A stretch of 64,000 nt of DNA from Botryllus schlosseri. Taxonomy: Eukaryota. Below are positions 1 to 64,000 of the stretch, piece after piece (the first letter of the stretch is position 1; each line of letters starts with the position of its first letter). The translations under genes and the position numbers were made by a program. The DNA lies in NCBI GenBank assembly GCA_051294905.1, contig CM119376.1, forward strand, positions 28,148,001-28,212,000. The letters are read 5' to 3'. Under the pieces are notes generated by a model. That model ran no database searches. It saw only the letters and a list, made by a program, of their open reading frames with translations, and was not told the DNA's origin.

Positions 1-2056
1 TACCGGTATTGCCTGGGTGTTCGGATATTTAATGCTTCTATCAAAAGATGCAACCTATCTCACAGTCATGAGCTGGGTTTTTGCCATTTTGAACACTATT
101 CAGGTTAGTCAGTCGTTGTTTTTTGTTTCACCCACGCCGTGTAATGTTAAAACGTGAATCGTACAAACCTTGAAAATCTCTTTCGAAGAACAATACCGAA
201 TGTACGCCAGGTCATAACTGCGGCATCCCAAACAGTCAATGTCCGAGGCCTATGTTCAAGGCGGTCCCAAAAGTGTTGTGCTGATCGACCATGACTTCAT
301 CATTATGGTGAAAGTCGACACGGGAACTGTAACACAGTATTCGTTTCGAGCCACCCTGGTTCCTAATCTCTGATTTCTTATGCCCAGGGTTGCCATGCCG
401 TCCTTATTTCTAAGATTTGTCCTTATTTTGAAGGGCCACGTCTTAGAAAACTCAACTGTCCTTATTTTGTCTTATTTTCAACCACCACAGATCTTTACAG
501 AGCGTTTTCCTCTGGTATCTGTGTTGCATAATATTCTCAAATTATGCTTTTGCGTCGAGATTTCATGACATCATAAATCTCTCGTGACGTACACACCACA
601 AGATTTGAATTCCAAGTAGTGAGATAGCTATAGGGCAGTGAGTGGTGGTATAGCAGTTTCGTCTGTACCCAGCTGCCACAGCGGACGTCATTTTAGCAGT
701 AAACAGCAGTACCAGGTACCTGCTGATTGGTCTACAGCAGAATAGGCTCAAGCTGTGGGAAAGGCAACATTTATTGCGTAGTGAAAAAATGCGCAGTGCA
801 TTCGACACATTGGTTAAACAGTTAAAGCTATGAATCATTGATAAATGTATCTAAATTATGTTGCACTTGCGCATATAGTTTTAGCTAATAGTAAGGCGAA
901 ATCTGATTACTTGAAATGAGCAGACGTAAAAACGTTTTTAGTGACGATTTTGAGAGAGAATTCAAAGGTGTCAATGAAGCTTGAAGGGCGAGTGTTTCGC
1001 ACATTGCAATATCTGCAATTGTGACATTAACTTGGACGCCATAGGAGAGACCGCTATTTCAACTCACATTGGTACCCCAAAACACAAGAAGTGTGTCATG
1101 ATGATCAATTTGAGCCAGTCGATGTGTAATTTTTCCACAATTCGATCAGCACTAACGACCACAGACTACAAGGCACCTGCTGCACAAGGGTACCTGGGCA
1201 TTCCATACTATCAAACACTAGCAATCATTCCTCGCCAACGATTGTACATCGCAATTGTTCAAAGCAATATTCCCCGCTTCCAACATCGTAAATAAGTTTT
1301 TTTCGGCCAGGACCAAGACTATAAGCATTGTTACTAAAGTTCCTGCTCCATACGTCAAAAAGGGATTTTGTCTAAACTTGGTGTACGGCCTTTTCCGTCT
1401 TGATTGACACCTCTAATCACAACGAGGTGAAGAAGTTTGGTTTATCACTCTATGGGGGCCAAAGACTATAAACCAAACGTTTTTTTTTGGGGGGGGGGGC
1501 GGGCTGACGAAGTGCTGTTTTGGCCCTGAGTAAAGTTAAACCTTGACCTGAGCTGTCGTGAGAACCAGGAAGCACTTTCGAATAACAAGGAGTTGCTGAA
1601 GCAGATTGTTTCTGGCGAAAAGTACGGAATTTGATATGCCCCGGCTCGTATAAATACAAAGTATGTACAAAAACGCCTTTTCATGCTGATATAATTTTTC
1701 CACTGTCCTTATTTTTGGGTCCACGTCGATGGTAACCCTGCTTATACCCCATTTACGTGGTTACGCATAAGGGAGTGAGCAGCTAATCGGTGGTCTCTCT
1801 CTCCTGTCAAAGATACAGGATTTTGATTTTTCCATCGTTTTTACAGGGCTTGGTGATATTCCTGAGTACTTGCGTTCGTAATGAGACGATGCGCAACATC
1901 TGGCTACAGCCACTGTTGAGATGCTGCGGCAGAGACAGCAAATATAAGCTGGAGTCCACTTCGAAGTCTTCTTCGGAAAATACATATTCGACGGCCACGA
2001 GGGGAACATCGGTGCAATCGACTACTAAGCCTCTGGCTTCAGAAAGCAACATGTAA
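1..2056 (+). CDS. 3' end of an upstream tandem paralogous aGPCR (exons 1-103 and 1847-2056; 5' part outside window)
   Basis: 1-103 is identical to 53553-53655. Last exon 1847-2056 differs from 54030-54239 by 4 of 69 aa. Splice sites are intact. Confidence 0.9.
385..1740 (+). mobile_element. hAT deletion derivative with BED-like zinc-finger remnant
   Basis: TIR cagggttgcca/tggtaaccctg; TSD cttatgcc/cttatacc; subterminal gtccttattt repeats. ORF 981-1295 has CNICNCD...HIGTPKH (C2H2 BED-like). The element is absent from the paralogous intron 53656-54029. Confidence 0.82.
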
Positions 2057-3720
2057 CAGGGACAGAAGGCTCGATAACATGTGTAGTGTTATGATGTCAC
2101 ACCGAGAGACCATTATGCAGTGAATTTCCTTGGTGTTGACGCATGGGTAGACATTGAATTTTACGGGCCAGCCGAACGCACTGATGTGTCCGTCGTTGTA
2201 CTTTCGTCGTGATTAATCCTCACGGTATTGAAAATATATAATCATTAGATTTCTTGCTACGAATTATGACATTCTTCCAGCAGTACACTGTATTTTTCCT
2301 AGTAGAGTATATCAATGATTTCACGGATGTTGACGGTGAATCAGTGAATACTAGGCAGTAGGCAAGGTCATGATGACAAGTCAAGACCGTTATGTTCTAG
2401 AGAACGCTCCAAGTAATTATGTCCATATTGTGGCGATTATTGTAATCCGATTTAAAGATTATAGTAGGATTGAACGCACCTCATATTTTCCCGATTCTCT
2501 AACCTGTATGTAACCATCGGGGGCTGTGCAGTTCCAGAATTTAAATTCGGATTCGGAAGCGGGGCTGTATATTATATAGTGATTCTTACCAGATTCAGTA
2601 ATTAATTTTTTGTGATTTAATGTCATGATTAATTAATTTGGTAATATATAATTGAATTATTACCTAATTCGTGATCAAACTTTATCACCTGCGATCAATG
2701 ATAAAATATATAAAAAATGGTTGGTTATAACTGAGATGCAGACTACATGTCGGAATTGCGTTCTTCTGGATGTGCTCTCATCATGAGGTTTATTGCAATG
2801 GTACTGTTATGTAATGATGTAAATATGATACGATTATATCTATAACCCTGTAAAGTCTCTCGTTTGCATAGTTAACTAGTTTGATGTATTAGTAATAAGT
2901 ATGCATTGCACAAAGTCACAGTCAGTTTACCAGTGGATTTTTCCACGATGCACTTTCCTTCGCATATGGCGGTGTACATTGTGTTGTGTAGGGTGTAGGT
3001 GTGTGTGACACATTTTGTTACATAATTTTATTATACCGTTTCATCATTTTTCCTTGTAATTAGATTCCCATGTTTGAAATATAAGGTTCGAAGCGAATAT
3101 GAGTAGGAGCATTTGATTTATGAGAAATTGTCACCGCGAAACATACGTTTGTGTGATCGGCACTGAGGAAATATGAGATATCAGACATTCGATTCGATCT
3201 GATGTGTTGGTTGAGAATTTATAATGCATACGTTTTTCAAAGGCCTATATCTATATTGGTGACATCCTCGCCTTGCCGCTTCCGAAAGTAATTTTGACTG
3301 TTGCAGCAATATCGTGCTACCCAGCATAATGCAGTACTGGTAAATGCTTTCACTGGTAGCCTATACTTAATATACGAAAAGCATTTTATCTAAAACATAT
3401 CAATCATATTAATGGAAAACAATTAGTAATAGGTACGAGTGATGACCAAATATTTGTTTTAGAAGCAGTTTAGCACTTTTGGTAGGTACCAGGAGTCAGG
3501 ACCAGCACACACTATCGCGTTGCTGTGCTGTCCATATGATCCCACATCTACCTGCGTTCATCCTTTTGTAAAGTTCTCCGAAGTATAAACAGGGGCAATC
3601 TTGCAGTTAAGTATATTGCTTAAAAGTACCAAATTTATTGATTTACCTTATATCCAGATGGTCATACAATATCGTAGTAGATCTAATAAGATCGTTCAAG
3701 ACCAAACAAGATTGGTAAGC
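2057..3720 (+). repeat. Duplicated 3' UTR/flank shared with 54240-55873 plus 59773-~59870
   Basis: Colinear by-eye alignment, roughly 80-90% identity, interrupted in the downstream copy by the 55874-59772 insertion. Confidence 0.88.
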
Positions 3721-3779
3721 ACAGTAATTAACGTTCGGTGGGCCGGGCACTATTTTGATACGCAGAACGCCACATGACC

Positions 3780-4146
3780 TAGGGTTGCTTTTAAAACAAA
3801 AATCAATTTAAAACAATCATGTTTAAAACAAAGCCCTTGTTTTTCATTGTTTTATATTTTTTACGCCATGACATTACCAATTGAAAACATAGGGTTAATA
3901 TAGCTCCTTTGACGAAATATATACGTTCTATAGCTGTTGAACCGACTATTTTGAGTGTTTCAACCATCCCATATCGCATACGTCGGCTATATTGGATGGT
4001 AATCGTCCGAACATACAACATGTTTTTTGGAAAGTATTTACACAATTATAGCATAATTTTACAACTTAAAGAAAAAACTATTTTGTTTTTTTAAAAGCCT
4101 GTGAAAACAGTGTTTCAAACAACCATTTGTTTTAAATGCAACCCTA
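3780..4146. mobile_element. MITE, TIR TAGGGTTGC.TTTAAAACAA
   Basis: 20-bp TIR with 1 mismatch; no clear TSD. Confidence 0.65.
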
Positions 4147-4292
4147 GCCATATCCAGAATATCGCCTCAGGCATGGCCGTTGTTGTTTTGATATTCATCG
4201 TGTTTCAATATCGTGTTTCAACAATGGTTAATAGTCCGAGGGGGATTCGTAAATCGTAATTAGCAATCTGTTATAAATCAGGTAGTGATTAC

Positions 4293-5220
4293 TAGGGCCA
4301 TTTTTATATGACCTTAAAAAATCAATTATATGACTTTATTTTTGGGAAAATATGACTTTATATGACTTTATGCGAAAATCGTGTATTTTTACATGTAACC
4401 AACGTCGCTCATGGAACTGAAGAGTAAAACATGAACAACATAACAGTAATACGCATCGATTTTTATTTTAAACCACTTTGTCAACTTAAACTTAAACAAC
4501 TCTGTCAACAAAAGGAGTTCGTGTACCACCTAAAAATAGTACATTGAACGCTCTCTCCTTCATGCTGGTGACGTCATATTTTGTGATACGATTGTTGATC
4601 CAATTCTCTACTAGTTGCTGACGATTACCCCTGACGAGTGTCGGCCGAAAATATTCGGGTTCATTTCAATATGAATATACTATTCAATTTCCATTTTCAG
4701 TATCAAGTTTGAAATATTGTTGTAGCGGAGGCATATTTCTGTTGAAATATTGTTGTAGTGGAGGCATAATTCTGTTAACTCGTCAACTTTGGATCGTTCA
4801 CTGACTCTTTGACGCTCCTTGAGCTTCCCATGCGTTGAAATGACGTCCCATTTCAGTGCACAGAAGTAAAACAGATTGTGTAGCAACACAATGCAATGTG
4901 TGACCTCATAATGCAATATGTGACCTCGTAGGTCTGCGACTGTAATGTTATGTAGGCTAACCTTACAGTTTGCCTTCGTTCAATCAGAAATTGCCCTACT
5001 TTCTTAGTGCGTAATTGCTTCAATTGGCACTTTTTATTTAAAGTATACAACAATATGACTTTATAACTCAAATATGACCTAACCAGTAAAATATGACTTT
5101 ATATGACTTTATAACTTTCTTAATATACCCCATATGGATGCGGTTTATGCGTTAAAATTGATTTCACGACCTACTGATGCATAGAAAAAAATATGACTTT
5201 AATGACTTTAAATGGCCCTA
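4293..5220. mobile_element. hAT-type MITE with ATATGACTTT subterminal repeats
   Basis: TIR tagggccattt; perfect TSD gtgattac. Confidence 0.88.
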
Positions 5221-5747
5221 GTGATTACCTTAACACGAATACAAGTTTGGAAATTTGTCACATGTGGAATATACCTAGATGTGGTTAAAGTAGTCAACAA
5301 AGTTACTCAGGTAGAAGTAAAGTAGTGACGTGATATTCAACGCGAGTAAGAATAGAAGTAGTACTGTCCTGAACGGTTCCAAACTCCAAATTAGAATATC
5401 CTTGCCACTCGGGTAAGTAAGAAGTTTTGGAAATGTTTTTACTGCACCCTCATTGACCGCCAAACTGGAATCTTATACACGAGGATGGTGCTGATAGCTT
5501 AGTAAGCAGACTTGAACAAACTACCCATTTAGTTAGTTGATGGTCAACTGACTAACGGTTTTTTGAATAGGTTCAGTTGTGGATTTTGAAAAGTAAGTAG
5601 ATCTAGTTCTAGTTCTAATTGCATATTTGAAAAATGTATTATAGCTGCCGAACAACGAACAACACGTTTCGTCGTTTGTGTGAATCTTGATACTGATGTA
5701 CTGTTGAATGATGTTTGTGCAGCCATTGCTAGCTCAGAACCATCACT

Positions 5748-6154
5748 TAGGGTTACCATACGTCCTCTTTTAAGAGGATTTGTCCTCTTTTTTGACTTTT
5801 TTGAAAGTGTCCTCGGAGGACGGCCTCTTGTCCTCTTTTTTGAGATTTTTTCCTCTTTTTTGAAAATTTAGGTCAGATTTAGAGGAAATTGCGAGTGATA
5901 TGCCGCAAATTAGCGCAGAAGTGAAGCTTCGGTGGGTATTTCGGAGGGAAAAGCGGGGATTTTAGCTCTGAGCGAAAAGAAGACCTTTTTTTTAGTCATC
6001 TACCTGGCAATGTGGAGAGAAAAACGTTATTTTGAGCTATGAGCGGAAGTGATGACCTTTTTTTTTTAGTCAACCGATCACGAAGTGAGAAAAATTTATT
6101 ATAAATTTCTGAAAAAATGTCCTCTTTTTACATTTCCAAAATATAGTAAGCCTA
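5748..6154 (+). mobile_element. TAGGGTTACCAT-family hAT MITE
   Basis: Perfect TSD ccatcact; GTCCTC repeats. Relatives at 16581, 30916, 32165 and 58894. Confidence 0.88.
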
Positions 6155-9100
6155 CCATCACTACTAGCAGTGGCGTAGCCAGTGGGTAGATTTTTGGGTC
6201 GAAATCTTTCTCTCATGTCAAACTCAAAACCACGTCCTTGTGAAATGTAATTTTTTTGTTTGATATTTCCGATAAAATAAAAATTAATGTGTTGCCCGGG
6301 AGAATGAAATTCAGTTCAGTACGGTTCATGACATTTAATGACTTGGAAACTCCTTTTCCAGAGGTGGGCAATTATTCTTTTGAGAATGAGAAGCAGGAAA
6401 TACGTTGGCAGGCCAAGTCAAAAGTTTGTAGGGCTACTCTATTGTGTGGCGCATTAATTTGTAATTATTTCTAAATTGAAATCACTGAATAACGTTGTTT
6501 ACACATGCTTCTGAGTGGATTTGCTAATATTAGGCAATTGGAAAGTTAGAGTTAATGTACAAAAACAAGAAACATTGCTAACTGTTGCAGACACGTCATT
6601 CTATTAAGACACCAAAATGTATGGGATACGCTTGGACACTATACATCCCGAGCGGTGTGAGCGGTGTGAGCGGTGTGAGCGGTGCTTGCTTGGTGAAATA
6701 GCCTTGTTGTTTTGGTGGTTTCGCTGGCAGGTTTTCCGAAATTCGCCTTCTCGCATCCTCATCCGAGTGACTGCGTGTTTATGCTATAATGAACCCATGT
6801 TATATAGAATTTATTTGGAATCTAGATTACTCATACCACGAACGAAACCGCAACCGCGGTACATGAATATAAACATTAGGCAGCCTTCAAAGTAAACCCA
6901 CTTCCGGTACAATTTATACAGCCCATGGTTTTAATTATAGTACTCATTCAAATGTATAGTTCAAAATTCCAAGCAACTTTTCGCGGCCAGGATTTGACTC
7001 GCGGGCCGGATTTGACCCACGGGCCGTAAAATTCTCAGTGGCGCCCTATGCTAATCTGTAAGCCTTCGAACTCCGAATTTTCAGTAAGTCACAAAAACAA
7101 AAATATCCCACATTACACGTCTAACTGCATATTTAATACACTATCAGTACTTACATTGTGCGGCCGGAAATACCAGCCAAGAACCACTGATCTAGCTAGT
7201 TGTATATAGTATGTGGCGGATTTTAAAAGGTCGTTAGTTCTAGTTCTAGTTGCAGGTTTTGAAAAGTGGGTGGTTCTAGTTCGAGTTGTCATGTCGTCGT
7301 GTGTCATGTGTACGATTCCCGACGTGGCAATTTCACTTTTTCACTAAAACGTGTTTACATCACCGCGAAGTGAGAATTATGTAAGTATGTCTGGCAGGTT
7401 ACGCAGTTTGGAACGAGAAACCGTACCGGTAAGGGTAAGGTACTTACTTACAAAGCTCCAACATTCGAAGAGATATTCCGTCGTACAAGATGATATGGCA
7501 GCCGATCGGATGGGTAGGCTACGATAGGAGTTGTACGCATATGCCGCATACACAGTCCAAGGCACTGCTGATAGCTATTTGTACAGGTAATACGTTCATC
7601 TATTCAATAAATAAACAAACAAACAAATATTTCAACAGTCAAATGCGGCATCGTAGCGACAAATTTTTCTGCGATTTCCAAGGTCTTGGCCAATTATGGA
7701 GAGCTTTTCGGTGCACAACTTCAATTAGAGGCCCGGAGGATGAAGTTACCATGGTGACCAAATCTAAAAATATCGGCATAAAAATATTCATCTAGTTCTA
7801 TTAGCCGTATGATCCCTTCATATCCAGCATGGGTTGGGTGTCAATGATAGTTTTTGCTTCATATTTTGTAATCTCATCATACAACATTGCACAGCCGGTG
7901 TCGTTCTCGTTCTCTATATAGCTGATGTTCTAATCTAAACATTTGAATTCTTGCGGTTGCTATAGAGTCAATATTTGCACCTATTTGAATATCATTACTT
8001 ACGTAATATTCGTTCTTGTTATTATAAATGCCATACAGTTTTATATGTTGCTATGTAGTAAGTACTATATCCGTACACGGCGGAGGTCTCCGAAGTCCGC
8101 ACAATTCATCCAGAATTCCTACCTAAGCGTTACAGGTTTATCTACGCTGTTATTCGCCATCTCATCCGTGAAAGCGGTGTCTTATGAAAGTCTAGAAGTG
8201 GGACATGCTATAAATCGGCAGCTACGGAATATAAATGAAGAAAATTGACTGGGTGTAAATGACCATAGTAGTCGACAAACACCATGGGTACTTCAAAATA
8301 AACAAAATACTCGGCTGTGGCGTATACTGTCGCGTGCAAAGATTCACTCGCGACCAGACACGTCATTGCTATGCTGTTGTTGCTTTGGGCAATTACTCTC
8401 CACTGATTCATTGACGTTGTAGAAGTAATGGTCAACTCAAGAGAGGAGGGTTGGAGCGATTGCATGTAAAAGAAGGTCAGTCCGAGCACAATAAAGACCA
8501 TAGTTCTGCTGCACCTAACCCCAAACCCTAGCCACTATCGCTAAGAACCCCAATCCGAATGATCCAAACCCACGCAACCCCGATGACAACCACCCCAAAG
8601 CTATGGTCCCGCACATTCAACAACAATTATACTAACCCTACACAAAATACCCCTACCCCAACCCTAGTAACCCTATATCCCCGCCATAATTACCGTAACT
8701 TGATCCCTCAATCCTAATTACCCTAACCCCGTGCTGTTCTCTTTACTAGCCTTAATCAGAGTAGGTGTGATGTCTCGACTTAAAGCTTCTGCATCAGAAC
8801 ACCTTGAAAGAATAAGCTATGAAATATAACAATGTTCCCAGTCTAGCGGTCAAGGACTATAGTTTTCTGACTTCCTACTACCGTGTTGTGACGTCACGAA
8901 AATTCTCTCAAGTTAACTTTTTAGCATCACACTTCTCGTGACGTCGCAATTTGGCCAAACATTCATATGTCTTGGTGTGTCCAGGTGCGGAAATGGTCAG
9001 CGCCGAAATGCCAATGATGCACCCGCAGGCTGTGCACCCCCTGACGAAAGTATTTCAACGGCCTCGAGCGAGCTGCTCTCATGATTGCGAATATACTGGT

Positions 9101-9712
9101 CGACTTAATTTCTATAGAATTATGCGTAGTTTGTTCGGGAGCGGGTAAAATTTAGAATTAAATAATTCTTCGTCAAAACACTCTACTTTATGTTGATTAA
9201 CAATATAATGTCGGGCCACCATCGAGTTTGGTTGGTTTAAAAGTAGTTGCCTGGAATTTGTTATATTCCAATAAATTGTTTTTGTTGGATAGTTTGGATA
9301 TTTTTGAACGTGCTTCGTGGTCCAAAAATTGTCTCGCGGACCCCAAAAAGACCGAGGGTCCCAGTTTGAAAACCACTGATCTAGATCTTTAGTTGGATAT
9401 GAAATTTCAATGTTGAAATGAAAAAGTAAAATTTGGATTTTATAGTTAGGCTACTATATGAAACATATTTTTAATTTGATATAAAAAAAAATTGATTCCA
9501 CAAGAAAAAGGTCGAGCTGATCTTATTTTACATGTAGCGCTCTCCTCGCCACCTCATCCGCGTCAGGGGTGTCTTAAAAAAAGCCTAGAGGTGGGCCGTG
9601 CTATAAGTCGGCAGTTACGGAAAATAAGAAGAATATCGGCCTTGTGTAAATGACCATAATAGTAGTCGACAAACACCCAAAAAAACAAACAAACAAACAT
9701 GTAGCGCTGATC

Positions 9713-9822
9713 TTATTTTGCATGTGACTGACCTTATTTTGCATGTCGCGACTGACCTTATTTTGCATGTGACTGACCTTATTTTGCATGTGACTGACCT
9801 TATTTTGCCTGTGATTGACGTT
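9713..9822. repeat. 21-bp minisatellite (gactgaccttattttgcatgt) x~5
   Basis: Tandem units are directly visible; one unit has a 3-nt insertion. Confidence 0.85.
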
Positions 9823-10493
9823 ATTTTCTATGCAATCACACCCACCCTGTATACTCAAGACACTACTTCCCGCTTCCTCTCCAACTCCGTACCTGTAGGC
9901 TTCCACATCGGCTAGCGTTAGAATACTACGCAGTTAGCTTATAGACCAGGGGTGTCAAACTCAACTTGAGCCGCGGGCCGGATTCAAACCTTCAGATCGC
10001 TCACGGGCCGGACTAGTCAAATAATTTTAAAATGTTACCTCAAAATCCATGCTCTTGCTTTTCACTTGAATACCTTATTACCAAGCCTACACACGTGATA
10101 TTATATTACATTATATTACTATCAAGGGACACCATTCCAGCAACACCTTTCCCAAACAATAGAATTGACGAAACTAGGATGATTGACCGGTTGAATACAG
10201 TTATACATCCCTGAAAGTGACGGTACAAGTTTGCATATTTCTATGCTTCCTTTGTTTTAGTCGTAATCTGGCGTTAGCCCTGGGTATGCGTTTTGAGGAA
10301 TGCAAGAGATTCAGCTGTAAACGAGGGCGTTTGAATTTGGTACACCAGGATTAAATCGCGATACAGGTTTCCATATGGAGGCCAGGGACTTTTTGAGCCA
10401 AACGGATGCCGCAGTGAGACATCAAATATTTGAATTATATTTTGTGACTATTTAATTCTCCATGTAACTGCGTATAACAGTTTTGCATTGGTG

Positions 10494-13400
10494 GGTGGGT
10501 GGTTATTTGTGATGAGTTCAGCTTAGCTGCTAAGACTTTGTGTACCAGAACCGTGTTTACTGCCTATTCCTTAAATCCCTTGTCATATGTCTCTTCCGTT
10601 CAATATAAAATAGTCGATTAACAGTTGAATCGTTCTCCGATTAACTATCGAGAGAAAATACTGTGTAAGGCAGGGGTGGCCAAAGGGCCACATTTGATTG
10701 ACGAACTATTGCGCGGGCCACGAGCCGCGCCAAGCGCGAAAATTTTTCGAAGTTCATAGGTCAATAATATTGTCACTTGAATATATTGCGGGCCTGATGT
10801 ATATCGCTGGTCTCAGTTTGCTAGGAATGGATTATTCGGCGCCTGGACATATCGATATCGAAAGCTTCGACCAACATGTGTCAATTCTTTTGTGCCTATA
10901 GGTTTCATTGTCGACGGTCTTTCTGCGAGCGCAAACGCAAGGTCGCATAAGTTGAACGACACTTGTCTCGTAATCGCGAATATAGTTAGACTTAATCTGA
11001 TACATTAGGCGTTCTTTCATTTTCACAAATGGGTAACAATATTAAAAGCAAGAAATCGAGTGACAACATGTTGCGCGAAGCGTGTAGAAATTTTTTGCTT
11101 TTGATAAATCTATCGCAAATTATTCCGATTTATTGTAGTTTACGAAGATCTAGCAAAATCTGACTGGCTCATGGATCTGCCAATGCGTCGGAACTGATAG
11201 TCATCACATCTCAGGTGTTGCGGCCAGACTAATCAAATTTTTGGTTCGCCTTGCAATTACACAATCTGTGCAATCCATTTTTGATAATATTACTAATTTC
11301 GGAAATTACCTCGCGGGCCACTCAAAACCTTCTCGCGGGCCATATGTGGCCCGCGGGCCACGGGTTGGCCGGCGCTGGTGTAAGGGGTTCGATACTTCTG
11401 TACGACTCTGCTCAGATGGGTCTGTTCTACGGAATGTTTATTACAGAAGAGCACGAAATGGTCCACCGTGTCCTGCACACCGCATTCCGCACAGAGTCCA
11501 CTTTCGTGTAAGCTGAGTTTGTGCAGGTGTTTGTTTAGCCTGCAATGACCGGTGTACAATTGGGCCAAGATCGAGTTCTCTCTTCGGCTCCGATGGGTTT
11601 GCTTATGAAAAGTTACTTGGAGTGACTCCATCTCCTGATTTCCGAGTTCGTTCATTTGTTGAGTGGCATTACGTCGTATGTCCATGTAATATTCTGCTAC
11701 GATGGCCTGGCATTCTTTTACTGTAAGTGGATCCATGTTTGGGTGATCGACGGGTTCCATGGATACTTATTCCTTTGCCAGTTTATCGGCGGTTTCGTTA
11801 TATGCAAGTCCTTTGTGTGCGGGTATCCAAACAAACGTGACTGTTGATCCTCTTGCTGATAAATGGATGGTTTGTAAGTGAATATCCCTTTGGATCGGTT
11901 GTCTATTGCTATTATTGAGCTACTACTGTCCGAGAAAATTGCTAATTGTATTTTAGGTTCGCAATTGTTAGACTGTATCTGATAGTCGAAGTCTGCTCAA
12001 TGATTTTTTATACGAAAATTCAAAACTGGGTACATAAAATGCTGATCCACATCCGGCGTCAGTTTTCGAGCCGTCTGCATAAATAGCACAATAGCTTTTG
12101 TATCGCTCCACTATCACTTCCCAGTACTCGATATTCGTAGCTTGGGGATGATTGAGTTCGCGAATTTTCATTTCTAGATCAAGGTCACAAGTGCTATATA
12201 CCGACGTCCAAGGAGGAATTTGTGAATATTGTATACATTTTATTGCTATGTCCTCTAAGCATCCAACCTTTGAAACCATATTAAAGGTTTGAAATCGGAT
12301 AGAGTCTGGAAATGTTTCGTGCCAAGAGTCCTGAATGGCCGAAGTACAGGGGTGATCTCTTTATGATCTTATGATACACCGGTAATTTGCACACGCCTGT
12401 TTGTAACTCATTTCTACGGGCGGCTCGTTGCAGAGAAATTGTAGCGCATGTATCGTAGTGCTCCTCATTGCTCCGCTGCAGTGTCTCATCGCGTTATTTT
12501 GTAGCGTCTGAAGTCCTTTGGAGACATATTTCGGTGAAGCGAAATATGCCTCGATGCCATATTCGATGATCGAGCGTATCAGTGCCCTATACGGTGTTAA
12601 CATGCATTCGTTGGAGGCCCCCCATGTTGTTCCACTCAAACAACGAAGAATGTTCATCCCGGATGTGCATTTTTTGACCACAGATTGTAGATGTGGTTTA
12701 TATGATATTCTCGAGTCAAATATTATGCCCAGATACGTATATTCATTTAGTAACGGTATGGGATCGTTTCCAGACAAAATTTCAAGGGTACGTAACTTGC
12801 GACGTCTCGTAAACAAAATGGCGGCAGATTTGGCGCTATTTATCTTCAAGCCCCATTTCCAGCACCAATTTGTGATCGCCGTGATAGTCTTCTGTTTATC
12901 ATTGCGGACCGTGTCGATGTTTAGCCCAGACTCGTAAAAACAAATGTCATCTGCGTATATATCTGTAACTGCTAACTTAAGAAGCGGGTTTTGCTTTTTT
13001 GTTAATCGGAACTACCGCTGCATGTTTCCAAGAAAGCGGGCATATTCCATCGCTCCAGGACTTGTTGATCATTCGGAGATATTCAATTGCGGTTTGTTGG
13101 GACACGTTTCATATCATCTGGTGGAAAATTCCATCATGGCCGGGCGACGCACTTTTCCTTTGACGTATTACCATCATCAGTTCGTCCATTGTATAGGGCG
13201 TGTTTATTCCAGTGTTCGACCCTATTTCCTGTAGCAGCGGGGTCACCTTATCAACTTCAAACATATTGCGTCTAGTTTGCTCTACTTGTCCAAGGTTTTG
13301 GTTCCCACATACATATGCAAAGTGCTTTCCAAGAGCGTTTGCTTTCTGTTTTTCGTCAGTGAAAACGAGATTGTCGCTTTTCAAGGCAGTAATCACATTC

Positions 13401-16066
13401 CAGAATTGACTACCCCCCATAGTGCGGGTACCTCTCCACACCTTCGAGACGCTCGTTGTTCTGTTCAATGAGCTACAAAACGATTCCCAGTAGGATCTCT
13501 TTGCATTTATGATAGTCTTCCTCGCCATAGCCCGTTGGCGCTTAAAGTTTACCACATCGTCTACTTGGAAGCTCCGGTTCATCTTTAGAAAGGCTGCGCG
13601 TTTGAGACGTACAACCTTTGCACACTCTGCATTCCACCATGGTCTGCATTCCACCATGGGACGTTTGGTTTGTTCTATGGTTTTGTTAGGGGAATAGTAG
13701 CTTTCGTTGCTTGAGTGAGAGCTTGAGAGTGACTTCCTCCGGCGATAGAGGCTCTGTTGCGTCTCTAATTTTCGATAGTATATTGTGTTCACTCATCTGT
13801 CTGAAATTTTTCCAGTTCGCGTTCCGTAAAGACCAGGTTTCAAGATGCACATCATTTACATGAGTTTTGTGATCAATTCGACTCCAAATCACGTAGTGAC
13901 CGCTTCCAAAAAGATTTTCGGTGACGTGGGTAGTGCATCTATTTGCGATATCATTTGAAGTGATTGTTAAACAACAGTGACCCCCGGCCGCGGTTGGGGA
14001 ACGACAAATCGATTCTAGTTGGAACCGTGGTGTTCAGCACTACCATGTCTTTGCTATCGATAATATGCCCCATGTGTCTTCCACAGGTATTCATCGCGCT
14101 ACTACCCCACAAAATATGATGCGCGTTAAAATCTCCCAGTATTACGAATTTCGCTGTGCATCTACTGAAACATCGTTGCAGCAGTGACCTTGTGAGTTTT
14201 TTGTTAGTAAGGCCTTGAATTGATATGATCTGGGACTCGATTGACTGTACACATTTTGTTGTCATTTCTAAGAATGGGATTCGCGACTTGATAAACATGC
14301 ATAGGCCACCACCGTGGATATTTCTGTCCTTCCTCAGAATAACATAACCCGGTATTCTTGGAGAGAGTATTGGTACCAGGTGCGTCTCTTGTAAAGCAAT
14401 GATATCCTGCTTTCCATCCAAATCTAGAATGTACTTTTTTGAGTTCGTCCAGTTTCCTATAGATCCCTCGGCAATTCCACTGCATTGTTTTCAACATGGT
14501 GAATTCTTGATCTGACATGCTCAAATCCATGATTGGCTTAAAATCTGCGTTCTCGTTGTTGTAAGTTCTCGTTGTGATGAAATCGATCGATTTGGCACGG
14601 TTTCTGTTTTCGACGCGGCTGCATTGGACATCGGTCGATTTGGCATGCTTTCTGTGTTTGACGCGGCTTTATTTGATGTCGATCGATTCGGGGTGTTTTC
14701 TGTAAATGACGAAGCTGTATTGGGTATAGAGACATACCAAGAAAAGTTTCTGCGGACTTGGCCACGATGGATGCAACGTTTATTTCTGTACCTTCATTCA
14801 CGCAGATGAATGCACTTTTCATCGCGTCTGCTATAAATTGGAGGAATTCTGTTTTGGCAATGGAGATGTAGCCAGCACGGTTATGGTTAGCGGTTACCGG
14901 GTTACTGTGTTTTTTTTTGTCGTTGGGAGCATTGTCAGTCGTGCGTGCATCTCTCAATGGAGTGATGGCTGTGGGCATTGGTACTGCGTTGTTTCCGACA
15001 GGTGTCGAGTTTTGATGAGGCAGGATAATTGCAGCGGGGCGCGGCAGAGTCGGGAATTCATCATATGATTGTGTGTTTGGCGGCATTTGTGTCCAAGTGT
15101 ATTTGTTGTCTAGCTTCCCAGTAACCTATTCCCTGTTGTGACATTATCGAGTTAATTTTCACTTCCAGTCGGTAACGCACACAACCGCCGTAACCAGCAG
15201 AGTGTTTCTCACCACAGTTAACACATCTTGGCTCTTTGTCGCAATTCTCGTATTTGTGCTGTTCTCCGCATCTAGTGCAACATTGTGTGCTACGCCACTA
15301 TTTAGACTTGTGCCCAAACCGATTACAGTTATAACATCTAGTTGGCCGTGTGTTATAAACTCGCGTGCGAAATTGCATGAAACCGATTTTACCACAGTTG
15401 GTAATATGGTAGAGCCGAAGCATAACAGAACTGATCGACCCGGTTTAGACTCTCCGTTTGACTTGTAAGATAACCGTCGCACAAAAGTGACTTTGTGCAT
15501 TGCTAATTCAGTTTTGATCTCTTCGTTGGTTAGATCCAAGGGCACATCTCCTATAACTCCCCGCGTCTCGGGTGTTTTCGTTTTGTACGAGCCGAGCTCG
15601 TACCTCTATTGGTTTGTCAGTACTACCAAGGTTAGTGCACGTCAGCAGTTTCGTGAACTGATAGTAGTTCGCGTATAATACGCACAGGTCGCCAGAAGGA
15701 AGTACTTTGACATCTTTGTGGGCACCGCCAAACACCTGATACAGATATCTATTGATGACCAATGGATTGAAAGATCGTAGTTGTCTAATTATACCCTTGA
15801 CGATAACTGAATGACTAGTTTGTACCGAGTTACTTGAAGCTGATTCTTTAGAAGCAGGTCCATTGAGCTGGTCTTCTGCGGAGCGCTTCTACGTTCCTTT
15901 TTTACCAGACATTAACTACGAACTCTGACAACACTGACCACTAGGAAGGTAATGTTATATAAACGACTGTTCTCTTGAAGAGACTTCTCCAAACGCGCTG
16001 CAGCCTCCATGATGAAGCTAATTCCCTTGATTAGGACACGTCCTTTCGCCACGACGCCCACCTCAC
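10494..16066 (-). mobile_element. Full-length, inactivated I-group (I/Nimb-like) LINE: ORF1 with 3 CCHC knuckles; ORF2 with APE, RT, RNase H and C-terminal Zn finger
   Basis: 14-bp TSD gttttgcattggtg at 10480-10493 and 16067-16080. ORF1 has CYNCNRFGH, CTRCGEQH and CVNCGEKH. ORF2 has QWNCRGI, LQETHL, LGDFNAHH, YADD (12946-12957), YADGSK, WIPAHKG and CAECGVQDTVDH. It carries frameshifts, stops and deletions. Confidence 0.92.
10671..11377. mobile_element. Charlie-like hAT MITE inserted in the LINE ORF2 3' end
   Basis: Ends caggggtggccaa / ttggccggcgctg; GCGGGCC subterminal repeats; perfect TSD gtgtaagg. Confidence 0.88.
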
Positions 16067-16580
16067 GTTTTGCATTGGTGTTTTCTCTTCTGTGAAGAAT
16101 TACGTTTTGGTCGATGAAAGGCATCGTTTACAACGGCGGGCCGGATATAGGTTAATGAAGTACTTTACGGCCGGATTACAGAATATATACATTCATACAA
16201 TAATCGAGTATTCATCCACCTATACAAGGAACAAATCGTATTTAATGTGAAGTTTAAGTTTGAAGCATAGTGACCCAAAACAGTATTTAATGAATGCATT
16301 AACAGTAGGTTAACTGTTGAAGTCAATCAGACATCTGTGGTCGATCAAAGTTGTCAACAAGTTCTTTGAACTCTGGCTGCATGTCGTATGTAGCAACCCT
16401 GGATGTGAACATCAGTTATATTGAAACGCAGCCTTGTCTCGTCAATGTTCATGTCGCCAAGGTATGCAGATCCGAACAGGGCAAGTTGTTTCATATCCAA
16501 GTAGTTCCCTGACAAACTTGGTTTCATTATGTGGCGCATAACATTTTATTATGATCACGATATTAGAATCGCAATTAATC

Positions 16581-17038
16581 TAGGCTTATCATATTTTGGA
16601 AATCCAAAAAGAGGACACTTTTTCAGAAATTTCAGACTTGCAAAACCGGAGAAGAATTCTCAAAAACCGATGAATTTTCCCACTTTGTGATCGGTTGACT
16701 GAAAATAAAAAAAAGAGGTCATCTTTCCGCTAAGAGCTCAAAATACCGTTTATCTCTCCCCATCGCCAGGTGGATGACTAAAAAAAAAAAAAGTCATCTT
16801 GTCATCTTTTCGCTCAGAGCTAGAATCACCGTTCTTCACTCCGATATACCCACCGGAGCGTCACTTCTGTGCTAATTTACGGCATATCACTCGCAATTTG
16901 CTCTTAATCTGACCTAAATTTTCAAAAAAGAGGACAAAATATAAAAAAAAGAGGACAAAAGGGCGTCCTCCGAGGGCACTTTCAAAAAAGTCAAAATAGA
17001 GGACAAATCCTCTTAAAAGAGGACGTATGGTAAGCCTA
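16581..17038 (-). mobile_element. TAGGGTTACCAT-family hAT MITE
   Basis: Reverse-complement homologue of 5748-6154; perfect TSD aattaatc. Confidence 0.88.
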
Positions 17039-17500
17039 AATTAATCCGCATGATGAATACTGGAGAAACGCTTTTACTGGAAATTTGATACTGCTATCCG
17101 TCAATTCGATTCACAGACATATTTTTGTGTGGGTCGGAATTAGCGCAAGCGCGTCCAAATGACAACGAATAGGCTATTTCTTTCATACATACCCATATGC
17201 TGGTTGTTTTGAAGTGATTGATCAATTCATGTCATAATAACTCGCCTTTTTTCATTAGCAAAGTTGACTGTTGGTTGCTGTGTGTAGAATTAGTGGGACT
17301 AGAGTAGAGTACATATCTACTCTTTTGCGGGAATAAATTGATTATACTTTATAGCTTTATATTATTTTCAAACACTGTTTCTGCCGTCATTACATTACCC
17401 TGCTACGTCCGCTAAATTCAGTATTGAAAGTGCTTTGCAGTATTATTAATATAGCGTTATATATATGCTCTGCTGAATGTATATGCCGACAACACCAGTT

Positions 17501-17579
17501 ATGCGGGGGAGTGACCTCATGAATTCCGTGACTGCCTTACTATTCCTATTGGAAATTCATTGTCACGTGCAAGGACAAA
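17501..17579 (+). CDS. aGPCR exon 1, signal peptide
   Basis: MRGSDLMNSVTALLFLLEIHCHVQGQ has a hydrophobic core and a VQG|Q cleavage-like site. The phase-1 donor gtaaga matches the phase of the next exon. Confidence 0.7.
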
Positions 17580-20500
17580 GTAAGAAAATTAGCAGTGAAC
17601 GAATTTTAATGATGCAGATGGTAAGGTAAGCCACCGTGTGTCAAACGTGGGTCGTATATAATAGTGGAATAAGGCCCACTATATGTCTATAATAATTGAA
17701 CTAGTACCAGTGATGAGAAAAATGATGAAATTCGATATCAGACTACACATGCTGATCGCGAAATGCTTTACGGGAGTCACATGAAGTGCAAAAAATATTC
17801 TTCCCATTGAATACCAGCTGTCAAATATTCATGGGCAAAATTAGCATATGTATACTTTTATTTTATTTTATTAGCCCACGTGAGCTTATAGGCACAATCG
17901 TACCAGACAAAGTTCAGCCACAAAATATTTCTTAGCCGGCCGCAGGTTGCAGACCCCTGCATTGAAGTATTAGGGAAAGGTTGGTCACAATGGATACAGG
18001 GGCACAATGGTATATCGTGACTATTTCCAAAACCCAACAGGAAGAATATACATCGCTGCGATGATTCAGTAGTGTCATATCGGCCGTAATCCTGATGTGG
18101 TTTGATTTCGCCAGCGTCGCTGTCTTTGTGAGAAAATGACGAGTTGCTTAATTTTGCTAACCTGCATAACTTTACGTCGCTTCCTTTCGATCGCGTTTTA
18201 GGTGGGTATGTCTCGTTTGTTGTGCTTAGTACACAGTTTAGTCAGACCAATTGTTTATCGCCCTATGATATATTAGGAGCAAGATTGCGATTTTTAAGTT
18301 TTTTGGTTTTTGCCCTGAAGAAGTGGGTGGGTCATATTGGGACAATTTGGTTGGGGCACAATGGTCCATTGATATCCAAATGCAGATTTTACAAAATTAA
18401 TAAAAATCAAGACAAGAGTGCGCAGAAACAAGATCGTCACCAACACTCCCTTAAACAACATATCTTGAAAGGTCACGCAATAAATGGAGGACAATCAATG
18501 TGGATCGACGAGCCGTCAGAGATATTCATGGCAGTTTCATTACGATTCAAAACTTTTTAATGTAAAGGGAAACTGGTCTTGGACATCTGCTGATCCATCA
18601 TTTTCTTCAACAGTTCTCCGTTTCTTGCTAACTGATGCGGAATTATTTTCTAATACTGTCCCATATGTTTTTCAAGTGGCAGTCAATTCGCTATTTCTAC
18701 GTATTGTCAGATCATTTTTCTTTGTAAATATGCGTTTTACGTTCATCTATCGTTTTGCAGAAGTTCGTTGGTATTTCAAAATATATTAATGACTAAAATT
18801 GTGTTTTTGGCCCATTGTGCCCAACCTTCCCCTACTATATTTTCGACTGCAGCTGATCATGAATTTCTGATCATCAACTTGTTATTCTCACCCAACTTGA
18901 GAAATCTCTAGCGAGCCAGCAGGCATATACGGCGTCGACAAAGTTTGGAGTGTAAAGCTGAGCCCGACCAACATCTGTCTCTTCAGAAATATATCGGTCT
19001 CGGCCAACTCCAGTAACGGCACCACTACTAAATCTGCGTTTAATGTAAAAAAGTCTTCAGTACTTTGGAATTAATTAGTGAGAACTATTATAGGACATTA
19101 CCAATGCTGAAAACCTGTGTCCTCGTGTACTACAACGCCCGTTAGACCGGGACCAGTATATAACTACATATACTATGTTTGATTTTAAATAAAGAGAGTT
19201 TATATGGAATATATTTGTTAAATTACTGTCACTATAGTTTACGAACCTGCTCGCCAAAACGCTATGGTTGATGACCCCGGTGGTCCCTAAATCTGGACCG
19301 TTTTGCTTTATTGTTTTTGGCTAATTCAATTGTATACATTTCAGGGATTATTCAGAAAATTTCGAGATATAAAATTGAAAATCTGAAATATAACAAATAT
19401 ATGTAGGCTATAAGGCAATTTACTATAGAAGTCGCTTCGAAGTTAAAACTAAATGTTTTTGATGCCTCTAATATCAAACACAGCCGTATTGAGACTCGAA
19501 TACGTCGGTGAGCATTGGAATAGTCACGATGTCTGTAATTTATTTCATGTCCTGTGTATATATTTCGCTGTTTTCTCGATACACAGCATGCACTTGGGAT
19601 CCACCCCAACCAAACGTATACACGAGAGCTAATGGGGCGCCTGCTACGTTGAATCTTTCGGTGTCCGATGAGCTACTTACTAATGCCGACCGGGTCACGT
19701 GGACACTGGGATCGGTAAGTTATATGTAGGCAATTATGCATACATTGAATAATCTAGAAAAAATGAACTCCCTTCTTACTATTTCATAGCAAATTTTCCT
19801 GTTTCGATCATTCCCGAACATATACCTGCACGAAGCCGTGAGAATTCGTCACAGAAGCGCGCTCCTTTCAATGATTAGTATTTGTCGCCTTCTCAAAAGT
19901 TAGGAAGCGAAGTTGCTTGAGGTATCCATCAAATACACCAGCCAGATGTTAACGTCCACCGCGGAAATGTTGGTTAAGGCTGATTCAAGCATATCCGGTT
20001 CCGTATGACATGTCCGGTTTCCGGCACACAAGGTATACAGGAACAAGGTAATGCCGGACGCACGCGCTAACACTGACTGCCAAGTATGCTGTGATCGTAA
20101 CATATCAATAGCACCAACGACGTTGTTGTACCCTTTGACAGAGCTCAATACGATCGGTTTCCAGGCTTTTATTAATATAAGAGTAAGCTAGTGTATCTGA
20201 AAACAAACCACACGACAATAAAACATAGTTAACACAGGTACAACGAACTGAAGCGATGTCACACCCAACTAGTACAGCATGAAATTAATAGTCACGATGT
20301 AAAGGTATAATGAGAAAGCAATCAGCACAAACATCCTCTAGTAGTCAAACGTAACGTAATCACCACAACCTCAACGTTAACAAAATATGAGTCATTATTT
20401 AGAGGTTTGTCCATATCGTTCAGGCGCGTTTGATTCTACTAGCTAGACCTGCTCAAAGGTGGAGGATCAGTGTCACCCTCTTCGAATATTTCCTAGGAAT

Positions 20501-23500
20501 CTTCCTTGTTGGTACTGTCAGCAGTAGGTCCAACCAGAGACGGCCCAGTTCGGTCGCCTCTTCAGCATCGACTATATAGATAGTGCTCGGTCGCTAATGG
20601 ATAAGGTGCCTTGTCCTTGACAGAGACCGACATTCCACTCCGGATGGATGCCAGATCAAGGCATATTTGGTGTTAGCATCGAGCAATTCGACTTCGATAC
20701 CGAGCGGATCACTTTTGCTCCTCCAAAAGAAGCGTCATCGCCACATACGTATTACGACATACATTTAATTGAGACTATGGGCCAGAGATGGCTGAAGTGG
20801 AGCCGATCCTAATCGAGTAGGAAATAGAAATTAGAAGTGCCGACGTCACTGCAACTCGAAGGTTTACCAAAATGATTTGTGATTCCCAATCAGGGGCTCC
20901 TAAACCTTCTCGATAGCGGACATCAACAAGCTTTGTGTTCAGTTGCGCGTGCCGATGATTGGAATGTCATCACTAGGAAGATTGTTTTCGACCTAAAAAA
21001 CGGAAGAATTGGACCTAAAAATCAAAATAGACTTTTTTAACTAAAAAAACACTTAATTTTGAAGTAATGTATGCAAATTTGGTGTTTTCACACATAGTGT
21101 TAAAATTGTATTACTTATCTTCCTTTCTGGTTGGAACTGTCTGTCCTCACCAAGTAGTTTGGCCTGAAAAAGCGTTTTTGACTTAAAAACCGACAAATTT
21201 TTACACGAACTAGTATTTTAACGAAATCGGGCACTACGTATTATGGTAGAAATAATTAAAATTTGTTTTAGTACAACGAAAGATACTTTCCTGCATTCTC
21301 GGGTAGAAAGTGTTTGTTCTTACTAAGTAGCTTGCCAAGAATGGATAAAGAACGTTAAACAGCAGCGGTTGTTGGCTTACAACACTGGAGCTATTGGTAC
21401 ACTGCTGGTGACACACCGTGTTGCTTCATTCTGACAATGTTGTCTACATCAAAATTTTTCATCATGCGCTTCTTGATATAAGAGCCACGCAATGCCCAAG
21501 CAGTCTTGCTTCAGTTAGGATATTGCGGTAAGTTGGCCATAACACCATGTCAACCTATTTGTTTCATTTGACCGTTTATGATTCACAATGAGCAGACAAT
21601 CGGCCGTCTACAACGATAGGCCTATAAAATAGGCTACAAGCTGTAAAATATCAAATGATAAGTTCATCGACAGTGCAAAATCCACGATTCAAACGAAATA
21701 CAGTTTTGACCTTTTGACAATTTTGACAATTTTTTGACCTAACGCAAAAAATTGCCCTAGTCATCACATGAATCTTTACTCTATTTAGGCGGGTAGTCCA
21801 TGCCTAAAATAAGATAACCAATGGCTACACAAGGAAGTCACGGTCCTACTCCCGACGTCATTCTCAAGTATATGTTTTTGCCTTTTTACGGAGCCCCTGA
21901 AACTATTTTTGGTCAATAAGGGGTCTGTGGACCCCAGTTGAAGACGGTGAAGCCGGACACAATGGAAACGACGAAACACGGTGGTAAGATGTCAACACAT
22001 GACGACACCTTGAATTTACTAAATTAATTCTTGATTTCATTTGTGATATCAGCTGGGCGCTATGATGCTCTCCCAATTTATCGAGTGTAGATATTAGTAA
22101 TGCTTCCTTGAATATCTACTCGGGTACAAATAAAAGTTACGATTGAAGAGAGTGCTTCGCGCGCATATCGAAAAAAGTCAGGTTTGACTACTAATCGCGT
22201 AAGCAGTATTATAACTATATAGCATAGATAGAGGCGATGCTTTGCAGGCCATCGTTTGTCATTCGTATGTGAAAACGTACAGTATAATTTGATGGCGCCA
22301 AAGTTCAAACTATCGCTGTATGATGTGAATCCAGCAAAAAGCTACTTACCATCTGACCAGCTGAAAAAAAAACAGTCGTGAGTGTACAATCCAATTCAAT
22401 ATGAAAAATTGTGGTAGAGAAAGTTTTCTAAAAGCATAACCACCACCATAACCGGTGATAAGTACTTTGAAAACATATTCACTTGTTACTAGGAGGTTCT
22501 GTTTTCTTACGCGTATCTTCTTATCCACGAAAGTAGTACAAAGACACAATGCTGACTTCGACGTTTCCAAAATATAGAGGTATTGCAGAGGTGGTCAGTA
22601 ACGAAGTACTTCTACTTTTTAAAAGTACTCAAGTAGTTTTCATCTACGTCTGGTACTTACTCAAGTAGATCCTTTTTACGCTACTTCTACTTCTACTTCG
22701 TAATATTTTGTGACCTACTTACTCACTTTTCGCTATTTTCAGTTTGTCAAGTAGAAGAAGTTTGATCCCCCAATAAGAAAGATAGCCTAAGGAATTTCGG
22801 GGCTGTTTTCACGTAGTACCAGCATTTAATTTTCATAAAAGTCATGTAATACGCATAAATTTCGTTGCGCTTCGCGCACAGTAGATATGGAGTGAGAATT
22901 ATGTATATAATTTAGATACCGGGCTGCGTGGTTCCGTTCACACCGCATTGTCGCCTATATCAAATATTTCATCATAGTAATTATGGCCCCCCATAACGTT
23001 TGAAACTACCTTTTCACAATCCAGCAATTACCTATTATACCTAGTCGACCATGACGTGTCCTAATCTGAAAAAGTGGAATTTGACTTTTTCTAATGTTAG
23101 ACCTGTTTTAGCAGACCGCCGTTGAAACTTTCTGGACAAAAGACATGAAATATATTTCCCGCTTCTCAGCAGTAGTATTTGTATTTTCCGTTCAATTACG
23201 AGTATATTGTACGTTGAATTATAGTTATAGTTCTGTTCATTTGTCTGGAGAACATACGTGTTGAAGTATAAAAGCAAGTGTAGTAATGCCTGATATTGTC
23301 AGATATTAAAGCTATACACTATATTGCATTTTTACGATCTGCCATATTTATAATTTGCGTATACTAATCGCGCAAAGTGTAAAAGCCGTATCCGACACAA
23401 CTTCTCCGAATTGCTCTTCGACTGAGCTAGGGGCCTTGTAATATGGGGGGAGAGCGCCATGCCATGATATTTTCTAAAACGGGGTGTTCGAGTAAATAAA

Positions 23501-26500
23501 GGATTAGTATCGCATTTTCATATCAATAATTCAATAATATCATTTACATCCCATGATGTGGACGACTGCTTATTCTGTCAAAAATTGACACTTCCTGGGA
23601 TGCATGAAATTGAATCAAGCTCTCTACACCTTCCGTATATAGCTCCATTTGCAGCTTTTGACATTTCATGCAAACGAATTACGGTCGTTTTCACAACTAC
23701 TTACTTACATGAGTAGATTTTAAGTCAGTCAATTCTACTTCTACTTCAAGTAGTTTTAGGTTGCTTATGTAATAAGTACTTCTACTCGTACTTGAGTAGA
23801 TTTTTGTCGCTACTTCTACTTCTACTTGAGTAGCTTTCTTGACTACTTTGACCACCTCTGGGTATTGGTGAATTCCACAGCTTTAAATCAGATATTTATT
23901 TCAGATTGTGATTTCCGCACGTCGATTTTCAAGCGTGGATGGAGGGTTCACCGACCTATTTGACAATCTGCGTGGAATCATGAGGTTTAATATCCGATAA
24001 TATTACTCTCATTATGACAGTATCACATATTCCCTCTGTTTATTTACAGCTATTCAACAGGTCTCCACAGTATTACGATTCCTGCAGTCTATAGAAACGA
24101 CAGCGGTCTCCAGATTACGGTGACCAGTGGAGGCTGTTATTTGAATGATGTTTCACACCCCATTACGCTTCAGGTCGAATGTGAGTTTGCACGTAATTCA
24201 GTATGAGTATTAGTATTTAGCGCTTGGCAATTTGTAGCTTGGTAGTGTGTAGTCTGAACTTCTACGTTGTCACGAAATTGTGCGTCCAGCCAAGGTTAGT
24301 CACATGCCAGAGGTGGTCAGTAACGAAGTATTTCTACTTTTTGGAAGTACTCAAGTAGTTTTCCTCTACTTCTGCTACTTACTCAAACAGATCTGATTTT
24401 CTCTACTTCTACTTCTACTTCGCAATATTTTGCGATCTACTTACTTACTTTTCACTATTTTCAGTTTGTGAAGTAGAGGTAGTTTAATCCGCCAATACGA
24501 AAGATAGCCTGAGGAATTTCGGGGCTGTTTTCACGGAGTACCGACATTTAATATTCATAAAAGTCAAGTAGGGCCCAGAAATTTTGTTGCGCTTCGCGCA
24601 CACTAGTTGGAGTGTCAAATATGTTTTCACGAAAGTATCAGTGAATATAATTTAGGTACCGGATCCTTGGTTCCGCTCACACCGCATTGTCTCCCATATC
24701 AAATATTTCATCACAGTACCTATGGCTCACCATACCGTTTGAAACTACCGTTTCGCAATCTAGCAATTACCATTCATTTCGTTATCTAGAAACCCATGAC
24801 TTGTCCTGCCAATCTGAAAAATCCGGCTTTTTCTTTAACGTTACACCTGTTTTAGCAGATCACCTTTGAAGCTTTATGGACAAAAGACATGAAATATATT
24901 TTCCGCTTTTTAGAAGTGGTATTTGCATTTCACTTTCACTTCCGAGTATCATACTTTGAGTTCTATAATTACTTTCAGTTCTTTTGTCAGCATAACATAC
25001 ACGCTGAAGCATAAAAACAAGCGTAGTAATTCCTCTATTTTCCGAAAATAAAGCTACACTAAATATAACTTTTACGATCCACAATATTTGTTAGTATACC
25101 GTATGCTAATCGCGCAAAGTGTTGAAACCGTGTCCAACTTCTCCGTATTGCTCTTCGCCTAAACATGAGGCCTTATAATATGGGGTAGGGCGCCATGTAA
25201 TGATATTCTCTAAAACGGGGTCTTCTAGTCACATGATGCGAAATAATGCTTATTCTGTCGAAAATCCATACCCCCTTGGATGCATCAATTCGAATAAAGC
25301 TTTCTGCACCTTCCGCATAGGTCATTTTGCAGCTTTCGACAGTCCATGCGAACGAATTAAGACTGTTTTCAAAACTACTTACTTACTTGAGTAGATCTAA
25401 AGTCAGTCAATTCTACTTCTACTTCAAGTAGTTTTAGATGGCTTATGGAAGAAGTACTTTTACTCGTAGTTGAGTAGATTTTTTCGTCGCTACTTCTACT
25501 TCTACTTGAGTAGCTTTCTTGACAACTTCGACCACCTTTGGTCACATCACATGTGTAAACCGCTAAAAGTTTCGTGTTCGTATTAACACGACCTTTATAA
25601 AAGGTTCATCTTGTGCACAATCGTGAACACTAACTTATGTTAATTAAAACACAAATTCCCTTCCTCTCTGCGCCCATGTCCGTAAAATATATTGCCGGAC
25701 TAGTAGTTGTTAATCAAGCTTGGCGATATTGAACAATGTCACTCACGTGAGTGACATTTCCCGTCATTGTCTTCTAGATCTTGCTGATTAATTATATTAA
25801 GATAGAGGGTTAGTTTTCGGTACAGTTAGACCCCCTATTCGCACCAAGTAGCTGGGTGCCGCACCCAATCCCCACTTTCCTCTTTGGATAATCTCATCAC
25901 TGTCTCTAATACAATTACAAACACACGCATAGTTTCCGTAGCGAACCAAGTATATGGGCATTACTCGATTCACGAAGGAGCCGGAATATATTTAAAGGCG
26001 GAATCGGGACTTATCTATCTATTTATATCTACCATTCAATTGTGTTCTAGTCTCACAACCTGCGATATTTTTCAAGATTCTCGAATGAATTTTATCAATA
26101 ATATTGGAACTTGCATATATTACTATTAATATTTCATCCTCTATCAGTCCATGTGATCAGGTTAATCATTAGAACTGGGATTATAGGCACTATGATTCGA
26201 GTAATAATTCTATTGATTCGTGACGAGTATAGGGAGGTATATATTTGCGGTACTATTTTCCACCGTGGAAGGATGGAAGCCTAGATTGTTGTATTACAGC
26301 ATACGAAAAGTTTAATACAAAGCTACACAACACGCGTTTGTGGAAATGACATTTATATGAAGTCGTAATCAATCCACAGCTTTTTCACAGAGAACTATGA
26401 AATAGATTGGCGATAACATACCAAATCATCTTTAATGAGATGTTGAACTGACATTATTTGCAGTGTAGTCACTTAAAAAGCACCTATCTGAACGTCTCAC

Positions 26501-29500
26501 ATCTTTCATACTGCTGTGACGTCATACCAAGTGATAGTCGAATTATTGACTCCACTCAAAGCTTGATGGTTGATTCAAAATCGAACCACGCTGATATTCG
26601 ATTTTGCCAGCCCCAATTAGAGCGGATGGAAGTCATGACATGTAGTGATACAGAAAGCGCGAAGTGTGAATATTTATTTCAAGTCGAATATATCTGCTAA
26701 AAATATAGTTACTTGACAATGATGTAAGAAATAGTTTTTGGCTCCATCAAGCTTCAATTGGAGTGTTTGCGGTGCGAGAGGTTTGGTCCTTGGTTCGAGC
26801 CAATTGTTAACTAATAGATCTTTCCTTCGACGCCCGTACTTTCTACAGTTCAGTGTGAAGTGAGGAAGCCTATGTCTTCCTACGACTTCGTTTCTTGGAT
26901 TCCATCCCCGTGTCGATGTTTGCTTGAAACCCCTAGACGTTTTCCGTTCCGACCAGAAGTTTTTTGGCGACAGAGCAGCATTTCTAACAGATTTCACAGC
27001 ACAGCATTATTTTGGAATTGTAAATGACATTATGTCGTGACGGTCTTCGCTTTGAAAAAATAACAATAGGTCCATACTAGGGGTCGGGAATCTTTTTCGA
27101 CCGAAGAGCCATATTGGTCCAATATTTTCAATTGTAACTCCCAAAGAGCCATATATGTCAATCAACTGTTGCGCCACAATTGAAGATCCGTGACGTTTGT
27201 TAGCACTAATATACGGTATTCATAGTGTGCGCCATATTTTTTCTGCCACAGGCGTAGGTGGGGCCAAACATGGTCACTACAGCAGTACATACCCACTGCA
27301 GGGTGTGATACGTCAGTGGCGTGGGGTTAGGTGAGTCAAATGAGGCAGTGCCTCAGATGTCGTCAGGGATGAGTTAAGGACAATTGTAAAACCTTCAATG
27401 ATGATTATTGGCATTTTCTATCGATGATTATTATGAATGACTAGATTTTGAACATTTTTTGTTCCCAAAATCACGTGATTTTCATATTTATTGTTCGAAA
27501 ATAAAGCGCGAAAGGAGAGGTAAGGCACAGACGAGGCATAGACGGGCAAAGCCTTACTTGTGATAGCGCAACTCATCGTAAATATCTTAGAATTTATATT
27601 AACCGATATTAATCAAATGTACTTGTCGCACTGATTCCGAAAATCTAAGCATTGATCGACTTCTAAAGTATTCGATGTAACGTATCGCTGCGCTACACAC
27701 CTACATTTTTACCGCGGAGCTAGAAAGCTATTTACCCATCAAGAACATGGATAACTATGTCGTTTTGTTATAATTTGAAATTGTGAATGTTACTTCCAAG
27801 GCAGATTATTTCTCGGCGTAGATCAGCAAGAAAATGTGTATTTGAAAACTGCATTGTCCTACAAGCGTCGCCATGTCTGCCATTATATTTTTTCAATCAA
27901 GGTATCGTGCAATCCAAGATTTCGAGGCGCGTGATGGTGGGTAAATCGAATTTCCGAGTGGTGTTAGTCGCCGGCGCGATAGTAACTTAAATTTGGAAAT
28001 TTTTAAAAGAGGGTGGTCCGAGCCCTTAACCCTGGATACTCAGAGGTGGTCAAAGTAGTCAAGAAAGCTACTCAAGTAGAAGTAGAAGTAGCGACGAAAA
28101 AATATACTCAAGTACCAGTAGAAGTACTTCTTCCATAAGGCACCTGAAAATACGTGAAGTAGAAGTAGATTTGATTGACTTTAAATCTACTCAAGTAAGT
28201 AAGTAGTTTTGATAACAGTCTTAATTCGTTCGCATGGACCGTCAAAAGCTGCAAATTAAGCTATGCCGAAGGTGCAGAGAACTTGATGCGTATTGATGCA
28301 TCCCGGGAGGTATCGATTTTCGGTAGAATAAGCATTCTTTCGCATCATATGGGATGCAAATTATGGTATTGATATGAAAATGCGATACTAACCCCGTTTT
28401 GGAGAATATCATGGCATGGCGCCCTACCCCATATTATAACGCCCCAAGATTAGGCGAAGAGCAATACGAAGAAGTTGTATCGGATACGGTTTCAACACTT
28501 CTCGCGATACGTTAATAACAAATATTGTGGATCGTAAAATTTATATTTAGTGTAGCTTTATTTTCGGAAAATAGAGGCATCACTACACTTGCTTTTATGC
28601 TTCAACAAGTATGTTCTGCAGACAAAAGAACTGTAAGTAATTAGAACTCAAAGTATGATACTTGCAATTGAAAGTGAAATACAAATACCACTTCTAAAAA
28701 GCGACAATGCGGTGTGAACGGAACTAAGCAATCCGGTACCTAAATTATATTCACTGATACTTTCGTGAAAACTTATATGTCACTCCATAACTGCTGCGCG
28801 CGAAGCGTAACAAAATTTATGGGCTTTACTTCACATTTATGAATATTAAATGTTGGTACTCCGTGAAAACAGCCCCGAAATCTTTTGTATTGGGGATTTA
28901 ACTACTTCTACTTGACAAACTTAAAATAGCGAAAAGTAAATAAGTAGAGAATTAAATATTGCGAAGTAGAAGTAGAAGTAGAGAAAATCAGATCTACTTG
29001 AGTAAGTATCCGAAGTAGAGAAAAACTACTTGAGTTCTTCCAAAAAGTAGAAGTACTTCGTTACTGATCCACCTCTGTGGATACCCCACTGTGTCTTGAC
29101 CTCTCAAAGACATGCTCATGCTGCCACGAGAATAATTATTCTGGCAGACATGAAAATTTACTAATAGGTTGCTGCAATATTGATGAATAAAGTACAAAAT
29201 TAAAAATTTCTCAAAGAGCCATATCTTATACCCAAGAGAGCCATATATGGCTCGCGAGATATAGGTTCCCGACCACTGGTCTATACAAATATTTGTTCTC
29301 ATTTAGCAAGAAGCCTTATGGTCTCAAAGTAACGCGTTATTATTTGTTGAACTAGGAATGAGTTTAAATGTGCTGAAACTTTCAAGTTTAAAGAACGGCC
29401 ACAATCCGACTAATACTACGATTTTAAATGTCATAGTTGCGTCGTACCATGCATATACCGACGCTGGATAGTGACAGATACCGGACCTTGCACCGATCAG

Positions 29501-32500
29501 AATATGTCCACGAATTGGGAGTAACTGGTGAATGCGCGTAGTAGGGGCTAGCTCGCGCTGTTATTGTTTAGCTGTCAAGCATCTGCACGGAGCACGCAGT
29601 GAGACACAACTTCATGGAGAAATATAATACTTCCCTATGAGGCCATGCCATATATTGGTATTTGATTTAGCTTATCGTCAGGTACGCTTGAGCCGAAGCC
29701 CAAGTCAGGAAATAGAATGTATTAGACACTATAATCGCTAAAATATGTATATGCTACGCACTATACCATTGCACATGATTATTTTTGACAAATCAATCAA
29801 CTGAAAACATTTTCTCGCTGCGCGCCATTTACCTCCAGCTGATAGTTGTTGCTCTGTGTATTGTCCAAATTTCATATTTGAGAAGTCTCTCAAGAGTCAT
29901 AACCTTATATGCCAACAAACTTTGCGTTACGTTTGATGCAAACATTTTTGTCGCTTTTATTTAAATAATTGGATATACTATTCAATTGTATATTGAAGTT
30001 CTGTACCTCAAAGAAGCTGTTTTTTAATAGTTTTTTTTTGATATGGCGATAAGGGGGTTCGACATCTTCCACTATAACCAAGGGGGTAGGGGATTGTCTA
30101 AAAAAGTTTGAGTACCACGGAGCTATACTATCACACGCTATGATACGATAACGGCGAGTTCGACTGTGATGACAATTACCGAGTCCGCAATCTCCCCTTA
30201 ATACGAAACGTATTCACTATTCACCAAGCATGTTACCAACCAGTGCATCGGGAGATGCTAATCACTCCATTTCGGGATTATTGATCGATTTCTTGATGAT
30301 TTAACAAAGATGTCTGATGATGATGATTTGAAGGAGACTTCATGGAAATGAAATAATTGGAACTGCTATTTGACAAATCAACGTTAAAAGTTGTTGTGCG
30401 TGTTGCTATGAAGTGGCAGTGTTGAATTCCCTGTTCATGACTTATTAGCCTACTGCAAGTAGTTGCTCTTCGACCATGGTGCATATCAATTATAAGTACA
30501 AAAATCGTCTGCAACTGAAAGTTCAGCCTCGAGTACTATCGAATTATCGTTTGAGCTACTTTTATCAATGAAGTAGCAATAAATATCGCTTGGATAAGGG
30601 ACAAAGAACATACCTGACCTGTAATTGTTGTTTGCGATAATTGCATTGTTTGTGTGAAATACCGGTTTAACGATTGATTGATATATAAAAGTAATTTAAT
30701 TTCACGATATATATCTGGAAAATTCAATCGGGATTGTATGGGGGTACGAAGAGGACTCTGACCTGACCACGGGGTAGACTATGAGCAGCAAAAAAGGTTG
30801 GACCGGCCGGCGATTGAACCCACGACCTACCGATCAAGATTTCGGGCACTCTACCATTATGCCATCCTCTCTGTTCAGTCGAATTACAAACACAGTGCTA
30901 TCTGTTCTTATAGCTTAGGGTTACCATACGTCCTCATTTAGGAGGATTTGCCCTCTTTTTCAGGTTTTTGAAAATGTCCTCCGAGAACGCCTAAATGTCC
31001 ACCTTTTTGGGAATTCGTCATCCTTTACAGCTTCTAGAGCTAAGATAGTGAATAAATTCGAGTGAAAATGGGCATAAATGACGCTAAATAAGAAACTCGA
31101 ACGATACTGACGACCTTTTTTTCTTTTTCTTTTTAGTCAACCGACCACGAAGTGGGAACAATTTACCATTTTTCAGGATTTACCTTCGATATTCCAAGTT
31201 TGAAAATGTTGAAAAAGTGTCCTCCTTTCCCGATTCCAAAAAATGGTAACCCTATTATAGCTGTCAACTGTCATTCTTGAAAGTTCAGAATCACGCATTG
31301 TACTACATGTATGTGATAACTCGTGATCATTTCACATGCAGACTGCAACCTGACATACTTTGAAGAGGCTGACGCGGCCGACCAATCAGATTGTGGATAC
31401 ATGTGCAGTCGCATATTTCAATGCCACAACCTCAATATTTCAACATTTCAAGCGACATGTCAGGAAGATGCAACGTGGGGTGCCATCTCACAACCAGATG
31501 AGAAGCGATGTAAATGTATGTTGTTTCATTCATTTGTTTACTATTATAGGCACCTAAATATATTTATCAACGGTTTCTTGCTGGACGTGGGCTTTTCAGG
31601 GGCAGTTAGTGGTCTTAAGTATGATCAATAGATAATTAATGATGATGATGATGTGTAATCACCTGCATTTTACTCGTGCACCCAGAATAAATACATTTTT
31701 ATCTTTCCAGGTCGTTATTATTGTTGAACACTGCTGGTTCTTATTGCTATCACTGTAGATATTATCTCGATATTTATAAATGTAATTGTCATGTATTGTT
31801 TGAATGTATTGCGGTAACGATCACCAACTTAACATTTTTTCTTTGACGACTGTCCGTTAGACGCCTATTTGACTACCAATCGCCGCTGAAAGTAATCATC
31901 AGTGGTAGCCCTACGATGGAGCCACCAGAGCCACCTCTAGAGCCTATATTATTGATAACTTACCATAACTGCACCCTGTCAACTTGATTTTTACATCATG
32001 AATCATGATGCACGATGCAATTAACAATGAGCCAATAAATGTTGGCCATAAAATTGTCATTACAAAAGGATGGGTTTCGATTTCGAACCACATTGGATTA
32101 AAGTATTGTTTTGTAACTTACGTATACACACGTGCTTACTTGCCTACGCCCATGTGCCTACTGGTAGGGTTACCATATGTCCTCTTTTAAGAGGATTTGT
32201 CCTCTTTTTCGAAATTTTTGAAAGTGTCCCCAGAGGATGCCTAAAAGTCCTCTTTTTTGAAAATCATGGTTATATGTATGTTAAACTTCAACTGAAATAT
32301 AGGAAATTAGTACTCAAGTTACGTCCCGGTTCAATAAAAGTGTGTAATTCTGGAGTCGAATAGGAAAAATGACCTTTTTTAGTCAACCAACTGGAACCTC
32401 CCAATAGATTTACTAATTTTTCCCTATTTTACTCGGTAATGTAAGTCTGAAAAAATTCTCAAAATATGGTGACCCTAGTCTATATGTTCTCCTTTTTGGA

Positions 32501-35500
32501 AATTCATTCTCCTTTACGGCTTTGACAGCTAGGCTAATGGTCAGAGACAATAAAAAACAGGCGTAATTGACACGGAATACGCAATGCGGACGTTCGAGCG
32601 GGTCATTCGGTATTCGAAGCGGAGTGATGACCTTTTTTATATTTTTTTAGTCAACACAAGATTTTCAAAATCAACTGTTTTGAATTTCGTTAAACCAACT
32701 TTTATGACTTGATAAAAGTGACTTTCTTTCCCGATTCCAAAGAATGGTAAGTTTACATATACGTTGCTTCGTATATATACCATTTGTGCTTGACAAGAAT
32801 CATTTGGATTAAGTTGTGTTTGATTTATACCGAGGTATAATTCTGAGGTAGGTTGTGTTTTCTTATAACACCTTTAGGGCGTGAATACACTCTATTCTCG
32901 TTAAGAATACAGTGTCGATTGAAACCACAATATCCACTTACAGCCGAAAACGCATGCGAAAACCAGGTCTGCTTTAACGGCGGCACTTGTCAAGAACGAG
33001 GGGAAAGTTACGACTGCCTGTGCACACCCGCTTACGACCAGCCAGACTGCAAAAACGGTATCCATACTCAGCCGTGTGGTTGCGTTTACTTACCATCATA
33101 GCTTTGCAGTGAAAGATTGGTGTACTATGGACGGGACTAAAGACACTTGCAAAGAAAACTCGAAATGCAGGAACGACCCCACGTTACTTCGCGGCGTGTG
33201 CGATTGCGACATCGGCTTCCGGGGTGATGGCACAATAGGATGCGTTCGTAAGCTCTGAAATATCGGTGCGCAGAGATTGTAAAATTACTGATGAAGAATA
33301 TCTTCGTTTCAAGGATATTGTAACGCAAATAACGTCAGCGCATTTCACTTCGAGCTATCGGACGTTGGGACCACCGCCTACTCGTTGCAAAAGAAGTGCC
33401 GTTAGTACCAATTCAGAAAAAATACATTGGATACTGCATGAAATATACACAGTGCAAACTTATCTATACATTTTAATAATATATTCATTCTGTCAAATAT
33501 ACCCATTCCTATAAATATATATCGCGGGGGTGGAGTAGCTTCTGTTTTCGTGTCACACCTCAAGAAGGTGCAAAAAGGTGCACTCAATATACATGGGTGA
33601 AAAAGAGGTGTGCTTACCAAATTTCTACCATATTATAGGGCGTAATTCAACCTATCCGTATTTCTGGTGCCAAATTTTGGTAAGTACATGAACATAACAT
33701 GCAAATACAAATATAATTTCATGAAGCGAAAAATAGATAACCCAAATTTTATGAATACTAAACTCCGTGTCAGTACCGGTATCTCTCTCTCTCTATCTCC
33801 TTGGAAGAACATAATACTTCTGCTTGACAAATTGCAAATAGTGATAAGTAAGACACGACATATGGCGAAATAGAAGTCAAAATTGCGGAAAATTTGATTT
33901 ACTTGAGTAAGTGCTGAAAGTACTTGAAAATGACGTTTACCTGATCCTCTCTTCGCATATGTCAGTGACGTATTCGGAAACTGTCAATATCAGTGACGTA
34001 TTCGGAAAAATTTTAATTATGCTTGGAACTTTTGTTCGTTTCCAGCCGATGGCCACTATGTAGCTTTTGCTCTATGTAAAGTCAACGACGCCGGAGAAGC
34101 TAACTTTGTCGACTTTACCTTCATTTTGTGCAACGCAACCATCAACAGCGTCATCCCTACTGTAAGCGTGAATAGCGCGTATTTTGATCAGAAGGCCAAA
34201 GCTTGTATTAGCTTTGCAGGAGCAAGTCCCGAACAACGCATCGTCGGAACAGCTTAAGACAGATACCGCTAAAATCCAGCTTCTCACGTCCAACAGTGAG
34301 ACGAAATTAGTTAAAGAGGATGTGGAAAAGATTTCGGATTTCGTGGAGGGCGTCAGTGAGGCGGCGGCAGCACAGAAAACGGTCAGTTTGTGGCGCCTCT
34401 TTTTAAATTGCTCTCCCGCTTCTAATTAGGGCTCCACCAAATCCCCTGCGAGACGCGATTCTGAATTGACTTTCAGACTTCGAGTAAAGTTGAATCATGG
34501 GAAGTTCACATATGCGACCACAAAGAAAGCAATTCTAATTCTCCACCACGGCAAAGAAAGTTCGGGATTTCTTCGAACTTATCTATCATTGCACTTCTGA
34601 AAATGCTGTGGTTCGATAATAGACTTACAGAAATGTAATTCGCACTAACATGCGTATCTTTGCTGGATGCTATTATTATTAATGATTGAGGCTTCACGGA
34701 TTCCACGGTTAGAAAAAGTAGAGAAACTACAAATCTCTTCGCAATGAAACTATATATCAGTGAAAAGGGGCGTATTATTTCGGTACTCCAAAAAGTCATT
34801 TCCCATTTCTCGACTAGAGTCATGACAATTAATACTCGATTCATATTCGAGTAATCGATTCTGTCCTAATAATGCACAGACGCGGTCGTGCCTCTGTACA
34901 GTGTACAGACTATAAGATGATGTGTGTTTTTTGATTAATTGGATATTCCAAGTCCATTCCTTCCTATCTCTTCATTGTATCACAATTTAGTGGACCTTTG
35001 AATTGATGACAATATATTGACACCAAACTGAAGATACTCAGTCAATGACAACATAGGTCGCCTCGTCCTCGAAAGCGAAATTATATACGCCCATGTACAA
35101 AGAGTAATTTTACTGGATCGTCGATCGCATTTGTGATGCAGTTGATTAAGAATACTGGGTCCTATTTCTGAGATCTCCATTAAAAAAGAAAATGCAGTAA
35201 TCATTGTGTTTGATTACGATCACCACGATGTGCGCTTCTTTTGCGAATGAGTTCTGCGACCCAACGCAAGGACAATCCAGCAGACGTTACTGATCGTCTG
35301 GTGGAAATCATCTCTAAAAGCAAAGCATAAAAAACATATTTTAAAAAAGGCCCATGTTTGTTTTAAATGCAACCAACACCGTTACGAATCCAAATGTAAG
35401 CAGGCGTCCCTTGGATGAGTACGCTACATTTCATTTTCATGTTACGCGAAAGCCATAAGATAGAATACCACCAGTAAACCAACATCGGTGCTGCGACCAG

Positions 35501-38500
35501 TTCTGTTCTAACTATTTTACAACATTGTGGGAGTGATATTTATCTCGCTATCCCTGTGTTTGTGCATTGCGGATACAACCTCTGCAAAATATGCATGCAC
35601 AGTATTCGGTATTAGATAGGAATGATCGATACGACCGTGGAGGTCATCTAGTCTGATCGCACCAGCATCAGACAGGTACATTTGACTTCATGCAATCTGG
35701 CTGTAAAAAATGTTGGTTTAAAAAGGAAAAGAAAAAGAAAAAGTAAACGATGGTAGCAAATGATCAATGAAGCAACGTCTGGGCACACACACATCCACAT
35801 CCACATCCACATACACACACACTTACACAAATATGTCACATTAGTGATACCAGAATACGGGAACCGACGTCAAATATACTCGATTCGGAATCCTATCGCT
35901 CAAGGATTGGATTTCGCCCAGTACTACTCGCAGTATAGCCACCAACCTGATGCCCGCTGGCACCATGTCACCCGCAAGGACAAGATGAGTCGCCGTTGGT
36001 GGTAGTAGCAAATATTGAAATGATAGCTTTGAAGGTCGAAGTGGAGAAAGTTTTCATGTGAACAGCAGTTGAGCGTGGATCAGTTGACTGTGAGGAACGT
36101 GCGAACCAAGTTTTCAACAGAGGTGATCAAAGTAGTCAAGAAAGCTACTCAAGTAGAAGTAGAAGTAGTGACGAAAAGATCTACTCAAGCACGAGTAGAA
36201 GTACTTATTCCATGAGCAACCTAAAACTACTTGAAGTAGAAGTAGAATTGACTGACTTTAAATCTACTCAAGTAAGTAAGTAATTGTGAAAACGATCGTA
36301 AATCGTTCGCGTGGACTGTCAAAATTTCAAATTGAGCTATGCGAAAGGTGCAGAGCTTGATTCATATTGATGCATACCAGGAGGTATTCAATTTTCGAGA
36401 GCATAAGCATTCCTCCACATCATGGGATGAAAATGATAGTATTGATATGGAAATGCGACGCTAATCCTCTGTTTACTCGAACAGCCCGTTTTAGGAAATA
36501 TCATGGTACGGTGCCCTCCCCCATATTATAAGGCCTGTAGTTTAGTCGAAGGGCAATACAGAGAAGTTGTATCAGATGGGGTGTAAACACTTTGCGCGAT
36601 TAGTTAACGTTAATAAAAAATATGGTGGATCGTAAAAATGCCATATTGTGTAGCTTTATTTCCGGAAATTAAAGGTATTACTACACTTGCTTTTATACTT
36701 CGGCAGGTATGTTCTACAGACAAAAGAACTGAACCTAATTTGAACTCTAAGTAATGATACTGCGAATTGAACTAGAAGTAACAGTACTACTTCAAAAAAG
36801 TGGAAAATGTTGTTTGCGAGTCCGCATGTTTTTTCTATCGTTTTATTTGATGACGTTTTTAGCGGAATCAATTCGTAATATTTGTATTCGCTTTTTCTGA
36901 TCATTGTAATTGTTCTCTTATAGTCGATTTGATTGGTTGATTACTATTGAATTATATTTTAACTTGTTCTATAAATTGCCCTCGTTACTGTTATCTCGCT
37001 CTTCATTCCATCGAGCAACGGACGGGCGAGCACTGTTGCGAATCTCGCTGGCATGAGCATCTTAGTATTCTCAAATGAAAACCTAAGTTAACATTATTTA
37101 TTATTCGATTTGAGTTGCTTGATTTTGATTGAATACAAGACTGATACGCAAGGTTTGCAGAGTCCAAAAACATATTCAGCTGAGCATTCGACGCCTGACG
37201 AATCGGCACTCATTGAGATTGGAGTGTCGCGTGTAAACCATTGTATTTCATGTCTTTTGTCGAGACAATTTTAACGGTGGTCTGCTAAAACTGGTCTAAC
37301 GCTCAAAAAAGTCAGAGCCCACTTTTTCAGATGGGAACACGCCATGGACTGCTACATTACGATAGCATGGGTAAATGCTAGATTGTTAAACGGTAGTTTC
37401 AAACGTTATGATGGGTCATAATTACTGTGGTGACGTATGTCATATGGTCGACAATGCGGTGCAAAGGGTACCACGCAACCTGCTACCTGAATAATATTCA
37501 GTTTCGTGAAAACATATTTGTAACTCCATATCTACTTTGTGTGAAGCGCGATGGAAATTCTGGGTTTGACTTCAATTTTCTTAATACTGAAAGTTTCAAC
37601 TCCGTGAAAACAGCACGAGAATCCCCCAGTTTCTCTTTCTAATTGGAGGGTTACACTACTTTTACTTGACAAACTGAAAATAGCGAAAAGTAAGTAGATC
37701 ACAAAATATTACGAAGTCGAAGTAGAGAAAACTCTATCGACTTGAGTAAGTACCAGAAGTAGAGGAAAACTACTTGAGTACTTCGAAAAAGTAGAAGTAC
37801 TTCGTTACTGACCACCTCTGGTTTTCAATTGGGGGCGTTGCTCGTCTTGGCCCCCGCAGAGACTCAAAGGGAATCCTGGTTAATATTTCCGGGACTCGAC
37901 TGGAAGATTGGTGCTTCGATGCCTAGTGCGCCCGTCACATTACGCTATCCTTGTGGTTTCAAAAAGGTTGGTGATCCCAGCCTAATTTATAGTTATACAC
38001 CGGGTTGCTTAGATTTGTTACGTACGCTCAGGCACGTAAATTTTGTAAATACCAGTTCTGCATGTGTGCAGGTTTCTGCGGACGTTCTCGGGAATGTGGT
38101 TAACATCGTTGACAATTTGGTGCGATCTGATTCATTGTCAATCACCGGAACTTCGACTACCACCACGAAGCCCCCACCAGTTAGCGGCGGACCGAGTACT
38201 ATCTCGACTACGGCTGTACCTGTATTATCCGCGAGGGAACAAGAAAAACAAGTAAAAAGGCGAATATTACAGTCAATTAACAAATTGGCGAATAGCGTGG
38301 AAATTCCCGAGAATGAAACATCAGTCAATTTCACGACAGCGTCTATGTTGGTGACGGTAAGTTTGAAATCTGGGGTCACAGTGATATGCAAGAATATATA
38401 AGCATACCGTGAACTAGTTGGTTACTAAACGAGGACCAGATACGCGTCCTCAATGCGCAATTGGTTAATGGTCAAAGTACTTCATCCATGTTACCCAATG

Positions 38501-39788
38501 CTGTGATATTTTAACGATCATATGCTCTTCGAGACGGACCAAGACTGTTTCGAGCATTGATCAAAAAATTGGTCTCTTGCAAATAGTTCCAGGAAGTCGT
38601 TCGAAAACTGAAATCCCAATAACCAGACGGGGGTCGCGAAGGCTTCAACGGAGGTGCTTCGAAAACGTTGATTTATGATTTGCAAAATCGCACACATTTC
38701 ACTCAATTTAGGAAGTGTTCCAAGCACCGTAATAAATTATTTATTACCAAAAATAATTTAATACTACTCCAAGTCATTTCGACAACTTCCTATCTTTTCA
38801 CGGTACCGCAATCTTGAGGTGTATTGATCTGATCAAATTGTAAATAAACTGAACTTATAACTGAAGCCGTTTACGATAATTTCAACAGATTTAATTGGCT
38901 AGGGGTAGTCGAGATTAAAAACATAAATATTATTCGACTTCAATCTAGGTGGACATGAATATGGTCACGTTGTTATTTTCAATGCTGCAATGCAACACCA
39001 CAACTTTACTCACATGACAATAGTTGTCTAATATAACAACCTGATAACTAAATAACTAACGAAATAATTAACTATTGAATTTCGCAACTGACCCGCAATT
39101 GCGAACAAAGAATATAATATGTGTGATTTGGGAATCGTTTTCTGCTCCGGTGTCAGCAGACATCTATTGTTCGGTAGCTATATATGGTTTGCTCGTGTTC
39201 ACTCAGGCTGTGAGTATTGAAATTACCGATGCATTGCTGTTTCTGCTCAGGTGACTAAGACGCCTGTAAACCAACCCGTCTGGTTCTCACCAGTTTATGC
39301 GGATGTCACTACTCACAATCGCACTCGCGTTAGTCAACGGCCTGTCAGCATCTCGATACCGACTGCTGCGTTGAAAAAGGCGAAAGACAAAAACGGCTTA
39401 GCAAAACTGTCGTTCTTTCTGTACTTCGACAGCACTTTATTCCCATCGGACTCGTATAGTCCCGGTCTGGTGAGTATATGACGGTTGATTGTTGTTTTCT
39501 TTCATTTTATATGTTACAATAATATTACCACTGTGCACATGAGTCAAATGTTATTTTCTGATCATACTGTTAACAATGATAACCGTTCTTCACTAGTGTT
39601 GCTGTCTTTTATTTACTTTTTTTTATTTCGTTACTCTTTGCTGTGCTACTCGACTTCGGTCATATCGGATCTCCCAGTCTATACCGCGTAGAATATAGTT
39701 AGGAATAGATATTTTTTTAAATGTGTACTATTAGACGTGAATGTTTGTGGATATTGCCTACACTATATTTCATGCTTGACGAATAAAA

Positions 39789-39841
<53 letters not shown>

Positions 39842-42800
39842 GTACATCTATACCAGCGGTCGGGAACCTATGGCTCGCGAGCCATGTATGGCTCTTTTGG
39901 GTATGAGATATGGCTCTTTGCCAAATAAATATTTTTTGTTACTAAATTGATCAATATTACAGCAACTTGTTAGTAAAATTTCATCACGACCACAATAATT
40001 ATTCTCGTGAGCGTATAAACATGTCTTTGAGAGGTAAAGACAATGCCGTCTTCAGGGTCAGGGGCACGGACAGCCCTTTTCAAAATCCCCCAATTGAAGT
40101 TACTGTCGCGCCGGCGACGAATATCACGCGCGAATTCGATGTACCCGACTCGAAATCTTGGATTGCACGATACGTTGATTGATCAAAGAGAATAGCAGAC
40201 ATGGTGATGCCCATAAATGACAACGTAGTTATCAAATATACATACGCTCCGTTTTCCTGAAATGAACTGTCGTGGAAGTGACATTCGCAATTACAAACAA
40301 CGCCATAGCTATCCACGTTCTTGATTGGTATGTCGCTTTGTGACACCAGCGATAAAATATAGGCATGTATAGCGCAACGTTATGTTCTCGCCAAATACTT
40401 TCAGAATTGAGAAGTCGATCAGTATTTAGATTTTCGCAATCAGTGCAACAGTTACATTCAGTTCACATCAGTTATTATAAATTCTAAGCTATTTACGATG
40501 AATTGCGGTATCAATGGCGAAGTTTCGCCCGTCTGTGCCTTACCTATCGCATCGGGCTGTATTTTCGAATAATAAATATGCAAGTCGCCTAATTTTGGGA
40601 GGAAAATGTTCAAAATTCAGTCATTCATTAACATCGATAGAAAATACCAATAGTAATTGAAATTTTCACAATTTTCGTTCACTCATCGTAGCGACAGGTG
40701 ACGAACTGCCTCGCTTGCCTCCCCCGACCCCATGTCACTGATGTATCACACCTTACATTGGGTATATACGGCTATAGTGATCGTGTTTGACTCCATTTAC
40801 GGATGTGATCATGGGTTGTCGCAGTAAGCTACGTTCTCTTAACTCAAATTTCGCACGCTTGAATACGGTTACCAGCATGATTAGTACGAATTTTTTACAT
40901 AGAAAATGAGGCGCACACGACGAATCCCATGTGCTACCATGACGTCACAAATTTTCAATTGTGACGTAACAGTTGATCGACGTGTATGGCTCTTTGGGAG
41001 TTAAAATGGGAAAAATTGGGCCAATATGGCTCTTCGGACGAAAAAGGTTCCCGACCACTGATCTATACGAACCATGTATCCGTTGTGTAGTAGCACTAAT
41101 TGAACGATGCATATGACCACAGAAATCCCTAGCCGAAACACCTAATTTGGTAATCGCTAATTTGGTGACGCTTCGTGTGGCATTGTGTTTTAGGCATGTC
41201 CAATGTTCCCTCTAAGCTGCGCACGTGCGCAATTGCGCAGTGCCGAGACGGTATCTGTGCACAGAAAATCTAAGCTGCGCACAAAAAAAAAATCCGAAAT
41301 GATGACCTCTTTTTAGTCGTTATGCACTGTTGTCCAAGCGACCGCGCAGTGAGTTGGTGAGTGCGCGCAGTCTCATCGAAAATTAGAGGGAATATTGGGC
41401 ATGTCGTATATTCTGAAGCGTTGGTTGACCAAATAGGCAAGGGTTTAGTTTTCAGTGGTTCTCAACCTTTTTGTACTCACGCACCGGTAAAACTTCAAAA
41501 CATATGTTGCGGACCGGTGAACCTTCAAAATCCAAAATCTAGCCTTTTGGTAGTTAGGTATATATACGTGGTTCTGTTAAATGATGGTACTATGCATGGT
41601 TCTATTTAAGTTTCCATAAGGCGAAGCTCGAGATGAAGTAATTGTAATTGTTCGCTATCCTTTGAAAGAAATGCGACTTTGCTATTTTTATATAGCCACT
41701 ATTATACTGCCAAGTGACGCGTAATTTCACTTTTGGAATTTAACGAAGTTTTGTTTAAAGTCTCGGTAGCTTAATATATAACTTGTCCGAAACGAGTTGC
41801 CGGCTACCGTTTAGAAGTTTGTTATAGCTCTCGCCCCATTGTGACGCACGCCTAAAGTAGACCATCACCTCTCTAATGCGACATCATACAATAAGTCGAA
41901 ATCAATTTAAAATTCCATGTTTCATTTCTATAATTAATGAAAAAGTGCCCAACTTCGTGCATTTTAGAATTGAGATGTATAATTCATATATTAGATTAAA
42001 ATTAGCCAACTAGAATTATTTAGTTGTTCAAGTCTGGTTCAGAATCACTGGTTTAAATCACGACACATTGTGGCCTGATTGTCGTGTCACTGAAGCGAGT
42101 AGTTTGCGATCATTATGACATCATGAGAGTGGGAGGGAGTACATATCATCTGACTCGCCCACAACCATACACGTTCAGGGTATTCTTGATATTCTGGCGC
42201 TTGCTATTATGATATATTGGGTTCTATGGTCGGCTACAATACACAGCAAAATAGGACTTGTGTAATTAATGTGCTGGTTTCTGTGTTAACGCATATAAAT
42301 CAGAATGACCGTGGCCATTAATTTCACTTTTATAGTTTTGACTCGAGTCAAGTCGAGTTATTTTCAATTCACCACCGAGTCAAGTCCGAGTCCAAGTCAG
42401 CAAGCGGAGGGCCGAGTCCAAGTCATGGTATTATGACTCGAGTCGAGTCCAAGTCAGTGTGTTGACTGACCAGTTTCAAGCCAAAGTCTTGTTAAATCCA
42501 CTTTTTATAACTCTGCTTGGTGATATCGAATTGTTCACATTTATAATATACTAAGTTTCCTCAATTTTAGTAGTTTCTGACCGCAATTTCAAGTACCAGT
42601 ACCAATAGAAACAGTACCAACAGTGTGGTTACTGTACTATTCTTCGAAATGTCGGTCTTGGCCATCTGAGTCCAAGTCGAGTCAATGCACAGATTGACTC
42701 GAGTCGAGTCGAGTCATTTCCGTATTTTGAGAAAATGACTCGAGTCTGTCGAGTCATCATAAAATCGTGACTCGAGTCATCACAACCCTGCATGTGAGGT

Positions 42801-45800
42801 TACAAGGTTCATAAACTCAGTAGACTTATATAGGATACTATATTGCAAATGCTCTCTATGACAGTCCCAGTCCCATATTTCAGTGCTTTTATCAATACAG
42901 ATCGTTGCAGCAAACGTCGGCAGTGATGACGTGCCTATCAGAAACTTGAAAGATCCGATTGAGATGAATTTCTCCGGGGAGAAGAAGAAGCCCGGGCAGA
43001 AATCCGGAGCGAGCTTTAACGTAAGTATGCCTTTGTCCATACCCCATGCCGCTTCAACTGAATAGTGATAGCTCAAGTGTGATCCAATATCTCGTAATTA
43101 TCTAATACGACGAAAATGCTGCAAGTCTGCATACTGAAGGGCATCGGCGATAGTACTGTGTGGGCATATGTTGTGTTGAGATCATTGGTCACTGGTCACT
43201 GTGGTCAGTAGGCTATATTTGAAACCTCACAAATATCAGCAAACATCAGAAATAGAGTCTGTGGGTGGGTAAACTCACGGCTATGAAAATCGTACGACTC
43301 CCCCGCCCAAATTCGCGGGTCGGTAGCAAAGTTTTCACGAGTCTTCGCGCACTCACCAACTCACTGTGCGGTTCCTTGGACAACAGTTCGTAACGACAAA
43401 AAAGGTCATCACTTCGTTTTTCTTGTGCGTGGCGCAGATTTTTCTGTGCGCAGCGACAGCTTAGAGGGAACATTGGTCGGTAAAGTGTTAGCCTATAGCA
43501 AGGGTTTATGTCATTTACATCTGATACAATTTCACCTCGACTGTGCGGAGAGACTACCGTAAAATTGCATGAATAACATCATCTACATATTTAATTGCCT
43601 GCAAAACGTCATTCCCTAATTCCATACCTGCAGAAAACGGTTACACACTTTACATTCTGTGTTGATTTCAATTTTTGGATATCCACCAGTCCGCCGAATA
43701 TTTTTTGAATTTCTACCCACTCGGGAGCTAAAATTGCTTGGGAGCCACTGTACTAGTTGAAATAAATGAGCCTCATACACCCGTCGTCCTATGCATATGA
43801 ATGCGGTGAGACGGCAGTAGGCACATCACCTTTTGTCAATAATGTACCTGTAAATCATATCTCGGACATAGTCTATTCTCAGGCTGCTGTGAATCCCCAT
43901 TATAGTTTGTCTCGAGTGTCTCTCAAACATTTTTGAGTTAGCGCCCCCCGCTCCCTGGACCCCAACCCCTAACCACGCCTAAATTAACAAATAATAAATA
44001 ATAAATAATAAACAAAAGTTTTTCTGCATTTATCACAACTACCAATGACACACATGAAGCTGTGCATCATCATTGTTATATGGGGTTTGGGCGTTGATAA
44101 GAACAATCTAAAATTTCGACGTTCCGATGCGTCAAGTTGGTGCCTGCTGCGTCAAAAGCTTCGTCACGGCATTGAAAGCAGTGTCCCATACCGTCCAATT
44201 TATATCCGGTGCCCCCAATCGCCCATTGCCGGAGTCCCCATGAATGACGCTCGAGGGTGCTTGCGCCTATGTTGGGGATCACTGGTTTACATTGTAACAT
44301 GATCTGAACGGAGGTGATCAAACTGATTATGTAGGCTACATGATCGAGATAACCAACTATACGTTGGTGTAGATTGGGAACATTGAAATAGCAAAGCCAC
44401 AAACTCCATTAGGATTGAATGTTGATGGACACCAAAACGGAGTAAAACTGCTCGGTCCGTACTCACGTCCGCCTTCCTGATTGCGTACAGCTCTACCCAC
44501 GTTCATAAACCATAAAATGCTATAATATACTGTGCTATGTCGCGATGCAATAATTACGTTGAATCAAGCACTGCATGCTTGGCCGGAAGTACAATGGAAT
44601 TGGACGTTAGACGTTAGAATGACACGAAACCAGGAAGACTCCGTGTCATTGTAATCCACTACAGAGGCATGAACACAGGCAGAATCGCTGAAATAAGTAT
44701 GGTATCTCCCAATTGCTAGCAATTGCTAGTGTCACGTTCACAACCAATCCAATATCACGTGTATTTATCTAGAAATTTCCAATCAGCTGGAAACACCACC
44801 CTGTGTAACGTTTAGTTTCGGATCAGTATTGAACAGTGATCGTTTTCCAGAGAACGATGGATTTCTTCAAATGTGGGTATTGGAATGTTGGTAAAAGCGA
44901 GTGGCGCTACGACGGGTGTGTATGGGTCGTGGACAGCGACGATAAGTTGACCAGATGCCAGTGTAATCACTTAACCAACTTCGCTTTACTTGTGGTAAGT
45001 AAACTCCCACTTCCATCGTTATCGCCTACAGCGTGACTTAATTTATACCATGTTTGCTGAGGCTTTAATCGAATGCATATTCGACATCCCACCCCAAACG
45101 AATGATGATTGTGAATATACTTTGATTTTGAATCAATATTGCAGCGTACATCCACGATAAATCATCCAACATAAATATCGCGTTATACAGACAACTCCGC
45201 TTAATGCGGACGATTCGTGTGGTTTAAAGCATGTTGTTATCGTTGATTTTTGATTTTAATTTTACCATACTGATTTTATTGGTTATTTTGGTTTTTCAAA
45301 TTTTCGGCCGAGATGCGTGAATTTGGTTTATTATCGGACAATTATCTGCATTTTATATAAACCTGAGATAGCATCTCGTCACCGGCACCGGTATAGTTCA
45401 GCTATTTGACAGACAGACGGGAAAAGAGCAAAGAGCGATAGTCAATCAATATGTTAGCGTTTTGCTGTGGATACTAGTTAATTGCATGCGACATGCTGCT
45501 GCTATTTCCGAGGCAGTGGCGGGATGCCGCAAACGAAGCGCAATCCGGAGTCTCTATCGAATTCGAAAAATTCCCTCATCTCTGATCCAGTTTGCGGGCA
45601 GAAACCACTCCATCGATCAAGATAAAGATGCAACTACTATTGAAACATCCCGATTTGACTCAACATGTTTCATTGCTACTAGAGCAGATCAGTATAATGA
45701 TTCGGGCGACCCATCATTATAATATAAGTTAAAAGTTTTCAGCTATCATTACCACATAGGTTGAACGTTTTCAGCTATCTGGATGATGATTCACAGCCCC

Positions 45801-48800
45801 ACATTATTAAAGCTAATCGTTATCCTTCGTCACCTTGATTGACATGGTCGTCATTCATCCCATTTTCTTTTGTTCGTGTTGTTGTTATTATGAGTAAAAA
45901 AACACAAAAAACTAAAAAAATCATTATTTGAATTATTTAATTGATTGAAATCGATTTTAATCAAGGGCAAAATGATTTTACCCAGAACCCTGCGGTCATC
46001 CAAGCAGTGTTGTTGAATGATTTGTCGTACTACGTGCTCTGATAGCCTCGGCAAATCCTGCGCAACAATGATGTGATATATACGTTGACTATAAAAGCGT
46101 AAATGATAGGGACGTGCAAAAGTAATCTTTTTGATCTCTGAATTTGTTACAGGCAACGAACGCCCTGGAACCCAATGTGCCCCTGGAAACGGTCAGCATA
46201 ATCGGAATGTCGCTTTCCATGCTGGGTCTCCTGCTTACCATTATCATCCATGCAATCAAAGAGTAGGTTACTATTTCGGAAGATATTTTTGAAGTAAATG
46301 TTACGCAGCTATACGACCACAAGTTTTAACCTCATAAATGCATTTTTTATTGTGTTTTGGTACTTTATGATTTTAACTACAAACCATCGTGGTAATTAAA
46401 TCAATAACTAAGTGTATTTTAGTTCACTTCGACGCGTACAGCTTGAGGCGACACTATGTACCAAGCCCAACTAACGCCTTATGACCCGTACAAAGTTCAA
46501 AGTCCTGCTCCGAAATATGTTCTGACCTGACAGTATTTTTGTTACTTCGATTCAGAGACATCAGAAAAAGACGGCCCACGCAGATATTATTCCACATATG
46601 CGTTAACTTACTGATATCCAGCATAATATTTATTGTTGGGATCGACAGAAATGAGAACAGAAGCACGTGTACTCTGATCGCAAGTTTTATGCATTACTTC
46701 TACCTGACTACCTGGTGTTGGATGGCCGTCTATTCGTACGATATGTACAGGTCGCTGGTTATGGTAAGCCGTTTTCTATGTGAAGCTGGTACAGTACATG
46801 TACAACGTTTACACTATGCTGCACTCATTCAATAGGTATTCGGAGCGAGCAAGTCGCGTTATATGACGAAGTGTACCTTAGTAGGGTACGGGGTGCCGTT
46901 ACTGGTAATGACACTGGACGTTGGAATAACGGTGGGATATGTGGACAAGATCATTCCACCGAACATTTATGTTCAAGGTATAAGCTTGGGATGTCGCTGT
47001 CCCAAGTTCTTTGACGGCCAATTGTTTTCTGAAACTTCTTTTTTGTTCGTGCGTTCATACAAGGCGCACTCCATTACGGGAGTTAAGATTATAAAATTAA
47101 ATCTTATGGTCGTGTCGGTGTTTTCTGTATCGAAACATGACTTGTACCAGGTTTTACTAATTGCACTATGCTTACACAAGTGTTAGGATTTTAGACTTTT
47201 AGACTTCCACCTAAAGCGGTGGTTCCCAACCGGTGGGGAGTTCCCCCCTTGTGGGGAATCAAGAGGTTTCTGGTGGCGAACAGACGCACTAGTCCAGTGG
47301 TTCCCAACCTTTTTCATCTCGTGCCTCCCTTGGCCGAAATTTAAGCCAAAATTCCCCCCTTGGGATAAATCTGCCCGACGATTAAAAAAGGTCATTTTTA
47401 CCGCGTAAACACCTGTTGACTGAGTGAATAAGACGGGCGGTACCGAGTGTTTGTTTCTAGCAGTGTTGTAATAACACTTTGTAGACCTCCAACAACAATG
47501 GTCTTGCTCGCAATCAAACAAATTGTGGAACGCTTGACTGAACAGTTCAAGTTTGCGTATGCATTTGACCAATAATATTGGTACTTTTGTATATAGGAGG
47601 GTTGACCAGACTCGAGTCTGACTCGACTCTCCATTTTCTGACGACTCGACTTGACTCGAGTCATTTTCTCAAAATACGGAAACGACTCGACTTGACTGGG
47701 GTATTGAGTCGACTTGGACTTGAGTCATTGAGCATTCGTCGAACCAAGCCATATGACTCGAGGCTATAAGACGGCAAAGACCGACATTTCATTGTAATTT
47801 AGAAGAACAGTACAGCGACCACCCTATTAGAATTTCGTCTATTGATCCTGGTACTTGACAATGCGACAAGAAACTGCTCAAAGTGAGGAAAATTAGTATA
47901 TCATAAATCCAAATCATTCAATATCACCAAACAGGGGTGTGACTTGGACTCGGACTCGAGTCATAATACCATTACTCGGACTCGACCCTCTGCTCTGTGA
48001 CTTGGACTCGAACTTGACTCAATGATGAATTAAAAATGACACGACTTGACTCGAGTCAAAACTATGAAAGTGAGATTGACTTGTGACTCGGAGCCTCGTG
48101 ATTTAGTTACAGCCCTGATATATAACATACACGTGATCAGATTCCCTGCTGGAGCTCCTTGAAATTTAGGACACCCATTACGTTTCGGCAACATTGCACC
48201 AAGTTTAATATGTCTTTTTTTGATCGGGTAGCTGTTCTTTGACTTGAATCGATGACGTTGGAATATTTTGTCACTGTCTGAAAATGTTGACTTGAAAATA
48301 TAAGGTAAATAATTTCACTAGAGGCCTCGTTATGACAGATTCGGCTCAACATTTGCTCGCTTAGGATATAGTTGATTGAGAGGCCGTCGCTTGCCTACAA
48401 AATTGTCTTGCGAGCTGCAGCACATCTGAACTAGTTTGAAAAAAGGGGGGAATTTGTATATGAAAAAGAGATTTCAAATAGCATTTAAACATACTTTCAG
48501 CAAGCGAAAAACAGCCATGAGGAGCATACGTTCGGATTTAACTGGTTGACTAAATGACAGTTCGGACATGAACAATTTGGAAAATCCGTTACAATTTCAA
48601 AGTGGAATTCCTCCCTAAAAATTGCAAAATTCCCCCCAGGGGGGGAATTCCTCCCCGGTTGGGAACCACTGCACTAGTCAAATAAATACATACAGTACGG
48701 AGGCATAACACCACAATAACGATCACAGCTCACTGCTGCTCTGGACTGTATGCGTTGTTAATGTTATGGCGTGTTGTTGACAAAAACTTATTCTGGAGTC

Positions 48801-51800
48801 CGGATCACAAACATTGAGGTCCTAAACACGTTTAGTCCGAGTAGCATGGTGTGCAATGAAGCTTTCGCAGACTTTTGTGAGTTACCGGTATGCACAAGAT
48901 GTTGTATGTTGCAGTTAAAGGCGATGTCTCAGGGATATTGGATGCACTAAAATTAGCAAATAGCTTGTCCGTGACATCCCACATGCCCCGCTGGTGAACT
49001 TGAAGCTTGATAACATGTAATGACTAAAGTTGAAAGAAAATCGGACCATAGTTAACTCGACCTGGGATTCACGTTTATTCAGGCAAATTATCAGCAACTG
49101 CAACCGTCAATGGTTTTATTTACACGGGTCGTTATTATCAATCCTGGGGCGTCTTAACCTGCACCAATAGAAAGTCGTCACTGAATAAATTCTTGCCAAA
49201 TTTTATTGGAAGGGACAGGTACAGGGATTTTAGGTTGTGGGGAGTGATGACTCGGGAATGAAAAAAAGGTTGGGAACCACTGATCTTATATGCAAAAATA
49301 TGGCACTATGGAATACATATTTTTCATTCACTTGAAAATTGTTACTTCTACTTCTACGACATTTCGGGTCGTCAGAGGTGGGTCGTACAGAAGTTCTTAT
49401 ACCCTTACGGAACAATCGAGTAACCTTTGCTTATCACGGTAACTCGCTTTATATATTCGGAAATACGCCTATAGTGTCACTTGTCATTATGCATTGGTCG
49501 CAACGATACGTCGTCCAACTTAGAAAGTAGCTACCTTCCGTTAACTGCTAAACATATGTCCCTCCTCGAACTAAGCTACTTTTGAAACTATACACCTATA
49601 AGTTAAACGTATAAGTGATAAGTTTCAGACCCTCAATAATCCACCTGAAATTGTTATAAAAATCTTGGAAATCCCTACTTTCAACTTGTAGTTAGTAGAA
49701 ATATCAGTGGTGGTCAAAATAGTCACCAAAGCTACTCAAGTAGGAGTAGAAGAATCGACGCAAAAATAAAGGGGAGATGTGGTACCGATGGATCACTGGG
49801 ACCGAAAATACTTGAAAAATTCTCCATGATAATTCCATGATTACACTCCGTGAATCTGTCTACAATTACATGCTGACAGAATCTTTCCTCGCATGCAAAA
49901 AATTCGACCTGCGTGAGTTATGGGGTCTGTGACGACTGATTTACGTTTTAGGGGGTGTAAAGTAAATTTTGATCGACATTTGCATTTTTCTATATCCTCT
50001 TGCAGACTAACAAACCCGCCATAATTTTAGATGTGAAGTATAGGGCTTGTATCAGCGTATATAATGGCACATATTTTTTGAATCAATGCTATCCTTAAGT
50101 GGACTATTTTCAAGTCAATTGCAATATTTATGGGGTGGGGGGGACCTACGGTACCATAGTCGAATCAAGCAAAATGGATGGACCAACTAATCACTTAGCA
50201 ACAGAAACTCGCCTACCTATATATAGGCTGTAAATCATAGTTACCTGTGGTGTTTTATCGCTATTACGAGGTATTTGAAAGTCAAAATGTCGATTGGCGG
50301 GTAATATGTATGTGACAATAATTTTGTAAGTTTAGGCGTAAATCAAAACATGATTTTATGCCAACATTTGTGTTGATATGATCTATTTTATTCTTGAAGG
50401 TCGCGACGAAACAGTTTTCATTGGCTTCCTGTAGCTTAGCTTATAGTACACAACAATACAAGTTAACAAATTAGAGTTTTTGAACGTATGTCTCATAGGT
50501 CCCATGGTCGTGTGCCTTTGGACCCACCGGGTGGGGACCGATGACACGTTCGAGCAACAAATTTTAAACGTTTATAAATATTTTTTGAAAAGGCGGATAT
50601 TCATGTAAATGTCCGCGATAGGTAGAGCTTGTATCGAAGTGTTGAGATAGCAAAAGATCTGCTATTCTCGGCTGAAGATTTGAGGGCCAGAGATCATTTT
50701 GCAATTTTTGATCCATCGGTAGCACATCTCCCCTACTCAGCATGATTTGAAAGAGTACTTTTAAAAGCAACCTTAAGCTACTTCAAGTATAATTTACTGG
50801 CTTTAAATCTACTCAAGTCAAGTAAGCGGATGCTAGAACTGTCATGATACGATCGCATGGACTGTCAACAGCAGCAAATTGAGCTGTGCGGAGGTGCAGC
50901 GAGCTTGATTCACATTGATGCAACCCCGGAGGTATCAGATTTCGACAGCATAAGCAGTCGACCACATCATGAGATGCAAATGACAGTTTTTCTATGCTGG
51001 AATAGTGATTCTTAACTCCACCTCATTATGAGATCCGCAGTTGGAAGAGGAGCAATGTGGTATGTGGAGAAGTTGTATCGGATACGGTGTTAACACTTTA
51101 CGCGATTAGTATATACGTGAATAAAAAATACGTCGGCTCGTAAAATGCCATATATTGTCATTTTATTTCCGGAAAAGAGAGACATTACTAAACTTGGTCT
51201 TGAACTTCAGCATGTATGTTCCCCGGAAAAAATGAATTGGAATTAATCGGAACTCGAAGTAATGATATCGCGAATGAAAAGAGAAATGCAAATGCAATTT
51301 CTAAAAATGGAAAATATATTTCATGTCTTTCGTCCAGAAAGTTCAGCGGCGGTCTGCTAAAACAGGCCTAACGATAAAAAATATCCAGATACCACTATTC
51401 CAGATTGAGACACGCCATGTGCTGCTAGATTACGATACGATAGGCAGCTATATTTACTGTGTTGAAACATGTCGTATGGGCGACGGTGGGGTGTGAACGG
51501 AACCAGCACGTAACCCGCTACCTTAATTATATTCACCAGTAATTTCTTGAGAACATATTTGTCACTCCATATCTTCTTTGTAAGAAGCGCGGCGAAAATG
51601 CTGGGCTTTACTTTACTTTTGGGAATATTAATATATTGTTAGTAGTCCTACTCCGTGAAAACAGCCTTGAAATTCGTCAGGATCTCTTTAATTGGAGGAA
51701 TATATTATTTCTACTAGACAAACTGAAAATAGCGAAAAGCATATAAGTAAGTCACACAATATTACAATGTAGAAGTAGGGGGGAAATTTTATTTACTTTA

Positions 51801-54239
51801 GTAAATACTGTAAGTAGTGGAAAACTACTTGAGTACTTAGAAAAAGCAGAAGTACCACGTGACTGACCACCACTGAGAAATATACGGTGTTACTTCTATA
51901 GCTATACTTGAGTATACTTGGCATAACAACTCTTACTATAGTCAAAGGTATGCTTCGATCCCCTCTGCTCGTACCAATGATTCGTGCAAATACATATATG
52001 CCTACTTTCTAGCGCTAAGTAGCGATGCGGGGTTTTAATGATGGTATGAATTGCAGGCGATAACTATCACAGACTGAACAACGTCACAGGCCGTCAATCA
52101 GCCTACGTCGCAGAGAACATATGCTGGATACACCAATACTCTCTTTCCATGGGCTTCCTCGTTCCCGTCGCTATTATGCTGGCGTTCAATATATTTGTAT
52201 ACAGCATGGTGTTAAGAACACTTTACCGGAGAGGAAAATCGGTAAATACAAATGCGTGCACAACTGCGCAATGTTCACTCGTGACGTTGAAGGAGTATTT
52301 CCATCAGCAATCTTGCTATTTGAATCCATAAATTCCCTAGTTTAGTTTACCCGTTACAAAAATGATAACAGTCATATTCCGTAATGTGGTATGTGTTTCA
52401 TGATTTGCTAATAATTTACTGTCTCAGCAGTAATCAGATAAAGAGTGATAAAGTTCACGTTACAATCGTGCCTTTGGATTACAAGCATTATTGTCAATCA
52501 GTTAAGAAATCATGCGCCCAATATGCACACATCAGATTTGGACAACCTGCTAATTCTAGTCGTGTAATTAGATCGAAACGTCGGTAATCTAACGCTAAGG
52601 TAATAGGTAAAATGCGTCCATGCTCTGATTTTAATTCCAACTTTATTTTTGGTATTCCTGAAAATGCTATAGGAGTAAAGGAGTAAAGCTTTGCGTACAG
52701 AAATCTGCCATTTTCATGCGTATGAGAACGGGCTCCGATTTGTCATGAATTGCTGAGCTTGAATTTTTTGTATGTCTTTCTATTTCGGAATGTATTTTCA
52801 TTTCCCAGTTTTTGCGAATTCAGTAAATCTAATTGTAATCCAACCTGTTAATCAAAACGTTGGATGTAGCCTACTATTCTAATTCTAATCTGATTTGGAA
52901 AATCTAAAAATTTTCCAGACCAACTGTGCCTCATATTAATATGTCTAGGTAACTTCTCATTGCGCAATTTATGTAATCAAAATTATTGCTCACCCATTGT
53001 AGAGACTTGGTTACCGGAATCCGAATTATGACACGTTAACTAGCGCGATAATGTGGGCCGCGGGTCTACATACATTTGCGAGCAAACATTTTCGAGCACG
53101 AACATTACCAAAACAAAGGTGCGTTGCAATCTAACTGATGTTAACGTTCATTCACAGTTCAAAGAACTTGTTGGAAACTTTGATCGACCACAGATGTCTA
53201 ATTGACTTCAACAGCGAGTAATGTACATTACGTTAATAAATTCATGGAAAACTGTTTTGGTCTCTATGCTTCAAACTTCAAGTTTACGTTAAATACGATC
53301 TTTTCCTTGTATAGATGGGTAAGTCCGCGATTAATGCATCGATTCAGGAATCCGACCCGCCAAGTACTTCATTTTCCCATATCCGGCCCGCCGACTGGGA
53401 AAATTGTCCGTCCCTGATATATGCGGACTTGGGGTTATTTATCGTGAATACCTCTACCCACAACACCGATCTGTCTCGTTTCAGGTGCAATCCTCGGCAA
53501 AGAAGACAAGTATGAAAGACAAAATTTTCATAAGTGTAACACTGATTGCAAGTACCGGTATTGCCTGGGTGTTCGGATATTTAATGCTTCTATCAAAAGA
53601 TGCAACCTATCTCACAGTCATGAGCTGGGTTTTTGCCATTTTGAACACTATTCAGGTTAGCCAACGGTGTTTTTTGTTTCACCGACGCCGCAAAAAGCTG
53701 AACGTGAATCGTACAAACCTTGAAAATATCTTTCGAAGAACAATTCCGAATGTACACCAGGTTCATAACCACGGCATCCCAAACAATTAATTTCCGAGGC
53801 TTATGTTCGAGGCAGTCCCTAAAGTGTTGTGCCGTTCGATCATGATATCATCATTGCGGTGGAAGTCGACACGGGAACTGAAACGCAGTATTCGTTACGG
53901 GCCACGGTCCTCAATTTCTGATTTCTGATACTCCATTTACGTGGTTACGCATAGAGAAGTATGCAGCTAATCGATGGCCCCTCCTTGCTGTCAAAGATAC
54001 AGGCCTTTGAATTTTCCATCGTTTTACAGGGCTTGGTGATATTCCTGAGTACTTGCGTTCGTAATGAGACGATGCGCAACATCTGGCTACAGCCTCTGTT
54101 GAGGTGCTGCGGAGGAGAGAGCAACTATAAGCTGGAGTCCACTTCCAAGTCTTCTTCGGAAAATACATATTCGACGGCCACTAGGGGAACATCGGCGCAG
54201 TCGACTACCAAGCCTCTGGCTTCAGAAAGCAACATGTAA
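17501..54239 (+). CDS. Adhesion GPCR (class B2), complete 20-exon model, ~1000 aa: SP-Ig-like-CCP-like-EGF-EGF-HRM-like-GAIN/GPS-7TM
   Basis: Exons 17501-17579, 19587-19714, 23905-23984, 24050-24180, 31342-31515, 32944-33057, 33110-33247, 33314-33400, 34046-34161, 34220-34381, 38072-38356, 39251-39469, 42901-43020, 44851-44994, 46153-46262, 46556-46763, 46836-46977, 52057-52241, 53485-53655, 54030-54239. All junctions are GT..AG and phase-consistent, giving 3003 nt without an internal stop. GPS and 7TM motifs are diagnostic. The N-terminal exon linkage is less certain, and extra phase 1-1 exons could have been missed. Confidence 0.88.
17973..18832. mobile_element. pogo/Tc1-like non-autonomous element
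   Basis: TIR ggg(a/g)aaggttgg(t/g)cacaatgg flanked by TA on both sides. Confidence 0.75.
19587..19714 (+). CDS. aGPCR exon 2, Ig-like domain N-half
   Basis: tacacag|..|gtaagt; TCTWDPPQPNVYTRANGAPATLNLSVSDELLTNADRVTWTLGS. Confidence 0.72.
19900..20800 (-). mobile_element. Degenerate BEL/Pao LTR-retrotransposon pol remnant (RT then integrase)
   Basis: With frameshifts it reads RNTYV-DD..FGG and LG.LW.PTAD (RT region, 20500-20800), then LRSQ.TW, VRHYL....CRK and TN.SAVD (integrase Zn-finger/core, 19900-20150). Motif order matches BEL pol. Confidence 0.5.
22586..23860 (+). mobile_element. CAGAGGTGGTC-family MITE with (GTAGAA)n subterminal repeats
   Basis: 11-bp TIR; ggtattg duplicated on both sides. 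Confidence 0.88.
23905..24180 (+). CDS. aGPCR exons 3-4 (23905-23984, 24050-24180), Ig-like domain C-half
   Basis: IVISARRFSSVDGGFTDLFDNLRGIMS|YSTGLHSITIPAVYRNDSGLQITVTSGGCYLNDVSHPITLQVE, with a 65-nt intron. Phases 0-2-1 link exon 2 to exon 5. Confidence 0.72.
24308..25540 (+). mobile_element. CAGAGGTGGTC-family MITE
   Basis: Colinear with 22586-23860; imperfect TSD gtcacat. Confidence 0.88.
26720..26975 (-). mobile_element. Decayed LINE APE endonuclease N-terminal fragment
   Basis: LLVGTENV*G and NID..GIQETK (frameshifted) resemble the GTWNVRG and DI.GIQETK motifs. Confidence 0.38.
27078..29278 (-). mobile_element. hAT MITE (CAGTGGTCGGGAACC TIR) hosting nested 28041-29077
   Basis: TSD gtccatac/gtctatac; reverse homologue of 39854-41060. 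Confidence 0.85.
28041..29077 (-). mobile_element. CAGAGGTGGTC-family MITE (nested)
   Basis: TSD tggatact/tggatacc. Confidence 0.86.
30790..30871 (-). mobile_element. tRNA-derived (Lys-like) SINE head or tRNA pseudogene
   Basis: Minus strand has A box TGGCATAATGG, loop ATCTTGA, AGGTCGTGGGTTCAATC (B box) and then a T-run. The acceptor and T stems do not pair. Confidence 0.6.
30916..31254 (+). mobile_element. TAGGGTTACCAT-family hAT MITE
   Basis: Perfect TSD ttatagct. Confidence 0.86.
31342..31515 (+). CDS. aGPCR exon 5, sushi/CCP-like Cys-rich module
   Basis: Phase 1-1 exon: CNLTYFEEADAADQSDCGYMCSRIFQCHNLNISTFQATCQEDATWGAISQPDEKRCK. The TC..D.TW motif is CCP-like. Confidence 0.78.
32165..32755 (+). 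mobile_element. Composite of TAGGGTTACCAT-family MITE pieces
   Basis: Left TIR at 32165, a right TIR ending at 32477, then a second right-half fragment; no TSD found. Confidence 0.65.
32944..33057 (+). CDS. aGPCR exon 6, EGF domain 1
   Basis: CENQVCFNGGTCQERGESYDCLCTPAYDQPDC has canonical 6-Cys EGF spacing; phase 1-1. Confidence 0.9.
33110..33247 (+). CDS. aGPCR exon 7, EGF domain 2
   Basis: CTMDGTKDTCKENSKCRNDPTLLRGVCDCDIGFRGDGTIGC carries the CxC..GF.GDG..C motif; phase 1-1. Confidence 0.9.
33314..34161 (+). CDS. aGPCR exons 8-9 (33314-33400, 34046-34161), HRM-like domain
   Basis: YCNANNVSAFHFELSDVGTTAYSLQKKCP|DGHYVAFALCKVNDAGEANFVDFTFILCNATINSVIPT is a 4-Cys module directly before GAIN. 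Confidence 0.78.
34220..34381 (+). CDS. aGPCR exon 10, GAIN subdomain A start
   Basis: EQVPNNASSEQLKTDTAKIQLLTSNSETKLVKEDVEKISDFVEGVSEAAAAQKT; phase 0-0. Confidence 0.85.
35000..35985 (+). mobile_element. Scrambled BEL/Pao pol remnants
   Basis: IGRL.LES..IY.....ILLDRRSHL (~35050-35140), RKDNPAD (~35265-35285) and WHHVTRKD (~35958-35983) resemble the BEL WxHVxxKDNPAD and GRL..PIIL motifs. Confidence 0.45.
35996..36094 (+). pseudogene. Decayed 28S rRNA fragment (~99 bp)
   Basis: ttggtggtagtagcaaatatt...gaagtggagaa...catgtgaacagcagttga matches the conserved eukaryotic LSU core. About 16 of 99 positions differ from the vertebrate sequence as recalled from memory. Confidence 0.85.
36118..37820 (-). 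mobile_element. CAGAGGTGGTC-family MITE with ~410-bp cargo
   Basis: Perfect TSD gttttcaa; extra sequence at ~36808-37220. Confidence 0.88.
38072..38356 (+). CDS. aGPCR exon 11, GAIN with T/P/S-rich insert
   Basis: VSADVLGNVVNIVDNLV...ILQSINKLANSVEIPENETSVNFTTASMLVT; gtgcag|..|gtaagt. Confidence 0.88.
39251..39469 (+). CDS. aGPCR exon 12, GAIN
   Basis: VTKTPVNQPVWF...SISIPTAALKKAKDKNGLAKLSFFLYFDSTLFPSDSYSPGL; ctcag|..|gtgagt. Confidence 0.88.
39793..39837. repeat. (CT)n microsatellite preceded by AATAAA
   Basis: Directly visible. Confidence 0.9.
39854..41060 (+). mobile_element. hAT MITE (CAGCGGTCGGGAACC TIR)
   Basis: Perfect TSD atctatac. Confidence 0.88.
41201..41397 (+). mobile_element. 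197-bp hAT MITE (CAATGTTCCCTCTAA TIR)
   Basis: Perfect TSD ggcatgtc. Confidence 0.88.
42320..42790 (+). mobile_element. GACTCGAG-repeat MITE (left end degraded)
   Basis: Reverse homologue of 47597-48117; ends acaaccctg. Confidence 0.8.
42901..43020 (+). CDS. aGPCR exon 13, GAIN
   Basis: IVAANVGSDDVPIRNLKDPIEMNFSGEKKKPGQKSGASFN carries the I.NL..PI...F motif. Confidence 0.9.
43327..43475 (-). mobile_element. CAATGTTCCCTCTAA-family MITE
   Basis: TSD gtcggtag/gtcggtaa; homologous to 41201-41397. Confidence 0.75.
44060..44400 (-). mobile_element. Decayed CR1/L2-type APE endonuclease fragment
   Basis: VIHGD..., PDINW and LLTQQAPT*RIG...IVLIN resemble GDFN.PDI.W and L.Q.V..PTR..LDLV. Confidence 0.45.
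44851..44994 (+). CDS. aGPCR exon 14, GPS autoproteolysis motif
   Basis: CGYWNVGKSEWRYDGCVWVVDSDDKLTRCQCNHLTNFALLV matches the C..W..W...GC...CxCxHLT.F consensus. Confidence 0.96.
46153..46977 (+). CDS. aGPCR exons 15-17 (46153-46262, 46556-46763, 46836-46977), TM1-TM4
   Basis: LETVSIIGMSLSMLGLLLTII; ILFHICVNLLISSIIFIVGI; CTLIASFMHYFYLTTWCWMAVYSYDMYRSLVM; LVGYGVPLLVMTL. Confidence 0.94.
47295..48671. mobile_element. Charlie-like hAT element (CAGTGGTTCCCAACC TIR) hosting 47597-48117
   Basis: Perfect 15-bp TIR and perfect TSD cactagtc. Confidence 0.85.
47597..48117 (-). mobile_element. GACTCGAG-repeat MITE (nested)
   Basis: Ends gagggttg / cagccctg; TSD 6/8 (gtatatag/atatataa). Confidence 0.8.
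49705..51875 (-). mobile_element. CAGAGGTGGTC-family MITE hosting 49771-50733
   Basis: TIR cagtggtggtc; perfect TSD agaaatat. Confidence 0.86.
49771..50733. mobile_element. pogo/Tc1-like element (nested)
   Basis: 25-bp TIR ggggagatgtg(g/c)taccgatggatca; TA follows the right end. Confidence 0.8.
52057..52241 (+). CDS. aGPCR exon 18, ECL2-TM5
   Basis: GDNYHRLNNVTGRQSAYVAENICWIHQYSLSMGFLVPVAIMLAFNIFVYSMVLRTL includes the ECL2 CW and the F..P..I....N TM5 motif. Confidence 0.92.
53485..53655 (+). CDS. aGPCR exon 19, TM6-TM7
   Basis: KIFISVTLIASTGIAWVFGYLMLLSKDATYLTVMSWVFAILNTIQ. Confidence 0.93.
54030..54239 (+). CDS. aGPCR exon 20, TM7 end, helix 8 and C-tail
   Basis: Q|GLVIFLSTCVRNETMRNIW...KPLASESNM* completes the N..QG..IF TM7 motif. 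Confidence 0.93.
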   Translation, partial: GLVIFLSTCVRNETMRNIWLQPLLRCCGGESNYKLESTSKSSSENTYSTATRGTSAQSTTKPLASESNM

Positions 54240-56335
54240 CAGGAACAGAAGGCTCCATACCATGTGTAGTGTTATGACGTCACACCGATAGACCATTATG
54301 CAGTGAATTTCCTTGGTCTTCACGCATGGATAGAAATTGAATTTTACGGATCAGCCGAACGCAGTGATGTGTCCGTCAGTGTACTTTCTTCGTGATTAAT
54401 CCTCACGGTATTGAAAATATATAATCGTTAGATTTCTTGCTTCTAATTATGACATTCTTCCAGCAGTAAACTGTATTTTTCCTAGTAGAGTGTATCAATG
54501 ATTTCACGGCTGTTGACGGTGAATCAGCGAATAATTGGCAGTATAGGCAAGGTCATGATGACAAGTCAGGACCATTATGTTTCCAGAGAACGCTCCAAGT
54601 AGGCCCTAATTATGCACATACTTTGGCGATTATTGATATCCGATTTAAATATTATAGTAGTTTTGACCGCACCTCATATTTTACCGATTCTCTAACCTGT
54701 ACGTAGGCTAACCATCGGGGGCTGTGCAGTTCAAAAATTCAAATTCTGATTAAAGGAGGGCTGTATATATAGTGATTCTTGCCAGATTCAGTAATTTCCT
54801 TTTTGTGATTTAATGTCATGATTAATTAATTTGGTAATATATAATTGAAGTATTACCTAATTCGCGATCAAACTTTATCACCTGCGATCAATGATAAAAT
54901 ACATACAAAAATGGTGGGTTATAACTGAGATGCAGACTACATGTGGGAATTGCGTTCTTCTGGATGTGCCCTTATTATGATGTGTATTGCAATGGTACTG
55001 TTATGCAGTGATATAAATATGATAGGATTATATCTCTAACCCTGTAAAGTCTCTCGTTTGCACAGTTAACTAGTTTAATGTATTAGTAATAAGTCTGCAT
55101 TGCACATAAATTTACAGTCAGTTTACAAGTGGATTTTTCCACGATGCACTTTCCTTCGCATATGCCGGTGTACAGTGTGTAGGTGTATGTGACACATCCT
55201 GTTTCATAGTTTCACTATACCATTTTATCATTCTTCCTTGTAATTATATTCCCATGTTTGAAATATAAGATTCGAAGCTAATATGAGCAGGAACAATTGA
55301 TTTCTGAGAATTTTTCATCATGAAACATAATATGCTTGTGAACTTGGTACTGATGAAACATGAGGTATCAGAAATTCGATTCGATGTGATGCGACCTATG
55401 GTTCGAATGTCGACGTACTAGTTGGTTGAGCATTTAAAATATATATGTTTTTGTAAAGTCCATATCTATGTTGGTGATGTTACAGTCGACATTGCCACTT
55501 CCGAAAGTAATTTTGGTTGTAACCGATTTTACGCGGTAACACAGCTTTGAATGTAGCAGCAATAACGTCTGATCCGGCATAATGCAGCACTGGTAAATGC
55601 ATTCACTTTTACTTGGTTAAAGAAAGCCATTTTATCTAGTACATATCAATCATATTAATGGCAGCACTGGGTAATGGGTACGAGTTATGACCAAATAAAT
55701 GCTTTTGTAGCAGTTAAGCAGTTTTAGTGGCAGTCGGGACCAGCACACACTATCACGATCGCTTTGCTGCCCATATGATCCCACAGTTACCTATCTTCAT
55801 CCTTCCGAAACGTTCTATAGATTCCCAGAAATAACACGCCATCTGGCAACAATAGTCCTATATTGGTTAAAAGCAGGGCATGGTATGGTATGGAACGAAA
55901 TTTCGGTATGGAATATGGAAATGTACAATGTATCGAAGTATGGTATGGTATGCAAATTTCCAAGTATGGAATGGAACTTTTTTCTATGCTTCTAGACATT
56001 GCCAGTGTTGCCAGGGCCTTGACAATCATCCAACTTTCGATTTGTAAAATCTATTGCATACGTTTCAGAAAATGGCTTACTGGCAGGTCCATGTTCATAT
56101 CTCAAATTGCGACTCATAGCCACCTACTTCGGTCGATATCTATTTATCGATATGTATTTATCTGTCGCCATACAGCTTACATTTCGCTCATCGTAACTTC
56201 CCCTCCGTAATCTACCTCGAGAAGTTTTACAATGGTAGAGGCTGCGGATGCAACAGTTACATGCAATTTATATCAATTTGTTGAACCTGCACTTTGGTCA
56301 AATGATCATCACGCAAAATCTATTTGACATAAGCA

Positions 56336-58677
56336 CAAGGGCGTAGCCAGAAAAAATATTTGGGGGGGGGGGGGGGCGAAAAATTCGATGACGTAAATGA
56401 GCCCATCCCCTTTAAAGATAAGGAAAATATAGGTTAAAAACTATGGTCTTCGGCCCTTATTGGATAATTAACACAACATCTGAGGGAAATATTCCACTCA
56501 TACATAAAGTGAAGTTAGTTCGTATGAACGGTGGCTCGTTTGAAGATTTCCGAGTACACTGTGTCTTGGGTACTATTGGCCAAAGCGAGACACGCGAAAA
56601 AGTCATTACAGTAACTTGGCTTGAACATAAAAATGGGCCGACCTTTGTATTACATAAATTGGTTTCAATTCACTATAATAATATAATGATTGTTGATAAC
56701 TCGGGCGTGATCACTTTCGCGCGGAGCGCGAAAATTTTTTATAGGTGATGAATGAAATTGGTTCATTATATTGTTACTTGCATATTGCAAATACGTTTTC
56801 ATTATCAGATTTACCGATAGGGCTGATAGAAGTGGTGTCATCGAACATTCAGGAGGCATGCTGGAACCATAGTGTCCTATATGGTGTCGACACAGACAAA
56901 TCTCACGCCCCAGTGAAATTGTATCACGTCACAATTTCCATTTGGCTACAGGCAATTTGACGGTAATTTTTGACCGGCTTGCCGAGCATTAAATTTGGTA
57001 AAACGGGTATCAATCGAAAGCTGACTCGGCACTGATTACGAAAATATAAATTTTATTTCGCTCGTGGCCCTGGAACTCCCACAATCAGACTCGAATTTTT
57101 CATTGTTTTGGAGATTGGCATTGAGACGCAACAATGCTGTCTGGCGAAACGAGAGAGTAGCTCAAGAGAAAAAGAGTCAGACAGCATTGTTGCGTCCCAA
57201 TGCCAATCTCCATAACAATGAAAAATTCGAGGCTGATTGTGGGAGTTCCAGGGCCACGAGCGAAATAAAATATATATTTTCGTAATCAGTGCAGAGTCAG
57301 CTTTCGATTGATACCCGTTTTACCAAATTTAATGCTCGGCAAGCCGGTCAAAAATGACCGTCAAATTGCCTGTAGCCAAATGGAAATTGTGACGTGATAC
57401 AATTTCACTGAGGCGTGAGATTTGCCTGTGTCGACACCATATAGGACACTATGCTTGAACTATGTTATACCATACGGCAAGACTATTTAGAGCAGTGGTT
57501 CTCAACTGGGGGTCCGCAGAGCATTTTTTAGGGGTCCGCGAAACCTCCAAATTTGCAAAATGGTTCATAACCTAATTTTTAGTTTGCTTTAAATTAGAGA
57601 AATCACGAAGCTATTTCGCTTCATAACTGCTAAAACTTCAGGAATCACATAAACAGAGAATGGCCGTCTGAGATAAAATATTCCACTGTGCAAGTCATTT
57701 TAATTGGCAATAGCCTACTCGTACTAACATATTGCTGTTTAGGGATGTTTTGTTGGGGTTTTGAAAAAATTGTTTGCAGAGATCCATTTTCTCCTATGAT
57801 ATACACGACCGCTATTCCAGAATAACTTCACGATGATCTGTTAGATAGAAATGACTAGGCTGGAGGTTATATTGGCCCATGTATGTTGCCATCATAGCCG
57901 TAAAGGTGTTTTGGATATATGAAAGAATTTGATGAATAATATTGGTGCGTGAGCAAGTGGATTTCGGTCTTAATAATTACTTCGTTGAAGCACGGTTATT
58001 TAGCAACCTCTGGTAAAGATTGACGCTATGCTTTAAAGATTGGAATTGCAGATAGCCTACGTACAGACCAAACTAAAAAACTCCTTTGATCAGACGCGTG
58101 CGATTCCAAATTAGCACTTTTTAACGGAAGGTGTGCCAGTCGCATTTATGTTGGAGGGGTCTGATTGCAGGGGCAGGATCATTAGGCACCAGCCATTTAA
58201 GCACCCGAAAATCTATATTGAAGGCTTCGGAATACATCCGTCGGTTTTATAGTTGTCAATCATTTTGAGAACGGACTTTGCGGAGTCTCATGTAGCCTAT
58301 ACTTTAAATGTCTTCATGTGTCCCGGTACGGAAATTGCCGGAACTAACAGTCCCCAACCCCCTTACTGAACTGACACCACCCCTAGACCCAGTCAACCCA
58401 ACGACCTCGGGCTACTCTCGTGTATCTACTGGTACTGTTGTATTCTCATAAGAATGCAGCTAAATTCAATTATGGGTATTTGAGTAACAATTTTTTTCGG
58501 GACGCCGATAATAAAATCAAGACGTGTATGGACACTAAATCGCGCGAAGCGCGAAGAAATTTATTAGGTTGCATTCATCTACCTCAAAATACTGTTATAT
58601 TTATTGATTTTACGAAAAGTTTCCAAAAATTTGGGGGAAGCGATCGCCCCTTTCGCCCCTCTCTGGCTACGCCAGTG
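56336..58677. mobile_element. GCGTAGCCAG-TIR element (nested)
   Basis: Ends caagggcgtagccag / ctggctacgccagtg; perfect TSD cataagca. Confidence 0.85.
56868..57453. mobile_element. Foldback element: 276-bp arms and 34-bp spacer
   Basis: Arms 56868-57143 and 57178-57453 with about 8 mismatches; CATAG..CTATG termini; flanks ctggaac/cttgaac. Confidence 0.9.
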
Positions 58678-58893
58678 CATAAGCATCATTGTAATTAAAA
58701 AATATGTAGCTTCACTTGGAGCGACGTTACGCCATGTCGGCCTCGAACACACATCGTTATATCTCTAAGCTTTGTTATCACTGATAAAAGAATGGACGCC
58801 CTGATGTTGCCGAACGAAGCTGGTGAGTTTGACGGGAGAATCGGACATTTGATCTGCTATCGCAAAACTCTGGTGATTGTAGCGATGTAAAAT

Positions 58894-59295
58894 TAGAGCT
58901 ACCATATGTTGTAAATCTGAAAAGAGGACACTTTTTCAAAAATTTTCCGACTTGCAAAACCGTAGGAAAATCCTGAAAAAATGGTAAATTTTCGCCACAT
59001 CGTGGTCGGTTTACTAAAAAAAGCCAACTTTCTCGCTCAGTGCCCAAAATAGTGTTTAGTTTTTTCTTTCACATAATCAGGGGGTTGACTAAAAAAAAGG
59101 TCAACTTACCGGCCCAGCTCTCGAAATACCCGGCGGAGCGTTACTTCATCGCTGATTTACTGTATCTAAGTCGATTTTGCCATATATTCCACCAAAATTC
59201 TCAAAAACGAGGAAATTTGGGCTTCCCCAAGGACACTTTCAAAAAAGTCAAAAAAGAGGACAAGTCCTCTTAAAAGAGAACGTATGGTAACCCTA
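58894..59295 (-). mobile_element. TAGGGTTACCAT-family hAT MITE (nested)
   Basis: TSD tgtaaaat/tgtaaatt. Confidence 0.82.
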
Positions 59296-59958
59296 TGTAA
59301 AATTATATTCTAAGATATAATCCAATGGAAGAAAACCATTTGTTTAGTTTATTATTCTAGATGATACATCTATATTACTGGTAGTAGTGCGTTGCCACAC
59401 TAGCCATGAGCTTTTGTTGCGATTCCCAAATAATCTTGCATATATCTTACGTTCCGTCTTCGATGAATAGGCAACCTACATCGCTGACATGTGACACCAA
59501 GAGATTGAGGATAGAATTGGTGCATCAAGGCTGTTTAAATGGTTAATTTCATCCAAAATAATTAGAACACAAACGCCGGAAGATATCCACATTTCAAAAA
59601 TATAATATTGCCCGAGAGATTGGGCAACTGCGAAAGTAACGAAAAAGTATCAAATAGGGTATGGAAGAATGTTGCTATGGTATACGGAAAATTGTAAGTA
59701 TGGTATGGAACGAATGAGGCGGGTATGGAGTATGGAAATTTCCCATTCCATACCATACGATACCACATCCTGCTTAAAAGTACCAAATTGACTGATGATC
59801 CAAATGATCATAAAAATTGTAGTAGATCTAACAAGATTGTTGAAGATCAAATCAGATTGTCAAGCACGTCCAGTCCTCCAGTTGCCTTTGTAATACAGAA
59901 CACCGGAGTGTGGCATGACATCCTCTACTCGAGTAAGTAAGCAATTTGGGAAATGTTC

Positions 59959-60690
59959 AGAGAAAGGGAGAGATAGAGACAGAGAGACAGAGACAGAGAG
60001 AAAGAAAGAAAGAGAGAGAGAGTCTTTATTCGTGCAAGTTACAAATCAACATCACGCAACAAAAATGCAACGCAGTGCAATGAGTCATGCAAGGTAGTCG
60101 GGAGGCTCGATATATCACAAAGTCTTCAGAGCCGAGCAACCCAGGACAGGAGAAATTATCACAGTTGATAACTAATAAAAATTGAATAAAAAATAAAATC
60201 GAAGGAACGAAAGAAAAACAATGTCATGGAACAATTCGAAATACAATGCAAATACAATTTAGCGGTATATAGTAGGAGATCAGAAAATGTTTTAAATGCA
60301 CAAGAGTCTAAATGACGGAGAGCAGGCAATGCAGCTTATTCCAAGTATTGACACCAATAAAACGGATTGAATTTTGTACTAGACTGGTAGAGTGATGTTG
60401 CACAGACAGAGACAAGTTAGAAGAAAATCTGGCGCGATGTTGGTGTGTATATCTGAAGGTATGTGAAACAGATTATCAAAATAGTGGCAGTTCACCCTGT
60501 TAATAGCTATGCATAAATTTCATTCCCTGAAATTTGAAAATGTCTTCCACTTTTAATATCCCAACGCTTCGATACATCCTATTACAATTTTTAATATCTA
60601 GATTTCCGGCAGAGAATTCGTGTGGCTCGGTTTTGCAAAACTTGCAATTTATGCAGGCCTTTTTTCGCAGCAGGTCCCAAACCAAGATCC
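59959..60690 (-). mobile_element. 5'-truncated CR1-group LINE 3' end
   Basis: GILKVEDIFKFQGMKFMHSY..ELPLYF..GVNTWNKL is typical of the ORF2 C-terminus. It is followed by a 3' UTR, AATAAA (60025-60030) and a CT-rich tail. Confidence 0.72.
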
Positions 60691-61629
60691 TATAAAAGTG
60701 TTATACAGTTAATTAATGCATAGTAGATTGGTCCGACAGTTTGGTGAGGAGTTGAATTTTTATGGCGATAGAGAGCACGACACCACGCGAGATTTTAGTT
60801 TTTGTATTGTTGATATGATCTGATCAGCGGTTTCACTATAACCCAAAAACCTCCAAACTTATACATGCGGATTAGAACTGGTTACGCATTACTAATGCAT
60901 AGAAGATAAACATTTTCCACAGCGCAAACATGTCATAGCGTTATGTGATGACAAAGTTAGCACAAAATTTCATTAAGGGAACTAAGAGAACAGAGGTTTA
61001 TTGCAAGGCTTCTCGCACAGTGGGTCGCCTCTAGGCCTGGGCAAAATCGAGTACCTGAGTGATTCGATTCTGAATCAAGTATTATACTTCGAGTCGAGTC
61101 GAGTATTCGAGTATCTCTCATTATCACGACATACCAGAATCTAATAAGTAAAAGTTCAAATAGGTGCCTTTTATGACACCACAAAAATATAATGCCTGTT
61201 ATTCATCATAATGAAAATACTATGTATTTTTCGACCATACTGATGTCATAATTTTCAAATTTTCTTCCACTTCCAATATGATTTCGGAACATGTAATAGA
61301 CGGACCTACGGGGCTCGTTCACTTTCGGACCAAAGTCATTGCAGCCTAACGAAGAAAATAGCTTTTTGGTCCAAATGTGCATTAGCCCCATATACGAATA
61401 AAGATGCTCTCTCTCTCTCTCTCGTCCGGTTTCGTCAAATTACGATTTGAGATTTACGCTGTGTGATTCGCAAAATACCTATTTTGAAATGTTAGTGACC
61501 AAAATAGCTGTCATAAAAATACATAGATGCCCCAAGTATGTGACTGGCGGTACTCAACTTGAATAGTGCGAACAGCACTACAACAAATTGATCAGCATTC
61601 CAAGGAATATTCGTTCTTCGAGATTTTCT

Positions 61630-61704
61630 GTGTCTTGGGCAAACCAGTTGGTTGCAAGTGTCACAGGCAAAACGGGTATGTTTTGCGCATCTGTAGCATC
61701 TTCG
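61630..61704 (-). mobile_element. piggyBac-type transposase C-terminal cysteine-rich domain remnant
   Basis: RRCYRCAKHTRFACDTCNQLVCPRH = C-x2-C-x7-C-x2-C-x4-C-x2-H. Confidence 0.5.
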
Positions 61705-61951
61705 TGGTTTGATATCGAACATATCAGGTATGAACCCCTATTTTCGGCTACTGGAATTTTTCAAAATGCCCTATATTTATGTCCGAGGTAACCTATGGTT
61801 AAAATTGTCTTAAGGAATTCTATCATGGTCATAAACTCTACAATGTTGGTCGGATTGACTTGAATTTAATGCTGAGTATTCACTATTCACAGTTTACATA
61901 CCGAATATGCCAGGTATAAACCCCTACGACAGCTCTTCATACACACGTATG

Positions 61952-62948
61952 CAGGACCGTAACTGCCGCACCCTAACCCCTTAATTGGGGGGGGGGGGAG
62001 CTCGAAGGGGGGGCCAGAACTATTTCGTGAATTAACATAAATTAGAGTATTTTTTCAAATTTAAGTAGCTCTTAAAAAAATCTTCGCGATTTAATGGCGT
62101 CAAATTTCTTGATTATCGGGTATCCTTCCCCCAATAAAAAATAGTCATGAGTTATATCATTTTCCTAAACGCTTCACTTAGCTTAAATCTGATTAGATGA
62201 GCAGAGACATGATAAAAAATTTACAGCAATATATTTGCTATTCCCGATCATGTTGACCGATTCAATCATGAATCATATAATATTTTCGCGCTTCGCGCGG
62301 TTTATTCGAAAAAAGCCGGCTAACTAAACAATACAAAATTTTCGCTGAGAAGTAGCAGGAAAAAAGGTATCGGAAGAGAGGGGGCCTGGGGCGAAGCCCC
62401 CAGAAGTTGGGTTTATCACCCAGTGAGGACCCAAGACTAGGTTTGCCATATTTTGGAATCAGGAAAGGAGAACATTTTGTCAAAATTTACAAACTTAGAA
62501 TATCGGTGGAAAATCCTGAAAAATTGGAAAAATTTTCCCACTTCGTACTCGGTTGACTAAAAAAAGATCTACTTTCTTGCTCAGCGCCCAAAATACTGTT
62601 TTTACCTTCACTTTACCAGGTGGTTGACTAAAAATAGGTCAACTTTCGCTCTCAGCTCCCGAAATACCCGCCTGAGCGTTAGTTCAGTGCTATTTTATGG
62701 TGTCTTGGTAGAATTTTTCCCTGTGTTCAACCAAAATTCTAAAAAAAAGAGGACAGAATCTCAAAAATGAGGACGTTTCGGCGTCCCCGGAGGATATTTT
62801 CCAAAACCCGAACAAGGAGGACAAATCCTCTTAAAGGAGGACGTATGGTAATCCTACCCAAGACCAATGTTTTATATTTTATATTTTTTATTTTTATTTT
62901 TATTTTTTTTTGGGGGGGGGGGGCTGACGAAGTGCTGTTACGGTCCTG
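61952..62948. mobile_element. hAT MITE (CAGGACCGTAAC TIR)
   Basis: Perfect 12-bp TIR; TSD cacgtatg/cacgtagg. It contains a TAGGGTTACC-family fragment, and a related right end lies at ~1480-1529. Confidence 0.82.
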
Positions 62949-63233
62949 CACGTAGGCACATTGCACACGTTTCCGGCGCGATATACGTTGAGTATTGTTA
63001 ATTGAGTATCGCGACTTGTTCACTTGCAGACATTATTTGGATACTGATAAATCGTAGCGACATGTGCTAATCACAGAAACAATCTATAGTTGTCTATTAT
63101 ATGTAGAACTCGAGATATGGACTCCATTACTGAACTGTTGCTTGAATTGCAAAGCCGACACATGTGCAAAGACAAGTTTAAAAAGGCTTCCTTGACTCAA
63201 TTCTAGCCAAATGTGCAGTCGATGGAGCATAAG

Positions 63234-63339
63234 CAGACCGTGTTATTTTTGGCATTTCAGGAGCCAGATGCCAAAAATAAAAATTTGAAAATGCCAAAAA
63301 TAAGCAATTTTTGGCATATGCCAAAAATAACACGGCCTG
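63234..63339. mobile_element. 106-bp mini inverted-repeat element
   Basis: 22-bp TIR cag(a/g)ccgtgttatttttggcat; no TSD. Confidence 0.6.
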
Positions 63340-63525
63340 CCAAATAGTGTATTTCGTTCATGGTGTTGTGTTAACAGGACCGCGTTAAAAGCGAGAAGAG
63401 CGTTTGTGAAAGGCAGGTTTCTGAATCTGGGTTCAGCCCACCCATTAGGGGTGAAAGCATGGTGTCCTAAATGGTGTGGGCACAGCGAGATTGAACGGCT
63501 GACTGCATTTGGTTTACGTAATACT

Positions 63526-63789
63526 TTCCATTTGTCCAAAGGCAAGTTTACGACCATTTTTGACCAGCTTGTCGAGCGCTAAATTTGATAAAACGGGTAT
63601 CGATGAGAAGCTGCCGCAGTACTGATTATTAAAATATAAATTATATTCTGCTCATGGAACTGGAACCCCCAACATCAACCACGATTTTTGCATATTGATC
63701 GAGTTGAACATTGTGACGCAACAAACTGTCTGGCTATTTCTGAGCTGCATAGTCTCGTTTTGCCAGACAGTCTTGTTGCGTCAATGTTC
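63526..63789. mobile_element. Diverged, truncated copy of the 56868 foldback family
   Basis: Aligns to one arm, then the spacer in the opposite orientation, then the start of the second arm. Confidence 0.78.
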
Positions 63790-64000
63790 TTAAATAAGCT
63801 AACTTTCCCAGGACTCTTCCATGCGAGTTGGTAATATTAAAGCCACCTGAAGTGACATAAGTCCTCCCAAAATATAACGGTAGACTGAAGGAGAAATGAT
63901 AGTCGGGCTACTAAATAGAATGTGTTGAGATAGACAACACAAGAAACTCCTGGAAAAGGATCGGGAAGAAAATTCTTTCCGCGATGAGATCGATGGCACT

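What the first reader, a model, noticed from the sequence alone, without database searches (positions are those of the whole stretch)
17501..54239. Adhesion GPCR with an unusual Ig-like/CCP-like/2xEGF/HRM/GAIN ectodomain, in a tandem cluster
The spliced ORF is intact and has a cleavage-competent GPS (HL|T) followed by a Stachel-like TNFALLV. To my knowledge this ectodomain combination matches none of the vertebrate aGPCR subfamilies: ADGRE have EGFs without Ig or HRM, and ADGRF/ADGRA have Ig without this EGF pair. A near-identical paralogue ends at 2056, so this looks like a lineage-specific expanding receptor array. An immune or environmental-sensing role is inference.
Basis: partly seen in the sequence, partly recalled or inferred. 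Interest (0 to 1): 0.78.

Follow-up and report, generated by a model that had tools for sequence, protein, structure and literature searches.

The report
Sea-squirt adhesion GPCR, ADGRG7-like core
This is a real, intact adhesion-type G-protein-coupled receptor gene of a sea squirt, one more member of a tunicate-only radiation of such receptors already described in the literature; its outermost "Ig-like" and "CCP-like" parts could not be verified, so it is ordinary rather than a new kind of receptor.

Summary
The gene is real. I built a 19-exon GT-AG model (17501-54239, + strand) with an intact 958-aa ORF. Pfam confirms GPS (E 8.7e-13), 7tm_2 (5.8e-14) and two EGF exons. Profile scans with relatives recover every exon from 33110 to the stop in collinear order; EGF1 rests on Pfam, homology and RNA. 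The GPS reads H-L|T, followed by T-N-F-A-L-L-V.

The "HRM" is a 4-Cys domain on two exons, one found only by an unbiased scan. It matches the N-terminal domain of vertebrate ADGRG7/GPR128 (E 2.6e-10). In a relative it folds like HormR, though weakly. The core EGF / HormR-like / GAIN / 7TM therefore does have a vertebrate counterpart.

The 7TM lies in a tunicate-only clade. Nearest are a Styela protein (CUB, many FN3, 2 EGF; 37% identity over about 800 residues) and a transcript-derived protein with CUB. Lineage-specific aGPCR radiations in Ciona are published.

The four N-terminal exons (signal peptide, "Ig-like", "CCP-like") have no Pfam hit, no homologue and no RNA support.

One RNA-derived contig joins the two EGF exons. 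Only the last two exons of one upstream paralogue are in the window (88-89% nucleotide identity, dN/dS 0.16).

Verdict: new member of a known kind.

The parts
17501..17579 (+). Putative exon 1: ATG, hydrophobic signal-peptide-like stretch, phase-1 donor AAA|GTAAGA
   Evidence: ORF and splice logic only. No homology, no RNA evidence. Codon-usage score is not above the intronic null. Unverified.
19587..19725 (+). The alternative donor at 19714 is stronger but in another phase.
   Evidence: Acceptor and donor scan. Codon-usage score in the top 1.2% of intronic ORFs. No Pfam hit. The only PDB hit is an unrelated GH16 protein, E 0.06. It is not a phase 1-1 exon. Unverified.
24050..24180 (+). Alternative starts are 24061 (making a phase 1-1 exon of 120 nt) and 24021.
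   Evidence: 24061-24180 is the best-scoring phase 1-1 exon candidate between 17.6 and 32.9 kb. No Pfam hit. The only PDB sequence hit is titin Ig, E 0.12. Unverified.
31342..31515 (+).
   Evidence: Among the top phase 1-1 candidates. No Pfam Sushi hit at E<=1. The only PDB hits are MASP-1 and MASP-2 CCP modules at E 0.45 and 0.6. No similarity to relatives. No word-search hit. No coverage in run X1. Unverified.
32944..33057 (+). EGF1 exon (phase 1-1)
   Evidence: Pfam EGF 22.2 bits (cut-off 21.5) and hEGF E 5e-5. z=14 against the Styela homologue. An X1 contig starts aligning at 32946 with 5 unaligned letters before it, and runs across the next junction.
33110..33247 (+). EGF2 exon (phase 1-1). 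Its C-terminal half corresponds to the start of Pfam GPR128_N.
   Evidence: Pfam EGF_3 E 1.6e-4, below its cut-off. Profile of relatives E 1.5e-6. The junction 33057 to 33110 (52-nt intron) is present in an X1 contig.
33314..33400 (+). Exon for the N-terminal half of the 4-Cys HormR-like (GPR128_N-type) domain; 87 nt, phase 1-1; 66-nt GT-AG intron upstream, donor GCC|GTTAGT
   Evidence: Found by an unbiased scan of all 2215 ORF pieces with a profile of relatives (E 0.0022, collinear). Adding it raises the ADGRG7-profile domain score from 4.1 to 27.2 bits. The X1 contig ends at 33248, one base past the donor; that base G is also the first base of this exon.
34046..34161 (+). Exon for the C-terminal half of the HormR-like domain
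   Evidence: Profile of relatives E 6.5e-5, collinear. Alignment to ADGRG7 and tunicate relatives with conserved Cys.
34220..38356 (+). GAIN subdomain A, two exons: 34220-34381 and 38072-38356
   Evidence: Profile hits E 4e-9 / 1.2e-5 and 1.8e-9. tblastn to P0002 and P0015. An X1 contig ends at 34383, two bases (GT) past the donor; GT also starts exon 38072.
39251..43020 (+). GAIN subdomain B, two exons: 39251-39469 and 42901-43020
   Evidence: Collinear profile hits E 4e-6 and 0.08. Continuous alignment to the Styela homologue.
44851..44994 (+). GPS exon with the H-L|T site and the start of the tethered-agonist (Stachel) segment T-N-F-A-L-L-V
   Evidence: Pfam GPS E 8.7e-13, 49 bits. Profile E 1.3e-15.
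46153..54239 (+). Seven-helix domain and C-terminal tail, six exons: 46153-46262, 46556-46763, 46836-46977, 52114-52241, 53485-53655, 54030-54239 (stop at 54237-54239)
   Evidence: Pfam 7tm_2 E 5.8e-14 and 1.1e-4 on single exons. Collinear profile hits down to E 2.5e-38. 55% identity to P0002 and 50% to Styela P0015 over GPS plus 7TM. Hydropathy shows six strong segments plus a moderate TM3.
1..3204 (+). 3' end of an upstream paralogue: part of the TM6 exon (2-103), the last exon 1847-2056, and a duplicated 3' flank to 3204
   Evidence: blastn 88-89% to 53553-55391. Protein 34/34 and 64/69 identical; dS 0.10, dN 0.017, dN/dS 0.16 over 104 codons; splice sites conserved.

Best explanation
This is a functional member of a tunicate-specific radiation of adhesion GPCRs. 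Its conserved core is the one seen in vertebrate ADGRG7/GPR128: EGF-like, then a 4-Cys HormR-like domain, then GAIN with GPS, then a class-B 7TM. Here the core is extended by a second EGF and by a short, fast-evolving N-terminal region assembled from phase 1-1 exons.

Inferred mechanism, from established knowledge of the aGPCR family: the GAIN domain cleaves itself between Leu and Thr of H-L|T. The two fragments stay together. Ligand binding or mechanical pull on the N-terminal modules then exposes the T-N-F-A-L-L-V tethered agonist, which activates the 7TM and a G protein.

The gene arose by local tandem duplication. Family members swap their N-terminal modules by exon shuffling.
For: Gene model:
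- An intact 958-aa ORF from 19 GT-AG exons.
- Pfam GPS, 7tm_2 and EGF on single exons.
- Collinear profile hits with no gaps for every exon from 33110 to 54239.
- 37% identity over residues 120-927 to Styela clava XP_039260156 (E 7e-164), and 39% over 224-929 to P0002.

Core architecture:
- An ADGRG7 ectodomain profile matches residues 230-371 at E 2.6e-10 and the GPS region at 1e-12.
- AF2 model of the relative P0002:275-685, with this gene's exons in the alignment: pLDDT 80.8, GAIN Z about 21 to GPR110, BAI3, Gpr126 and latrophilin.
- Its 4-Cys domain alone (pLDDT 82): best match is the Gpr126 HormR domain (Z 5.3). Foldseek gives no match at E<=0.001; BAI2/3 HormR (prob 0.90-0.92) and class-B1 ectodomains fill the top of the list at E 0.3-1.4.

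Phylogeny and selection:
- In the 7TM tree the gene groups with P0002 and Styela P0015 (100/99), inside a tunicate-only clade (96/94).
- Purifying selection between the two local copies, dN/dS 0.16.

Expression and context:
- A spliced EGF1-EGF2 contig in run X1.
- Neighbouring aGPCR genes in Clavelina.
- Published Ciona-specific aGPCR radiations (PMC2396169; PMC8584163).
Against: Expression is barely documented: two raw RNA-seq runs showed no exon coverage, and only one small run gave contigs, which could come from the close paralogue.

The first four exons rest on ORF, splice-site and phase logic alone.

Cleavage, G-protein coupling and any ligand are inferred from family knowledge and were not tested.

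The relation of the tunicate clade to ADGRG7 in the 7TM tree is unresolved (an open fork), and the tree lacks most vertebrate families.

The structural evidence for GAIN and HormR comes from a relative with 55% identity in the GPS-7TM region (39% over the full alignment), not from this protein.
Confidence: 0.85

Rival explanations
1. One reading: the receptor carries a genuine Ig-like domain and a CCP (sushi) domain ahead of the EGF pair. That would give an ectodomain combination not seen in any described aGPCR.
For: Exons 24061/24050-24180 and 31342-31515 are the best phase 1-1 exon candidates upstream of EGF1. EGF1 starts in phase 1 and its RNA contig carries unaligned letters upstream, so some upstream exon exists. 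The only PDB sequence hits of these exons are titin Ig (E 0.12) and MASP-1/2 CCP (E 0.45-0.6). The 58-codon exon has 6 Cys and a Trp spaced roughly as in the C-terminal part of a sushi module (direct reading).
Against: No Pfam Ig or Sushi hit at E<=1. No similarity to any N-terminal region of 5 relatives (z about 0). No word-search hit. No coverage of the CCP-like exon in run X1, where the EGF exons have depth 5.5. The two Ig half-exons cannot be joined with their best splice sites in one phase. Codon-usage scores are not distinctive for the 24.1 and 31.4 kb exons.
Confidence: 0.25
2. At least one of the four N-terminal exons is mis-assigned. The true 5' end uses other exons, fewer exons (for example signal peptide directly to 24061 or 31342), or a start outside what was modelled. 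The mature ectodomain would then be essentially EGF-EGF-HormR-like-GAIN plus a short unstructured or novel piece.
For: All upstream candidates are phase-compatible with each other, so several in-frame combinations exist. Exon 2 is not phase 1-1. Nothing but ORF and splice logic supports exons 1-4. My own first guess for an internal exon by eye was wrong and was corrected only by a profile scan. This shows how unreliable unsupported exon calls are in this sequence.
Against: EGF1 needs an upstream phase-1 donor and a signal peptide. 17501-17579 supplies both, and no CUB or FN3 exons like those of the sister genes exist anywhere in the window.
Confidence: 0.4
3. The copy is a silent or decaying duplicate (an unexpressed or young pseudogene) in a tandem family.
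For: No exon coverage in two bulk RNA-seq runs at the depth read. No indexed run is on record as RNA for 44.7-47 kb.
Against: No stop or frameshift in 19 exons, and all splice sites are canonical. dN/dS is 0.16 against the neighbouring copy while silent sites have diverged by about 10%. A spliced contig exists in X1.
Confidence: 0.1

Closest known systems
Vertebrate ADGRG7 / GPR128 (Pfam GPR128_N, GPR128_GAIN_subdomA/B, GPS, 7tm_2)
   Same: The same membrane-proximal cassette: an EGF-like piece, a 4-Cys domain, GAIN with a C-x-C-N-H-x-T-N-F-A motif, and 7tm_2. The ADGRG7 profile matches residues 230-371 with almost no gaps (E 2.6e-10). Relatives give weak GPR128_N and GPR128_GAIN Pfam hits. 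Automated names of tunicate relatives are 'ADGRG7-like' or 'GPR128'.
   Different: Only about 30% identity in the 7TM. The tree does not resolve orthology. This gene has an extra full EGF and an additional N-terminal region. It belongs to a multi-copy tunicate clade, whereas ADGRG7 is single-copy in vertebrates.
Tunicate-specific aGPCR radiations: 'Unclassified Adhesion' of Ciona (Kamesh et al. 2008, PMC2396169) and the non-vertebrate families ADGRN/ADGRX of Ciona and lancelet (Wittlake et al. 2021, PMC8584163)
   Same: The gene clusters with Ciona, Clavelina, Phallusia and Styela aGPCRs in a tunicate-only 7TM clade. It shows lineage-specific duplication. Some published Ciona members carry EGF repeats.
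   Different: I could not map this gene to ADGRN or ADGRX by name, because their sequence lists were not examined. The N-terminal exons have no counterpart in the relatives fetched.
Styela clava XP_039260156 (named fibronectin-like / tenascin-like; P0015) and Logan transcript protein P0002
   Same: These are the closest relatives found. They share the order EGF(-EGF), HormR-like, GAIN, 7TM, with 37-39% identity over 700-800 residues and 50-55% in GPS plus 7TM.
   Different: Their N-termini are CUB plus about 13 FN3 (Styela), or CUB plus an unassigned 145 aa (P0002). This window has no CUB or FN3 exon.
HormR-GAIN aGPCRs (latrophilins, BAI1-3, ADGRG6/Gpr126)
   Same: A small disulfide-rich domain sits directly before GAIN. 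In the relative's model it resembles HormR and class-B1 ectodomains. The GAIN fold matches at Z about 21.
   Different: Pfam HRM (PF02793) does not match this gene or its relatives. The conserved Trp residues of HormR are absent. Structural scores for the small domain are weak (Z 3-5).

Membership tests
Adhesion GPCR (class B2) | Secretin-type seven-helix domain (Pfam 7tm_2) | tested here: met
   7tm_2 E 5.8e-14 and 1.1e-4 on single exons. Collinear profile hits over six exons. Full-length alignment to the 7tm_2 regions of relatives.
Adhesion GPCR (class B2) | GPS motif with the H-L|T (or S) cleavage triad directly before TM1 | tested here: met
   Pfam GPS 49 bits, E 8.7e-13. Four Cys, two Trp and H-L-T read directly. 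Cleavage itself is not testable in silico.
Adhesion GPCR (class B2) | GAIN domain fold (helical subdomain A plus beta subdomain B, about 320 aa) | tested here: met
   About 310 aa between the HormR-like domain and TM1, aligned collinearly to relatives. The AF2 model of relative P0002, with this gene's exons in the MSA, matches solved GAIN domains at Z about 21. The protein of this window itself was not folded, because a spliced sequence has no reference.
ADGRG7 / GPR128 family | GPR128_N-type N-terminal domain (EGF-like piece plus 4-Cys domain) before GAIN | tested here: met
   A profile of 15 mammalian ADGRG7 ectodomains hits model residues 230-371 at 27.2 bits, E 2.6e-10. Cys positions are conserved in the alignment. 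The Pfam model itself could not be run on the spliced sequence.
ADGRG7 / GPR128 family | 7TM groups with vertebrate ADGRG7 to the exclusion of other families (orthology) | tested here: inconclusive
   The tunicate clade, ADGRG7, and the amphioxus/echinoderm/mollusc clades meet at an unresolved fork. Most vertebrate families were not in the tree. In the PDB sequence search of the Styela homologue the best matches are ADGRG2 and ADGRG6 (no ADGRG7 entry among the matches).
Tunicate-specific aGPCR radiation (Kamesh 2008 'Unclassified Adhesion'; Wittlake 2021 ADGRN/ADGRX) | 7TM clusters with tunicate-only paralogues, apart from vertebrate families | tested here: met
   The 22-row tunicate-only clade has support 96/94 and 100/98. 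This gene sits inside it with 100/99 support next to Styela P0015 and P0002.
Tunicate-specific aGPCR radiation (Kamesh 2008 'Unclassified Adhesion'; Wittlake 2021 ADGRN/ADGRX) | Identity with the named families ADGRN or ADGRX | not tested
   The papers' sequence lists were not examined; only the text was read.
HormR / HRM domain (Pfam PF02793) | Match to the HRM profile | tested here: not met
   No HRM hit on the exons at E<=1 or on full-length relatives at E<=0.01.
HormR / HRM domain (Pfam PF02793) | HormR / class-B ectodomain fold | tested here: inconclusive
   For the homologous domain of P0002 (pLDDT 82) the best match of 48,161 chains is the Gpr126 HormR domain (Z 5.3). BAI2/3 HormR (Foldseek prob 0.90-0.92) and more than ten class-B1 ectodomains (Z 3.2-4.2) follow. 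All scores are weak because the domain is small.
Immunoglobulin-like domain | Match to an Ig-superfamily profile or fold | tested here: not met
   No Pfam hit on either half-exon at E<=1. Only titin Ig at E 0.12 for the second half. No similarity to the Ig of relatives P0023 and P0087. The joined domain could not be scanned or folded, because a spliced sequence has no reference.
CCP / sushi domain | Match to the Sushi profile (four Cys, conserved Trp, about 60 aa) | tested here: not met
   No Pfam hit at E<=1. Only MASP-1/2 CCP at E 0.45-0.6 in the PDB sequence search. The exon has 6 Cys and 1 Trp in 58 codons, so it is a Cys-rich extracellular-type module of unassigned kind.
EGF-like domain | Six-Cys EGF pattern and profile match | tested here: met
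   EGF1: Pfam EGF 22.2 bits against cut-off 21.5. EGF2: EGF_3 22.2 bits, below its cut-off, with a six-Cys pattern. Both align to the EGF pair of Styela P0015 (z=14).

The most novel reading that the evidence does not exclude
The N-terminal exons (about 150 residues before EGF1) are real and encode recognition modules with no detectable relatives. They would be attached by exon shuffling to a conserved ADGRG7-like signalling core, in a tandem family whose members differ mainly in these tips (CUB, FN3, EGF and unknown modules in the nearest relatives). That would make the family a rapidly diversifying surface-receptor array of sea squirts, for example for self/non-self or environmental recognition.
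Probability: 0.12. Interest if true: 0.5.

Novelty: new member of a known kind. Interest (0 to 1): 0.25.

Why it matters
It adds one well-delimited gene model to the tunicate-specific aGPCR radiation. It also links that radiation to vertebrate ADGRG7/GPR128, an orphan receptor that the literature treats as standing apart, through a shared EGF-like, HormR-like, GAIN and 7TM cassette. The nearest relatives keep the cassette and swap everything in front of it, which is a clear example of exon shuffling on phase 1-1 exons. None of this is surprising to a specialist: lineage-specific aGPCR expansions with shuffled ectodomains are documented for Ciona, amphioxus and echinoderms.

Tried and rejected
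1. ORF 39946-40179 as an exon: rejected. It is an interspersed repeat, matching minus-strand copies at 27.9-29.2 kb, and no profile hit falls there.

2. My first version of the extra HormR exon (33276-33395, other frame, needing a 28-nt intron): rejected. An unbiased profile scan placed the exon at 33314-33400 in frame 0 with a normal 66-nt intron and a much better ADGRG7-profile score.

3. FN3 or CUB identity for the N-terminal exons (suggested by the sister genes): rejected. Local FN3 and CUB profiles find nothing in any ORF of the window. The apparent alignment of the CCP-like exon to an FN3 of P0015 is not significant.

4. Word searches with the CCP-like ORF and with the 33239-33511 ORF: blank. 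Given the length window, this says little.

5. Codon-usage test of exons 1-4: too weak to decide, because known exons overlap the null.

6. Raw RNA-seq runs X10 and X12: only repeats were covered.

7. Rfam on 29.8-32.4 kb, for the two very high-depth short stretches: no match.

9. Steps left out because a spliced protein has no reference and long sequences must not be typed: a Pfam scan, a structure prediction and database searches of the joined N-terminal region or of the full-length protein of this window.

Full report
**What the window is.** It is a 40% GC animal sequence without gaps. Earlier notes of this scan call the genome sea-squirt-type and mention a large tandem family of adhesion receptor genes on another piece. 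All close protein relatives found here are tunicate proteins from Ciona, Clavelina, Phallusia and Styela.

**Checking the observation.**
- Pfam on single ORF pieces gives GPS (49 bits, E 8.7e-13), 7tm_2 (E 5.8e-14 for the TM2-3 exon, 1.1e-4 for the TM5 exon), and EGF-type hits for two neighbouring exons. EGF1 passes Pfam's cut-off; EGF2 is below it.
- With a simple splice-site and phase search I assembled an 18-exon model with an intact ORF, all introns GT-AG.
- One ORF that looks like an exon (39946-40179) is a repeat.

**Relatives.**
- A full HMMER search with the TM2-3 exon found 1209 proteins at E<=0.001, the best only 60% identical. This species' own proteome is therefore apparently not in the library.
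- The spliced model aligns over residues 120-927 with Styela clava XP_039260156 (P0015; 37% identity, E 7e-164). It aligns over 224-929 with P0002, a protein from a 3.5-kb transcript contig of SRR32906214.
- P0015 is CUB, about 13 FN3, EGF, EGF, an unassigned stretch, GPS, 7tm_2. P0002 is CUB, an unassigned stretch, EGF, an unassigned stretch, GPS, 7tm_2.
- Other relatives carry EGF arrays, CUB, WAP or VWFD. A crinoid protein has HYR, EGF, Ig and SEA. An amphioxus protein has nine EGF, Ig and SEA.
- Several relatives give weak Pfam hits to GPR128_N just before GAIN. The amphioxus protein hits the GPR128 GAIN subdomains.

**The "HRM".**
- Aligning the stretch between EGF2 and GAIN in tunicate proteins and mammalian ADGRG7 showed a conserved 4-Cys domain. 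My first model had only its second half.
- My first attempt to find the missing half by eye chose the wrong frame and implied an impossible 28-nt intron.
- I then scanned all 2215 ORF pieces of both strands with a profile of the relatives. It returned four collinear hits: EGF2, a new piece at 33295-33402, 34048-34161 and 34220-34381.
- The new exon is 33314-33400. It is 87 nt, phase 1-1, with a 66-nt GT-AG intron upstream and donor GTTAGT. The model becomes 19 exons and 958 residues.
- A profile of 15 mammalian ADGRG7 ectodomains matches residues 230-371 at 27.2 bits (E 2.6e-10), almost without gaps. Without the exon the score is 4.1 bits.
- A second profile, covering the core of 14 tunicate relatives, hits every exon from 34046 to the stop in order, with contiguous profile coordinates. 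No exon is missing downstream.

**Fold evidence, from a relative.**
- A spliced protein has no reference, so I folded P0002:275-685 with an alignment that includes this gene's exons. The model has pLDDT 80.8 and pTM 0.82.
- Residues 103-409 match solved GAIN domains of GPR110, BAI3, Gpr126, latrophilin-1/3 and BAI2 at Z 20-22.
- The 4-Cys domain folded alone has pLDDT 82. Among 48,161 chains its best match is the HormR domain of zebrafish Gpr126 (residues 506-577, Z 5.3).
- BAI3 HormR and more than ten class-B1 receptor ectodomains follow at Z 3.2-4.2. Foldseek finds no match at E<=0.001, but ranks BAI2/3 HormR at probability 0.90-0.92 among GLP-1R, GIPR, CLR and CRFR ectodomains.
- The scores are weak, as expected for 75 residues, but the list is dominated by one fold.
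It is wrong as Pfam HRM membership: no HRM hit occurs in this gene or its relatives.

**Family placement.**
- GPS plus 7TM is 55% identical to P0002, 50% to Styela P0015, 40-43% to Ciona and Clavelina proteins, and about 30% to ADGRG7, Cirl and ADGRL2.
- In an IQ-TREE analysis of 40 seven-helix domains the gene groups with P0002 and P0015 (100/99), inside a tunicate-only clade (96/94, then 100/98).
- That clade meets ADGRG7 and the amphioxus/echinoderm/mollusc clades at an unresolved fork, away from ADGRL/ADGRE.
- For the Styela homologue the best solved relatives by sequence are ADGRG2 and ADGRG6.
- The literature already describes this. Ciona has 30 aGPCRs, of which 24 are unclassified and lineage-specific and two carry EGF repeats (PMC2396169). 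Two non-vertebrate families, ADGRN and ADGRX, radiate to up to 20 receptors in Ciona and lancelet, and ADGRG7 stands apart from the other G members (PMC8584163).

**The N-terminal exons.**
- EGF1 begins in phase 1, and the RNA contig that covers it carries five unaligned letters upstream of 32946. An upstream exon therefore exists.
- The candidates are 17501-17579 (ATG plus a hydrophobic stretch), 19587-19714/19725, 24021/24050/24061-24180 and 31342-31515.
- Among all phase 1-1 exon candidates between 17.6 and 32.9 kb, 24061-24180 and 31342-31515 rank at the top.
- The 19.6 kb exon is not phase 1-1. Its strong donor (19714) does not fit the strong acceptors of the next exon, so three in-frame solutions remain.
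- None of these exons has a Pfam hit or any similarity to the N-termini of five relatives (z about 0). The window holds no CUB or FN3 exon. There is no word-search hit and no convincing codon-usage signal.
- The only leads are non-significant PDB sequence hits: titin Ig (E 0.12) for the 24.1 kb exon and MASP-1/2 CCP modules (E 0.45-0.6) for the 31.4 kb exon.
- The Ig-like and CCP-like calls are therefore possible but untested.

**RNA evidence.**
- No indexed run is on record as RNA for the gene. Five small runs hold 5-14% of the words of 44.7-47 kb.
- Laying four runs on 29500-35499 gave three results for run X1:
  - A 256-nt contig covers 32946-33055 and 33109-33248 with the 52-nt intron removed. 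The single letter between the two sides is explained by a C>T difference at 33056.
  - That contig ends one base past the donor 33247. The extra base G is also the first base of exon 33314.
  - A second contig covers 34185-34383. It includes 35 nt of intron and ends two bases (GT) past donor 34381; exon 38072 starts with GT.
- These contigs differ from the window by 2-3%, so they may come from another allele or from the paralogue.
- The CCP-like exon and the two HormR exons had no X1 coverage. The tool's own notes say such a hole proves nothing.
- Two raw bulk RNA-seq runs covered only repeats.

**The tandem copy.**
- Positions 1-381 and 1741-3204 match 53553-55391 at 88-89%, across exon, intron and 3' flank. 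The upstream copy has an extra 1.36 kb in its last intron.
- The visible coding parts (104 codons) give dS 0.10, dN 0.017 and dN/dS 0.16, with conserved splice sites. Both copies are therefore under constraint.
- Downstream of 54.3 kb no aGPCR exon was found. The window thus shows a tandem pair, not a larger cluster.
- In Clavelina, two related genes lie side by side.

**Mechanism.**
- Shown: the sequence features of a cleavable GAIN/GPS, a Stachel-like segment and an intact class-B 7TM with the ECL2 Cys-Trp motif.
- Inferred from established aGPCR biology: autoproteolysis, non-covalent association of the two fragments, and activation by exposure of the tethered agonist on ligand binding or force.
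- Ligand, G protein and tissue are unknown. The immune or environmental-sensing idea has no evidence.

**Verdict.** This is a real and probably functional gene, an ordinary new member of a described tunicate aGPCR radiation with an ADGRG7-like core. The features that made it look exceptional are unverified.

Noticed in passing
window 11293-15605, minus strand: A run of long minus-strand ORFs. One matches endonuclease-reverse transcriptase / Exo_endo_phos (E 4e-11) and one matches zf-RVT weakly. This is a LINE-type non-LTR retrotransposon in the 15-kb spacer between the two receptor genes.
   Followed up: partly
window 22586-25541, 28036-29077, 36118-37821: Copies of an interspersed repeat (78-89% identity, both orientations) fill several introns of the gene. 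The putative exon at 24.05-24.18 kb sits between two of them.
   Followed up: no
window 29973-30021 and 32163-32210: Two unrelated stretches of about 48 nt have enormous depth in all four runs laid (thousands), with variable loose ends on both sides. They are pieces of very high-copy, transcribed elements. There is no Rfam match.
   Followed up: partly
window 63249-63479, minus strand: A weak tblastn match (E 0.002, 28% identity) to the C-type-lectin region of a mollusc aGPCR (P0162). Pfam finds nothing in the ORF 63243-63557. This may be an exon of a downstream gene on the other strand.
   Followed up: partly
L002 (Clavelina lepadiformis OX392440.1, 18.46 Mb): Two related aGPCR genes (805 aa and 904 aa) lie tail to tail within 7 kb. 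Clustering of this family is therefore not peculiar to the genome under study.
   Followed up: no
window 381-1741 against 53929: The upstream paralogue carries about 1.36 kb in its last intron that this gene lacks. It is an insertion or a deletion since the duplication.
   Followed up: no
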